Shown in pieces: positions 1 to 64,000 of a DNA stretch of 64,000 nt. A model generated the notes under the pieces. The model was not told the origin of the DNA, did no database searches, and worked only from the letters and a program-made list of their open reading frames with translations. Where the stretch lies: positions 558,001-622,000 of the forward strand of contig JBLDXI010000002.1 of assembly GCA_047495785.1 (NCBI GenBank), written 5' to 3'. This DNA is from Lepidodermella squamata. Lineage: Eukaryota > Animalia > Gastrotricha. Every line of letters begins with the position of its first letter. The stretch's first letter is position 1. Both the position numbers and the translations under genes were made by a program.

Positions 1-5
1 TTTAC

Positions 6-3000
6 CTGTTTCAAGGAAGACTTTAGTCGATTTGTTGTCATTCGGCTCGCATAGGAACGCCTTGACTTTGAATGAAAATAAATTTTCGTCCAGCAACGAT
101 TCCTGTTTCGAGTTCTCTAGGCCTGTGATCTGCGGGAGATCGGGCACAACAGCTTTGCGTGGAGCTACTTTCTTGTCGGTTTTCTCATCCGTCTCAGTCT
201 TAACAACAGTTTCAGCCGTAGTTGAAGCTGCAGCTGTGGTTGTAGTTGCTTCGGTGGTCAGACAAGTCCGTTGGCACTCGGCCTCTTCCTTGAAGAGTTT
301 CAGGCCTCGAATACAGCCGCCGTAGTTGTACTCTGTGCATTTACCGCTTTCAGTATCGAAGTAGTACCTGTGGCGTGGAGTGGAAAATAGCAAATGCTTT
401 TTCGGTGAGAACTTGGAAATTTACATGAGAATAGTAGCACGGCAATCCTCGACATCTTTAGCGACAGGCGCTTTCCAACCAGAGCACTTATCGGTGCAGT
501 TGAATTCGTCGAAGTCGTTTTTGCAGTCGCCGTAGAAGCCATCGCATCGTTCTGAAAACATGAAAGAAATGCCTTGAAACATCAGCAATGTCAATCTAAT
601 TTAAGTTTCAAAAAATTTTAAATCTTTCTATTTTTTCAAATTTTCAAATTTTCCTGAAATTTTCTGAAATTTCCTATATTCTCAATTTCTTTGTATTTTT
701 CCTAATTTTTCTGATATTTTCCAAATTTTTCCAATTTTTTCTTGGAATTTAATGGAACTTCAGGAACGTCACCTCGTTTTCATGGAAGAGAACTTTAATT
801 TAATTAATTAATCAAACAAAGCTGAGTTTGCAATCACTTTAGAAATTCCACGCAATAACTTGGCATATTTCTAAAATTTTATAAAAAATTCTAAATCTTT
901 CTAAAATTTCAGAAAATATCCTGAATTTCTCCACAATTCAAACACGATTTCTAAATTAATAATTAATTAGTTACTAATCTGTTTAGTTAATTAATTTAAA
1001 ATTTGAAATGAAATGAATTTTTTAAATCAAGCCAACAGGGACATTTCTCCGGGCAAATATTTGCTCGTAATAAATCTTGACTTTTTTGTTTCATGTGAAT
1101 TTTACCTGTGTCAAAAACCACTTCGTGCGACATTGGGTTCTTCGGATTGCAGCGGAACAACTTCTTCTTCTCAACGATAATTTTACCATTTTCGTCCATG
1201 CTCATGACATCCGACATGTCGTCAAAGTCTTCAACAAACACATTCAGGAAATCATCGAGCGAACCTTTGCGAGAAGCTACTTTCCTGTCGCTTTTCTCAG
1301 CCTTTTCATCAGAAGCAGAACTTGTGGCGGTGAAAGTCTCGGTTTTCAAGGTCGTAGCTTCGGTCGTAGTTTCAATATTCTTGACCTCATCAGAGTTGAC
1401 AGCGGAATTCTTAATCTCGTTGGATTCAACCGGCTCCTTGTAGAAGAATCCGTCGCATTCAACCTGGCACTCGTCGGCCGTTTTGAACATGTTCGTGACC
1501 TTGGCACAACCGCCGTACTTGAATTTCTCGCACTTGCCCGATTCGAAGTCGTAGTAGAACCTGGGAATTGAGGCGCGGCATTCGCGGAAATCGTGACGGG
1601 TCGGGTAGCGCCAGCCCTTGCATTTTTCGCGGCAGTTCTTCTCGTCGGCGCCGTTGTCGCAGTCGTACCGGCCATCACAGCGGGCTTAAAAGTATTTGAA
1701 AAAAAATTTCACAATTATTTTCTACTTTGGAGTGACAATTTAACGGAATATGCCTAGATTCCTTTATAGGGGAACATATATTTCTGAAAATTCAGAACCA
1801 TCAGGAAATTATTGTGGATATTTTATTCAATTTTTTCTAGGATTGCTGGGGCAAAAGGGTGCTCAGCAGCAGCTTCAACCCCGCATTCAAATTGAAAATA
1901 ATTTAGAAAATTTAAAAATTTGGATTTTAAAATTCCAGCATTTTTTCAATATTTAATGTTATTTAATGTTATGATTTTTACAGTTGGGGCGATTTTAAGT
2001 AGGTTCCAGAAAAAATTCGGGAAATAAAGACAAAACCGCGTGAAATTGTGCAGATTCGGAGATTCGTGAATTTCAAACAAAATATTTTTTTATAGGATAA
2101 TGTACCTTCCGGGAAGTAGAACATGCCGGGCACAGTGGTATCGGCTTCGGTGAAAGTGGTCTGTCCGAGGCACGAAATATTGCCAAACGGCTTCACTGGT
2201 TCGATAGTAGTTGTTTCCTCGCCATTTCCAGGCGAAAGATCGATAGTTTCGAACTCCAAGGAATCGTCGCCAGTGAATTCGCGCTTCTTTTCTTCGACTG
2301 TTTCTGTAGTAAATAGATCAGAAAATGAGGAATTCGAATCCATCCGAAAGATTCGGAGCTTTTTATCAGGGCGTCCATAAAACTCACCTAGATGGCTGAG
2401 ATCACTTGGACTTGTAAAATTCCTGGCAAAATCAGGAGACTTTCCCTAATTTTCATCAAGCTGAATCCAATGTTCGGGACCTTTGAGGTTTCCTGAGCTT
2501 TTTCCAACCCCAATTTCATGTTTTTCCCAGCAAATCCCAAGTTATCTCAGCCTTCTAGGTGAAATATGATTCTTACTCAATTTTAAAAGGAGAATATTAC
2601 GGTGGAAAATTTTTGAATGTTACATAACCGGAAAGCCGCTCAAGCTTTTTTGAAAAAAATTTAAAATTTTTATTTGAAATTCCTAAACATTTCAATAATT
2701 TTTAAAAGGTTTCACCTTTTTTGCAATTGCCAGCGTAGGTCCACTTGCCGTCCTCGGTGCAAGTCGCAAAATCGTTGCCCGTCATAACGTAACCAGCTAA
2801 GCATTCGAACTTGCGAGTGCTGCCAACCGTGTCCTTGCCGTCGAAAAATTTCTGCCCATCAAGCACTGTCAACTCGCCACATTTTATTTCTTTCAAATCT
2901 ACAAGTAAAAAATTGAAAATAAAAAATGAATGAGGAATAATTAAAATTTCAGTTCAAATTTGAAGTATTTTTTATTTTTTTGTTTAGGAAATTTCGAATT

Positions 3001-3143
3001 TATTTAAATTTCAAAAATTAAAAACCAAAATTTCAATTGAAAACTTTCGAAAATGCAATAAAAAATGGAATTTGATGCATACCTTGAAGATTGGCCGATA
3101 CGCTCGCGACCATGAAACAAAAACCCAACAACTTGGCGACCAT
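6..3143 (-). CDS. Secreted Sushi-(LDLa-Kunitz)n protein, gene A; 3' end runs off the window. Exons 3143-3083, 2898-2716, 2303-2106, 1684-1106, 551-425, 367-6
   Basis: Signal peptide MVAKLLGFCFMVASVSA. Sushi exon (CGELTVLDG...FECLAGY..TC.EDGKW...C). LDLa halves RCDGRYDCDNGADEKNC and RCDGFYGDCKNDFDEFNC, each followed by a Kunitz domain (CRASIPRFYYD..GKCEKFKYGGC..VTNMF..ECQVEC). Thr-rich linkers. All junctions GT-AG with compatible phases. Confidence 0.85.
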
Positions 3144-3437
3144 TCTCCGCCCTAATTCAGTAAAATGATGTTATTTAAACTAGTTTGTCTCAATAAAACT
3201 ACAGAAATTTTAGTATTTATCACGGTTTGAATGCTATTATCAACCACGGGGTCACAATCGAAGTGAAATGATTTCGCGCGCGAGTGTCTGCTCGATTCTG
3301 ACACGCGATTTCAAACTGGCACCAATAATAAACATCACGTGTGGTGGGCAAATAATTCTGCCACCTTAATTGTAAAGGAGTAGGGCCGGTTTGCAGGTAA
3401 AATCCGCCCCGGGTGCAAATGACTGAAAATAATTTTA

Positions 3438-3760
3438 CAGCGTGCCCCATAAGTAGCGAATTCTGAAACTCTAAAATGACAGACGAAGCCACATCTCATG
3501 GCCACACAAATTTAAGAAAAATTCAAAAACTCCCGAGAATGGTAATCAACTATGTCACTTGTTAATGGGATTAAAAAAATCCGGAGAAATTTGGTCCAAC
3601 CGGGTAAAATACCGAAAATTACCGAACCAGTTACCATCGAAGTTTTCCGGGTTTTTCCCGGTAACTTTTTTATTGCTTTTTTTAAATCGCGGAGAAAAGA
3701 TGGATTATTCTCACGGTAGGTTTAATATAATAAAGTTAGTTGAATTTCCTACAAATGTTG
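3438..3760. mobile_element. Non-autonomous Tc1/mariner-like repeat (family R1)
   Basis: Begins TA|CAGCGTGCCCCA. Aligns by eye with copies at 19520-19765, 30517-30860, 58678-58950 and (reverse) 59850-60115. Confidence 0.7.
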
Positions 3761-5156
3761 CCAGATTAACAAACGGTTGCACATTCCTGGAAAACGTTGT
3801 AGTAATTAGGGAATGATATTAATACTTCATTAAAAAAATCCCGATGCGCCAGCATGCTCAGGTGTTTCGCCAATATTCTGAGACGTTGATACTATTTGAC
3901 GCTAAAAAAAAAAGCCGGCGCGTAGAGATATCCTGTGGGGGTCAAGTGATCGCACGCGATTTAAGAATTTGCGGAAAAGCTGCGGCTAAAAATTGAAAGT
4001 AATTAAGATGAAATTCAACAATTCGTGATATCCACACTATTGCGATATTAAACTGAATATTAATTGAACTAAACATTTTATTTCCAATGTCGAATGAGTG
4101 AGAAAGCAACAAAAGCAACTGATTTCCTTGCACAATCGACGACGGTTTTCTTCCACTTTTTTTGCTGTCGCTGAACCTACTTGACGGATTCGGATTCCTT
4201 GTTAAATTTCGTAAGAATTTTGTAGGTTCGAGAAAGTTGCCAGATTTTAGCAAAACAGACTTTTCAGGTAATTTTTACACCTGCCTCAATGTGCCCTGTC
4301 GCCATCTCTGACCACTAATTCTGAAACTTCAGACTGCTAATGTTTTCGTCCATTCTTAATCATAGACCGATTTTGCCCCTACCGGCCCTCCTTATTAGAA
4401 CATGACCCCGACAAACGCGACTACTATAAAGTTGGAAATATTAATTATATTTGATTGAAACAATTTCGACATTATTGCCAAGTAAATTGGAACTATGTGT
4501 CGATCTAACAAAGTCTACGGATCCGGCTATAGTCCTTTCCTCCTGTGTAGCTTCCTGGCCTAATCTTGTTTTTCCCTAATGCATGGCCAAGTTCGCCTAA
4601 TTCAGCGCTTCACAAACTGGGCTCAAACTGAAAATAGCGACGATTAAGAGTTCATTTTTTGTCAAATTTCCAGAAAATACATATATTCAAAAATAGCGTT
4701 AGCTAAAGCTCGCTTCGCTCGCGTTCCACCTTAAATGACCGAAAACCGGCTGAAAATGTGGTTAGAAGCCAAGCTATGATATGATATTGATGATATTTTA
4801 TAGCTTGAATGCAGAATATTAGAATTTCTAGCATCTTTTCCAACACTGAAAAACGAGAAAAAAATGGGGAAATTGTCTAGGGTAAAAAATTTCGATTTCG
4901 GGGTCGCCAAGGGTTGGATGTTGAGAAGCTCTGACCAAAACAAGCTTGGCACAGCAACACCGTTTGACAATAACTTTCTCAGTTTCGAATTAAAAAAAAT
5001 AAAAAAAATTCGAAAATCGCTGCATCGAAAATCATCCACTCGTAAAAAAGACCGTATTTTTATTATTTGACGTAATATCGGTCAAGTTGAGTAGAAATTG
5101 TTGAAACAATGGAAACATTCATGTAGGAAACGAACAAGACTAGTTATAGGCTCATC

Positions 5157-8100
5157 TCACATCAGAATGTGACGCCTAGCCTTCGAAGCGGTGGTCGATT
5201 CAGTTGTAACGGTAGTTTCAGCCGAGGTTGAAGTTGCGGTCTTTTCGGTGGTTGTTTTGGCGGTCAGGCAAGTTTGCTGGCACTCGGCCTCTTCCTTGAA
5301 GAGTTTCAGGCCGCGACGGCAGCCGCCATACAAGAACTCTGTGCACGTTTGGGTTTCAGTATCGAAGTAAAACCTGTGGCGAGAAATAAAATGGTGAAAA
5401 TTGTGTTTTAGCGATAAGAGTTGGAAATTTACATGCGCTTAGCAGCCCGGCATTTCGAGGGAGTCTTAGCGTCGGGAGCTTTCCAGCCAGAGCACTTTTC
5501 GGTGCAGTTGAATTCGTCGAAGTGATTTTTGCAGTCGCCGTAGAAGCCATCGCATCGTTCTGAAGTTAAATCAAATTAAGAGATAAGAGAGCTGAACTTA
5601 GCAATCGTCTCAAGATTTTAAGCAACGTTTTAGGGCGTTTTTCTACAATTTTCTGAATGATTTCCTAATTTCCCCAAATATGATAGAAACCAGAACGAAT
5701 CCAGATCCAACTAATCCTTTTGACGTAAAAGGATTGGTTCCGCGGTCTTAAAAAGTGGATTAGCGATTTTTAAATTATCATATAATTCAAAAAATGTCCC
5801 AAAATTCAAAAAATTGTCCTTAATTCAACGGCGGTTTTGACACCGTTCACCACGATTTTACGGAAGAATGTGAAATTCATCTGAGAAAACCCGTCAATTC
5901 CCAATATGATTGATTTGAGAATTTTCGGAATTTTCCAAATATTCCAATTTCATTTACAGTAAGGGTAATAACCAGAACCATGAAATTCTCAAAAAATTTC
6001 CAAAACTCGAAAAATTCACAACCTTACTAGCAACCATCATCTCATTCCAAAAGTTCAATCAAAGCAATCGTCAGTTTATAATTTGAAATCAATCATGAAA
6101 TTATTGATTTTGAATATCGAATATCGATAACAAAAATGTCAAACTCGGGGTAAATAGGGCATTTTCACTCTAAAAAAATAACATAATAGGGACAATTCTC
6201 CGTGCAATACTTCGAAACAACTGGCTCGATCATAAAATAAAAAATTGAATTTTACCAGTGTCAAAAATCACTTCGTGCGACCTTGGGTCCTTCGGATTGC
6301 ACCGGAACAACTTTTTCTTTTCGACGATAATTTGACCTTTTTCGTCCATGCTCATGACACTGGACACGCTGCTGTCGAAGTCTTCAGTGACGGAAGGGAG
6401 GAAACCCTTCGAACCATCGAGCAAAATTTTGCGTTGACCTACTTTCTTGTCGCTTTTCTCATCTGTCTCAGCCTTAACAACAGTTTCAGCCGTAGTTGAA
6501 GCTGCAGCAGTGGTTGTAGTTGCCTCGGTGGTCAGACAAGTCCGTTGGCACTCGGCCTCTTTCTTGAAGAGTTTCAGGCCACGAATACAGCCGCCGTACT
6601 TGTACTCCTTGCATTTACCGCTTTCAGTATCGAAGTAATACCTATACGAAGTGAAGCATGAAAAAATGGCTGTTATATAGTAAAAACTGGGAAATTTACA
6701 TTAGAATAGCATCCTTGCAATCCTCGACGTCCTTAATGGCAGGGGCTTTCCAACCAGAGCACTTTTCGGTGCAGTTGAATTCGTCGAAGTCGTTTTTGCA
6801 GTCGCCGTAGAAACCATCGCATCGATCTGAAAATTAAATTAGATTGACAGTGCTTATTTTAAGGCATTTCTTTCCATTTTCTAACATTTCCATGAATTTC
6901 TAAAAATTTCCTGAAATTTATGAAATTTTTATTCTCAATTTCTATAATTGTTTCCTAATTTTTCTGATATTTTCGGAATTTTTCCTTGAAATTTGACGGA
7001 ACTTAAGGAACTCAAGGACCGAACCGCGCTTTCATGGAAGAGAATTTGAAATTTCCCGGAGAAAATCAGTTCAATTCTATGGGTGATTAATTCCAGAGTT
7101 TTATGGGATTTCAATTTCAATTTTTTCAAATTTACGTAGAACCTAGATGTAAATATTAGGAGCTACTTTACCTAATAATTTTCTCAAATTCTAGTTTCCG
7201 GTATTTTTGGTAATTAATTCATCTCATTACAAAAGAAATAACAAAATTTTACCAATATTTAATCAACAAGAATTTTGAAATCAACCACCAATGCCGAATA
7301 AAAATACAATTTTAGGGACATTTCTCCGTGCAAAACCTAGCTAAAAATTAGCTGGATCAGTTTGGAAGTTCAAAAGCCGATAGAAATTAGAATTTGAAGT
7401 TTACCTGATTCGAAAAATAGTTCGTGCGAATATGGGTTATCCAGATTGCACCGGAACGTTTTCTTCTTCTCGACAGTTATTTTACCATTTTCGTCCATGC
7501 TCATGACATCCGACATGCTGTCGTCAAAGTCTTCAACAAAGACATTCATGAAATCATCGAGCGTAGCTTTGCGAGACGCTACTTTCCTGTCGCTTTTCTC
7601 AGCCTTCTCATCCGAAGCAGAAGTCGCGGTGGTAAAAGTCTCGGTTTTCAAGGTTGTAGCTTCGGTCGTAGTTTCCACATTCTTGACCTCATCAGAGTTG
7701 ACAGCAGGGTTCTTGACCTCGATAGATTCAACCGAGCTCCGATCACTAACCGGCTCTTTGTAGAAGAATCCGTCGCATTCAGCCTTGCACTCCTCGGTCG
7801 TCTTGAACATGTTCGTAACCTCGGCACAGCCGCCGTACGTGAACTTTTCGCACTTGCCGGTTTCGAAGTCGTAGTAGAACATGGGAATGGCGGCGCGGCA
7901 GTCGACGAAATCGTGACGGGTCGGGTAACGCCAGCCCTTGCACTTCTCGCGGCAGTTCTTCTCGTCAGCACCGTTTTCGCAGTCGTAGCGGCCATCACAG
8001 CGGGCTGGAAAAAAGTCCAAGTTCAACAATTTTTTACTCAATTTTGCGAAATATTTGTAGATTCAATTGAAGGCAAACAAGTTTTTGAAATTACGGAGCA

Positions 8101-9425
8101 ATCAGATATCAATTTTGCATTTTTTATTCAAATTTTGAAATTTTTCATTTTTATTTAATTTTTAAAAATTTTGAAATTTTATTTTGAAATTTGAAATTTT
8201 TTTAAATTAAATTTTCATTAATTTTGAATTTCGTTAAATTTTAGAAATTTTGAATTTTTTGAAATATACCGAATCTCTAGCAATGATTGCGACTGATTTT
8301 CCAGAAAAATTCAATATCAATCAAGGACTAATTCGGGAGAATAATTACAAATAGCTGTGCAATTTTGCAGGTTTTCCCTAATTTTATGACAATTCGAAAC
8401 ATGATTTTGGGCTCAGGATTTGTACCTTTCGGGTAGTAGAACATGCCGGGCACAACGGTATCAGCGACAGAGTAAGTGGTCAGTCCGAGGCACGAAATGT
8501 TGCCGAACGGCTCAACCGGTTCGACAGTAGTTGTTTCGTCGCCATTTCCAGACGAAAGATCGATCGTTTCGAACGGCTCCAAGGTATCGTCGTCAGTGAA
8601 TTCGCCCTTCCTCTCTTCAGCTGTTTCAACTAAAATAAATGGGTGAGAAAATGTGCAATTCGAGTCAATTGAAGATCCTGAGCTTCTTACCTGGGCGGCA
8701 GTATGGCTTCCCAGACCATTCGCCGTTTTCGGCGCAGATGATAGTGGCTGTTGCTCCGGCGACTTCATAGCCATCTTTGCACGAGATGGTAACAGTTGAG
8801 CCGAATTTCTTGGAACTGGAACCATCGATGATGAAACCATAGGCAACCTTGTCCCAGACTGGGCAATCTAAAAATTAAAAATTATAATCAATTATTGATA
8901 ATTCAAAAATAAATTAAATTTTGAAAATTATCGAACATCTTACCTTTTTTGCATTTCCAGCTCGCTTTCCAAGCTCCAGCTTCGTCGCATGTTTTCGTGT
9001 ATTCGAAAACTGATTCGCCCTCGTTACACGTGGGCGGATTCGGAGCGGCGATCGAGTCGCAAGGCGACGCGGCCTTTTTAATGCAATTGCCGGCGTATGT
9101 CCACTTGCCCTCCTCGGTACAAGTTGCGAAATTATCGCCAGTCAGATCATAACCAGTTAAACATTCGAACTTGCGTGTGCTGCCAACCGTGTCCTTGCCG
9201 TCGAAAAATTTCTGGCCATCAAGCACTGTCAACTCGCCACATTTAATTTCTTTCAAATCTGCAAGTAAAAAAAATTTAAATTTAAATTTAATTATGCGAG
9301 TTCATTGAAATTTAAAAAATTTGAAAATTCAATAAAAAACTAGAAAATGAAATCTCATGCATACCTTGATGATTGGCCGATATACTCGCTACCATGAAAC
9401 AACAAAGCAACAACTTGGCGACCAT
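5157..9425 (-). CDS. Secreted Sushi x3-(LDLa-Kunitz) x3 protein, gene B, tandem paralog of gene A. Exons 9425-9365, 9258-8944, 8867-8691, 8629-8426, 8004-7405, 6826-6700, 6641-6256, 5559-5433, 5373-5157
   Basis: Signal peptide MVAKLLLCCFMVASISA. Three Sushi-like units (the second is shortened). Three LDLa-Kunitz modules with P1 R, K, R. TGA at 5157-5159 and AATAAA about 100 nt downstream. Confidence 0.88.
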
Positions 9426-9655
9426 TTTCCGCCCTGTTCAGTAAAATGAAGTTGTGTTAAACTTTTTATGTACCAATTAAATTAATGAAAGTTTAGTATT
9501 TATCAGGGCTTGAATGTTATTTTCAACCAGTGGGTCACAATCGAAGTAAAATTTTCGCGCGCGCGCGTGTCTGCTCGATTCTGACACAAGTCCACGCGAT
9601 TTCAAACTGGCACCAATAATAACAACATCACATGTGTTTGGGCTAATAATTCTGA
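9425..9655 (-). promoter_or_regulatory. Conserved upstream region shared by genes A (3143-3360) and B
   Basis: About 220 bp of alignable non-coding sequence (GGTCACAATCGAAGT..GCGCGCG..TGTCTGCTCGATTCTGACAC..GATTTCAAACTGGCACCAATAA), then abrupt divergence. Confidence 0.5.
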
Positions 9656-9953
9656 GACCCCTCCATATTAATTAAAAATTTGAAAATGATCCGCACCGAA
9701 AACAATGAGGATTGCAAATTAATTTGGTTAATATAAAATCGAACTATATCGATAATTGAAAATTTATATAGATTTTTACGGTTCCGGTTCACTGCTTCCA
9801 GCTTCAAGGCTCATTTTTTTATGATTTTCGCCTTTTTCTTCAAAAATATCAAGCCCAGGTTCACGTTATAATGGAAACATTGATTTGGATGTCCAAAATT
9901 AGGTCATTTTACCAAATTTTATTCAATGCTAAAAATGCTTATGTAATCAAATA

Positions 9954-10449
9954 TTAGGCCTTCAAAATCAGGTATAATGGTAAAATAATGCTAAGAAAAG
10001 TCATTTCGGGTCCAAATGCTTGAATTTTCGAGCCGGAATTGCACAAATTGCCAGTGCAGCAGTAGATGCTAACGAGGCGGTCCAAGGTGGGCACGCATGA
10101 ACTGGCGCATTGCCGATGCACGTTGTAGTCGATGTAGTGCCAGACGATTTTTGCACAGTAACTCTGAACGGAACTACAATTAAGCCCATACAAATTGGCT
10201 TTGTTCGACGATTGACAATTTTGACAGCTAAATCAAGGTGAAAAATAATTATAAAAAAATTCACCCATTTAAAAAAATCATGAATATTACCTGTAGCACT
10301 GTTTCAAAACCGAGACGTAAAAAATTGAGAAATTTTAATCTAAGTGATTTTGGATATTAAAAGAAAATGTTTACCTCCAAGCAATATGTCATTTGGAAAA
10401 TTGAGAGCAGCGATAATAATGTCGAGGTCAAGCGGTAATTTTGTTCCAT
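9954..10449 (-). CDS. Ly6/uPAR (three-finger) GPI-anchored protein with an 8-nt microexon. Exons 10449-10375, 10298-10291, 10227-9954
   Basis: Splices to MEQNYRLTSTLLSLLSIFQMTYCLE-CYS-CQNC...CCTGNLCN plus a hydrophobic tail. Ten Cys of the LU domain. Confidence 0.75.
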
Positions 10450-11081
10450 TTCGCGTTGGTTCGAGCAATTTTACCAACTTTTTTTAAAGACGTGTTTTTA
10501 TTGAACTCAGTGTTGGTCTCAAAGCCATTTTATGATGAAGTACCGGTAGATTTAGCGTGGTAAATAGTGTAGTAAATCTCTTTGTGTAACACCATGGATG
10601 CATAAACTGTCAGTTATAGACTCAAAGAGTCTCGACATTTTGAGAGCGTGGTAAAATATGAGACCCCAAAAAATTATTAAAATGTTTAACAAAAATAACA
10701 AAAAAACAAACCAAGGCAAAAATTCCACGTCGAAATAAGTTTTATTCAATTATTCAAAATTTATATTGCTGAAATTAATGTTGAGAAAAAATTAAATTTC
10801 ACATTGAAAAAAGTTATTGGGTTGTTATATTATTTATTTATATATGTCGTATCGTATAAGGCAATTCCTCCAATAGCCGATAGAGATATCTCAATGAGCA
10901 ATCCGAAAGTTGCTTTTTCCCTGTTGTTTTCATCAGCCTTCAGGTTTTTGAATTATAATCTATCACACATTAAAGAGCCCGAATAGCCCCATCGATTGGA
11001 CTGCTAATTGATTAATAATGAGTTTAAATGGACCCAGAAGGCCAGAAGACAGTTACTGTGAAAATCCACATTGGAATTTTT

Positions 11082-11432
11082 TTATTTTACAAGAATAATT
11101 AGGCATATTAGGAGAATAATATTGGTTAATCCGAATAATGATTGGTTATCAGCTTCATTGCAAAGATCAGTTTGGCAGCAGTTGATTTCGAAGAAGCCAT
11201 TTTTAAACGGAGTGCAGGTGACAGCACACGATCGGCTGACAAAGTAATCAATGAAGCGGAACGTTGTCTTGGCGCATATCGTCTGAGCAGTCCCGCACGT
11301 TGTGTTCTCGAGCAACGAAGGCGTTTTCACCTTGCAATTGCTGCACGAGTAGCATTGAAATGCGTCCGTCAAGCTGTTGAACGAGATGAGTATCACTAGG
11401 ATGGCGAAAAGTGATGGTGGTAACAACCGCAT
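11082..11432 (-). CDS. Ly6/uPAR (Quiver/CD59-like) GPI-anchored protein, intronless CDS
   Basis: Signal peptide, FQCYSCSNC...CCQTDLCN, hydrophobic C-terminus. Confidence 0.9.
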   Translation of the reverse strand: MRLLPPSLFAILVILISFNSLTDAFQCYSCSNCKVKTPSLLENTTCGTAQTICAKTTFRFIDYFVSRSCAVTCTPFKNGFFEINCCQTDLCNEADNQSLFGLTNIILLICLIILVK

Positions 11433-12667
11433 GCTTTTATTGCGTTTAAAATATGAATGCGCGCATCTTTATTTGTGCGCAGTCGTCAAGGCTGTGTAAT
11501 TTACGTGCGCGGGAAAGTGAGAGAATGTACGTTGGCTAATTACTCGCGCGTCTTTTTGCGTTGAGATAATGGCGAAAATGGTCTTCACTTGAAGAATACC
11601 CTGGGAATTATTTCCGCAAAGATACCATACAACTTCTATTAATTGTAAAAAATACAAAATCGCACTATCAAGCCGTAAATTTTCCAGTGACATAAGTTTT
11701 TACAGACAATTTTGGAAATACAGCGATTTTTTCGATTCATCTTAAAAGAAACATCCTTTTCAGCCACGCCAAAGAACGGAGCGGCATTTTAGAATTGATA
11801 GAACTCGGCGAGGTTTTATCGCTCATTAGGATAGTTTTTTCCGATTTTCGAATTTCTTCGATATTTTCACTCACGTTTTCTTAGGTGGGTACACGCACAG
11901 CAAATGAGTTGTGCCCTCAAACAATGTGGTCCAAGCCAAAAAGTTTGGAGTCCGCAGTCGGAGCCCAAAAAACGCGGGGAGTCCACTAACGCTCTTTCGA
12001 GCATTTTCAAGCCGAAAAATGGGCTTAAAATGCATTAAAAGTTCGAGGATTCATGGGCAAGCTCTAGTTGGTGACCACTTTCAGGTGAGGGAGTCCAATG
12101 GCGCCTGGCGGAGTCCAGGTTCGTAGCCCATTTGGAGTCCAACCTCGAAAAAACTTAAAAACGTTCCGGAGCCCACAAAAAGTCGAAAAGAGTCCAAAAG
12201 CCCACGTTTGGACCACACTGCCCTCAAATATTATGTGCACTCTAGCTGAGCCTGTAGGGAACATTTAATTGTAATACCCATGTATCTACGTCACATGGTA
12301 ATACCCACCGACGTCACAGCCTGGGTGTTAGGCCAACCTTTCAGCTATAATAACAACAGCATTAGTGCTAACCGATAAATTACTACAAAGACAGCTGAAG
12401 CAACGTAGAGAAGAGCGGAGAAGTTCATACGCTCAGTGGGCACTAGCGTCATTTCTTGGTACAAAAGTGAGTGGGGCATCGGTTAGCTCTAATGTTGTTG
12501 TTATTATGGGTCTTATTATTTTATTTCTCTGGGTGGCAGCTGAAAAGTTGGCGAAACACCCAGTCTGAAGTGAATTTAAAGGCCGGGAGCTCGCGTCGGA
12601 ATTCATTATTTCAATTTCCTCTCTTTGGTGAAACATTAATTTCTCTTTCTCCAATTCTCGTCTTGAC

Positions 12668-13063
12668 ATGGCGTCTATAATCGTTTTCATCGCTCTCATC
12701 GCTGTTTCCTGCATTGCAATGACAGGTAAGTAACGTCGCTTAAACAGAAATGCTGTACCAAAAAGCCATTATTCATTTTTTATTTTAGCCGCAGAGGGTT
12801 ACACCGGCTACAAACTGATGCCTGCTGATGAACAGTGTTATAGGCAAACAGCGGAAAAGTTCGTGGGTTATGGCGCCGATGCAGTTGCTTCAGAAGAGCA
12901 ATGCGCCGCAAGGTGCTTAAGGGACAGCCAATGCGATGCATTTGGCTTTCATAAACTCGAGTCTGCTGAGCCACTCTGCAATTTGTGGCACAATTGCACT
13001 GACATAAAAGACTCAAATGGCTACCCTGTGTACATGAAGCTCCCCCTTGTTGATACTAACTGA
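12668..13063 (+). CDS. Small secreted PAN/Apple-domain protein. Exons 12668-12725, 12789-13063
   Basis: Signal peptide MASIIVFIALIAVSCIAMT. Motif SEEQCAARCLRDSQCDAFGF...CNLW with 6 Cys. AATAAA downstream. Confidence 0.8.
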
Positions 13064-13566
13064 CTGCAGGATGCAGAAACCGAGGTCGTGATTCGACCTA
13101 TTTGATGAGCGAGAGTAGAAATAGTTAGTGAGATGCGTGAAGTGAAGGTCGATCATGAATAAATAAAGATACTTTTACTTGAAATACTTGTAGTTTATGC
13201 TTCAGACGAAACCGCACTTTGGTGAGTTTGCTGTTGCGGTTCAACAAGTCGAGATACGCGAGGCAGGTACATTGCGGGGCCCTTACGCTGCCTTTACGCC
13301 TTTATGCGTAAACAGCTGCGTTATTGGCTTTGCAGTCTGATTTCACAGACTGGTAGTTTAGCCTTAAAAGTAACTTTGTATCCTATGCAACCTAGGAAAG
13401 TCGTCTTCATTTCGGGCTATATGCGGTTGGGAATAAAAAATGACCTCTGCTTTTCTCGGGGAAAACTTTTTTTCATCCGACCAATGTCTTTTTTTATCCG
13501 ACCAATGTCTTATTTCATCCGACAACCAAAAATGTGACTAAAACCAGCCGACTTGCTTTTTCATAT

Positions 13567-13752
13567 CGTTAACGACGTTGAATAACTCGGATTTAGGCTT
13601 GTTTACATGCGTTTCAAGGTCATGGGTGACAAGTGAAAAGGGGCTTTGTTAACGTCAATGAGGAGGCATAAACAAAAGTTTTTTATTTGTCACCAGTCGC
13701 CTTGAAACGGATGTAAACAAACCTAAATCCGAGTTATTCAACGTCGCTAACG
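13567..13752. mobile_element. Palindromic MITE (family R2), nested in a larger inverted-repeat element (arms ~13500-13552 and ~13913-13963)
   Basis: Long TIRs CGTTA.CG.CGTTGAATAACTCGGATTTAGG flanked by ATAT on both sides. Second copy at 39805-39992. Confidence 0.8.
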
Positions 13753-14067
13753 ATATTTTCAAAAAATTATAGTCAAAAACTGACTACTCGGATCGCCATG
13801 AATCTTTCAGCATAAAATTCCGCTGGTTCAGGGGCCAAAATAGGGTGCATAAAAGGGGTATGCCCCACGGAAAAATCGAACTTGGGAAAATCGAGAAAAT
13901 CGATATTTTCATGTCGGATGATTTTAGTCACATTTTTGGTTGTCGGATGAAATAAGACATTGGTCACACCCCTTTTCTCATGTTACACGTTTCCAAAGGT
14001 CTTTAAGAATGACACTTGGTTTCATGGATAGTGCGAATAACTTTTGACAGATTCATTCCAGATTTTA

Positions 14068-14276
14068 CGCATAGCGCAGCCACTTACCGTTGCCGAGAAA
14101 ATCGCACAAGAGAGCAAACGAATTGCTCGCCCAAGAGGAAAAACGTTTTGATCCAATATTTTTTATTTACAAAATGAAACATATTCGCCGAAAAATCCGT
14201 TCGCGTTCAATTATTCAAACTACGAGTTCAATTATGAGATTTTCTCGGCCTCGGTAAAAAGTGGCTGCGCTATGCG
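14068..14276. mobile_element. MITE-like inverted repeat element
   Basis: CGCATAGCGCAGCCACTT..ACCG..GCCGAGAAAATC at the left end and its reverse complement at the right end. Confidence 0.6.
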
Positions 14277-14679
14277 GAAGTGCGTGTTTGAATTTGCTAT
14301 AATAGAAAGAAGCCATGGGATTATCGATTTCACGTTGCGCAGGATAAATTGTCTTGTTCACATTTCTCGGTAGGATCTAGACAAATGAGCTAAAATTTCA
14401 TCGTAAACAGTAAAAAAAATCATGCATTTTTGCTGGTTTTTATTGAGAATTCTCTTTGTTCAACATGAATTAATTAACAATATTTGATGAAGCTTTCCTA
14501 TACGTATACAAACAGCAATCAGGCAATAACTCAGATATCAATCAATGCAATTTTGAACCAAAAAGGATGATTAGGCTATTGTGTATTCGAATTTACAAAC
14601 GAGACACGCCGTATGCAAAAATGGCTTGTTTTTCCTATTGTAACACTTATGGGGGAGTATGCCCCTACACATCGTTTTA

Positions 14680-14931
14680 GGATTTTAGCTTGTTCACGTC
14701 AGTTTTAAGTTCTTAACTTTCAACTTGAAACTGACGTGAAAAGCTTAAATCCGAATTAGCAAAATACAGTTGATCTAGCTTCGATAACCCGTATCAACAA
14801 TTTGCAAAATTCCGTAGGATGAAATATGCCAATGAGCACTTTTCATTGTGAAATCGCACTGAACAATGAAAACTGCTCATTAGCCTATTTCCTATTGTAT
14901 CCTACGGAATACTGAAAATTGTCGATACGGG
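14680..14931. repeat. Two adjacent long hairpins (~14680-14752 and ~14788-14931)
   Basis: TTCACGTCAGTTT..AAACTGACGTGAA; CCCGTATC..TTCCGTAGGAT..ATGAGCA / TGCTCAT..ATCCTACGGAA..GATACGGG. Confidence 0.6.
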
Positions 14932-14978
14932 AAGCCCCATTTTCATACGGCATGTCCCGAATTTGAAGTTTGAACTGC

Positions 14979-15320
14979 TCAGAACTTAATCATGTAAGCA
15001 AGGCAGGCCGCCAGCAGGAAGATGGCCATCGAGTTAATCGCCGGCTCGAACGCAACCCCAGTATTGCAAAGATCCGTCTGGCAGCACCCAACAGTTGCTT
15101 GGTCGTTTTCGGTCGCCGTACACGAGCTGGCGCAAGATTTCGACAGATACCCAGTTTGTTTGATGTACGTCAGCGAGCAGTAGGGCTGAATGGCGGAGCA
15201 GTTGGCGTAGAGTGTCTCATTTTTCTGGCAATTGGCGCAGGAAATGCACTTGAGCGCGTCGACGCCGTTCGGCAGCACGACGGCGGCCAAAGCAGCGATG
15301 CAGGCGATAATTTTGAGCAT
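14979..15320 (-). CDS. Ly6/uPAR GPI-anchored protein, intronless CDS
   Basis: Signal peptide, LKCISCANC...CCQTDLCN, hydrophobic tail. Confidence 0.9.
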   Translation of the reverse strand: MLKIIACIAALAAVVLPNGVDALKCISCANCQKNETLYANCSAIQPYCSLTYIKQTGYLSKSCASSCTATENDQATVGCCQTDLCNTGVAFEPAINSMAIFLLAACLAYMIKF

Positions 15321-16210
15321 TATACTTGACGTCGTCGGCTCAGTCTTAATATTAATGTGAAAAAAGCTCAGAATTTTTTAATGAAGCGGCCACCGCGGGC
15401 GCTTGTTAAACCGGCGGGGTCTTCGATGAGCGGCGCTGTTACTAAACGGCGCTCTATTATTATAAGCGAGTAGGCTGCTTTCACGGCAAGACTGATATAT
15501 TATGCGTAAAAATTATTGTTTTTTTCACTACTCACTACGATGATGATGGACGGGTGTAATTAAGTTGAGCGAAAAGAGCGGCCTCTTGTGTTGTACAAGC
15601 TAGTCTAGGTGCAAATTATCTATTTACCTGTAGTTAATGAAAATTGGCTTTTAACAGCTGTAACACGAGCGAGGTCTGAGGATTATAACCATGAATGAAT
15701 GATATGATTTGTAACGCAATATCTGCTCGCCTACGATAATGAGGACAATAATGACCGATAATTGACCTTGGATCTTGAAATTAAGGAATTTCGGAAAATA
15801 CATATTTTTAAGGTGGATTTTTCAACATTCATAAGGTTCACGGGTTCCAGCTTAAAACTCGAGCTTGGAGATTATTCGTATCAAAAGGGTGACTAAGGGT
15901 GAAGTAGTTTGCAATTTCGGTCAGAAACGAAACTCCTTTTTGGATCTGAGCATCCAACGCAATCCTTCGGTATTCACTCTTGATTCGAAACCTTGGAAAA
16001 CCCTTGAAAATGTTGGAACTCTATCAGGTTCTGTTTTCGCTGGAAGACAAACATGCCGATTAAGAACAGTTATGATCGATCTCAAGCTCCTTTTTATTAA
16101 CCTATATTAACCAAAATCTGAAGTAATCGCCGGTCGTTAGTACCAAAGAAACATTATTACATCGACAACAATTCGAAATGTCTTGCATAGAATTCATAGA
16201 TCGATTTTGT

Positions 16211-16555
16211 TTACAGTGCCCACATTGCCGCTACGGTAACCAAGATTAAGGCTGAGCTGTAGCTGGTAACCGGCGAAGAGTTGCACATATCCGTCTGGCA
16301 GCAGTAAACGTTCAAGTTGTCGGAGGTGGAAGCAGCGCAAGAAACGGCACAGCTTTTCTGCATTATGCCAGTTGTTTTGAAGTCGAAAGTAGCGCAGTAC
16401 TTCTGGTCAGTCGTGCAGTTGATGCTCGCTATAACGGTTTGGTTAGGTTTGCAGTTGGCGCAGGACAGGCAGCTCAAGCCATCGGCGACGTTCGATAGAG
16501 CGATAGCGAGGACGAGTCCAGCGATTGCGCTAATAATGTACTTTCCCACGGCCAT
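16211..16555 (-). CDS. Ly6/uPAR GPI-anchored protein, intronless CDS
   Basis: Signal peptide, LSCLSCANC...CCQTDMCN, hydrophobic tail. Confidence 0.9.
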   Translation of the reverse strand: MAVGKYIISAIAGLVLAIALSNVADGLSCLSCANCKPNQTVIASINCTTDQKYCATFDFKTTGIMQKSCAVSCAASTSDNLNVYCCQTDMCNSSPVTSYSSALILVTVAAMWAL

Positions 16556-18192
16556 TTTGCTACGTCTTATTTTTCACTATATTAGCGAATTTATTTGAAA
16601 ACTATCTTATATGGCGAAATGCTCAGACTACAGCTCAATTAGTGTGTTCAGTATTTAAGATGTAGTGAATTTAACTCGCCCGCTGCGTCACGTAAGCGTC
16701 TCGAAGAGCCGGTCTTGGACGACGGTTAATACTCGTGTATACCGGCTATATACTATTATGAAAGAACGTGTGGATGCATTCGCGTGCATTAGTACTGGTC
16801 GCAGAGCTTCAATACGAGGTTCCTCCAACACCCGTGATAGCAGCACTCAATTACCTTCCTATCGACAGGATTCAGGATTTGCTCCTACTCCGGAGTGAGA
16901 CGTGGGCTTTAAATTTTACTTATGAATGAACTTGCCACCTCGCTCCAAGTTTCAACTTCAAATTTAATTCCCAGGTTCCTCCGATGTTTGAAATGGGATC
17001 CTCGATCTAGGGTAATTTAGGAACCGTAAATTTAGGAAGGCCCTCCCCTCCCCATGGTTATTTCTTGTTTTCTCGCCCGGACCTCCAGCTGGTACGTATA
17101 CCCCTCGTACCCCGTTTCTTCGTACAATGGGAACCTCATTTCCTATCAGATTTATTCTACAAAAACAAAAATCATTTATTTTACGAAAGCAGAAAAGAAT
17201 AATTATAAGCAAAAAATAGGTTAAAATATGTTATTTTTAATCAACATCTCCAAATCGACCACATAAGTTGGTAAGCTTTCAGAATGATTCAGAATGATAC
17301 AGAATGATTCTTTTCTGATCTCATTCTAGCAAATCGCTCTATGAACACTGATAAACCTAAAATTTTAGCTTTTTGTTATCGTCGTCCCGTTCTGCATCGT
17401 ATTATTTAGGAATTCTGATGATAATTCAAGTAAAATGGAATTATCTTGATTTGAGTCTACCCTGCGGCCCCTTCTCTAATTTGAGCGCGCTCGCACTCAT
17501 GTGCGCGCACTCGAAATCTTGGGCACGCAAACAATAGAAACTTCGGACGACTCATGTCGCGCGCGGAAATTGCCACTGATAACACGTCACCGAAGTTTCG
17601 CTTGAGTGTTCCGAAGTTTCAAGTTCGGTCTCCGAAGACACCCTCTCCGAAGTTAGTTTGTGGACGTACCATAACGAGCTAAAACGACTTTAAAGACGTG
17701 ATTGGGCTATTTATCGCACACATTCGTGATGACCTCACACTTTCAGCTATGTAAACACCGAATCCACAACATTTTTTGGCTTGGCTAAAACATGTTGAAC
17801 TATGAGATTGGGTATATTTTTCAGCGTCTTGATTTATACCTATATTGATATAAAAGAAAGAAAATCATGAATATTCCGGGTCACAGGTCGGAAACACGAA
17901 ACAAAATAATAAGCTGACCCAACCTAACCGGCGATCCAAAAAAGTTTAAATTTTTATTTAAAACTGCAAATCCATCGTTATTGAGGCAAAAAAACCAGTA
18001 AAAAACTGGATGCATCCCGAATCCCACGGCAAAGTTTTCAATGTCCTTCTGAATTTCCAGTCATAACGCTGAAACGCTGAACATTGTCTGGCCATCAAGT
18101 GAGCTCCATATCAGTCGAGCACGGATAGCTGAAAGATGAAAGACAAGATTTGCCAATAAAAACGCTTCCGTACTTGCTATCGTACTTGCTAT

Positions 18193-18290
18193 GAACGAAA
18201 ATCTCAAACTTTGGTCAGCGATTACGAAACTTCGGAGGCTAAATAAACTTCGGACGCGTCTCCGAAGCAGTTTGTGAACGTAACATTAGG
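18193..18290. repeat. Dispersed repeat end with CTTCGGA..TCCGAAG hairpins (family R3)
   Basis: Near-identical reverse-complement copy at 36320-36415. Related sequence at ~17540-17675. 17360-17435 also matches 36797-36870. Confidence 0.6.
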
Positions 18291-19366
18291 AAGGAAGCAA
18301 CTTCGCGGAAGTTTCTCTGGGTTGAACCTTTATTCCAAGTTGTGAGGGCGGGTCACGTTTTCAAGCTGATGACCCTTAACGGGGTGTTATAAATAAGAAT
18401 AAGCTATATTATCCACCATCGTCGGCAAATGAGAGGCTTTTACTTATCCGCAAGTTGCTTGCCCAGTACCGGCAGCCTGTCAACTTCATAAAACTAACCG
18501 ACATCAATGCCTCAAATAGCTCATTATATTATTATGTAATCATACACTCTAGATGACAATTACATCAGATGAGCATCGGATAACAAACAAGTCGTGGTAA
18601 TGATGCATTTGTTTTACGTGTGGCAGCTGCATGACTTAACCTTAACTCCTCAAGCCCATAAGTATAGCTGTACTTAACATCCGCTTGAAGCTGGATTCAA
18701 GCTCGATCCCTTCGTTTTCCCAGAAATTGTCCTATTTTGTAAACTGAATCATGCTCGTTGAACTTACTACAACCAGCCCATCCCCACATGGGTGTGAACA
18801 TTCATAATGCTCGCTAATTTCCTCTGTAATGGCATGCCACCAGATTATTTTGTATTTCAGCAGTAATAGAGGCCAGTGTGCGACTTTCAGGGGAAAGGGA
18901 GGGAGTTACGACACCCTCTCGGCAAGACCTATTTCGCCAATTATCAGACGTTTTGGAACGTGTTTAAGTGGAGACTTAACAACATTTCCTCGCTACGCTC
19001 TTTTTTGTTTGAAATGAATTTTCATTTTGGTCATTTTGATATAAATACAAAACAAAAACGTTTGCCATCTCTGGCAGCTCCAGGTCCAAGATCGCACCCC
19101 CAACTCCGTCTTCATATAACCAATTTCGTAGTAGTTTTTCTTTCCCAAATTACCCCGGATGCTACATACAGCCCGTAATTCAATGATGCGGTATCGTGAC
19201 TCATCGTTGACACACGAGTTGAAGTAATAGGAAGCTCAATTCGTGCTCACTTTCTACACATCATCAACAAGGCGTGCAATTATTTTACGCTAGAAGCAGG
19301 TATATATTAATGATTTTGCTCGATTTTAGGAAGTGAGCCGAGTTTTAACTTCTCGCACTATATACT

Positions 19367-22300
19367 ATGGCCAGTCGCTTGCTAGTGGTTTCGATAGCAG
19401 TTTCGGCAATGCTAATGGTTGGATCCGCTCTTAAATGCTACAGGTAAATCGTCTTGAGCCACCGAGTTTTAACCTAATTGAAATGCTGACAATCAATCCT
19501 TGAATATTTAAATGTTGGTACCAATTAAAATACCGAAACTTACCAATTAAAATACCAGTTACCATCGGGGTTTTCCGGGTTTTTTCCGGTTAAACCGCGG
19601 ATAGAAGATAGAATATTTTCCCGGTAGGTTTACTCTAAAAAAATTTAGTTGAATTTCCTACAAAACCTGGGACCCGATGTTTTGTAGGTACTTGAAGCAT
19701 TTTTAATCCATTATTCGAAAAAACCTAAGAAAACCCGAAAAAACCCGATTGGTAATTATCGGTATCAGGGGCGTAACCAGGAATTTTTTTTGGTAGTTGT
19801 TCATAAAAAAAGGTCGTAAAACTCTATACGAAGAAAAAAGATGAAGAAAATGCATTAACATTCAATTCCCATTTTTCGCTGCGATTCGGCAATATCAAAG
19901 TCGAAACAAATATGAAAAAATCAAAGGTCAAAGCACCAAATTAAGGCGTCGAGCTGCCTCGCGAGCAAAAATGTCCATAATTTCATCTGGTGTGACGTTA
20001 ACTTCGTAGTGAACAGCCAACAGCGATATAGCGACCAGGCGCTCCTCCCCCATCGTGGCACGCAGCCAGGTCTTCAATCTTCTAAGAGTTGAGAAGGACC
20101 TTTCGGTCTCACATGTCGTCACAGGTAGTGTCGCCAATAGCTGAAAAAGGATTGCGATATTGGGAAGATCGAAAGCCAAAACGAGAGAGTTCATTGCATT
20201 AGTCGGGCGAAGCTCCGGCTCCAACGCTGCGCAGCGCACTTTCCATCGATCAAACTCGGCGCTGATCATGGATTGAGTGCCAGGGAGGTCTTTGCGATAA
20301 ATTTCAACCAGAGGTAAGATCTTTTTGAAACCAGCTTCGATGCAATACTTCGGTTGCAAGTAATGAAAAGCGGTTAGTAACCCGCGATGCCGGCCGAACC
20401 TAACCTCGAGCTGTTCGAGCACAGATCGAACATAAGGTTCGAACACGGCTAGCCGCCAATAATCCTTGATGTTTGAAGCCTTCGCAGCTCGCGGCAAACC
20501 CAAAGTAACGCCCAAGGATAAAGCTAGCTTTCCTGCCTGGTCAAAAACATCATCGAAACTTGTTTCGTCGAGTAACTTTTCCAAGAGAGCGATCGTTTCG
20601 TCCAAGTTGGCTATCGCTCCTGCAAGATCCATTTGCGTGGACTGCAGTTTAACAGCGAGACCCACAGTATGAGACAAAATTTTGTCAGCTGTTAGCAATC
20701 CAATAATGAATTCGCTATTGCGAATCGCAGAGCTTAGTGCCATGGCGGTCGAAGCAGTTTGTCTGTCAGTAGATTCTTGGAGACGAGTCAAAATCAAATC
20801 AATGGCAGGGAATAATTCAACAAAGCGCAGCAAAGAATCGTGATTCTCAATAAATCGCGTCTCGCAAAAAGTTATAAGCTTCTCAACCGTTGAGTCGGGG
20901 AAAATCGCATGGACAGCTGCTTTGAAAGCTGCTTGTCGTTTCGGCGAACCATTTATAAAATTAGTACACTGTTCCACTACACCGAACGTGCGCTGAATTG
21001 CGGCGATTTGATGCTTCGTTAATAGGCTGAGGTTAAGGCTGTGGTTTGCACAATGAAGATAGAAAGCCAAAGGATTTTTCCGCAAGATATGCGCCGCACA
21101 TCCCTCCTCTTTACCAGCCATAGCAGCGGCGCCGTCATACCCTTGGCCGCGAAGATAGTCAATGCTGAATCCAAGTTGAGTCAAAAATGTGAGGATAGTA
21201 TCAGCAATGTTTTCTCCTGTGCAATCAACAATAGCAACGAAACCGAAAAATTCCTCGTGAAGTATCATATTCTTGATATCAACCCATCGAACGACAATAG
21301 ATAGCTGCTCTTGTCCGCTGATATCTGCGGTTTCATCGGCTTGCACAGCGAAAAAGGTCACATTGCCACAGCGTTTCAGCAGCTTCATTTGAATCAATCG
21401 GCCGCCGATCGACAAAATTTCATTCTGTATTTTCGGGCTAAGATATGTTGCGTTGCCAGCAGCATTTTCGAACTTAACCGGACAGCCACACTCAACTGCG
21501 AAACGGAGCAACACGCGGAAATTACCATCATTAGATTCATGAAAAACGCGTTTTTTATCGGGCAGTGAATGCAAGGGTCCTGAGTCTTCGTGGCCACGTA
21601 GAGCGATGCCTTGACGTGCGCAAACAAGCACCGACCAAATTATAGGCTTCAAATACTCTCGATTTGCGGCGATTTGAGCAGCGCGGCCTTTAATCATACT
21701 TGAAACAACATCAGGCGCGTCATTTTGCACAATGCTAGCCTTGAAGTTTTCAAATGATTCCACGCTTTCCTCGTGATACTTTTTGGTGGAATGCGCGCGA
21801 AAAGCTTGTTTCGCTTTGGACCAAAGATTGAAAGCCGATGATACCAACGCACTATCGTCGATCCGATTCCCACCGGATCCGGTCGCTCGTTTTTGGTAAA
21901 AAAGGAAGCATGGCAAGCAAAAAGCGCCATCTAAAACCTTGCTGTAAGCGAGGAACGGAAATTCTTTCATCCAAGAGAAGTTGAATTTCAAGTTTCGATG
22001 AGTGCTTGCTGGGAATTCAAATTTTTCCGAAGGGAGCCACAATTTCAAAATAATGTCTCGCCGGTCATCAGAAGAAAGCTGCTTGTTAACGAAATTTCCC
22101 AAATCAAATTCTTCAGTTGCAATGCTTTCGATCTTAGTTCGTTTGCTTGGTATCAAAGAAGTATCAGATTTAACTCGAGTGATAATAAGAGCTGAATTTT
22201 CAGACGCGGCGTTGCTTGCTGGAGGTTTAACTAGGGGTTGAAAGCTATTAGCTGAATCGTCATTTTTGAAACGAAACTGCTCAAGTTTCTGCTTTACATT

Positions 22301-23249
22301 AGACATGATCTACAAATAGAAGGCAATAACGTGCGATTAGAAAGGCCATAAAAACCTAATGAATTAGAACAACTAATTTTTTCCTTGGAAATTATTTAGG
22401 ATAAGGCGATTCAAGTAAGATTGCAATGCTTGTTCTTAATACATGGCTGTAATACCAATCATAAATAAAACGCGATTCAATTAGACGACAATTAAGCTTT
22501 CATGACCTATTTTTAAACGAGAACGCTCTTTTATTGCAATGCGAATTACTTGCTGCATGCTTGCTGCTCGGCGGTTTGCAAAATGGCACGCGATCTACCA
22601 CACTCTCAAAACTCACAGTACTGCAAAAAACTAGGCATCGCGCGTCATAACTGTGTGTTATGAGAATAAAATGAGTTGAAATGGTTGAAAAGAACGAAAA
22701 TCCCGAAAAACTGGTGGAGAGGGGTTTTCGATTTTCCATTTTGGTAGTTGTTTGAACAACCAAAACAACCAGCTGGTTACGCCCCTGATCGGTATTTTAC
22801 CTGTTTCATTAAATTTGACAATGTGTGAATGGCTAATTTTGAAAAGGCATATATCAAAGATCGAATTGCATCAAATATGAGACACCCTGAAATCCTCAAT
22901 TTTCTATCAAATAAAATTGCTCACCACTTTATTATGTCTCCTTTTTAGCTGTGCCAACTGCGGCGGTACTGCTGCAACTTCGACAAACGCGTCGGATAGC
23001 ACAGGCGTCGCGATAGAATGTCTCACGTCGCAAAGCTACTGTTCGCAGATAATAACTAAAACCGGCACGCCGTACCAGTACCTTCGATTTTGTACAACCA
23101 CCTGCACAGCTTCGAATGGAACTGGCGTCGAAATTTCGTGCTGCCAGACCGACCTGTGCAATACCGCAGCGCCGGGCGTTGGAACGTACAACATTATCGC
23201 TCAAGTTGTTGCTATTTTAACAACGGCTTACTACGTTGCTATTTACTGA
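19367..23249 (+). CDS. Ly6/uPAR GPI-anchored protein with a 3.5-kb transposon-filled intron. Exons 19367-19443, 22949-23249
   Basis: MASRLLVVSIAVSAMLMVGSALKCY(AG|gtaaat...ttttag|C)S-CANC...CCQTDLCN plus a hydrophobic tail. The intron position and phase match intron 2 of the 9954 gene. Confidence 0.82.
19766..22787 (-). mobile_element. Full-length autonomous hAT DNA transposon (3,022 bp)
   Basis: Perfect 15-bp TIR CAGGGGCGTAACCAG (19766-19780 and 22773-22787). Perfect 8-bp TSD ATCGGTAT (19758-19765 and 22788-22795). Subterminal TTTTGGTAGTTGTT near both ends. Confidence 0.95.
19928..22306 (-). CDS. hAT transposase, 792 aa (THAP12/PRKRIR-ZMYM1-like)
   Basis: TTF-type zinc finger (GAFCLPC..HSTKKYH), ALRGH..GNF, catalytic ADET and YDGA, CxxH (HCANH), and the C-terminal dimerisation motif PVTTCETERSFSTLRRLKTWLR. 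Confidence 0.93.
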   Translation of the reverse strand: MSNVKQKLEQFRFKNDDSANSFQPLVKPPASNAASENSALIITRVKSDTSLIPSKRTKIESIATEEFDLGNFVNKQLSSDDRRDIILKLWLPSEKFEFPASTHRNLKFNFSWMKEFPFLAYSKVLDGAFCLPCFLFYQKRATGSGGNRIDDSALVSSAFNLWSKAKQAFRAHSTKKYHEESVESFENFKASIVQNDAPDVVSSMIKGRAAQIAANREYLKPIIWSVLVCARQGIALRGHEDSGPLHSLPDKKRVFHESNDGNFRVLLRFAVECGCPVKFENAAGNATYLSPKIQNEILSIGGRLIQMKLLKRCGNVTFFAVQADETADISGQEQLSIVVRWVDIKNMILHEEFFGFVAIVDCTGENIADTILTFLTQLGFSIDYLRGQGYDGAAAMAGKEEGCAAHILRKNPLAFYLHCANHSLNLSLLTKHQIAAIQRTFGVVEQCTNFINGSPKRQAAFKAAVHAIFPDSTVEKLITFCETRFIENHDSLLRFVELFPAIDLILTRLQESTDRQTASTAMALSSAIRNSEFIIGLLTADKILSHTVGLAVKLQSTQMDLAGAIANLDETIALLEKLLDETSFDDVFDQAGKLALSLGVTLGLPRAAKASNIKDYWRLAVFEPYVRSVLEQLEVRFGRHRGLLTAFHYLQPKYCIEAGFKKILPLVEIYRKDLPGTQSMISAEFDRWKVRCAALEPELRPTNAMNSLVLAFDLPNIAILFQLLATLPVTTCETERSFSTLRRLKTWLRATMGEERLVAISLLAVHYEVNVTPDEIMDIFAREAARRLNLVL

Positions 23250-23937
23250 AATGAAATTTCTGTTGTAACGGAACGCAAAATATTGTTAATTTTCATTATC
23301 ATAATTGTTTAGTATAAAATTGAAGGTAGATGAAATAAATTTTCAATTTCAATTTCAATTTGAAACTTTGAAATGTCCCCTCAAGCTCCAATGAAGGAAA
23401 TTTAGTTAGGGAACTGACGTTTCAAAGGTTGAACTCCTGAACCTTTGAACTGGTCCCAAGGTCGGAATCCTATACCTTGCTTCCTAATGATCCAAATTCC
23501 TAATGAAATTTTATTTGAAGCAAAAATGAAGTTTGAAAATTATTTGAAATTAAAATAATCCAAGCATAGAATATTCAAAATTTTCCATGTTTCAAAAAAC
23601 TTGAAATTTCAAAGTTTTTTTTAAGAAATTCAGAAAATTCTTGAAATGGAAACGTTTGATGAATCCTGAAAATTCGGAAAAATTCCAGAAACGACGAGCA
23701 TCAAACTTTGTAATTTAAGGTTGAGGAGAATTTTGCGTTTGTGAAAAATTAATCAAGAAAACGCGCTGTTAAAATTCTAAACAAAATTGACCACGATGAA
23801 AATCAATGAATAAACAATCTTGTTCCGCGCCTCAACGTATGTTGCACTCGGTGGCGTGTTTACTTTTCCTGCCAGTTATTCTATGCTGACAGCCCAAAGA
23901 CCAAACATACAAGTTTTCACTATAGTGAAAAGATAAA

Positions 23938-26064
23938 ATGTTAGCTCTAACCACTATTTTCCTAATTTTTCCGCACATTTTTCAGTTCCTCTCTGCCGAT
24001 AAGGTAAGGCCGAATTTCGTTTGTATTCATTATCAATTTTTCTTTCTAATCTTCTTCAATTAGATCAGCCATGAAAGCTACCCGCCTTCGAGGACATCAT
24101 TCAACACCAATGTTTCGAAATGTAAAGTGCCTCGGATAACAAATGGCCTCATTCAACACTGGGGCTCGCTGATGATAGTCGGAGCCACCGGCCCAGGTCG
24201 ATTGCCTCAAATTATGGGCGCCCTGGTTGTTTTGCAATGCGACCCGGGTTACAGCATCAATTCACAGCCTGGTATCAATAACCAGAGCTCGTTTTGCTTG
24301 AATGATGGCGTTTTATTGACACCACTCGGCGAATGTCTGCCTGAAAATGAGGTCACTTACGCGACGGAAAAAACGACTTCGACAACAGGTAACATTTTAG
24401 ATAATGGGAAACGCAATTTTTGATCAATTTAAATTGAATTTTTAATTGAATTGGAAACGTTTTTCAAAAAATTTGAAATTTGAAATTTGAAAATGAGAAA
24501 AATTACGAACAGATTTCAGAAAAATTGAAGAAATTCTGGAAATGTTGAAATTTCAATTTTTTAATAACTTTAATTAATAGCTCTTCCAAAAATTAATAAG
24601 AAAAAGGAAACGGATTGTTCGAAAAAATTGGAAAATTCAGTGCTGGAACCATGCTGGAACCTAACGTTTTGTGGGCTGAAATTGTTATATTCTTATCATG
24701 CCGGAATTGTTTTATTAATTATAGCGTCTGTTGTTACTCAAACTACGTCGGCCCATCAGCAGTGTTTCGAGCAATTTACGTGTGATAATTCTCATTGCGT
24801 TCCTTACGAGCTTGTTGGCGATGGCCACAACGATTGCGGCGATGAGAGCGATGAATCGGAAAAAATATCAACAGCTACTACGGCCGAAATTCCAAGCTCG
24901 CCCGCAACCACATCTTCACCTGTAAATTATTAATTGATAAATTTTTCACCGGCAAATTTAAAAAAAAATTAGAATTTTTTTCAATTTTAATTAATTTTTA
25001 AAAAATTAAAGAATTCTTTTCATCATTTGAAAAAAGTTTTAATCATTTTCCCCATTTTTTGTTTATTCTCATTATAGGAAGATGAAATGCATTATAAGGA
25101 GATCGGCCTTGCAATAGCCAATCATAACTTGAGAGCTCTTGAATCCTTACTCGAACTGGACAAAAGCGAAGAGGAACGCGAGTTTGACATCGACTTGAAT
25201 TGGCGATTTGAAGACAGCGATCAATTCGCGCACGCCGATCCAGGGTGTCTAAAAGTTCAACACGGAACCTACCTGCTGCTAGCTACAGCTTGCAACCAAG
25301 GCGTAGAAATTGTCCGCCTGTTGCTTGACAACGGCGCCAATGTGACGGCACGCGACCAAAACGGGTGGTCTGCCTTAATTTTCGCCGCGCATTGGTCGAA
25401 TTTAGAAGTTTTACGGCTGTTGCTTGATAGGGGTGCTGATTTGGAGGCGAAAGCTACTGGCGGGTGTTGTCCGGGATTTTCGGCCCTTATGATGGCTTCG
25501 TTGCATGGACCGAATGCGTTATCAGTTCAATTACTCGGTAAAATTTAAATTTATTTCAAAAATTTCAAAATTCTTTTATTCAAATTTATTCAAATTTAAA
25601 AAAAAATTTAAATTTTTAAAAAAATTCTAATTTAAATTCTAAAAATATTCAAGAAAATCGAAACTTTGGAATAAGTTAATTAGAATTTTTTGAATTTCGA
25701 ACATTCCATTTAATTTAAATTTTTTTTCAAAATCTACATTTTTTAAATTTCGAAAATTTCAAATCATAATTTCAAAATTTAATTAATGAAGATATTTTTG
25801 AATTTTTCAGCAATTCGGGGCGCTAATCTTGAGACTCGTGATAATATCGGCAATACTCCTTTGATCTCTGCCGCGGCTGAAGGTCGCCTCGACGTTGTTC
25901 GAAGTTTGCTCGACAAAGGAGCCGACATTAACGCGCGTAATTGGCAGCACGAAAGTGCTCTCATGCTGGCTAGCCGCAATCAGAAAATTGAAACTATCAA
26001 GCTGTTGCTGAAACGCGAGGCGAATCGCCAGGGCTGCCATCATTTTCTATGCAGGATTTATTAG
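23938..26064 (+). CDS. Signal peptide-Sushi-LDLa-ankyrin repeat protein. Exons 23938-24003, 24064-24388, 24725-24921, 25078-25537, 25811-26064
   Basis: Leader MLALTTIFLIFPHIFQFLSA. Sushi (CKVP.ITNG..LQCDPGY..FCLNDG..C). LDLa (CFEQFTCDNSHCVP..GDGHNDCGDESDE). About 5 ANK repeats (GWSALIFAAH, GNTPLISAAAEG). Phases are compatible and no TM segment is seen. Confidence 0.78.
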
Positions 26065-26851
26065 AATTCCAAAATCGAACTTTAGTAATTGTAATTACCA
26101 TGTTTTCAAGAGCTTAATTTGATGTTTTTTGTTGGTTGATTCCATGCTGATTTGAAAAGTAAAACTGCTTGGAATTCAGAGTTTGATTGGTCTGAAAATA
26201 TCGATTTATAACTTTTGAATCATTTATTGCTCGATACGGATGCACCATATTTTTATTTTAGCTAATGGGCGGATACATTGGGAATGTTGGCGCAAAATCT
26301 TTCTCATATCGGAAAAATCACTGATTTGTAAAATCGATAGATAAGATCGATATCGGCTCTACAGGCTGAAGTTTGACCGATAAAATGACCGTTCATAACG
26401 CAAATTATGCGTAATATTAATATCTATTTGCTGGCATGATAATGAACAGTTCAGGGATCCAGGAAAGACGGGAAACTCGTAAAAACCATATTTTAGGAAA
26501 ATATATTGTAAGAATCCTAAATTAAGTGTGCGCACCTTGCAATTAATTGAATTTTGTTCAAGTCTCTAATAATTGAATCCTAATTATTTGCCGATTTCTT
26601 GCCCGTTTATAATCATTTTCTGTCTGGTAACTCATTATAGCATCAAAATGTCAATCGAAAGTGTTATAAAAACCCATTTTATTTTTAAAATCAGGCGAGT
26701 TCGAACAGTATTCAGGTCATTTTGTAGTTAAATTCGACTCGCCGATCTGAACCGGCTCATCATCACATTAAAATCGGCTTATATAAAACGAGTAGAAAAT
26801 TGGCCCGAGAGAGATGCAAAGATAAATCAAGCAACAAAGCGAAAGTTTTTC

Positions 26852-29075
26852 TCAAGCTTCAACCGGACCAGCGGCGAGCGGCGTTTCGACCGGAGAAATT
26901 TCGTCGATTTTCGCGTTTCCAGACGATTCGATTAAGCTGGCTGTTGTGGTTTCGATGACAACGACTGAAGAACCAGATTCGCCGAAAACTTTCTTATCAA
27001 ACGATTCGACTGTTTCGGCCTTTTCTGTCGTAGTTTCAACATAGGCACTAGTAGTAGCCTGCTCGGTTGTTGTAACAGTGGAGTCCTCGATTTTCTCGGT
27101 GGTGGTCGTAGTAGTCTCGGCAGCATTTTTGCCTTGCGGTACAACATCAGTCGTTTTGAACACCTTGCATTCGCGTTCACACTCCGACTAAAATTATGAA
27201 AAAAATGAAAAAAAATATTAAAGTTTAAACATTTCAATTTCAAATTTTTCAATAATTTTTTTTTGACCTAGATTTCCTCGCAATTTGACCCAATTCTAGC
27301 TTAATAATTCTTATCGGCATTTCTGAATCGGCATCAAATAGGAGGAAAATATTCGATTTTTCCGAAAATTATGAACATACCTTAGACAAAAACATATTCG
27401 CGACATTGGCGCATCCACCGTAGCCGAAAGGCACGCATGACGTCTTCTCGTAATCGTAGTAAAACCTGAAAATTACAGGAAATTTGTTGAGAATAATGAA
27501 TGAGAAGGAGATTGTATCTCACCGAGGAATGTAAGCGCGGCAATCGGCCAAATCTTTCTGGTAATCGTATCGGAAACCGCGGCACTTGCTCGGGCAGTTC
27601 AATTCATCCTCACCGGTGTCATCGCAGTCATAGATGCCGTTGCAACGATCTAAAATGATAGACAACGAACAATAAAACAAACACCAAAAATTATTAAAAA
27701 CAAATTGAAAAAAAATCACTGAGACCTCAAACCTGCAATCAAAAACTCCCAAAAGAAGATAGTGGAAGTGAATTGCCCATTGTATAACAGCTTGTAGTGA
27801 AAATCAGAAAATCACTCAAAAATTCAGAAATCCCAAAATTTAGTGTTTCAGCAGTAAATTTAAAGATTTTTCTGAACGCCACTGGGGTTTTCACGCTATT
27901 GATCCCACTAAAACGCGTAATTTGCGTTATTAGCGATCAGTTTGCCGGTCACACTTCACCCCCAAGAGCCAATATCGATTCCAAGTTACGATTTTTTTAC
28001 AAATCAGTGTTTTTTCCATAATTTGCAGCGAAGGAAGCCAATAATGATAAATGTCTACCAGGCTGACGGTACCAGGCAGCTAAAAAATCCCGGGGTCAGT
28101 ATCGAACAAGAAAAAAATTAGCCGGAATCTCAAGCAATTGGAAAAATATATTCTATGACCGCTCAAATTTTCCGCTATAACCTTTATTTTAAAGCCGCCT
28201 ACATTGCTAACCTCTCCTCCATATCGTCCCATTTTTGCCTAAAATAAAACCTATTGACCTAGAAAACACGCGTTGCCCTATTTGTAGCAATAAAACAGGC
28301 TGGCAAAAATGAGGTCACGGCTGCGCAATTTTACACTGATTGCCAGAACTAAAGCTCGAAAATGCCTAGTCGTCGCTTTGATTTTACTGATTTTGATGGC
28401 TGCCCATCCGCCTTAAAAAAAGTAATATTCAAGTGGACCCTAATCAGAAATTTCATCGTTAACGATTTAAAAAAAAATGTAGTATAAGAAAAATAAATAA
28501 ATGTAGCAATAAAACATGTATCAATGATTGTGATTGTAAGGTTTTCTAAAATATTGAACGCGCCAGCTCTTACCTGATTCCCGGTAGAACTGATGTTCGT
28601 CATTATTGCACGGAATATTAGCCGCCGGCAATTCGCCAGAACCTGAGCCAGATTTCGGCGAGGTGACCTCGCCATTCTCGTCCAGAAAATAGAACACCGT
28701 CGCATCAGTGCCAACAACCGTACCCGGCGCCACCTTCTTCTCCCACTTCGACACCACCTGACCATCGATGACCTGGCCAGTCTTGTTGTCACGTGACTTG
28801 ACCTTGACCGCGTAGTAATCAATCTCGGCGCTGTTTTCGTCCGATTTATCGCCGCTGGCGAATTTCTCACGGCTATTGTCGTCCTCGCGGCTGTTATCTT
28901 CCCGGCTGCGGTCCTTCAGCGACCAGGTTTGCTGCGGCAGTTCTTTCGCGATGTTCGACGACGACGACGCGGCTTGATTATTGGTGATAGGCGAGGCGAT
29001 AGCTAAATGCCAATACGCGGCGATGGCGAACGAGGCCACGAAAATTGACACGTAAATTCGTACTCGGTCTAACAT
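26852..29075 (-). CDS. Secreted LDLa-Kunitz protein, gene C, with an acidic SxE-repeat N-terminus and Thr-rich tail. Exons 29075-28574, 27649-27523, 27465-27381, 27187-26852
   Basis: Signal peptide; IPCNNDEHQFYRES|DRCNGIYDCDDTGEDELNCPSKC...CRAYIPRFYYD..C..FGYGGCANVANMF..ECEREC. Confidence 0.85.
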
Positions 29076-29754
29076 TTCTCGAGAATAATAATGTTTTCAG
29101 TTGTAATTATGTGGGTTTGTCAGCTCGAGAATTTGATAATGTAAGGTTTTCTAAAAAGATTGAACAAAGTAGTAAAATGTGTATCAGATGTTGTCGTTAT
29201 TGAAAACGCGTGTTTGTCTGACAACAGGAGGGCGCGTGGTGCAAAAGTTACAAATTCGCCCCATGAGGCGATTTTCGTATCGAGTGAGCAGATTTGTCAC
29301 AGTCATTCAACAATGATCTACAATCTACACTACGCGATAGCGCGTGCTATGAAGAAACTCAAAACACACCTTACAGCTGTGCAATGTTGTCCACGTCAGC
29401 AATTTTTAGAATCAATTTAGAAAAATTCTAAACAATTTTGTTTGAAAAATTTTTGAATTTTTTTTGGAAAAATTAAGGTCAATACGAAAAGGCGAAATTT
29501 TTCCTACATATTTTTTATTAAATTCTAAGGAATGCCAGGTAACTAGTTTCGGTTTTTAAAGACAAAAGCGGGGTTCCAAAAAACGTAGTCAATATTTTTC
29601 CGCTTGGAGAAGTACGAAGTGCGAAGTGCGAGTGCCCCCAATTGAACGTTGTAGCAATTAGGCCTAATATAACCCTTAATTATAATTGCTTATCATAGTT
29701 TTGCTTGAAAATACAATTTTATAAAAAAAAATGGACTCCTCAAATTCGCCTTCT

Positions 29755-29930
29755 AAAACATGAAATTAGGGTTGGAAAGCTCGAAGACCTAAAAGGTCCC
29801 GAATTTTAGATCGAACGTAAAGAGTAATCTCAGCCTTCTAGTTGAGATATGATTTTAGCCAGTTTTAAAAGCAGAATATTATGATTGACAAATTTCGAGC
29901 ATTACATAACCTGAAGCCGCTGAAGTCCGA
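29755..29930. repeat. Dispersed repeat shared with gene A intron 2 (~2470-2640)
   Basis: ATCTCAGCCTTCTAG..TTTTAAAAG.AGAATATTA..TTACATAACC.GAAGCCGCT in direct orientation, plus an adjacent block in inverted orientation. Confidence 0.55.
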
Positions 29931-30298
29931 ATATAATAAAAACGCGTACTTTTTCAAGTTTGAATATAACGATCCTTAAAATAAGAGTAAATTGTTAGTA
30001 AAATTGTAACAGACTTGGAATGTATTTCCGCACTAGGGGAATCTTTTGCATTTTTTGGAACTTTGGGGGAATGAAACCCCTCCTTTTTTACCTTGCATTC
30101 GGCCTTAGAAAATGTCGTAAAAAATCAACAGAGCGGTAATTGTGAGATTTTTGCAGCTTTTGTTTATTAAACGGATTGATTTAATTCGAAAAAATTGTTG
30201 AAGGAAAACGCAAAGGTGTGGACAACATTGAACTGCTGCAAGGTAATGATATTTTTGCGGATTTTTGAAGAAAAACAAAGATGAAATTTGCGATTTTT

Positions 30299-31436
30299 TC
30301 AATTGGCATTCGACCGGCGGCATTCACGTTGACACTCGGCTTTGTCCAGAAAAATGTTGACCAATTTAGTACAGCCGTCGTAGATGAACGAGACACATTC
30401 AGCCCGATGATTGTCGAAATACACCCTGAAATATATTTCTTTCAAATTTAATTACGATTATTGCATTTTTAATAGGTAATTAACTATCAAGTATATAATA
30501 ATAAAAATTTAATATACAGCGTGTCCCATGAGCAACGCAAGCAAAGAAAATACACGGAAAAGGGTACAGAAATTCCAAAATGAGAGAGGAAGTCACATCT
30601 CAAGGCCAGAAAATGTTTAGAAAAATTCAAAAAATCACGATAATAGATAGAAGTATGTCACTTGGTAATGGAATTAAAAAAATCTAGAGAAATTTGCTCC
30701 GACCGGGTAAAATACCTTAAATTACCGAACCAGTTAAATTACCATCGGGGTTTTCCGGGTTTTCTCCGGTAAATTTTTGGTTTTTTTCGGTTTAATCGCG
30801 AATAAAAGATGGAATATTCTCTCTGTAGGTTGAATTAACAAGAAAATAGTTGAATTTTATACGATATTTTCTACGCAACTTCTGGGAAAAATTTTCCAAA
30901 GTTTCACCTTGCTATTTCGGCTTTGCAATGAACCACATCGGTAAAATTGTAAATCGGCCCGAGGCACTTGCTAGGGCAGTTCATTTCATCATCAGCCATG
31001 TTGTTACCAGTTCCACACGTGTACTTGCCATCACACCGATCTGGAAATTATTATTACAATTAAAATTCAGAAAAAATCAGGATTTTTTCGAACCCGTCCC
31101 GCAGAAAAATGAGGTTTTGCGAGACCCGGTCACGCATGGCTGAGTGCACGGTGGCGGCGTCGGCTGGGTAATATCAACATTCCAGTCTTCCTCGCTGATA
31201 ACCTGACCAGCTGGTTGATCTTGCTCGGGGTTATCACTTATCAAGAAGTCTTCTTCCTCATCCGATTTTTCGGCATCACGTTCGTCTAGATGTCCGATCT
31301 GCCTGAATGATTTAGCTTCGAAAATCACCATTTCGGCGTAATTCGCGTTATTCCTGAATTTTTCTGCCGGATATGACCAGCCCGAAACCAGTATTAAGGC
31401 CGATATGCCGATAAGAACCGCGAGAAAACTTGGCAT
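30299..31436 (-). CDS. Secreted LDLa-Kunitz protein, gene D. Exons 31436-31094, 31040-30908, 30425-30299
   Basis: Signal peptide MPSFLAVLIGISALILVSG and an acidic region. CTQPC..FFCGT|DRCDGKYTC..DDEMNCPSKC..CKAEIARVYFD..C..FIYDGC..VNIF..ECQREC. The exon 1 donor (gttcga) is weak. Confidence 0.75.
30517..30860. mobile_element. R1 mariner-like repeat in an intron of gene D
   Basis: Starts TA|CAGCGTGTCCCA; colinear with 3438-3760. Confidence 0.7.
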
Positions 31437-32974
31437 ACTTTTTTAAATGTTATATTAGCGAATTAGCGTTTTGATAATTAAAAAGCTGCAAAAATTATTC
31501 GGAAATTTCTGAACTTCGAGTAAACCGCCTGCTGGTGTTATTTAAACAGGTGAGATTCATAGCACCATATGCGTCATTTTCGAAAATAAGGACGACCTCA
31601 GATTACTGATACTGCTTAGCCAGATTTCGAGTGAATACGAAAGTAATATTAATTGATGCATTTATATGTACCGCAACAGGCAACTGGTCCTAACTTTGGA
31701 CAACGATCTCATGTTTTCTAAATTTGGTACCGCTGGACAGCCCAAGAGGCGAGCTTTTTGCGATATTCGGGGTAAAAGCTCAAAGTGTCCAAATTTAGGG
31801 TGACCTAATTTTGGGCCCATTACGGTGCCCTAAAATTCTGTACGAAAAATTAAAAAATATAATTTTTCGAATTGATTTCTTAAAATAAATAGCAAGAGCT
31901 TCCTGTCTGTAGAAGTTCAAGTTGCTTGGAAAAGCGCTTATTTTAATAAGGTTCCTCCCTGTACCGGAACCAAATTTACAGTAGCGGTACCAAATATGCT
32001 GTAACGGAACCAAATTTCGGATTTTTTTGGTTGCCTGATTTTATTTTTCGGATATTTCTTGCGGGTCAAGATTGACCACAATAATTCTAAAAAAATCAAC
32101 AGTAAATTCAGCGTAACATTCTCTACATTCTCTTCTGGAATTTGCAGAATATAGCCATATACTCACGTATGAGTAGCCTCAAATTTGCAGGATATCGCCG
32201 TATACTCATATGTAAGTATGCGGGTGTGTTGCTTTTTTGCGATTTTTTTGCGCGAGACCTGTGCTTCTAAAATATCTGTTGATGCTTCACCAAGACCAAG
32301 TAACACCCGTAAAACTCAAATCTGAAGTCAAAATCACCTTATACTCATTCCTTCCTGAAGAAATAACTGATTATCGATTATCGATCATCGATTATCTATC
32401 GATTATTGATTTCTATAATTAGCTAATTTTTTAATTTCGCCTCCATGAGATGCGCAATGTTTCAAAATATTTTTCCAGTATATCAGCTTATTTTTAGAGA
32501 TCACGCTTTCCAAGGGAAAAAAATCCAAAAAATCTCTGGTGGTGTCTTTTCAACAGAAAAACCTTAAAACCACATGATTGCTGCACAATTCGGTTTCGTA
32601 ATGTTTCCAAGCTAGCCCTAAATACTCGTAGGTGAGTAGAGCAAGCGCGAAGCCTGAATGAATTTCCACGCTAATGAACGTTTTCTTTGAGAGCGGCTTC
32701 CTATCTATACTTTTGGGTTTAATTACAGCAATCATGAACTAATCGAATTCGAAAAAAGAAATTCAGAATTCAGAAATTTCGGACTCGAAGACACTTTCAT
32801 CAGCATACTAAAAATCCCATAAAATTATAAAAAGCGCACTTTATTCTGACGTATGACAATTAAGCAAAATTTAACAAGCAGGATCGCATATGAAATAAAA
32901 AACTGACCAATTATAAAAAAGCGAGCAACAAAATGTAATATCAGGAAATTAGTCTTATTTCGGCCAAAACAGCA

Positions 32975-33379
32975 TCAATCAGCCCTGTTGGTGTCATTGT
33001 TTTCAGATTCCACTTGATCGCCTTCGCAACCGTAATCTTCGGGTGTTGTAGTTGTTAGTTCTGTGGCGACCGTAGATTCCGTGAAATTAGCCGGCGTTGA
33101 GGTGACCGTTGTAGTAAAAGACTTGCCTCGTGCAGTAGATGATGGCGAATCGATTATTTCACCGCTGCTGTTTTCTCGCGACTCGCCGCTGTCATCGCCT
33201 TCACCGCTGGTGTCTTTTCGTGGCGATATTTCAGACGGCAAGGCATTCTTGTTGTTGTTTAAAACCGATTCCTCAAGTTGATTATTGGCGAGTGGCGATG
33301 CGCTGGCCGCGTGCCAATAAGCGGCGATAGCGATCGAAGCCACGACAATCGAAACGGTAATTCCGGTTCGGTTCGACAT
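32975..33379 (-). CDS. Secreted acidic Ser/Thr-rich protein; stand-alone paralog of gene C exon 1
   Basis: Signal peptide homologous to gene C (VASIAIAAYWH.A.ASP..NNQ). DTSGE/DDSGESRENSSGE repeats. AATAAA at ~32840. No LDLa-Kunitz exons follow. Confidence 0.7.
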   Translation of the reverse strand: MSNRTGITVSIVVASIAIAAYWHAASASPLANNQLEESVLNNNKNALPSEISPRKDTSGEGDDSGESRENSSGEIIDSPSSTARGKSFTTTVTSTPANFTESTVATELTTTTPEDYGCEGDQVESENNDTNRAD

Positions 33380-34539
33380 TTCTCAAATAGGTAGCTTGTA
33401 TGAATGATGATGTGTTTTATCTACCTGTTAACAGTTTTGAGTGCGAATTAGGACTTCTTCACGACTTAAAAAGGACTGGTAACATGCCAGATGTTGTACT
33501 ACAGCACGTGGCTCCAGAAAGTTGTACCCTATAGTTGAACCTGAAGCTCGAGCAAAGCGCTTTCCGTTACGTATTCCGCACCACCTGTTCATCGTCTGGC
33601 TCTACAGATGACTGTCCCAAGCGTCATGAAATGCGAGAAAATGCCAGACTGGCGACACCTGTATTTGCTGAAAATAGAGATCGCTTCAGAAGCCATATTC
33701 TCAAAAAAAGTTTCATACCGTGAGGTGAGGTAGTTTTAGACAAAACCATTTTTTTCGAGGATTAAAAATTAGTCTTAATTAGAAGATTGATGACGTTCAG
33801 TACAACTGTGTGTGAGGTGATTGCCGAGTTATCGGTAAACTTTGGTGATTTTGCCTGATTTTTGGCGATCCTAAAATACTGCTATCACGGTACAACAAAT
33901 TTCCGGTACTCTTAGTGATCGCGTGAAATTTCCAAAACAAAAAAGGGTATCGGAGATTTTGAACCTGGTGGCAAAATGACGGAATTCCGTCGTTTGCGCG
34001 AAAACTAGCCATGTCCATACCTGCCCGGAAACGACTTTTGGCAGATTCGTAATCTACTTATTGCGCTCCTCAATAGCTAGGAAAATCGGTTTCGAAAGGC
34101 ATCAAAGCAGGAATCAAAACAGCTACGTCAACAAGGGTCGTCGTTTTATGAGGTCATTTTCTCCGACGGGCTGTGTCCACACAGAAATGAATGCATCTTA
34201 AAAATGAAGGTAAATTGCGGGCGTAACACACAATATTAGGTTTTTTGGAGGTACTTTAACATGTTTCAGACACTGCTAAATGAGGTATGCGTGGCTCGTA
34301 CCGCAGCTGTGTACTGTAATGTACCTGCGAGTAAGGCCTTGACGGGCCTCACGGCTCTCAGCTTGTTGAAGGAGAGCAACACAACTTACTAAAGCGCGGG
34401 TTCAGCTGGAACATGAACGATATCAAGTAGCCTTATTCATTCATGATCAACCTTCAGTTCACGCATCTCACAAATTGCTACTTTCGCTCATCAAATCGGT
34501 CGAATCGCGACGCCGGTTTCAGCCTCTTGAATTCGGTTC

Positions 34540-34798
34540 TTAGGTCTTCACGTTCACAAGGGTGGGCTAGGTTGCCGCTCTGGCATTGCAATTATTCCAG
34601 AGATTGCAGTCACTAATTGTAAAACGATATCTTCCTGTCGTAACCTCACAGGTCGTCCAGACAAATGCTCTGCAATGTTAGTTCCTCATGCACTTTTGGT
34701 TGCACACGCTTTCCGTAGGGGAAAAGTGGTCGACGAACGGAGCGATGAAACAGTGGCCATTGTCAGGCATTAGTTTGAAGCCTGGGTAGCCCTCTGCG
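34540..34798 (-). pseudogene. PAN/Apple pseudogene, inverted duplicate of the 35275 gene
   Basis: AEGYPGFKLMPDNGHC..CNQKCMRN*HCRAFVWT..DCNLWNNCN..T*. In-frame stops at 34678-34680 and 34567-34569. Signal-peptide exon absent; homologous 3'UTR present. Confidence 0.85.
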
Positions 34799-35274
34799 GA
34801 TGACATGACTTTAGCTGAAATTTTTAGCTGTAACCCTTATTATTATTAAAAATTATTATTATCATTATGATCGGTTTATTATGAATGCCTGGATCCGTGA
34901 TAACAACAGCGCGCTAGTACTAACATATAATTCCCGTGGAACTCAGACAGCTGAAGCAACGGTGAGAGCGGATAGGTTCTTTCGCTTCAGCAAGCAGTTG
35001 CGTCATTTCGTGGTTGAAAAGTGAGCAGGAAATTCACCAGGGCACCCTAATGCTGTTCTTAACGGACCTAGGCAGTGGGAGTAAACCGATCATTTTAATA
35101 ATAATGACATTTAATGGTAATAATTTAATAAAAATAAGGGTGACAGCTGAAAAGTTGGCGAAACGCCCAGCCTGAAATGATCGTTGGGAGCGGGTAAGTT
35201 CGTGTCGGTTCATTATTTCAATTTTCTCTCTTGTTTAAAACATTATTTTCTCTTTCTTCAATTTTTGTCTTGAC

Positions 35275-35658
35275 ATGGCATCTAAGATCCTTCTCGTCGT
35301 CCTCGTCGCCATTTCTTGCATCGCAATGACAGGTAAGTAACTTCACTTTATCCAAACTTCTGCGCCAACAAGTCATGCTAATTTCGTATCTTATCGTTCA
35401 GCGGGTTACTCCGGGTTCAAGCTAATGCCTAGCAATGGCCACTGCTCTATCGCTCCGTACACCTTCAAGAACATTTTCCGAACGGAAAGCCTGTGCGCCG
35501 ATAGGTGCGCAAAGGACAGCAAGTGCAGTGCATTTGGCTGGACGACCTATATGGAACAGGCAGGAAGAGTTCGTTCTACAAAGACTGACTGCAATATCTG
35601 GTTTAATTGCAATGTCAGAAGGGCAAGCCACCCCTACCCTGTGTACGTAAGGGCTTAA
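35275..35658 (+). CDS. Small secreted PAN/Apple-domain protein. Exons 35275-35332, 35402-35658
   Basis: Signal peptide MASKILLVVLVAISCIAMT; ESLCADRCAKDSKCSAFGW..CNIW. Upstream region and 3'UTR are homologous to the 12668 gene. Confidence 0.8.
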
Positions 35659-36934
35659 TAGCTGTCTTCAAGAGGCTGAAACCGGCGTCGAGATTCGACC
35701 GATTTGATGAGCGAAAGTAGTAGCGTGTGAGATGAGTGAAGTTATGGTCGATCATGAATAAACAAAGCTACTTGATATTGTTCATTTTTCAGCTTAACTT
35801 CTATACAATATTTGGAAGCTTTGTAGCGGAATATTCGCCTGAATGCCAGCAATGAAAACCTTGGGCGCAGCCGAAGGTCGTAATAGCTGCCTGAATCCGT
35901 GTAAAAGCTTCCAGATATAGTTGTTGTCCGGATTCCCAACTAGCATCCTGAATCCTGAAACGCCAAATTTTCGTTATTACAATACATATACCATCTCAGT
36001 CGAATTCAGCTGCAATGCTGAATATCTCAAGCCTACTTCAAGCCCGAATATCTCGAGTTATACCCAAAAGCCACCTGCGAGACATATGCCATCTTCTCTT
36101 GGTGTGATCTATTTGCACAAATTACGAATCATCACCATAATGAAATGCAGCGATGATTCATAACTATTAGCTGTTGTTCGCACTAAACTGATAGAGTAAA
36201 TCCCAAACCTTCATTCGTGTAAAGAGCAGCCAAAGCCCTGAATTTCTTTGGAGATACTTCAAAGTTTTGCTAGATGGAAAATTGGATTGATTTCTCATCT
36301 CATCAATATCTCATAGTTTCTAATGTTACGTTCACAAACTGCTTCGGAGACGAGTCCGAAGTTTTAGCCTCCGAAGTTTCGTAATCGCTGAACGAAGTTT
36401 GAGATTTTCGTTCACAAACGCGCACTTCGGACTGCGCGCCCGAAGTGAGAACAATGGGCTGCGAGCACGCACTGAACAATGGACGCGCACAAACTTCGGT
36501 TCGGAGAGCCCCACTACTACGTACGCACGCGCGCGCGTCCACTTGACCGCGCGAGGTAGGGCGACGACATAAATTAACTGTTCCTGTGGCATCTTTAATG
36601 CGTATTATTGACTAATAATTGACGAAAATGACGTAAATTTCAAGTATATGAAACACGCGCAGTAAAATCCTTGTTTTCACAAAAAAATTCCCAATATAGA
36701 AATTATCGGGTGCTTTAAAAAATAGCTTATAGCGCGCGTTGAAAAAAAATCAATTTAATTTTTTATTTATTCTTAAAAATGGTAACTTTCGCGTCGAAAT
36801 TTAGCTTTTTGTTATCGTCATCGCATTTTGCATCTTATTATTTAGGAATTTTGAGAATTCAAGTGAAATTAAAAAAATTTAAAAAAATGTTAGATCACCA
36901 AAACCAAGTTTATATCACCAAACGTTAAAATGGC

Positions 36935-37163
36935 TAAGTTTGCAACACCAAATCGCAAATGTTGTTCACTTCGATCGATTAATCGTGCATTTGAGCACTG
37001 AACGAAGTCGAAATGAAAAACTGACAAGTACCAGGCGAAAAAAACAATCACGCTATTGGGAAACAGTTTTCTCTATTTTGGCCGGTCAGTTCAAGATGCT
37101 CTTGTGTAGTGCAGGTGACTCAAACAGAAAATAGTAAAAATGGCGATTTGGTGTTGCATACTT
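36935..37163. mobile_element. MITE-like element
   Basis: TIR AAGTTTGCAACACCAAATCGC / GCGATTTGGTGTTGCATACTT. Confidence 0.55.
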
Positions 37164-37952
37164 TAAGTCAACTTATGCCGGGCCGTAACAGGCGTTATCT
37201 GGATTGGATGATATTATATTAGAGTGTTATCGATTGACGTAGATGGATATTGGTCCTTCATAGCTTGCTTTTCCAGCCTTCGCCTCTATCCTTTATATTC
37301 ATCGTGATATTTACAATGTAACAACCCGAAATCGAAGTAACGCCTGGAAATTACTGCTGTAACCTCAGTTTTAGTAGCTTTCGAATCCTTTTCTAGTGGA
37401 AAATCCTCAAAATTTCCTCGCTTCGCTCGTATTATTGGTAAAAATTACATGCAATTTTCACCAATGCAGCACAAAAATTTCACTTTCGAGAGAGGTATAA
37501 CTACCAAAAAATCATTTGTAACAACCAATCGCTTGCTTAAAAAATACCCTGCTGTTACGGAATATACGGTAAATTTATCACGATTGCCAAAAAGTGACTT
37601 CCGACAGGTAAGAAATGTGATCTTACACGTAACAGCATTATTCGCATCAATCACCATCACGGATCGGAAACTCACGAATGTCAAATGCAATCTAGCGTGA
37701 AACTGCAAATTTGGAAACCCCCATTAAAAGCTGGCGTTATCGGAAGACTACGATGGACTTTTAAGCACGCACGTAACGATTAATTTTACATTTTAAACAA
37801 AATCACGGCATAAATTTTTAATAATTTTGTCTTATTCTAGTCATCCAGGATAACGAAACCTTTCGGGCATGACAGGTGCAGATAAATCGATAAGTCAGAC
37901 AGACTATTCGCCGTGTCTTAATTCCCTCATTCCTTAACCTTTCGTCCGATTT

Positions 37953-39288
37953 ATGAAAAGAGCCATGGACAATGCAGTAGTCGATTCAGGAAACAAGTTC
38001 AAATGCCCGGTTTGTATGGTTTCTATCATCGATCCCGAAATATCGGGTTTTCACACCCTGTTATTCTCAGGTATGCCAGGCCGCTACCGATGGCAAGAAA
38101 AGGTGTGGCGCCTTGGTATGTGAGGCATGCAAAAGATTCTTTCTAAGGCAGCGAGCTTTCACCGATAGTATTCGCCACACCTATTGCAACGAATCACGGG
38201 CTAATGTTAGCAAAACCGGTGCAAATATACGTAACACCTGCAAAAAATGTCGATTCGACTTGTGCGTCGAGGTTGGAATGCACCAGCAGGACCGGAAAGA
38301 ACGAAAATTAGCGAAACTCAAGGCGGCTAAGCTGTCGGAAGCTCCTCCTGTTAGCCAAATTCCATTGGCAGAGCCAGCGAGGCTTGAGGCGATTCAGAAT
38401 ATTTTAGTCACCCGAGCTATCCATCTGAGGCACCAAATCAACACCCAGCCATACAGAAGGCGCGATTCCCCTATGGTTTTCGACATTGATATGGATACTG
38501 CTCTAATGTGGACACTGAGTATGGAACATATTGCTGCTGTCGCTGTTATCCAGCGAGAATTTCTCAGCAGTTTGCCCGGGTTCAAAGACCTCACCGTGTC
38601 GGATCGATGCAAGTTATTCTCAAATTCCTACTCCAAAATCTCGGTGGTAAACTCGTGTTGCGAGGGCGAGGAACTTGCATCCGGATTCAGTGGTTCTAAA
38701 GTAAACTGTCGGGTCTATACCATAAAGTTACCGGAAGTTTCGGTGAGTCAGAATGAAACGGAGGAAATTCGTTTAATTGTGTATTTTATAGTACGCTCTT
38801 TTGGAGGCGAATCACCTCGGCCGAGTATTCGATGCTTGGAGGCCGTCAGACATTGAACTCGCAGTTTTAATGGCTTTGCTGTTTCTAACTGGTAATTACA
38901 GATATCAGCATTTTCAATTTTCTTAACCCCTTTCAATCGAATCCTTCAAGGCCTACCTGCAGAAGCTCTGGAAAATCCGTCCGCTAGAGATAAGGCTGTG
39001 AAGCACATTAAAAATCTTCATTGCTGCGTGACCGGTGGCAGCGAAGAACGAAAAGCTTGGCTATGTTACACCATGGAGCAATTCGCTGAGGTCGGGACCC
39101 GGCGATCAATGGCTTTTCAAAAAGTACTACAGCGATGTCCGGAATTCATACCGTCGAGTCGAATTCTCGTTGAAATGGTTGATACCGTTCTGAGGGGATC
39201 CCTACCTACAGACGTTGATAAAAACGCCGGCGCTACTGATGAAGATTCTATATTTACCTGGGACTCGCTGGGATGTGAGATGTCATAA
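37953..39288 (+). CDS. Divergent nuclear hormone receptor (~388 aa). Exons 37953-38009, 38071-38742, 38792-38891, 38951-39288
   Basis: C4 DNA-binding domain CP|VC..CGALVCEACKRFFLR..RNTCKKCRFDLCVEVGM. LBD signature FLSSLPGFKDLTVSDRCKLF, helix DIELAVLMALLFL, and AF-2-like ILVEMV. Confidence 0.85.
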
Positions 39289-39804
39289 AGAGACTTATGT
39301 TGTTTTTAAGCCTGTTGTTGTTTATCATCGCTTGACATTTTAAACTGTTCAGTTCTTCAAGAAATTGTTTCAGTTTGACTACGGTTCTTTTATTCGACTG
39401 GGGCGTGGACAAAGATAATTTGTTGCGAGGCTTTTTGACATCTGAGAATTCGAAAACTGATAAGCAGATATTTTGAAAAGGCTGACGATGGCCTCTGTGA
39501 CATCGAAACGTCGCAACAAACTCTGTTTGTCTACTCCACTATTCTTCAAATGAAACAACCTGATATTTTTGTCATTGCTCAATTTAATTAGTTTTACATG
39601 CATTCATGATCTGTTTTAATCCTGTTTCACTTTAGACTTTTCCTTCACCGTCGTGAAATCTCACCCTTAATGTCCCGTCATTTTCAATTACTAATAATCG
39701 TTAGGATTTCTTAATTCCCTCTCGCTTAACAAGATTATCTCATTCATGGGATATCCTAGGATGCATGAGAAAACTTGAGCATCGCGTAACGAATTTTAAC
39801 ACGT

Positions 39805-39992
39805 CGTTAGCGTCGTTGAATAACTCGGATTTAGGCTTGTTTACAACCATTTAAATGTGATGGGTGACAAGTAAAAAGCGGTGTTGTTAACGTGAATGAA
39901 GAGGCCAAAACAAATGACTTTATTACTTGTCAGCTATCACCTTGAAATTGATGTAAACAAGCCTAAATCCGAGTTATTCAGCGACGCTAACG
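39805..39992. mobile_element. Palindromic MITE, family R2, copy 2
   Basis: Same TIRs as 13567-13752, flanked by ACGT on both sides. Confidence 0.8.
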
Positions 39993-40575
39993 ACGTGAGG
40001 TACGAGGTAAAGTTAATTCAGAAGTCAAGACAGCTCAAAATATTGATACACTGCGACATCAATCAAGCATCTGGACAGGTGACCCGGAAAGACAGTTGAT
40101 ATGAGCTCCCCTGATGACTTATTTCGTCGAGCTTCAAATGTACTGTAATGGGAGCTTCGAAGCCGCGGCGTCCTTTAGTACGTCTCATGAGATGGGCGAG
40201 GCGATACCTAGCAATTTTTCGAGCCTAACCCATGGACACTCTAAAATCGTCGAGTCGCAGCTGAATTTTAAGTTATTATATTTTCGTCTTTTTTTATTTT
40301 CATTTTCATTCTTCCTTTTGAGTTCAATGCACCTTCGAAATCTTGATTAAAGAAGTGACTTATTTACTCGATTTAAAATTCAAGTCGGATATGAGCAACA
40401 ATCAGGTTTTATTCATCAAAAATTGTCGTCATTGAAGATGATGGTGAAGGTCGAATGTTATAAGTTCTTTTTCAAATAACAAGAGCTAAAACCGACATGA
40501 AGCCTAATAATAGAAAATTGATGACGATTCACTATATGGATTTAAGCTTTGTTCGAGTATCAGACAAGAACTTGT

Positions 40576-43226
40576 CTAAAAAGCGGGTATAATTTCAAGG
40601 TCATCGCCCACAGTTTCACCGGACGTGTTCGGAATGACGACTTTTTCCGGCTTGATTTCGGGCGCAACATCGCCAACACCGACGAAAGTCCCGCTCTCCT
40701 CAACTTCAGGCTTTAGTGTTGTAGTAGTAGCAGCAGCAGCTGTGGTTTCCTCGGTAACTGAAGCAACGGTAGTAGAGCTTGCGGTTGTGGTCTCGTTTTC
40801 AACGACTGTAGTGACTGGTTTTTGAGTCGGCAGCGAGGCCCATGTTCGGTTGACGTAGATGCCGGCGCATTCAAACTCGCACTCTTCTTTCGACAAAAAC
40901 TGGTTCGGCACAACCGCACAGCCGCCGTAGTTGAAGAAGACGCACTTTTGCGTCTCAAAGTCGTAGTACCAACTAAAGAAAAGTTTGCAAAGAAAAGAAT
41001 ATGAAGGGAATAGGAAAAAAAAGAACTAAATAAAGGCCATAGTTTAAATTGACTGAAATTGATCAGATTTCATTTCTAAAAATCGATAGATCTGAATTTC
41101 TCGTACGGTCTTACAGTTCGAAAATTATCCATGTCTGAGATTTTACCAAGTTTACCAATTGGTTACCAATTTATCTACCAATCCAAGACAGAAAATTTGA
41201 AAGAAAACAAATTCAATTTCAATTAGATATTAGATCCGCATTTCATTCAAGACAATTTTGAAAATTGAGTGGAATCAAATTTTATTTTTCAAAAATATAG
41301 TCAAACAGTCAATTTTCAAATTAAAATTTTTTCATATTAAGCTTAAAATTTGAAATTGAAATCGAATTTGAAAATTGACTGTTTGACTATTTTTGAAATG
41401 TGAAATTTTTGAAATTCAAATTTTTTTAAATTGAAATTGAAATTTCAAATTTAAAAAAATTCAATTTTAATTCAAATTTCATTGAAGGCTCAAATGTTTC
41501 AAATTTTACACGGCACAAACAGCAAATTTAGAAAATGAAATATTTTTTTCAGCGAATTTAAATAATTTTGAAATTTCAATCTGGAAATTTATGAATAATA
41601 TATCAAAAGGAAACACTGTCCGAATTTAGCAGCCAAATTCCAAGTATCGATTTTTAAACTCCGGTACCCAAGTTTTGGCAGCCTATTCTCAGGACGCTGA
41701 AATTTAGGGCCTGACCTAAATGAGGTGAAATGTCAAGACCCTTACCGAGGGATAGAGGCTCTGCAATCGAGGATGTTAGCCTCCTCTGTGTAGCGGAACC
41801 CAAGGCACTTGCTCATGCAGTTCTTCTCATCCTCGCCATTCGGACAGGCATAGTAGCCGTTACAGCGTTCCGTTTCGTTATAGAAATGCGTCTCAGCTGT
41901 GCTATCGTTACGGTTGATTGAGCACGGAATCGTACCCTCCGGCTGCTTCGAAGCGTGGTCTTCCTCGCCGATATTCACCGCATCGCCAGTGTTCGCGTCG
42001 TAGTCCGAGTTGTTGATGCTGGAGGTCCGGTCGTCAGTTGTCATGTACTGGGCGCATTCGCGTTCGCACTCGAATTTTTTCATAAACATATTGCGCTTCT
42101 CCACGCAACCGCCGTAGATGAAAAATTCGCACTGCTTTGAATTAGGGTTGAATTGGTACCTGAAAAAATCAGAAAAATCAGAATATTAAACCATAAACGT
42201 TTTGCGCTATCAAGTAAGGCTCGAACATATGCCATTTTGAATTTGAAATTTGAAATTAAAATTTTGAAATTTTGAAAATTTGAAATTAAAAAAATAAAAA
42301 TATTATAAAAATTTTAAAATTCTAAAATCCGCTCTTGAGATGATAAAAAAATCAAAAAAAATCAATCTTATGAAAATCTTTTATTTACTCTTGAATTTGT
42401 TACTTATTGAAAAATTAAAAAAAAATTGGTGATTCACATTTGAAAATTTTACCTCAATTTCGACTGTTGGCAATCACGTTGATACATCTCCTGGCTGTAG
42501 ACAGGCTCGAGACACTTTTGCGGACACCCTGCTTCATCACGGCCGTTCGAGCACTTGTAAAGCCCGTTGCAGCGATCTATACAAATGGAAAAGAATTGCG
42601 AAGAATAAAAATTCAACAATTAAAAATTTCAAATAATTAAAAAAAACTTTTTTAAGCAAATTTTGCAAAAAACTGCAAAAATGTTCATGAGAATTGAAAA
42701 ATTTATAATTCTAAATTTTCGATTAATTGATCAACATTTCAAAAGTCTCTGATCTCTAAATTTTCAAATTTCATCTGCTTTATTTTTAGAAAATTATCTC
42801 ACGTTGTTGAGTGAAGCGCTGAAGCTTTTTCATCATTGGAAGACTAGCATGGAGATTAGGATAGCATGGGTAGCTGTTGCCAGCAGCGCCCTGTCCCTGA
42901 ACAGCGCTCCGATCCAGACCGTTCTGATTCTCGGACGAAAGTCGTCGCAACCACGCCATCTCATTGGCGAAGGTCCAGTACGGAATCAACGGATTGAACA
43001 GGTGGTTGAATGGTGCCCAGTGGAAGGGCGGCCAGTTATCGTCGTCATTAATCGCCGTTTCGACCTGAGCAGTCTTTTCGGCCGTTCGATCAGGCGCCAT
43101 GCGGTTTTGCGGAGATCGCGATGAATCATCATCGTTGCCCTCGAAAAAGTACCAACCAGCCGAGGCGAAGTTGGCCGTGAAACATAGGCTCAAAATAGCC
43201 GAAGCTACGAAAAACTTTGATATCAT
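40576..43226 (-). CDS. Secreted (LDLa-Kunitz) x2 protein, gene E. Exons 43226-42803, 42576-42453, 42159-41746, 40972-40576
   Basis: Signal peptide MISKFFVASAILSLCFTANFASA. Modules HRCNGLYKCSNGRDEAGC-Kunitz (P1 Q) and RCNGYYACPNGEDEKNC-Kunitz (P1 R). Thr-rich tail. Confidence 0.85.
41297..41390. repeat. Perfect 26-bp inverted repeat in an intron of gene E
   Basis: ATAGTCAAACAGTCAATTTTCAAATT / AATTTGAAAATTGACTGTTTGACTAT. Confidence 0.7.
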
Positions 43227-43676
43227 TGGTTGAAAATTAACAAAATTTGTGTGTTGTTTTCGAAATAGGAAATAAATTTTGAAAATGAGAGAGATGTAAA
43301 TGGCGTGTTGGCTACGTTGATTATGCAGTTAGGGTGACATTTGGCATGTTGACTAGCACGCGCCAAGCAGAGCATCTGTGAAGTTATTAACCCACCCAGC
43401 AAAATGAAGGGACGGAAGTCCAATAATTAATGCGTTTAGGCTACACGTGGTTTGTGCGAAAACAAAATTAATAATAAAAATTTTATGTAATTTAAAATTG
43501 GAAAATTTTTGAAAATTCTTCAAATTAATGACTAAAATTAACTAAAATTAATTCAAGGTTCGGGTTCAAGGTTTGTTTGAAATTTTAAGTTTCCAAAATA
43601 AATTCATTATTTCTTTATTCATCATGAGTCATCACGAATGCAAAGTGACGTTTCGAGCGTTTTCGTCGGAATATAT

Positions 43677-43749
43677 AGGTCAGGGTAATAATTAGGCTTG
43701 AAAGCGTGACCTAGGTCACTAAAAGGGTCACCTGCAATGCGATTGACCT
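43677..43749. promoter_or_regulatory. Cluster of five RGGTCA nuclear-receptor half-sites upstream of gene E
   Basis: AGGTCA 43677, TGACCT 43707 directly abutting AGGTCA 43713, GGGTCA 43725, TGACCT 43744. Confidence 0.35.
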
Positions 43750-43996
43750 AATTAGTTGCCGTTTTATGGCAAAAGCTGGCATTCCTTTCATTTGCACGTG
43801 TCGAACCCAACTGACTTAAAAGTGTTCGAAATTTCATAATAAGACGATATTTTCTTCGAAATTTCGGAAATAAAAAAAAAATCACGATCTCAAGGAAATT
43901 CGTTATTCGTTGTTTATTCGTTAAATCGACCAGAAAAATTGGTTATGAAATCATTGATAAGAACAAATTACAACAAAAATTGGTCTTTTTAAAGGC

Positions 43997-45756
43997 TCAA
44001 GGTTGCGTGTTATTCGCAGCAATGACCTGTTGAGTAGTCGTAGTCGTGACTTCTGATCCGGCAATTCCGATTGTCGTCGTTATTTCAATCTCGAGCGCCT
44101 TAATACCGGCAGTGGACGGGATTTTCATCACCTTGCACTCTTCCATGCATTCTTCGGCCGTTTTGAACTGATTCACGACATCGGCACAGCCGCCGTAGTG
44201 GAAAAATGCGCAATTGCCAGTTTCAGCGTGGAAATAATACCTGAAAAATCGGAAAATAATTTGAATTATTTTGATTTTTTAATTTGAAAAATTTGAATTT
44301 TTATTTCAAAAATAGCTGGTTAGTTTTTTTACCTGGGAATGGCAGATCGACAGTCTAACAAATCAGGCTGGTCCGGATACCGGAATCCCTTGCATTTATC
44401 CCGACAATTTTTCTCATCAGCTCCATTCTCACATTTGTACAAGCCATCGCATCGATCTAAAAATTGATTGGTCTACATTTGACTAGGAATTTCGAAAAAA
44501 TTGTTACCAGAATCGTTGTAGTACTGACGTTCTTTCGGGTCAACAACCGATTCGTCGCACAGATATTTTCCCAAAATAGGCGCTGCCTGATTCGACCCGA
44601 TTGACTCGAATGTGTCATCAGATTCCAAGGTGTAGTCACCCTTGAGAATTTCCACCCCACCAACAGCCGACCTTAGGGCAAGGTTGTCCGGTAGGCACTC
44701 GAGTTCGCACTCTGATTTCGTCAGGAACTGATTTTCTTGCAAAGTACAGCCGCCGTAGACGTAAAATTCGCATTTGTTCGATTTCAGGTCGTATTGCCAG
44801 CGAGACAGCGACCACTTGCAGCCGTTTATGTAGCCCTTCTCCGTATATTTAGGGGCGATGCATTTACTAGGGCAGCCACTTTCGTCACGGCTGTTCGAGC
44901 AGTAGTAGTCACCATTGCACCGATCTAAAAAATAATTTTTTTTTCAAATTAATTTAAAATTAAGGCGGATTTTTTTATTTTTGTTTCAATGCAAAAATTG
45001 GTGAACTGCAACCTATTTCAAAGGTTAAAATTAAGCTGTTGCTCTTCAAAATCTGAAATTTTAACCAATGATGGGCAAGGTTATTCCTGATTTTTCTGAA
45101 ATTTTTGGGAAATTTCCTATGCTCATATTATTTTGACAATTTAAAGCGTGTTTGACTAGCAATTAAGGTAGGTCATTTTATGCGCGTATTTGCATATTCA
45201 TCACCTCATTAATTTTATGACTTGACCTTGAAAAATTGGGTCAATTTTACATAAAAATAAAGGAAAAGCATTGACCGGTTTTTAACTCCAGATAATGAAT
45301 TTCCTCCCAGTCCAATATTACCAGATTTTTTATACCTATCAACTTCAAAATTTAATTAGTAAAATTGCATTCCATTAACTAACCAGACTCGGAGAAAATT
45401 TCCTGTAGGCCTCCAGTTTGTTGCTGTTGAGGATAACACGGCCAAGTTCGCACTCGCATGACTCCATTATTGGTGCCAGCAACACCTGAAATGCCAGCCT
45501 TGTTGATCATACCAAACGGGTTCCCGAATCCACCAGCAGCGGCAGCATTATTGCCCCAGGGTTGCTGTGGGGCAGCTCCAGCTTGTTGTAAATTGTTGTA
45601 GCCAAAATTGTTACGATTATAACCCATATTATCAGCATTGGCTTGCCAATAATTCGATAGCTGACGGCGGTGAATTGATTTTTCTTCGCAATTGACGCTG
45701 GACACCAGTAGGGTGACCACAACGAACAATTCTATAATTCGAATTCCCCTAACCAT
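43997..45756 (-). CDS. Secreted (LDLa-Kunitz) x2 protein, gene F, with an N/Q/G-rich N-terminus. Exons 45756-45384, 44924-44508, 44456-44333, 44240-43997
   Basis: Signal peptide; DRCNGDYYCSNSRDESGC-Kunitz (CKWSLSRWQYD); DRCDGLYKCENGADEKNC-Kunitz (CRSAIPRYYF). Confidence 0.85.
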
Positions 45757-46358
45757 TTTTGATGCTAAAAAGAAGAAAAATAGCTTTTAGGGAAGTTCTT
45801 GGGTGAAATTTTGGCTGATGTTACGTTGTTATTTTGAAATTCTGCGCCAGCTTAATTTGCCTAGGACTAACAAATCTTCACGAAATGCTTCGATGATGAC
45901 ACAAAATGGCGCAATTTTCCTTATTGCAAGAAACCTAGAAGCCTAATAGAAAATACAAAAATATGCGTTCACTAATTTTTGAAATTTCACCCAAAAGATT
46001 CCTGATTTTTCCGATAATTCTTGGAATTTTCTCCGTTTTTGCCTGATTTTCGGCAATTTAAAACGTATTTGTAGCTCAAATTGGAAAATAAATGGAAGAC
46101 GCTAACTGCTCGACCTTTTAGGATTTGGGTCGAACTTTAAAGGTGGGCCAGTTTATACAAAACAGATAATTTAAATATTCATGCAGAATTATGAAAGCAA
46201 CATATTACGATCAACTTTATTTTACATTCAACATTCAATACCTTTTCCATCTTCAACTATTTTCGATATATTCAGGAAAGTTCTCCGGGTTCACAGGGTA
46301 TGAATTTGTTAAATTTGAAAATCGTAGCTATTCAATTGAAGCTTCAAACTAAGTAAAG

Positions 46359-49300
46359 TCAAAAGATTCGTCTGAAAATATGCGGCGACCGGAAAATCTT
46401 AGTTTTATGCTTGTTCGACGCGTATTTCTCGCCCCGCCACGCCAGCCAAGCATTCGCGATAGGCACCTGAGTGCCAGCTCGAAACGCCGCATCAAACACA
46501 TCCTCGCCGTCATGATTCGTCACATTCATCTTCGCCCCATTGTCCAACAACCATCGAAAAACCATCGCATTGCCATTGCCAGCCGAAGCCATGAGTGGCG
46601 TGTTGCCTTTCGAATCCGCAAAGTTCAAATCCATACCTTTCCCCTTCAAAAACTTCAATTCGTCCAACCTCCCGTTACCAGCAGCGAAGATTACAGCATT
46701 TTCGCCATTGCTGTTCACGACATTCATATCAGCCCCGTTTTCCAATAGAAACTTCGAACAGTTCAAATTGCCTTGGGCAGCCGAAATGATGAAAGGCGCA
46801 TTTGCCCCAGTAACGCCGTTGACTTTCATTCCTTTGTCGAGTAACAGCTTCGAAATCGAAAAATGGCCCTCTCCACAGGACATAGTCAACGCATTTTGGC
46901 CATCAATCAACGAGCTATCAATACTGGCTCCTTTTTCAAGCAGAAAATTCGTGAGATCTGAGTTGCCCTTACGACTCGCGACCATCAAAGCTGTGACATT
47001 GCGGCGATCTGCGACGTTTGGATCAGCTTTCCGTTCGAAAAGAGCCCTGACAAAATCCATGCGGTTAGTTTCCACAGCCAGCATCAACACAGTCCCGCCG
47101 TCCTTAGTTACAGGGCCGTCGATCGGAGCCCCGTGATCGAGCAATAGTTCCATAATTTTCAGATTCTGAGCGATCCCGCAAGCTAGGCTAAGCGGGGCCT
47201 CGCCAAATTTGTTGGTAGCATTAGGACTGGCGCCTTTTTCCAGCAGAATTTTCACTAATTGGGTCGAGTTTTGATAGACAGCGGTTATGAGAGGATTCCG
47301 GCCGTAGAAATCCCCAGCGTCTACATCAGCCTTGTTTTCCAGCAATAAGTTGACGATGTAGGTATTGTTGTTTGAATTCACGGCTTCAAGAAGTGGTGTT
47401 ATCATCCATTTAGCTCTTGCGTTCACATTCGCGCCTGATTGGATTAACAGACGTAGAATGTCCGATCTTTGCCTTTTTACAGCTATGTAAAGAGCTGTCT
47501 CTTCGTTTTTATCTCTAGCCTCAAGATTCGCGCCGTGGTCAATGAGAAATTTTACGATATCCAAGTTTCCGAGTTCAACTGCATTTAACAGTGGGGTTTC
47601 GCCATCCTTGTCCGAGAATTCGACGTTGATTGAGCCGGATTGCAATAAATCCTCAAGGGTTTGAGAGTCTCCGTTAATCGTAGCATTGAGAAGCCTGGCA
47701 TGCCTTCCAGCAACCTGTAAAAGGGCAAAAAATACTTAAATTCTATGGAAAAACCCAAAGTTGGATCCGCTAAAAGAAAAATCCCTGAAATCACACAAGA
47801 ACCCCAATATATCACAGGAAACAATGAGTCTCTCAGTACATTTTTCAAATTTTTCAGTTCGAACTTTCGAAACTCACCCTTCTGGAGCTTTCGAGCTCGT
47901 CTGATATGCTGCTGTTCAACTCAATCAATCCATCAATGATTTCCAAGATATCGCTGGTATTCGCGAGCTTCTCCACCTGATCCAACTTTGCCCCATTCGC
48001 CAGCAACTCCGAAGCCACTAAGCCCATCTGCTTCTCCACTAGGAAAAAAGTATAGCTAATTAGCTATTTCCATTTAGCCAAGGCTAGCTAAAAAACCTAG
48101 GCTATGCCTCAGCTTATTATCAGCTAAAAAGCTATAGCTAAATAACTATCGATAGACTGCGACTGGAAGCATGCGGCGTAATAAAGTTACACAACAATGG
48201 CTGTGACCCTTTCTGATTACTACTCGAAGCTGCATTCCATTCGTTTTTCATCCATACACACAGAAGCAAAAAATAGTTTTTTTCACCACTTAGTTCTCAA
48301 AATGCTACGACTCCAGCAGCGCGGCAGGCCACAAGCAGTTTTTAATGGAATAATTTCAAAATGAGTTTGCGCCATGTAAGTAGTGCCAACGACTCACCTA
48401 GTAATTACTTTTATCAATCGCCTTTTTCTATTTTCTCAAAAATTTGGGAAAAATCAGAATAATTGCCTCCAGCCAGCACGAGCTTTATGATCTTGCCTAA
48501 ATAACTAACTAACGCAGCGCGAAAAATAACAATTCAATTAATCGACTAACCTGAGGAGGCTCGTGTTAGTTAGAGGTTTCATTATTCAATACGTATTCCA
48601 TTATTTCATTTTATAATTCACGAATTTTGTTTAAGAATTTTTAATTGTAATTTTATTAATTTTGTATAAATTGCAGGTCATGCATTTAGCGGTGAACGCT
48701 CGGAAAATGCATCGGACGTAATTTACAGGTAAGAAGCTATTTTGAATTTAATCGATTAGCTTCCTTTCACGCAATTTTTTTATTTTTTTCAGGAGAATTC
48801 TGGTTACCTCAGTTGATGATCAAGACCATCGGTGTGCAATCCGTCATTGCTGGGTAAGAAGTAAGGATACCTGTATTTTTTGCTGAAATAAAATTTCAAT
48901 CTCGAAATTGTTAAAAATTCATACAATTAATTTTCAGTGATTCGTTCATTTTTCCTGTTTTCGGACGTCAACCCCGAGCTATTAGCATCTGGGCAACTAT
49001 TTGAAATAATGGTAGTCACTCCTTTATTTTCTAGAAAATCAGATATTTTTTCATGCTGAAAATGTTTCATTGAACTTGATTGAATTGAATTGAATTTATT
49101 TGAAATTTTTCAAATTTTTAGGCAGGCTAAGCATGAATTTTCTAGAATTATTGTGGCCAATCTTGACCTGCAAGAAATGTCCATAAAGCGATTTCAGGCT
49201 ACTAGAAAATTCAAAAATTTGGTTCCGCTAACAGCAAATTTGGTTCCGCTGACATGAGGACCAAAAATAAAGCAATGTGAAATAATTTATAAAATATACA

Positions 49301-51048
49301 AATTTCTCAAAATTAAACCTGAAACTTGACTTTTTTGAAAATTTGAAATTTTTGAAAAAATTTGAAAAATTCTAGTGTTAAAAAAATTACCGAAAGTTAC
49401 TGAAATAACAAAATGCGATGTAATAAAATTGTTGGCACTTGGTGAAGCACCACCTGTAATTTCAAGTGACAAAATAAAAATTTTAAAATTTCAAAATTAA
49501 ATCAGAAAATTGAAAAAATTGTAATCCAATTCTTTTAGCGATTAACTCCTAAATATCTGAAAATCAATTTTAAATTTTTCGGAAAATTTTTCATGAAATT
49601 TAAGAAGGGTGTCCTAACTCGTTCTCTTTATTCTTCAGATTGCACGCGACCTTTAAGTTCGAGAGGACATTCTACGCTGAAAGCATGGCCGTTCTCCTCA
49701 ACGCAAGCATCGACTGGCTCACCGAGCCGAAGTTCGCCCTAAATTGTTCAATTCGGGAAATATCTAGCAGCGAAATGGAACTTTTTTAAATAAATATTAC
49801 AATTACTACTTCATATTCGAAAAAAATCGGTCTCATTCGAGGTCAAGTATTCTCATACTGTGAATTATCTTTCGAAAAATTCGAAGACATTTTTCGCCGT
49901 GATGAAATGTGCTGGCAAATATTTTGTTATTTGTGATTCAGTCTCGACTGTTCTCGTTTTTTACCTGTTGAATACTTTTATAAAAATTGTTTTGAAATAA
50001 AAATGACGAAGACGCTGAAATTTCATGTTTTATGAATTGAAATTGAATAAGAATATGGGGGAAAGGGGTAGGGGGCTGGGTGCGATTCTAGCTAATAAAC
50101 CATGAGCTTATTAACTTTCAGGCCAAAAAGAGACATCGCGCAATGTGCAACAGCTGTGATAAACAAGAATTCCATGCCGACCCACCACTCGCTCGGAGCC
50201 TAGCTATTTAGCCATTCATGGGTTATTAGCTTCCCTGAATTTAGCTGAAATAGCTAATTAGGGGGACATAGGAGGGGTTATTAGCACTCTTGGTCCTTGG
50301 GTTTATTAGCTAGCTAATAAACTATACTTTTTTCCTAGTGTCAACTGCGACCATCAGAGGGGTGTAGCCTCTGGAATCAGTAGCCTCAAGATCTGCCCCG
50401 TGTTTGATTAGGCTCCAAACAGATTCCAGACTTCCAGCCTCGGCCGCGAGGAATAATGGCTTGTCCTCATTAGGATCAGCCCCAGCCTCTAGCAGCAAGT
50501 TAACCAGATCGATGAAACCGAATTTCGACGCGAAAAATAGAGCTGTGTGATTTTCGTGGTTTTTCGCATTGATATCAGTGTCAGTGAGCAGTAGAAGCAG
50601 CTTAACTCGGTGCTTGTACCGATAGAAAACCGATTCGATAAGTCGCTCGCCTAAACGCTGAGCTGTCACGTTAACAACAATGCCTTCTCTGCCTAGGATT
50701 TGCCTGATGCAAGAATTGGCCGAGTCGTTACAGTTGCGGAGGTATCGAATCCACGGTTGATCGTTAGGCTCCAATGTCTCAGCGCCATTTTCTACCAGAA
50801 ATTTTACAACATCAGGCTTTCGATGCCGAATTGCAAGCTCCAGGACTGACGTAGCATTTTTGGTACCCGGGGACGCTAAAAATTGTTTCAGGGCAGAGAA
50901 ATCTTCCTCTACAACAGCTCTCAATGCATCATCTAAATTGAAAAATCTCAGTGTTGATGAACATTTTGAAAGTTTCCTGCTTACCGGAGGAACTGGCCGA
51001 AATTAGGCCGAAGAGTATAATAAATATGGCTTGAGGATTTATCAGCAT
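46359..51048 (-). CDS. Signal peptide + long ankyrin-repeat protein (~722 aa before insertion), interrupted by a CACTA element. Exons 51048-50985, 50932-[TE 50340-48037]-47878, 47714-46359
   Basis: Leader MLINPQAIFIILFGLISASS; more than 15 ANK repeats. Removing the TE and one TC copy restores GYTPLMVAVEKQMGLVASELLANGAKLD in frame. As written, the TIR supplies a TAG stop at 50322. Confidence 0.8.
48037..50340. mobile_element. Non-autonomous CACTA (CMC superfamily) element, 2,304 bp
   Basis: Perfect 19-bp TIR CACTAGGAAAAAAGTATAG, 2-bp TSD TC, and subterminal TAGCTA repeats at both ends. Confidence 0.92.
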
Positions 51049-51256
51049 TGTAAGAAATATGACCAGTACACCCTTGCTAGTGTCTAGCTGAACAATTATA
51101 GCCGGCACAGACTATTGTGTAATTAACGCTGCTTGTTTGCCGTTTCGCCCTATGCCACTTAATTATGCTGAGTTCAGTTTTGCAGAAAGGCTGGAGTAGT
51201 AAATAAATAAATTTGACAACTGAGAGAAAAATACGTCATACACCATATATAGCCTA

Positions 51257-52807
51257 CACTGTAAAAAATAGGGTGCTGATTACCCTGGGTATTTATTCTT
51301 TTTCAATTTTTTGAGGGGTAAATGCTCTCGCCTATTCCTTTGTGGTAATTCGCTCCAAGGTAAAAGTGGGGTAAATACCCTTGGGTGGTAATTAACTGTG
51401 GCAATTCTTTTCTTGGGTGGCAATCTAAGGGCAATCACCCTCGCGCAAATTTGTTAATTCTATTTCAATAAATAAATTATTTATTTGATTTTTAATTATG
51501 AAATATTAGTGTTATAAACCTGTTAGTAAAACATGTTAGCATAAGTAAAAAAAGTTGAGGATAAACTCTGGTAAATGTCTCATGGTCGAGGATGGTCAAA
51601 ACACAATGACATCCTGAGTCTGAATTTTACCGTATACCTTCGTATGTGCAGCGCTGATATGATGCGCAGTAAGATCCTTTCGGAGATTTTGATATCGATT
51701 TTGCAGCCACCTGAGCCAGGCAAAAAAGGTCCCTTAATAAATTAGAAGTCCCTCCCTGATAATACGGTAGATACGGTATACCGTAGCCGAGTTATTTCAG
51801 GGTTGGATTTTAAACATAAACAAAAATAACCAATAATCGCAGCTAATTGTCAAGATCTATGGGATGACGCAAAATTGCAGCTAATTTTAGTGCCGGCAAC
51901 GTGGCTAGCATCGCAAACTCTCTAAAATCGTTCTTCAATTGGATTCTAGATTATAGCTCTCAATTAGTAACAGGGTCCTCGCTAAATCTTAATCAAATAA
52001 ATCTAAATGAAATGACTGGTTCAACTCAATTTAACTGCAATTCCTAAGCAATTAATCAAAGCAATTAAGAAGCTCCACCTAGTCAATAGTCAAGTCAGTT
52101 TTTCACCTTTAAAATATATCACCTCCACTCAATCAGCAGTGGCTTCCCAATTGAGCTAGCGCTATTCGGTTGTGCAACTTTGGAGTATCGACTTTATCGA
52201 TTTGCTATGCGAAATGACTTGCATTCAATCTCATAACTCAAATCAGCCGAATTCTAAAAAATGGCTGAACTCAGCCTAGTGCATATGCAAATCAGTCGAT
52301 TCGCTCGTAAGCGCTGCTGCATAGAAAGGCCTCCTTGCTAACAACTAGCTCTAATCATTCATTTGCAATGTGAAAAAAGAAGACAATTGAAAAAGTAAAT
52401 ATCGCGCGTAAGTCAAGTTGCAGGTTTCCGTGTTATAGATGTGTTAAGGGTGTTACGTTTTCCGGTGTTATCAAAGGTAACCCGGTGGCCTTTGGTGCCA
52501 TCCGGATACCTTGGGACCCTCCTTATTAATTCGAATAATTAATCATTTAATTGAATAAGTTAAAATAATTTATTCAAAAATAAATTCCAACAAATTTAAT
52601 TGAAATAATTAAGAATAATTTCAGGGTAATTACCCCTCAGCAATGAAAGACATGCTCGAAGATAATTACCCTCTCTGTGGTAAATAATCCTTACGAAAAA
52701 AACTCAGAGGAGTAATTTCAATGCACCCCGTGTGCATTTTACCCCCCAAGCGGCATACAATTGAATGGAGTAAATTCGGGGTAATCACCCCCCTATTTTT
52801 TACAGTG
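51257..52807. mobile_element. Non-autonomous CACTG (CMC-like) element, ~1.55 kb, ~210 bp upstream of the ankyrin ATG
   Basis: 17-bp TIR CACTGTAAAAAATAGGG and subterminal GGTAA(A/T)TACCC-type repeats. No clean TSD (TA vs AT). Confidence 0.75.
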
Positions 52808-53179
52808 ATAGCTGTCGTCTGTAGCGTTGAAACAAAAACCCTGAAACTCAGCCGTGAAAATCTATCGCGACCACCATTTTGTTTTTTGACTCATGCATTG
52901 ACCAATTTTGACTTATAAATCACTTCATTAGATATTATCTATCTCGAAATAGGAATTTCCGGGAGTTTATGTAGCGACCTTGGCCGAAGGGGGAGGCGCG
53001 AAGCGGCATGCGACAAAAAGGTGACGTCTGACTACTTGTTGGATCCACAATTCTATGACCACATAATACACCGTTAATTAATTTGAGTAATTAATTGAGG
53101 TTGATTAATTTTGGACGGCCACAGCTGCGCAGCAAACTAATGAAGCTACTATTGAGTTTGAACATTTTTCACCGTTAAA

Positions 53180-53582
53180 TACTACGATCATTGACGCTTC
53201 AACTCAGCCTTGCTGTCCTTCTTGTGTCACATGCCATCGCAGCGTATCAAATTCTCGGTTTCGAATATCAGGTATGAGAAAAATCAGGATTTACTAGCAA
53301 TATTAGTTGAATCTGTTGAATTCGCAGGCTTACCCTGGCCTCGGCGATAGATCAAGCAACTATTTCCTCGGCGAAGACGCTGAAGCTGTACAAAAAGTAA
53401 TATGGCTGGAGTGCTTGGTAATGTGTGGGTACCGAATACATATTACGGTTGATTGAACGTTTTTCTGCTCACTTTTTCAGTTGAATTCATAATTGCTCTG
53501 ATCATAGCGAATCTCTTCTGTTGTTGTTATACCTGTTCGATCCTGTTTTCAATAAAACGTTATATAACGGATTTTCTAAGCA
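53180..53582 (+). pseudogene. Internally deleted tandem copy of the 54117 Sushi-ankyrin gene
   Basis: Exon 1 homolog with the ATG lost (ACTA--CG vs ACTATGCG) and an exon 2 homolog. It then jumps to the last codons (NVWVPNTYYG*) and the 3'UTR matching 56263-56420. Confidence 0.8.
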
Positions 53583-54116
53583 TCTTTTGGAATACACCAA
53601 AATTGAGTGCCCTGCTCGTCATGGACCACGCGGGTAGGCAGAACCCAGAACGAATTCCTCATTAAATTGATGAAAAATGTTCCTAGTGATTTCCTCTGTC
53701 TGGATCCGCCAACGAAACCCTTAGGAAAATCGAAACCGCCACGGAACCAGTAAAACAAATAATCGAATATTTTGTTTACTTTTCCTCCAAGCGCTGATGA
53801 ATCAGCTGACCATCTGGCGCCCATGGCGTAGCACCCTTCTTAGCAGTAAGCAGTATATCATATATTATGTCTCTGGATGAAACTGATACTATTTGAATAC
53901 TATTTACTTTAACTAACAAACAATCTGTGGCAACTAGAATGGGTCGAATTATTTTTAAGCGGCATGTTGAACCCACAATAAGTGTATCATCAGACGACTA
54001 GGCAGCGATTCAACTTGTAAGATTAAAAAAAAAGTGGAACGGCCTCAATTCTACAACCGACAAACTAATCGAGCTGCCATCTGCCATTGAGTATTACTAT
54101 TTTTCGAGTTTCCACT

Positions 54117-56297
54117 ATGCGTTCGTTGACGCTTAAACTCAGCCTCGCCGTCCTTTTAGGGGCAAATTTCATCGCTGCGTACCAATTTCTCGGTTTCGAA
54201 TATCAGGTGCGTGATGAATCATGATTTACTGGTAGTCCTTTATATGGATTTTATTTAAGTCACAAGCATTCGGTGGTCTCGCTGAAAGATCAAGCAGCTA
54301 TTTCCTCGATGAAGGCCTTGAAAATGTAAGTTGTTTCCTCACTAAAATGTATCATTTTAAGATAATTTCGAGTTTGGAGATATCGACAAATTTTGAGATT
54401 AAATGAATTTCTCAATTAATCTATAAATTAACCTGCCAATGTCCTATCTGATGAATATGTGATAAATACAGGACGCAAACATGGTTCCTAGCTTACTATC
54501 GAAGGTAAGAACATTTTAAACTGGATTTACAGTAAAACAAACTTTCATTATTTCACCAGGCCGTCGTGCAGTGCAGAATTCGTAGCGGTTCGAGCGCTAA
54601 TGGCCTGTTAATCAAACTCAAATCCGACAGTGCAAGACCTACGTTCTTACCAGTTCGGCGGAAAACCTTCTCCGGCGGGGCAGTTGTGCAGATAACTTGT
54701 CCCGAGCCCGGTGCATCTCCTCAGACGAGTACATGCCAGCTAGACGGAACTTGGGAACCAGAGCTGATACTGCCTTGTCCACTGGTATGGCGTGGGAGAG
54801 AATTGTACCCGCTAAATTAATTTATCTTGATTTTCAGCGAGTGACAAAAATCGAGTATGAATATTGCGAGGAAACGCCAGATGTGCAGAACGGCCTGGTA
54901 AGTGAAGGCAACAGCTCTGTAGGTTCGGTTCGAAGATTCGTTTGCGACTACGGCTATCAATTGTCGGGCAATGGATGGGTCACGTGTATTAACGACGGAA
55001 GTTGGAAAACTGATGGCAGATGCGAAGCTAAAGACAAAACAGTACGAGTGAGTTTTCTTGAAAGCATGCGATAAACCAACAATATGTCATGAGCCTGCTG
55101 AGAACCCAAAAGAAATTGCGGCGAATTTCATTAAAGCATGGGAAAAAGCGAATTTCGAAGTTATTAGGAATAATTATGCAACCAATTGCCTTTCATTCAA
55201 TTTTCCGTTCATTTTATCCAATCACTCGAATACAGCAGACAGCGAAGTGCCTCGTGCTGCTGATTTCGAATGAATGAAAAGGTATTCGAGTTTAATATCA
55301 TGGCAGGCAAACTCCAGTGTAAAATTTTCTAGCCCCTATCCATGCAAAAGCCAAAAAGTGGCGAAAACGATGATTTTTGTTCTTGACAGAATCAGTGTGG
55401 AGATACTCCAGCCATTGCCAACGGCGAAGTATCTAGCAGAGGAGGGAATTTATTTGGCTCATCAAGGCGCGTAATTTGTGATCCCGGCTTCGAGGTGCAG
55501 GGCAAAGGTGTCATTACCTGTGATAACGGTGGATATTGGACAGTACACGGCATCTGCATGCAACAGAATCAGAATACTGGCTTCGTAGTAACTTCAACTA
55601 CAACAGTGAGAAAAGTGATCTTTATTTGGCAGATACCTAATAGAGTTTTATTCCATAGCCTGAAATGTTAGCGAGTGTTTCACCTAAACCTAACCCGTCG
55701 AACCTGTGGAACGCAATCATGAACGACGACCTAATTGGGGTTCAGCGAGCCATTGAAATCGAGCGTATTCCAATCGAAGAACGTGATTCTACCGATGCAA
55801 GCCCGCTATTGATTGCAGCACGACAATGCAACCCGGCGATAGTTTCTTACCTACTTCAAAAGGGCGCAGATTCTACGGCGCAGATTCGTATCCCCGGCCA
55901 AGGTTCAACTGGCAGTACCGCAATTTACCTCGCAATTTATGTTTATTCGACAAATAAGGTTTTGCGATATAGATGCTACGAAACTTTGGGAATTCTGGCT
56001 AGAACTCCGGGTGCTCATTTTGTTATACTGAACTCGCAAATGATGTACAGTAACCCTATCACCTTTGCAGCTAACTACGGTTTGGTGGATATAGTCAAGC
56101 TATTAATAGCAAACGGCGTCAGCATAAATACAAGGCTTCCTGATGGGTGGACGGCTTTGATGCACGCTGCAGCGGGTAACGAAGTTGAGACCGTGAACTA
56201 CTTGCTATCTGCTGGAGCTGATCCGAGGGGATGCACGTCAGCCTTATGCAGTGGAACGCAGAGCAATGTGTGGGTACCTAATACACATTACGGTTGA
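54117..56297 (+). CDS. Signal peptide-Sushi x3-ankyrin repeat protein. Exons 54117-54206, 54260-54325, 54472-54504, 54560-54784, 54838-~55047, 55390-55605, 55659-56297
   Basis: Leader MRSLTLKLSLAVLLGANFIAA. Three CCP units (e.g. CEETPDVQNG..FVCDYGYQLSG..TCINDGSW..C). About 4 ANK repeats (SPLLIAAR, GWTALMHAAAGN). No TM segment; phase-0 introns. Confidence 0.8.
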
Positions 56298-57223
56298 TAG
56301 AACCTTTTTCTGCTCACTTTTTCTGTTGAATTAATTGCAACGCTGATGATATTGTTCTGTTGATATTATAAATGTGCGATCCTGTTTTCAATAAAACGTT
56401 GTAACGGATTGCCAAAGCGTTGCCTCATTTTTCAAATCGATCGTGGCAGATTCCTAATTGATCATATTTTTAATTTAATCTGTTGGGGAAAGGTCTTGTC
56501 GTATAAAACTGGCGAAGCCTTATTACGAATGACGAGCATTCTATGCTGTTATTCGTTAGCAAAACTCAAATTGATCCCGAAATCTTAAATTTCGAGATAA
56601 GTAACATTTTGCTTGCATGTAGTATTCCCCGGGTGATGTAGTTGTTACAGAAATGATTTGGAAACTGAATGATACCTATGTGAAATAGAGCTCATCATTT
56701 ACATCAAGAGTACCCAAGATGGTGCCAACTTCAAAAGATACGAAACATCCACGAAAGTTTAAAATTCTTAATCTTGATTGTTCCAGCCGAATGTTGGACC
56801 TCATGCATCAAACCTGGAGCTTCAGGCCTCTTACTTTTAAATCCTGAGTAGCGACTCAGGTTGGAAGTCAGACGTTAAACTTGCTATTAGCTAATTCATT
56901 ACTCTCGAAGCTTCAACACTTGGCATTTCCTGCGTCATACTTTCAGCCATCAATTTCAGATTGCGATGAGTTCGAAAAACGTGATAGCTGTACGTTATGA
57001 TAGATAACTTGACGGAAACCACGTGGCAACATGTTGCAGGCTAATGTAAACAACGCCATTCTAGAATAGATTTCCAGCCTTTAAATTACCCAGCCTGCTG
57101 CTGCTGCTGCTGCTGTTACTCATTAGCGGGGCACATCAATACATATCGCAATCTGCGTACAATCACGATAATTTCTATCATTCATTCCTTAATTTTCTCC
57201 ACCGAGTCGTAATTGCATTTAAT

Positions 57224-57500
57224 ATGGCAAATCATTTCTGGCTACCGGTTGTTGCAACTTTTCTCCTTGTGACCCTAGCTTTCTTCCAAGTCGCCGGTAT
57301 GTTTCGATTGATACCGAATTTCCCCTTAATTTCTTATCTTTACTGCTGGTCTAGATGCAATCAATTGTTGCGCTCTTTTCGACTTGACATGCTGCTGTAA
57401 AGACGCTGACGATGACATTCGAGTTGGCGTTGCGGCTGGCATTGCTGCGATTCACCATTCGTGCGACGGCGGTGGCTGCCATTACGGATGGAGGTGCTAG
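57224..57500 (+). CDS. 72-aa secreted cysteine-rich peptide. Exons 57224-57296, 57355-57500
   Basis: MANHFWLPVVATFLLVTLAFFQVADA-INCCALFDLTCCCKDADDDIRVGVAAGIAAIHHSCDGGGCHYGWRC*. 58-nt GT-AG phase-1 intron after the signal peptide; AATAAA at ~57582. Confidence 0.72.
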
Positions 57501-57973
57501 AATTTCGAACAATCGAACATCGAACATTGACAATTCCGGATCAAATTCTGAATTTTATTCAAACTGTTGATTTGTAATATCAATAAAAACTAGTTAATCT
57601 TACAATAAATCATGAAAACAACTGAGAATAGTGTTGTTTTGACTTGTGGGTATCAGCTGAAGTTGACATGATCAGGGGTCAGGGTAGCGACAATCCAGCT
57701 AGCGACAATTGAGCCGGGTGGAAAGCGCACTCAACGGTACTCTAAGCTTGATATTATTTCATTGATCCTTGCCTATTTAGAGAATTATTGCATTTTCAAT
57801 TTTCACAAGCTTTAGTAAGACCAAATTTTTGCAACTTTTGGGTGAAAATTCGGCATTCCCCTAAATTGATGCTCCCTTCGATTTTACCGAGAAAATGTAT
57901 AATTATCTAAGCAAAACCGATAGTAAAATTGCTCGGTATTTTTACATAGTTGAACCAAATAAAAAAAATTAGA

Positions 57974-58306
57974 TTGAATAGGTTGGAATTGGTGGGACCA
58001 CCGAATTCAAAAAATCGCTGTTGGCTGGACTGGAAATTTTGGAAGCACGGGATAGGATTGATTTTCCAGCACCTTGGCATGCTATTTCTTGGAAAATGGA
58101 AAAACCTGGAGAAAAAAATAAAATTCGATCCTCGGCCAACACGAATCAAACCCGGGAAATTAAGGACTTACTATTTACTATCTCCTCAATCCTCAATAAC
58201 TGAAAAAGAGAACTGAAATCGATCCTATCCCATGCTCCTGCTCTCCTGCAATTTTTAGTCAAGCCAACAGCGATTTTGGGATTCGGCGGTTCCACTAAGC
58301 TATTCG
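57974..58306. repeat. Degenerate long inverted repeat (old MITE)
   Basis: AAAATCGCTGTTGGCT.GACT..GGGATAGGAT.GATTT / AAATCGATCCTATCCC..AGTC.AGCCAACAGCGATTTT. Confidence 0.6.
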
Positions 58307-58677
58307 ATTTATCGCGATAATTAAAATGAAAATAATTTCTCCTAGGCTCCAGCCAATAATTTCCGACCTTCTGGTCTCTTTCCCCAGTTATTTCTTCAAA
58401 ATGTTCACGTAATTAGCGGCTAATTGCGGCTGAAATGGCGTAGGCTATTTTGACGTCTAGTTAGTACGAACACTACTGTTGGCCTTTGGGCAAAAATAAT
58501 AAAGACGCGACGAATCTTAGGGGAAACTGTTTCGAACTTCCAAACTTTACTGGTGTTACTTTCTGCGGAACGTTTTGAGAATTTACGAATGGCCTAAAAC
58601 TTCCATTGTCACAAAATCTGGATACATTAATAAATTCAAAATCGATTTTTTTAGATTTTCAGTTTTAGAACTGACCA

Positions 58678-58950
58678 CACCGTGTCCCATCATGCAAGCA
58701 AAGGAAAAGGGTTCAGAAACTCTAAAATGAGAGGCAAGGTCACATCTCAAAAAATCAAAACTCAAAAAAGTATGTTACTCATTAATGGAATTAAAAAAGT
58801 CCAGCAAAATGTGTTCCGACCGGGTAAAAACCAAATTACCGAACCATTGGGTTTTTCGGGTTATCTCCGGTAAACTTTCAATTTCTTCGGTTAAATCGCG
58901 AATAAAACATGGAATAGTCGCTATAGGTAGGCATTTCTTGGGACACGCTG
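58678..58950. mobile_element. R1 mariner-like MITE with both ends
   Basis: CACCGTGTCCCA...TGGGACACGCTG|TA. A reverse copy lies at 59850-60115 in an ankyrin intron. Confidence 0.7.
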
Positions 58951-59167
58951 TATACTGTGATTTCATGAAAATATATTCGAATTTTGGAAATTTGGTTTTC
59001 CTTGAGTCTTTGGCCCGCATCAGTCACAATTGGTTCTTTCAAATGTTTGCTTAGGTAAAAATTATCGATCAATAGTATTGTCAAAACGGGTTTATTCAAC
59101 AAATCTTCCGTATAAAAATCAATTCTGATCATTTATCAACATTTTCTTCAAATCAACAAAATCGAAT

Positions 59168-62100
59168 TCAAGTCCGAACGCCGAACGATCGGTGGTGGCC
59201 AGCCGCGGCGAAGGCAACGTCGGCCATTTTCTGGCCCAGCATATTTTTACTGTCCACTTTCGCGCCTCGAGTCATCAGCAGCTTGAACACGCTGGCTTTA
59301 CTCTCGGCAGCCGCCGCCATAATCGCCGTGTTGCCCTTGGAGTCACGTGACTCGATGTCGATGCCGCCGTGGCGCAGCACGTAGTCGACCATTTCGACGT
59401 TACCGCCGCGCGCCGCGACGAGCAGCGCGTTTTCACGCTTTTTATTAGTAGCGTCCACCTTAGCGCCGTGGTCGATGAGAAATTTAGCGCATGCGACTGT
59501 GCCTTTGGCGGCTACGGCGAGGAAAGGCGTATTGCCAGCTGCGTCGATGATGGCATTCACTCCAGCTCCGTATTCTAGAAAAAAAACAAAAATAATCATT
59601 TTATTGAGACTGAATAATCTATTATTTGATTCTTTAATTGTTTTACTTTCTAACTGGAATTAAAAAGATGAATTTTGAGTCGAATTCGACCTCAGCTGGG
59701 TAGAGAAATTTTTAATATTGACTTTTGAGACTTCTGATATCGGAAAAATGACTGATTTGTAAAATCGATAATTGGAATCGATATCGGATCTTTAGGCTCG
59801 CTAACAGATCGGTGATGGCTTAGGAAATTTACCTAATTAAATTGGTGACCCACCGAGAGAAAATTCAATTATTTATCTGCGATTACACCGAGGAAATAAA
59901 TAATTTACTGGAGAAACCCCGAAAAAACCCGATTGTAACTTGTTCGGTTATTTTCGGTATTTTACCCGGCTGGACCAATTTATTTCTCCAGGCTTTTTAA
60001 TCCCATCAACAAGTAAAATACTTGATTACTATATTCTCGTGATTTTTTTAATTTTTCTAAAAATTTCCTGGCCGTGAGATGTGACTTCGTCTCTCATTTC
60101 AGAGTTCCGAGTTTTTCGAAGTTCGTATAACGCTGAATCAGCTTGAAAATCTATTCATAAGTTAATTATCAACTAGCTCACAGTTTAATGCAATAATAAC
60201 ATCTTCAAACTTCAAATTACTCCGAATTTTTGAAAATATGCGGGTCGATCTCGTTAAAAAAATGCAACTTGAGCTGGAATAAGGACATCAGGAATATATG
60301 CATATATCACCTTTCGCCTAATTTTTCCTGAGGAACTCGGTAAAACTCTGAGATCCTATTTCCCCGGAATTACCAATAGCCACAATATTAGAGAAATTAT
60401 TCAGAAATTAAAATGATGAAGCTACAAATATTGAGTAATTTATTTAAATAATCAGAAAAGTTTGAGATAGCCCGTAATCATTAATTGGAAATTTGGAAAA
60501 AATCGGGAAAAATGACACACCCTAAATTAGCTTTCGTCTATAGCCTATTGCCCCCACTCTTTCATTTTCGAATTTTGAGAAAACGTTAAGAAATCTTACC
60601 GATGAGCACTTTCGCAATATCGAACATGCCGCTAGAGCACGCCAAGGTCAACGCATTGTGGCCGCCCTGCACCGGCGCCACGTCGATTTTCGCGCGAAAC
60701 AGCACCAACAACCGCGTCATTTGCTTCAAATCCAACTTAACAGCCAGCATCAACGGCGTCACGCCCGACTGGTCAGCCACGTTAACATCAGCCGCTCGGT
60801 GCAACAACGCCTTGGCCGACCCGACTTTATTCTTCTCAACAGCGTAAAACAACGCCGTCCGGCCGTCGCTTTTCCGCCTCGCATTGATAATAGCACCGTG
60901 GGAGACTAGTGTCCAAATCATTTCGAAATTATCAGCAAGTGCCGCGAGAATTAAGGCGGAATTTTGCTGGTTGTCGAACCGGTTCGGATCAGCGCCGTAT
61001 TGGAGCAGAATTTTGACGAGAGCTGTCGAGTTTTGATAAGCCGCCGCGATTAAAGGCGTCGCGCCGTGGTTGTTCTTAGCCTCAGGATCCGCGCCGTGTT
61101 GCAGCAATAATTCCGCGATTTTCGTCTCGTTATTAGTCGCAGTTGCTAGGTACAGCGGCGTGTAGGAGCTCGAAGATTTGTGGTTGGCATCAGCGCCGTA
61201 GTCGAGCAAATGCCGGACTGTTTCGAAATCTTGACGCGTGACTGCGAAGAATAGGGCAGTTTCGCCGGATTCAGTTGCGGGTTCCGTGTCGGCGCCGTGG
61301 TCGAGTAGGATTGGCACGATGGCGTGACGGCCACGCTTGACTGCGCGAATCAGGGCTGTGTCGTCGTATTTCCAGGCGCGGAAGTCGATGTTGAGATCGC
61401 CCGGTTCGAGAAGAGCGGTCAGGGCGGTGATATTGCCGGCTGAGGACTTTTCCAACATTTTCAGATGCCGCTCATTTAGCTAATAAAAAAGTTAAAATTT
61501 ATAATTAATATTAATTCAATTATTGAAAAATGAAAAAATTCGAAAAACTCAAGAAAATTTAGAGAAGTTAATAAATCAATTAATTGAAATTAAATAATTA
61601 AATAATTGAAATTTCGACTTCCTGGATTTTGAAAATTCCTAATTAAAAAAAATTAAAATTTTAATGAAATTCCAAATTAAAAAATGAGAATTGCAATTCC
61701 AAATCTTAAAATTTTCCATTTGGATCAAAATTCAAAATTTCGAAATTAAATATAAAAAAATTCAACAATTCAAAATCCAAAATTGTAAATGAAATTGAAA
61801 TATTTCGAAATTTAGAACTTAGATTGAACTAAATTTGTGACCAATTTTCCAAAATGGAATTGCTTTTATTTATTTTTACCTTTTTAGCCGGTTCCAACTC
61901 ATCAGCCAGCTTTTCATCGACAGCAATTAGGACATTGATGATGTTGGCAACATCAGTCACCATGGCGGCTTCCATAACTGCGCCGACATTAGCGCCTTGA
62001 GACAGCAAGTAAGCCGCTGTTTTCATTTTTTCTTGCCTAGCTGCGGCGAGCAACGGCGTGAATTGACGGTCGTCTATCGCTTCGAGATTGGCGCCGTGTT

Positions 62101-63290
62101 GGGTGAGAATTTTAACAGCAGCTAACTGGCCTCTTGCCGCAGCCCAGGATAAAGCTGTATCGCCGCCCCATCTCTTAGCATTCACCTTATAAAAAATCGA
62201 TAAAAATTTGAAAATTTGATATATCGATTCCAAGTATCGATTTTAAAATCATTGATTTTTTCGATATCGATCAGGAAAAGAAAAATCAGAAATTGATAAA
62301 ATTCGGAAAATTCTGAAACAGGACGAGTTAGCGCTGGAACGTCAATATTAGTTCCATTAATATGGAAAAAATTGATGGAAAAATAAAAAAAAATGAATTA
62401 AATTTGGGACACTTATTGGGAATGCTTTCCAACCTTTTAAACAATTATTTTAATTTTTCTTTGATATGAGCTAAGATTTGAAAAATTAGAAAAATTCTGA
62501 TTGGGATTTTCATAATTTTAGCTTAATTGCTCACCTTAGCGCCGCAATCGATAAGCATCTGAACAGCCGCAACTTGACCCCGAGAGGCCGCCATCATTAA
62601 GGCGGACCAATCGAACGCATTTCGCGCCTCCAATTTCGTCTCAGGCAGCAACAGCAGCAGGCGCAGTCGCTTCAACTTGCCGTCATTGGCCGCCTCCATC
62701 AACCGCGTCCATTTCGCCTCGTTTCGTTCCGCGATGTGGCTCTTCTCGAAATTCACGCCGTCTTCGATGAGAATTTCGCGAATCGTGGCGACCGCGTCTT
62801 TTGACCCAGATTTCGCCAATTCTTGCGCCCATGTAACGTCAAACTCCTCGCGAACTTTGGCGCCTTTTTCGAGAAGAATTTTCGCGAAAGCTGCGTGGCG
62901 GCGTTTCAGAGCCCAGTCGAACGCGGTTTGGCCGTTTGCATCAGCGTGATTGATATCACCAGCGTTCGGCTGATCGAGGTGGTCCTTCAAATCGGCCGAG
63001 TTACCAGTTTTGACAATTTTGATCAGTCGAGCGTGCCAATCATCTAATTGGGTCAAAAAAGCAATAAGTTATTAAGCGGATCTTTTTAAATTTTCTAAAA
63101 TTAAATCAGAATTTAAAAATTCAATTTCAATTTTCCAAAATTGTTTAAATTTAATTCAAAAATTTAAATAAGCGAAATTTGTTAGCCAAATTTATTCGAA
63201 ATTTGCGGGAAAATATTGAAATTTTTTACCTGCTGCTGAAACCAATCCAGCTAACAGAAGAAGGATACACAAGTGCATAGTCTTGCACAT
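59168..63290 (-). CDS. Signal peptide + long ankyrin-repeat protein (~720 aa), paralog of 46359-51048. Exons 63290-63230, 63043-62535, 62185-61880, 61479-60600, 59574-59168
   Basis: Leader MCKTMHLCILLLLAGLVSAA; more than 15 ANK repeats. Exon lengths sum to 2163 nt in frame. Shares the spacer (..DELE..KK/RR|) and intron position with the paralog. Confidence 0.85.
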
Positions 63291-64000
63291 TATCTACAGG
63301 TTTAGAAATCCCAACAAAAATGTGTGTAGCAAAGTGTTTTGAAAGTGAAAAAGGTAGTCTTGAGTCTACTTGTTTCGTATTTAAAGGAGGAAAGGTCGCG
63401 CGATGTCAACATGGTGTCGAGTTATGGACAGGCGAGCTCATCAGATGTTGGGACTACCGTATCCGCCATTAGACGCGCCACCTTGCAATAGATAATTCGC
63501 GCGAAAATTACTGAAGGTAATAATAACCAGAATACCAAAGCTGAAGCTGAAATAATTTAGAAAGTCTCAAAAATTCTCAAAATTTCATAAAAACTTGTTT
63601 ATCGAATCTAGGTACAGCTTTACAGAGCTTCACTTCAAACAGAACCAGATTACCTGAGAGCGGAAAAACGTCAAAAATTTGGATATTATCACAATTGTTT
63701 TTAATTTTTTTTTAAATTTTACCAACCTTATTTATAAAATACCCAAATTTTGCAACGAAGAACTACAACTGAGGCTCCCGCAAATTTTCTGCAAAAATGG
63801 TCTCTAACACCAATTGCCCCAAAATGTCCCAAATAATTGCCCTCAATCACCCCCTCGAATAAACTAAGTTCCGAGAATTTGTCAAAATTCCCTAAAATTT
63901 ATGTTTTGAAATTTTTGAAAATTTTAGGTTTACAATGAACACCAGAGCAAAATTAATTTTGGAGTATTTAGGAGATGAAATGAGCAAAAAAGGCAAATAT

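Follow-up and report, generated by a model that had tools for sequence, protein, structure and literature searches.

HAI-1/SPINT1 is a membrane inhibitor with the arrangement Kunitz-LDLa-Kunitz, while SmCI, boophilin, TFPI and bikunin are secreted inhibitors built from tandem Kunitz domains. In insects, GPI-anchored three-finger proteins of the Ly6 type are encoded by genes arranged in tandem clusters. Ankyrin repeats act outside the producing cell in alpha-latrotoxin and in the Ank effectors of bacteria and oomycetes, and complement/MASP-type proteases join a trypsin domain and CCP modules in one secreted protein. Venoms repeatedly feature Kunitz, three-finger and ankyrin folds, and many invertebrate cuticle and eggshell proteins contain PAN or Kunitz modules. 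Here, we analyzed a 64-kb stretch of the Lepidodermella squamata genome (hereafter the window, meaning the whole stretch) and compared its genes with these systems.

Splice-aware modelling yielded 21 host gene models in the window: seven Kunitz, five Ly6/uPAR, three PAN and four ankyrin genes, one orphan Cys-rich peptide and, next to these five secretory families, a nuclear receptor (zf-C4) that sits mid-window amid the secretory genes (Table 1). The gene finder was run with fixed start codons inside bounded regions, since its free-running mode fused adjacent genes into giant models. Each gene forms its own transcription unit with its own start, and genes lie on both strands. The models recovered all six GT..AG introns of the cDNA contigs (runs X2/X3); this whole-organism cDNA, used at contig level, covers one 6-kb stretch of the window and shows splicing of two genes and transcription of three. 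Pfam searches of the exon open reading frames found Kunitz, Sushi, Ly6/Toxin_TOLIP, PAN, LDLa (Ank1), ankyrin, one zf-C4 nuclear receptor and a hAT transposase at the places given by the first-pass annotation. Rfam and tRNA scans detected no RNA genes in the window, and exact-sequence look-ups with the window proteins returned no match.

A signal-peptide-like hydrophobic N-terminal leader followed by a small-residue cleavage motif is present in 18 of the 21 models (K1, K2, K4, K5, Ktr, K6, K7, Ly6b-e, PAN1, PAN2, Ank1, AnkB, S3Ank, AnkA and the Cys peptide). Since the exceptions are only the nuclear receptor and two pseudogenes (Ly6a and PAN3), the earlier count of 19 leaders in about 20 host genes was essentially right. 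A simple hydropathy scan revealed no internal transmembrane-like segment in any of the 21 models; the sole hydrophobic stretches beyond the leaders are the C-terminal GPI-type tails of Ly6b-d. The families are mixed without clean blocks, so the interleaving of Kunitz, Ly6, PAN, ankyrin and Cys-peptide genes noted before is borne out. Thus, the window is confirmed to be truly dense in genes for secreted or surface-anchored proteins of five unrelated families.

Table 1 Genes, gene relics and transposons of the window (positions are those of the window)
Feature	Size	Position	Strand	Description
K1		1..3143	-	Leader, Sushi, half-LDLa+Kunitz modules, mucin-like linkers; continues past the left window end
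K2	737 aa	5157..9425	-	Leader, Sushi, small Cys module, Sushi, three half-LDLa+Kunitz modules (P1 R, K, R), Thr/Ser-rich linkers
Ly6a pseudogene		9954..10250	-	Three-finger exon intact; leader exon (exon 1) lacks ATG, in-frame stop before it
Ly6b	116 aa	11082..11432	-	Single exon; leader, Ly6/uPAR domain, C-terminal GPI-type hydrophobic tail
PAN1	110 aa	12668..13063	+	Two exons; leader and one PAN/apple domain
Ly6c	113 aa	14979..15320	-	Single exon; leader, Ly6 domain, GPI-type tail
Ly6d	114 aa	16211..16555	-	Single exon; leader, Ly6 domain, GPI-type tail
Ly6e		19367..23249	+	Exon 1 19367-19443 (leader), exon 2 22949-23249; hAT element inside intron
hAT transposon		19765..22781	-	Intact; 792-aa DUF4371/hAT-dimerisation transposase, inverted ends, perfect 8-bp target duplication
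Ank1	433 aa	23938..26064	+	Leader, Sushi-like domain, full LDLa, Ser/Thr linker, ankyrin repeats; no TM segment
K4	349 aa	26664..29075	-	Leader, N-terminal region without assigned domain, one half-LDLa+Kunitz module (P1 R), Thr-rich tail
K5	200 aa	30299..31436	-	Leader, one half-LDLa+Kunitz module (P1 K)
Ktr	134 aa	32975..33379	-	Leader and Ser/Thr-rich region only; truncated paralog of K4 N-terminus
PAN3 pseudogene		34478..34806	-	In-frame stop; head-to-head with PAN2
PAN2	104 aa	35275..35658	+	Leader and PAN-like domain
Nuclear hormone receptor (zf-C4)	384 aa	37965..39288	+	No leader; the one clearly non-secretory host gene
K6	452 aa	40576..43226	-	Leader, N-terminal region without assigned domain, two half-LDLa+Kunitz modules (P1 Q, R), Thr-rich tail
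K7	385 aa	43997..45756	-	Leader, Gly/Asn/Gln-rich region, two half-LDLa+Kunitz modules (P1 K, R)
AnkB		46359..51048	-	Leader and ankyrin repeats; coding exon split by repeat element, both halves still open reading frames
Non-autonomous transposon	2.3 kb	48039..50327	.	19-nt inverted ends starting CACTAGG; splits AnkB coding exon
S3Ank relic		53185..53581	+	Copies of S3Ank 5' and 3' ends, 75-81% DNA identity
S3Ank	~490 aa	54117..56297	+	Leader, three Sushi domains (first sub-threshold), ankyrin repeats; no TM segment
Candidate Cys-rich peptide	72 aa	57224..57500	+	Leader and 10-Cys mature part
AnkA	720 aa	59168..63290	-	Leader and ankyrin repeats only; no TM segment

The Kunitz (K) genes share a composite module. 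Eleven exon reading frames score 32-47 bits against Kunitz/BPTI (PF00014; cut-off 21), with matches at the same places in the genome search, and the last five cysteines keep the exact canonical C-x15-C-x7-C-x12-C-x3-C spacing in 11/11 modules. The first Kunitz cysteine is displaced, lying 12-13 residues before C14 (the P1 Cys) instead of 8. Every K-family Kunitz domain is preceded by a family-specific acidic motif, RC[DN]GxY...DE..C..KC, which resembles the second half of LDLa; it contains only three cysteines and stays below the LDLa (PF00057) threshold, matching profile positions 21-37 only at 13.4-18.4 bits against 24.1. The AlphaFold2 model of the half-LDLa+Kunitz module (mean pLDDT 42.6) is too poor to assign disulfide pairing. 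The P1 residue is Arg in seven modules, Lys in three and Gln in one, which is compatible with trypsin-like protease targets. K1 and K2 also carry Sushi domains (PF00084) at 29-40 bits against a cut-off of 20.7, and the third module of K1 lies outside the window at L004:9329-9614. For K4, cDNA shows all three introns and the poly(A) site; a 924-nt intron contains a repeat.

The module profile matches SmCI, boophilin, TFPI and HAI-1. The best matches (E 1e-30 to 1e-13) are to the secreted multi-Kunitz inhibitors (SmCI 4bd9, boophilin 2ody, TFPI, bikunin), which share with the K proteins the tandem Kunitz domains and the canonical spacing from C14 to C55, but have neither the displaced first cysteine nor the acidic motif fused to every domain. 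Like HAI-1 (PDB 5h7v matched), the K proteins combine Kunitz and LDLa-type acidic Cys modules in one extracellular protein, with a basic P1 for trypsin-like proteases. However, they lack the MANSC domain, the PKD-like domain and the transmembrane anchor of HAI-1, their LDLa-like part is a half-motif below the Pfam threshold that occurs once before every Kunitz domain, and they add N-terminal Sushi domains and mucin-like stalks. The strictly conserved half-LDLa+Kunitz module, found within the genome at this locus only, represents a new design for a predicted inhibitor, with HAI-1 as its closest counterpart. The K products would be secreted multi-Kunitz proteins on mucin-like stalks that inhibit trypsin-like serine proteases.

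A homolog search with the K module retrieved a single relative, a gene with the order leader-Sushi-(half-LDLa+Kunitz)x2 at 65% identity; such conservation fits a housekeeping-type extracellular role and not an arms-race effector. A metagenome scan with the same module returned only canonical tandem-Kunitz and LDLa arrays from unrelated organisms. The gene downstream of P0001 (contig L013) and a gene left of the window looked alike, but tblastn lent no support to synteny with the relative.

The five Ly6 genes score 21.5-29.8 bits against Toxin_TOLIP (cut-off 21.2), and Ly6b alone also exceeds the UPAR_LY6 cut-off; the ten-Cys pattern and the C-terminal CCxxDxCN (PF00021/PF00087) are present. 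They have in common with CD59 and the insect Ly6 clusters the ten-Cys three-finger domain ending in CCxxDxCN, the leader, a C-terminal hydrophobic tail of GPI type (Ly6b-d) and the tandem arrangement, and would probably give GPI-anchored three-finger proteins. Unlike CD59, this subfamily has no homolog detectable outside this genome (search with Ly6c), and a complement-regulating function cannot be inferred. Within the genome the subfamily is confined to this locus, as is the half-LDLa+Kunitz module, which points to local duplication. Destruction of Ly6e by the hAT transposon was ruled out: the element lies in a true intron that is also present in Ly6a, and the joined exons form an open 125-codon frame. 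Exon 2 of Ly6e is covered by cDNA contigs.

PAN1 exceeds the gathering scores of PAN_1 (PF00024, 23.1 against 21.4) and PAN_2 (PF08276, 23.7 against 21.1); PAN2 alone is sub-threshold (PAN_4, PF14295, 19 against 27) and is 46% identical to PAN1. Unlike other PAN/apple proteins, the window PANs are minimal, and the genes would encode secreted single-domain proteins of ~90 aa. Within the genome the family lies almost entirely on one contig, and a search with PAN1 found no homolog outside. The Cys-rich peptide is an orphan for which no paralog was found, and it is a candidate gene model from sequence only.

All four ankyrin proteins carry classical leaders, unlike alpha-latrotoxin-like proteins, which have no classical signal peptide. 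Ank1 is the only window gene with an LDLa domain above the gathering score (31.6 bits against 24.1, profile positions 2-35 of 37), and cDNA confirms three of its four introns. Sushi domains 2 and 3 of S3Ank score 36-38 bits against 20.7, while its first domain (17.1) and that of Ank1 (14.7) fall below the cut-off. Hence, of the claim that the Kunitz and ankyrin families share Sushi and LDLa domains, the Sushi part stands (K1, K2 and S3Ank), whereas the LDLa of the Kunitz genes is a sub-threshold half-motif. The predicted products combine a signal peptide with ankyrin repeats, and two of the four also bear CCP (and LDLa) modules at the N-terminus; the leaders should place the repeats in the secretory lumen or the extracellular space.

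This would set ankyrin repeats outside the cell, as in alpha-latrotoxin and the microbial Ank effectors. In contrast to those proteins, the window ankyrins are the animal's own genes with classical signal peptides, and some secretory ankyrins of this genome place CCP, LDLa or trypsin ahead of the repeats; a type IV secretion context is absent, and a latrotoxin N-terminal domain was not found, the profile matches of the window ankyrins being Ank, Sushi and LDLa only. A search of representative proteins with the first large exon of AnkA returned generic ankyrin proteins only, at up to 47% identity, and is uninformative on secretion. Across the genome, secretory ankyrins form a family whose members include fusions to trypsin and Sushi; leader-trypsin-Sushi-ankyrin proteins (L015-L018) show that proteases, CCP modules and secretory ankyrins are joined in single proteins. 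These relatives resemble complement/MASP-type proteases in joining a trypsin domain and CCP in a secreted protein, but the order is reversed (protease, then CCP) and an ankyrin array follows at the C-terminus, which to our knowledge does not occur in complement proteases. Our literature search found no description of animal secretory ankyrins, the few papers using such terms concerning microbes or latrotoxin, and none of such a gene cluster.

Pairwise Nei-Gojobori estimates among the paralogs give dN/dS 0.30-0.49, with saturated dS in most pairs; only K2 is a recent duplicate, of K1 (dS 0.32, dN/dS 0.35). The paralogs are thus mostly ancient and under purifying selection, and the accelerated, diversifying evolution expected of venom or effector genes was not seen. 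Transposition has also marked the window. The hAT transposon is the only full-length copy genome-wide, copies of the 2.3-kb element that splits AnkB occur on other contigs at 80-99% identity, and several MITEs are present. Decay exceeds the two pseudogenes reported before, as it includes the split AnkB exon, the truncated Ktr and the S3Ank relic. The duplication, gene death and transposon insertion described before hold; most paralogs are old.

The idea of a small domain kit local to the window fails on two counts. Sushi (~600 candidates), Kunitz (~350) and ankyrin (~960) are among the commonest modules of the genome, and Sushi domains from the K family and from the ankyrin genes are not mutual closest relatives; their best matches lie on other contigs, which also rules out local exchange of Sushi exons between the two families. 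Assuming that roughly 20% of genes are secretory and counting by independent families (five secretory, one not), a few such windows would be expected among ~1,900. The raw 18/21 overstates the significance because tandem copies are not independent. In the window flanks, surface-protein genes again form arrays (Cys-loop channels, a leader-ankyrin, trypsin, CBM1 channels), interspersed with cytosolic genes, a dynamin among them.

We favor, with somewhat better than even confidence, a gene-family-rich chromosomal neighborhood shaped by old local duplications over a single functional unit or a coordinated venom or effector locus. At least five unrelated secretory-pathway families would each have been multiplied locally by tandem or segmental duplication and would then have diverged over a long time, constrained by purifying selection and now and then losing genes or taking up transposons. 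Counting against this neighborhood are the interleaving of the families and the recurrence of all four main ones at a second locus (C2:185-205 kb), 370 kb from the window, where a leader-ankyrin and a Ly6-like gene accompany a triple Kunitz and two PAN genes arranged head-to-head. By a rough estimate, a Kunitz gene adjoins a PAN pair by chance with p ~0.02-0.03; such recurrence is unlikely for independent placement and argues for some non-randomness, as does the genome-wide secretory-ankyrin family with its trypsin- and Sushi-bearing members. The same recurrence speaks for a functionally coupled locus for extracellular protease control or innate-immune-type defense, kept together by co-regulation, in which Kunitz inhibitors, CCP-ankyrin binding proteins and CD59-like Ly6 would serve one proteolytic or recognition pathway. 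The basic P1 in 10/11 Kunitz loops, a trypsin-like gene ~8 kb left of the window (L004:621-1673) and the leader-trypsin-Sushi-ankyrin family agree with such coupling. However, the K family has no specific relationship to the Kunitz gene at the second locus, and none of the partner families accompanies the PAN genes of a third locus (C2:418-423 kb). Some co-occurrence would also arise simply from the abundance of three of the domain types. In addition, among the 7- and 8-mers within 300 nt upstream of the 18 genes, the most frequent are AT-rich with counts inside the null distribution, so no shared motif emerged from this weak test. We therefore regard coupling as rather unlikely.

A role in structural or protective extracellular matrix (eggshell, integument, adhesive or gland secretion), with mucin-like Kunitz and PAN proteins deposited together, would suit the Thr/Ser-rich mucin-type linkers and tails of the K proteins, the prevalence of PAN and Kunitz in cuticle and eggshell proteins and the good representation of K4 in whole-animal cDNA; secretory ankyrins and GPI-anchored Ly6 proteins fit it poorly, and we consider it improbable. 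The leading idea of the first-pass annotation, an effector island for venom, predation or host interaction, draws on the venom folds and on a leader in nearly every gene. It sits badly with the age and constraint of the paralogs, with ankyrin proteins devoid of a latrotoxin-type N-terminal domain and with the GPI-type tails of the Ly6 proteins, which would make them membrane-bound rather than shed toxins; we hold it to be very improbable. A co-expressed effector, venom or defense cluster assembled from a local domain kit is at most weakly contradicted by our results.

As a gene-family-rich neighborhood, the window exemplifies how secreted-protein families accumulate by local duplication, which is useful for annotation and unsurprising. 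The evidence is clear, and partly supported by cDNA, that in this animal a large family of ankyrin-repeat proteins is directed to the secretory pathway, with the repeats either on their own or preceded by CCP, LDLa or trypsin domains. It is tempting to speculate, though we think it quite unlikely, that a lineage-specific extracellular system includes both the window and its partial counterpart at C2:185-205 kb, with ankyrins as binding modules outside the cell (leader-ankyrin, CCP-ankyrin and, elsewhere in the genome, trypsin-CCP-ankyrin), half-LDLa/Kunitz mucins as protease regulators and Ly6 proteins as membrane partners. If so, it would be an innate-immune-like or surface-recognition cascade founded on a repeat type that animals normally keep cytoplasmic. 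If the ankyrins truly act extracellularly, they would widen the known uses of the ankyrin repeat in animals.

The window (~40% GC) holds 21 modelled host genes. The proteins of 18 of them open with a short, hydrophobic leader and, next to it, a cleavage motif of small residues. Both strands carry genes, each with its own start codon. The remaining three models are the nuclear receptor and the pseudogenes Ly6a (no ATG in the leader exon) and PAN3 (an in-frame stop), so the count of 19 among about 20 in the first-pass annotation was essentially right. A hydropathy scan showed no model to have an internal transmembrane-like segment; beyond the leaders, hydrophobic stretches occur only at the C-termini of Ly6b-d, as tails of the kind expected for GPI signals.

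Kunitz, Ly6, PAN, Sushi, LDLa and ankyrin signatures are visible in stop-to-stop ORFs, and Pfam scans of exon ORFs return the same domains plus a single zf-C4 nuclear receptor and a transposase of the hAT/DUF4371 type. Contigs from three public runs were aligned to part of the window, and two runs (X2 and X3) are cDNA-like, judging by their SMART adaptor, poly(A) end and GT..AG joints. These two runs fix three introns of Ank1, a plus-strand Sushi-LDLa-ankyrin gene, and, for the minus-strand Kunitz gene K4, the poly(A) site and three introns, one of which (924 nt) was placed via a loose contig end. Transcript evidence covers three genes, and contig depth gives no expression ranking among them. 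The models come from a splice-aware dynamic-programming finder trained on Pfam-confirmed ORFs and used gene by gene. Unconstrained, it chains genes together; once the ATG was fixed and the region bounded, it recovered all six cDNA-supported introns exactly.

Features of the window and of related regions in the 121-Mb, 151-contig assembly (bare coordinates are window positions)
Feature	Position	Remark
Window	C2:558001-622000
K1, K2, K4, K5, Ktr, K6, K7		Kunitz family; finder models
Ly6a-e, PAN1-3		Ly6 and PAN families; finder models
Ank1, AnkB, S3Ank, AnkA		ankyrin genes; finder models
Nuclear receptor	37965-39288	finder model
Cys-rich peptide, 72 aa	57224-57500	finder model
cDNA contigs	22500-28499
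Ly6a; Ly6e	9954-10250; 19367-23249	common intron directly after leader (..KCY|S..)
Ly6b, Ly6c, Ly6d	11082-16555	intronless
S3Ank relic	53185-53581
hAT element	19765-22781
Palindromic repeat, ~190 bp	13563-13756; 39804-39993	also L008, L011, L018, L019
Repeat family, ~290 bp	3465-3751; 30556-30862; 58703-58922; 59821-60106; L004:9661-9871	71-80% identity
Upstream of PAN starts, ~140 nt	12531-12667; 35138-35274	also L002, L008
Second locus	C2:185001-205000	L001-L002
Carboxyl methyltransferase	L002:3336-4340 (+)	PF03492, E 5e-37
SIS-domain protein	L002:7896-8540 (-)
Trypsin-like serine protease	L004:621-1673 (-)	~8 kb left of window
Leader-trypsin-Sushi-ankyrin genes	L015, C4:319001-326000; L016, C81:29001-37000; L017, C85:124001-133000; L018, C73:269001-276000	candidate finder models

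The Kunitz genes follow a single rigid template in all 11 modules of the window: RC[DN]GxY..C...DE..C..KC, then 12-13 residues, then C-P1-x14-C-x7-C-x12-C-x3-C, canonical from the P1 cysteine on. The P1 residue is Arg in seven modules, Lys in three and Gln in one, and the profile matches SmCI, boophilin, TFPI and HAI-1. The acidic motif preceding each Kunitz domain aligns below threshold, and only to the C-terminal half of the LDLa profile; judged by this alignment, the LDLa name given to it at first is not warranted, and the only full LDLa domain in the window belongs to Ank1. Canonical Kunitz domains are common in the genome (at least 149 hits among 352 candidates, in many clusters), and the combined half-LDLa and Kunitz module was found at this locus only. 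One relative from an ENA metagenome (leader-Sushi-(motif+Kunitz)x2, 65% identity) indicates that the architecture is conserved beyond the source species. The Kunitz array has as a neighbour a leader-bearing gene for a stand-alone trypsin-like serine protease.

The first-pass annotation had further seen the island as assembled from one small domain kit, with Sushi and LDLa shared between the Kunitz and ankyrin families; this kit is not local. In searches queried with single exons, not spliced proteins, Sushi gave ~600 candidate hits genome-wide. Neither K2 nor S3Ank (leader, three Sushi domains, ankyrin repeats) has its best non-self Sushi match in the other's family; these matches map to other contigs. 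For the first large ankyrin exon the genome yields at least 72 paralogous hits (961 candidates); outside this genome the exon matches only generic ankyrin proteins. At many loci a Sushi exon stands just upstream of an ankyrin exon; models at four of these loci predict leader-trypsin-Sushi-ankyrin proteins with no transmembrane segment. Thus, the window's secretory ankyrins belong to a large genome-wide family, and exon exchange with the adjacent Kunitz genes is ruled out as their origin. The four models are paralogous, with one to three Sushi domains, an ankyrin array and a C-terminal Cys; that on C4 is clean (4 exons, 752 aa).

Pairwise Nei-Gojobori estimates identify K1/K2 as the sole young pair (81% amino-acid identity, dS 0.32, dN/dS 0.35). 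All other paralog pairs are 35-53% identical, with dS saturated or >0.9 and dN/dS of 0.30-0.49. By these estimates the duplicates are old and under purifying selection, not venom-like diversification. Birth-and-death can still be seen, in the two pseudogenes, the truncated K4 paralog Ktr, the S3Ank relic and AnkB, whose coding exon is interrupted by a 2.3-kb repeat element (copies on other contigs, 80-99% identical) with both halves still open. Within the Ly6 tandem family, the intronless Ly6b-d point to intron loss or a retrocopy origin.

The hAT element codes for an intact transposase, and its inverted ends are flanked by a perfect 8-bp target duplication. It sits in the Ly6e intron and, as Ly6a has the same intron, need not disable the gene. 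No second full-length copy exists in the assembly. Many contigs carry short elements, at least 40 in all (measured spans ~250-930 bp), that share its 37-bp and 64-bp ends at 89-97% identity, and a MITE family probably has this element as its autonomous master. Several MITE families occupy introns and spacers. The ~190 bp palindrome, which matches itself in both orientations, is a MITE family spread over several contigs. The ~290 bp repeats sit in K5 and AnkA introns and upstream of K1.

Does the clustering carry meaning? Some non-randomness is suggested by the PAN family, which occupies only four loci. On the same contig, 370 kb away, one of them repeats the four-family combination within ~20 kb: a leader-ankyrin gene, a gene for a leader and three Kunitz domains, PAN genes paired head-to-head (compare PAN3/PAN2) and a Ly6-like gene. 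A third PAN locus lacks the partner families, and the triple-Kunitz gene has no specific relation to the K family, so that old block duplication or functional linkage is a lead, not a result. The PAN leader at the second locus differs hardly at all from the PAN1 and PAN2 leaders. Upstream of PAN starts, ~140 nt are 76-82% identical among paralogs whose proteins are 38-46% identical, and may be a family-specific promoter. The plant-type SAM-dependent carboxyl methyltransferase and the SIS-domain gene, both amid animal genes, may have been acquired horizontally.

The evidence on clustering points both ways, and several observations speak against a functional unit. The genes, as noted, are on both strands with separate start codons. 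Counting families and not copies, at an assumed secretory fraction of roughly 20%, chance alone would produce a few windows of this kind in such a genome. Across the 300-nt regions preceding the 18 leader-bearing genes, no word is shared more often than across random 300-nt stretches. The nuclear receptor lies mid-window, and the flanks mix further surface-protein arrays (Cys-loop channels, a leader-ankyrin, a trypsin, CBM1-bearing channels) with genes for cytosolic proteins, a dynamin among them. The receptor itself looks like a divergent lineage-specific one (weak zf-C4 match of 31 bits, no Pfam ligand-binding-domain hit). The leader-bearing 10-Cys peptide has no genome paralog and no Pfam hit, and may not be a real gene.

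The observation of a dense secreted and surface-protein locus is thus confirmed, without a local kit and without the LDLa in its Kunitz genes. The selection, domain-distribution and motif tests weigh against the proposed effector, venom or defence cluster with joint expression. A role in venom or host interaction is highly improbable, as the old duplicates evolve under purifying selection; a coupled protease-control or immune-type system seems unlikely, and a matrix or eggshell role less likely still. Most likely, the window is a neighbourhood built by duplication, whose extracellular proteins act independently. Two items most deserve follow-up, the half-LDLa/Kunitz module and the family of secretory ankyrins.

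Follow-up and report, generated by a model that had tools for sequence, protein, structure and literature searches.

The Kunitz domain is a preferred scaffold in the engineering of protease inhibitors, and the LDLa repeat is a classic lysine-binding calcium cage. The two types of domain meet in HAI-1 (SPINT1), the single well-studied protein where an LDLa-type module is placed before a Kunitz domain and neighbouring domains tune the inhibitor (PMC12940448). The architecture of HAI-1 is MANEC-PKD-KD1-LDLRA-KD2-TM, and its six-cysteine LDLRA domain is canonical and is separated from KD2 by a linker of 21 residues (354-374) (PMC12940448). The original prediction had set the present modules apart from HAI-1 on the ground that its neighbouring LDLa and Kunitz domains are canonical. 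In contrast to HAI-1, the modules analysed here are LDLa-like in the C4-C6 half only, have a linker of three residues, are repeated one to three times, and belong to proteins predicted to be soluble. No MANEC domain, PKD domain or membrane span was detected in the open reading frames (ORFs) or in Pfam scans, and the ORFs contained signal peptides and Thr-rich linkers. No LDLa-Kunitz fusion other than HAI-1, and no Kunitz genes of gastrotrichs, were described in the literature searched.

We analysed a window of 64,000 nt, by which we mean the whole stretch of DNA under study. A six-frame regular-expression search combined with a local HMM identified exactly 11 modules, all on the minus strand, which scored 64.7-79.6 bits, compared with 7 bits for the best non-module ORF in the window. 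The modules were distributed over six neighbouring genes, A to F (2+3+1+1+2+2), and the predicted number of modules and genes was thus recovered within the window. A profile search of the 121-Mb genome gave 12 full module matches (E 4e-15 to 7e-21), all at this locus, and the twelfth was located at C2:557486-557611, about 400 bases before the window, where it forms the third module of gene A. Decayed extra copies of the module were sought across the window and none was found, and the genome-wide profile search found no half-LDLa without a Kunitz domain. When cysteines were counted through modelled splice sites, each inter-module linker was found to contain exactly one. The genes probably constitute a lineage-restricted tandem family whose predicted products are secreted and mucin-linked and, as multi-headed inhibitors of the Kunitz type, act on trypsin-like serine proteases.

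Gene A (1-3170), a tandem paralog of gene B, extends past the window start. Its module 1 (1455-1685) is encoded by a single exon and its module 2 (262-552) by piece A (424-552) and piece B (262-366) with an intron in between, and both have Arg at P1. Gene B (5157-9437) encodes a signal peptide, two Sushi exons and three modules with Thr-rich linkers between them; the Sushi exon 8847-8695 is matched by residues 39-87 of protein P0005 of the relative described below, and the stop codon is located at 5157-5159, after the third Kunitz domain. Module 1 of gene B (7775-8005; P1 Arg) has the half-LDLa, the linker and the complete Kunitz domain encoded by a single exon, scores 46.7 bits for Kunitz and 18.4 bits for LDLa (model positions 21-37) in Pfam, and has its upstream cysteine 23 residues before C4, in the exon ending at 8427. 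Module 2 (6536-6827; P1 Lys) is divided into piece A (6699-6827) and piece B (6536-6640) by a 58-nt phase-2 intron, and module 3 (5268-5560; P1 Arg) is likewise composed of piece A (5432-5560), an intron and piece B (5268-5372).

Gene C (26852-29075) encodes a signal peptide followed by a single module spread over three exons, namely piece A at 27522-27650, a second exon at 27381-27464 and the last Kunitz exon near 27170, with the upstream cysteine 13 residues before C4. In gene D (30299-31436), too, a signal peptide is followed by a single module, which is composed of piece A (30907-31041) and piece B (30320-30424) and has Lys at P1 and a four-residue insert before the DE pair. Gene E (40576-43226), the ortholog of P0006 of the relative, encodes a signal peptide and two modules, at 42452-42577 plus 42054-42158 (P1 Gln) and at 41745-41933 plus 40867-40971 (P1 Arg). 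The intron before the RC motif is absent from the second module of gene E, so its upstream cysteine, 19 residues before C4, is readable in one exon. A signal peptide and two modules were also found in gene F (43997-45756), with module 1 in one exon (44695-44925; P1 Lys) and module 2 at 44332-44457 plus 44135-44239 (P1 Arg).

A profile of the LDLa-Kunitz junction, searched against 1.84 billion proteins, retrieved two clusters only, both from one diverged relative represented in metagenomes. The relative adds four modules, giving 16 modules from two species, and at 44-70% identity all four of them keep the four cysteines, the three-residue linker and the 13-residue spacing in the Kunitz domain. 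When a window exon, P0005 and P0006 served as queries in a word-based protein search, only generic Kunitz matches or the queries themselves were returned; an exact look-up of four complete small window ORFs gave no match in the protein collection; and scans of the JGI metagenomes with two alignments gave no relatives. The ESM Atlas yielded no usable feature match, and its structure matches were generic Kunitz proteins based on a poor model. No match to a described widespread family, the outcome that would have counted against the module as a distinct unit, appeared in the junction-profile, protein-word or literature searches. The module is a genuine variant of familiar parts that is under selection and shared with one other species only; it does not represent a new type of system.

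The layout of the module is RC[DN]GxY..C..DExxC, followed by a three-residue linker ending in Lys and by the Kunitz domain. In the alignment of the 11 window modules the invariant columns are R, C, G, Y, C, D, E, C, K, C and C, and the linker is three residues long and terminated by Lys in 11 of 11, as had been predicted; the R, G and Y are module-specific and invariant in all 16 modules. The stretch upstream of RC, which is not LDLa-like, is 13-23 residues long with one cysteine and a conserved aromatic pair. This cysteine, 13-23 residues before RC, is exactly one in 10 window modules, and gene D has three upstream cysteines. Four cysteines, versus six in LDLa, are present in 15 of the 16 modules, gene D being the sole six-cysteine module; the predicted cysteine counts held for all ten four-cysteine modules and for gene D, but the spacing in gene D (x3, x10, x4, x5, x12) is non-canonical for LDLa.

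The description of these parts as four-cysteine LDLa domains was too broad. The LDLa model of Pfam (PF00057) gave 11.4-18.4 bits, below the cut-off of 24.1, and matched from model position 20 or 21 to 37 only; no LDLa signal before position 20 was obtained, even with contiguous upstream halves. Canonical LDLa repeats of the same genome, of which there are at least 133, scored 37-54 bits, and an hhalign profile-profile comparison with 22 canonical repeats of this genome gave 95.9% (E 5e-9), with the alignment confined to 20 columns (17-36). As judged from sequence, the C4-C6 half is homologous to the LDLa repeat, and the upstream part shows no likeness to it. The acidic calcium cage of LDLa consists of the Asp after C4, the Asp before C5 and the Asp-Glu before C6, an assignment that reportedly goes back to the structure of LR5 (Fass et al. 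1997). The DE before C6 is present in 16 of 16 modules, C4 is followed by D in 10 modules and by N in the other 6, and the Asp before C5, nearly invariant among canonical LDLa repeats of the same genome, is kept in 8 of 16 and is otherwise K, K, K, T, A, Y, S or L, with differences between orthologs. Since half of the modules (8 of 16) lack this acidic ligand, the predicted calcium binding, in its canonical form, appears likely in only about half of the modules and doubtful for the rest.

Examined exon by exon, the Kunitz part scored 32.4-46.7 bits for PF00014 against a gathering cut-off of 21, and P0005 and P0006 of the relative scored 45.6 and 39.9 bits, respectively. The spacing between the first two Kunitz cysteines is 13 in all 16 modules except that of gene D, where it is 12, as opposed to the canonical 8, and the alignment bears out what had been predicted for this loop; the remaining spacings (15, 7, 12, 3) are canonical. 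The loop is four to five residues longer than usual on the non-primed side, between the equivalents of Tyr10 and Cys14 of BPTI (P3-P6), and the extra residues could weaken canonical binding. The BPTI-like reactive site C-[RK]-A-x-I-P-[RM] and the YGGC motif are present. The P1 residue of the 16 modules is Arg (10 modules), Lys (4), Gln (1) or Met (1), and P1' is Ala in most; in four to five modules P1' is not small (Asp, Gln or Trp), which may leave some heads without inhibitory activity. The fold class Kunitz/BPTI holds, with a subtype that is atypical in the first spacing.

A long-loop Kunitz domain without the LDLa half was found in an ankyrin-CCP-Kunitz mosaic gene (L002) on the same contig, at about 1.03 Mb of C2. 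It has the Lys before the first Kunitz cysteine, 13 residues between the first and second and, after ..IPR, the phase-2 intron known from the modules, together with a phase-1 intron two residues before the first cysteine and Gly at P1. The Lys and the long loop are traits of the Kunitz subtype and not of the fusion, because L002 has both without the LDLa half.

The constancy of the predicted fusion was confirmed, since the three-residue linker and the long first Kunitz spacing occurred throughout. No intron was found at the LDLa-Kunitz junction in any of the 16 modules of the two species. The intron before RC was considered as a sign of a recent join of two exons, and this was rejected because the relative lacks that intron and the LDLa-Kunitz junction is never split. 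Module 3 of gene B is a copy of module 2 with a period of 1268 nt, recognisable as direct repeats D1/D2 of 75-79% identity. The unit duplicated inside gene B is the module plus linker (1.27 kb), and the proposal that the module duplicates as one piece was correct in the sense of this genomic unit. Between genes A and B, the two youngest paralogs, dN/dS was 0.23 (193 codons) and 0.35, which shows that they are under selection.

Structures were predicted by AlphaFold2 for a single-exon module (19 alignment rows) and for a complete module from an uninterrupted ORF of the relative (26 rows). The Kunitz core reached a pLDDT of 70-86 and agreed with the Kunitz fold of a beta-hairpin and a C-terminal helix; its top Foldseek matches were all Kunitz domains, among them ShPI-1, APPI, BPTI and HAI-1 KD1, at about 1 Å over 40 residues. 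In both runs pLDDT stayed below 50 in the LDLa-like part as well as in the long loop, and no confident interface was seen. Of the 114 PDB matches 60 were listed, and in 59 of these the alignment begins only near the second Kunitz cysteine, as does the Pfam Kunitz alignment.

Each head runs from the variable one-cysteine stretch through the acidic C4-C6 lobe of LDLa and three residues ending in Lys to the long-loop Kunitz domain, and to judge from the reactive-site residues the heads would inhibit proteases via the canonical P1 Arg/Lys mechanism. The lone upstream cysteine would pair with C5 and C4 with C6, as in an LDLa repeat after loss of the C1-C3 pair, and the acidic lobe may sit against the lengthened loop and shape the choice of target. 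We consider it rather doubtful that the acidic lobe and the long P3-P6 loop form an exosite beside the reactive site, with target choice or on/off state dependent on Ca2+; in the modules with Lys in place of the lost Asp ligand, a built-in positive charge might then stand in for the metal. If the exosite existed, the proteins would be two-point Kunitz inhibitors. A quite different possibility is that the modules are not protease inhibitors and use the Kunitz fold for other binding, as dendrotoxins and collagen VI do, either in ion-channel block or as a matrix, adhesive or mucus component. The mucin-like linkers would suit a matrix or mucus role, and the long loop is unlike every solved inhibitor among the matches listed, but we regard this possibility as very improbable: P1 is Arg or Lys in 14 of 16 modules, most modules have Ala at P1' and the secondary loop with YGGC is intact, and this combination, the signature of active trypsin inhibitors (MEROPS I2), weakens it.

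Two further explanations concern the half-LDLa within the inhibitor reading. The original prediction saw a rigid unit of calcium-binding LDLa and Kunitz; in the full form of this reading, bound Ca2+ would fix the geometry needed for inhibition. The invariant linker and DE pair, the module-specific R, G and Y, the unsplit junction and the retention of all four acidic positions in six to eight modules are consistent with such a unit, which nevertheless appears unlikely, as the Asp before C5 is replaced in half of the modules and varies between orthologs, Asn follows C4 in 6 of 16, D, E or A occupies the Trp-type position two residues ahead of C4, the Pfam LDLa scores are below cut-off and AlphaFold2 gave no confident interface. 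Alternatively, the parts may be beads on a string, the half-LDLa being a decayed relic that serves as a disulfide-stapled spacer before an ordinary, independently folding Kunitz domain. The N-terminal part that varies in sequence and in length (13-23 residues), the eroding calcium ligands and the separate exon for the long-loop Kunitz domain in the ankyrin-CCP-Kunitz gene all point in this direction, whereas eight invariant residues and a fixed three-residue linker among paralogs and between species at 44-70% identity, as well as the dN/dS of 0.23-0.35, argue against decay, and we give this explanation little credence. If the lobe aids recognition, it would represent a new route to extra specificity in a small inhibitor; if it does not, the locus is another case of heavy Kunitz reshuffling in a little-studied phylum.

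The modules share with BPTI, ShPI-1, boophilin and SmCI the six Kunitz cysteines, the 15/7/12/3 spacings after the second cysteine, the BPTI-like reactive site and YGGC, and differ from them in the first spacing of 12-13 instead of 8 and in the insertion after the Tyr10 equivalent. With the LDLa repeat (PF00057) they share the C4-C6 lobe with its CxG..C....DE..C pattern, and they differ from it in having four cysteines instead of six, no recognisable N-terminal lobe and, in half of the modules, the loss of one acidic ligand. Compared with the literature and solved structures searched, what is new is the conserved natural weld of a half-LDLa onto a Kunitz head and the lengthening of the binding loop by four to five residues on the non-primed side.

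On its minus strand, and only there, the window contains 11 modules, which were retrieved by a regular expression on the six-frame translation followed by alignment. Their consensus is x-R-C-[DN]-G-x-Y-(x)-x-C-...-D-E-x-x-C, followed by a tripeptide with Lys as its last residue and by the first Kunitz cysteine, with a C1-C2 spacing of 13 residues, or 12 in gene D only. In a local HMM search the modules scored 64.7-79.6 bits and everything else in the window at most 7 bits. A search of the whole assembly (121.2 Mb, 151 contigs) with the module alignment yielded full matches to 12 modules, with E values from 4e-15 to 7e-21; the 12th is gene A module 3, situated some 400 bases ahead of the window. 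One further match was partial and limited to the long-loop Kunitz part. The other weak matches covered model positions 1-20 only, most of them coinciding with 3' ends of canonical LDLa repeats. Searches were done exon by exon, and exons were left unjoined for every search and fold. The original prediction of 11 modules in six genes, with a constant three-residue linker and a C1-C2 spacing of 12-13, was borne out by regular expression, alignment and local HMM, and is extended by the module outside the window.

The six inhibitor genes, on the minus strand, are gene A (up to about 3170, its other end lying before position 1; three modules, one of them also before position 1), gene B (5157 to about 9437; three), gene C (26852-29075; one), gene D (30299-31436; one), gene E (40576-43226; two) and gene F (43997-45756; two). 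All six begin with a signal peptide and contain Thr-rich linkers, genes A and B have additional Sushi exons, and no membrane span was seen in the products. The window has a GC content of about 40% and short introns, and its animal genes include Sushi, Ly6-like, nuclear receptor, ankyrin array and hAT transposase genes. Four small Ly6/uPAR-like three-finger genes lie among the inhibitor genes (11082-11432, 14979-15320, 16211-16555 (-), and 22917-23249 (+)), and each product combines a signal peptide with a hydrophobic C-terminal tail. Between Ly6-like and inhibitor genes, 19928-22306 (-) holds an intact 792-residue transposase ORF of hAT/ZBED type (family judged by eye), the exact sequence of which is absent from a collection of 15 billion proteins. 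A nuclear-receptor-like gene (38113-39288, +), with part of a C4 zinc-finger DNA-binding domain and a ligand-binding region, separates gene D from gene E and has the opposite orientation to both. At 32975-33379 (-) lies an exon whose signal peptide and start closely resemble those of gene C exon 1 (28521-29075). Downstream of it, as far as gene D, there is neither a module nor a Kunitz exon; the exon may represent a truncated paralog, or belong to a gene that continues with different exons.

The Kunitz part is a genuine Kunitz domain of an unusual subtype. It scores 32-47 bits in Pfam, has canonical spacings after C2 (15, 7, 12, 3) and a BPTI-like reactive site, and its AlphaFold2 core (pLDDT 70-86) retrieved only Kunitz structures with Foldseek, at a fit of about 1 A. 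Residue P1 is Arg in 10 of the 16 modules of this genome and the relative described below, Lys in four, and Gln and Met in one each. The long C1-C2 loop had pLDDT below 50 in both AlphaFold2 runs, and the alignments to Pfam and, with the exception of Ixolaris, to the 60 listed of 114 PDB matches run from about C2 onward only. Compared with BPTI, the loop still starts like C-L-E-P-P-Y, which places the extra 4-5 residues beyond the counterpart of Tyr10, at P3-P6 of the binding loop.

The LDLa-like part is only half of such a domain. Its Pfam match is restricted to model positions 20/21-37, at 11-18 bits against a cut-off of 24.1, and stays partial even when a single exon or ORF carries the upstream part without interruption; at least 133 canonical LDLa repeats of the same genome score 37-54 bits. 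Profile comparison with 22 of these repeats gave 95.9% probability (E 5e-9) over 20 columns only, from C4 to C6. The proposed 4-Cys LDLa fused to a Kunitz domain thus holds for the fusion, the Kunitz domain and the C4-C6 homology, and fails in that the half is not recognisable as a 4-Cys LDLa. pLDDT was below 50 here in both AlphaFold2 runs. Among the four acidic calcium-ligand positions, assigned as in the LR5 structure, Asp-Glu is present in all 16 modules, and C4 is followed by Asp in 10 and by Asn in six. The Asp before C5, nearly invariant in the canonical set, is retained in just 8/16 and is not constant between orthologs of the two species. Judged from these residues, calcium binding appears doubtful for half of the inhibitor heads.

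Reading across splice sites agreed with six cysteines only in gene D and four in the other ten modules. In the latter the lone upstream Cys precedes C4 by 13, 16, 16, 16, 18, 19, 19, 22, 23 and 23 residues, and a single Cys is present in every inter-module linker; the gene D module has three upstream cysteines, in non-canonical spacing. The disulfide pattern of LDLa domains is known, and on this basis the cysteine parity (4 + 6 per module) would be compatible with pairing of the upstream Cys with C5 and of C4 with C6. A conserved aromatic pair 5-7 residues before C4 lies at about the position of C3 and the following Ile/Val in canonical LDLa.

Ten of the 11 window modules have a phase-1 intron (donor G|GT, acceptor ..AG) positioned two codons upstream of C4, and eight have a phase-2 intron in the codon six residues after Kunitz C2; no intron separates the LDLa-like lobe from the Kunitz domain in any module. 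The same contig carries, at a distance of about 470 kb, an ankyrin-CCP-Kunitz gene (L002, C2:1028501-1031500; segments about 1381-1470 and 1183-1359, -). Its exon begins two residues before C1 with a phase-1 acceptor and encodes the same long-loop subtype, with Lys before C1, 13 residues from C1 to C2 and the same intron after ..IPR, P1 being Gly and the LDLa half being absent. Both the Lys and the long loop are thus features of the Kunitz subtype, and the LDLa half is either an addition to that subtype or was lost in the L002 copy.

Duplication of the module as one piece, as originally proposed, is seen within gene B, where a 1268-nt genomic unit (exons, small intron and linker) is present in two copies, corresponding to modules 2 and 3, with 75-79% identity; the linkers of modules 1 and 2 are also related. 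Between genes A and B, dS is 0.36 and dN/dS 0.23 for the module 1 exon (193 codons), dN/dS is 0.35 for module 2 piece A, and constraint on the Thr-rich linker is weaker (0.70).

The 32-column junction profile, designed so that multi-LDLa or multi-Kunitz proteins would not swamp the result, was compared by HMMER with 1.84 billion representatives and gave two clusters only (E 3.6e-21 and 7.4e-19), both from ENA metagenome contigs of two samples. These contigs are animal DNA, as indicated by neighbouring Patched-type, RhoGEF-WD40 and lipocalin genes. The two proteins come from a diverged relative: P0006 is the gene E ortholog (44-70% identity per exon) and P0005 the genes A/B ortholog (62% over module 1). 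The latter has two modules, and the third therefore arose in this lineage by whole-unit duplication. All four modules of the relative (L003 1501-2699 and L005 3615-4729) retain four Cys, the three-residue linker with its final Lys and the loop of 13 residues; they have no phase-1 intron before the RC motif, and two retain the intron after ..IPR. The genes adjoining them were observed to be long uninterrupted ORFs, and intron density at orthologous positions differs markedly between the two species. Word-based protein searches and two JGI metagenome scans gave no further relatives.

The original observation is therefore confirmed and extended, with its interpretation right in part, and the expectation that no described widespread family would match agrees with the two clusters and the literature. 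The module is a variant of known parts, a half-LDLa and a Kunitz domain, outside described families. In published papers, LDLa adjoining Kunitz was found only in HAI-1, whose LDLRA is of the canonical 6-Cys type and is followed by a linker of 21 residues, whereas the modules here have a half-LDLa and a linker of three residues.
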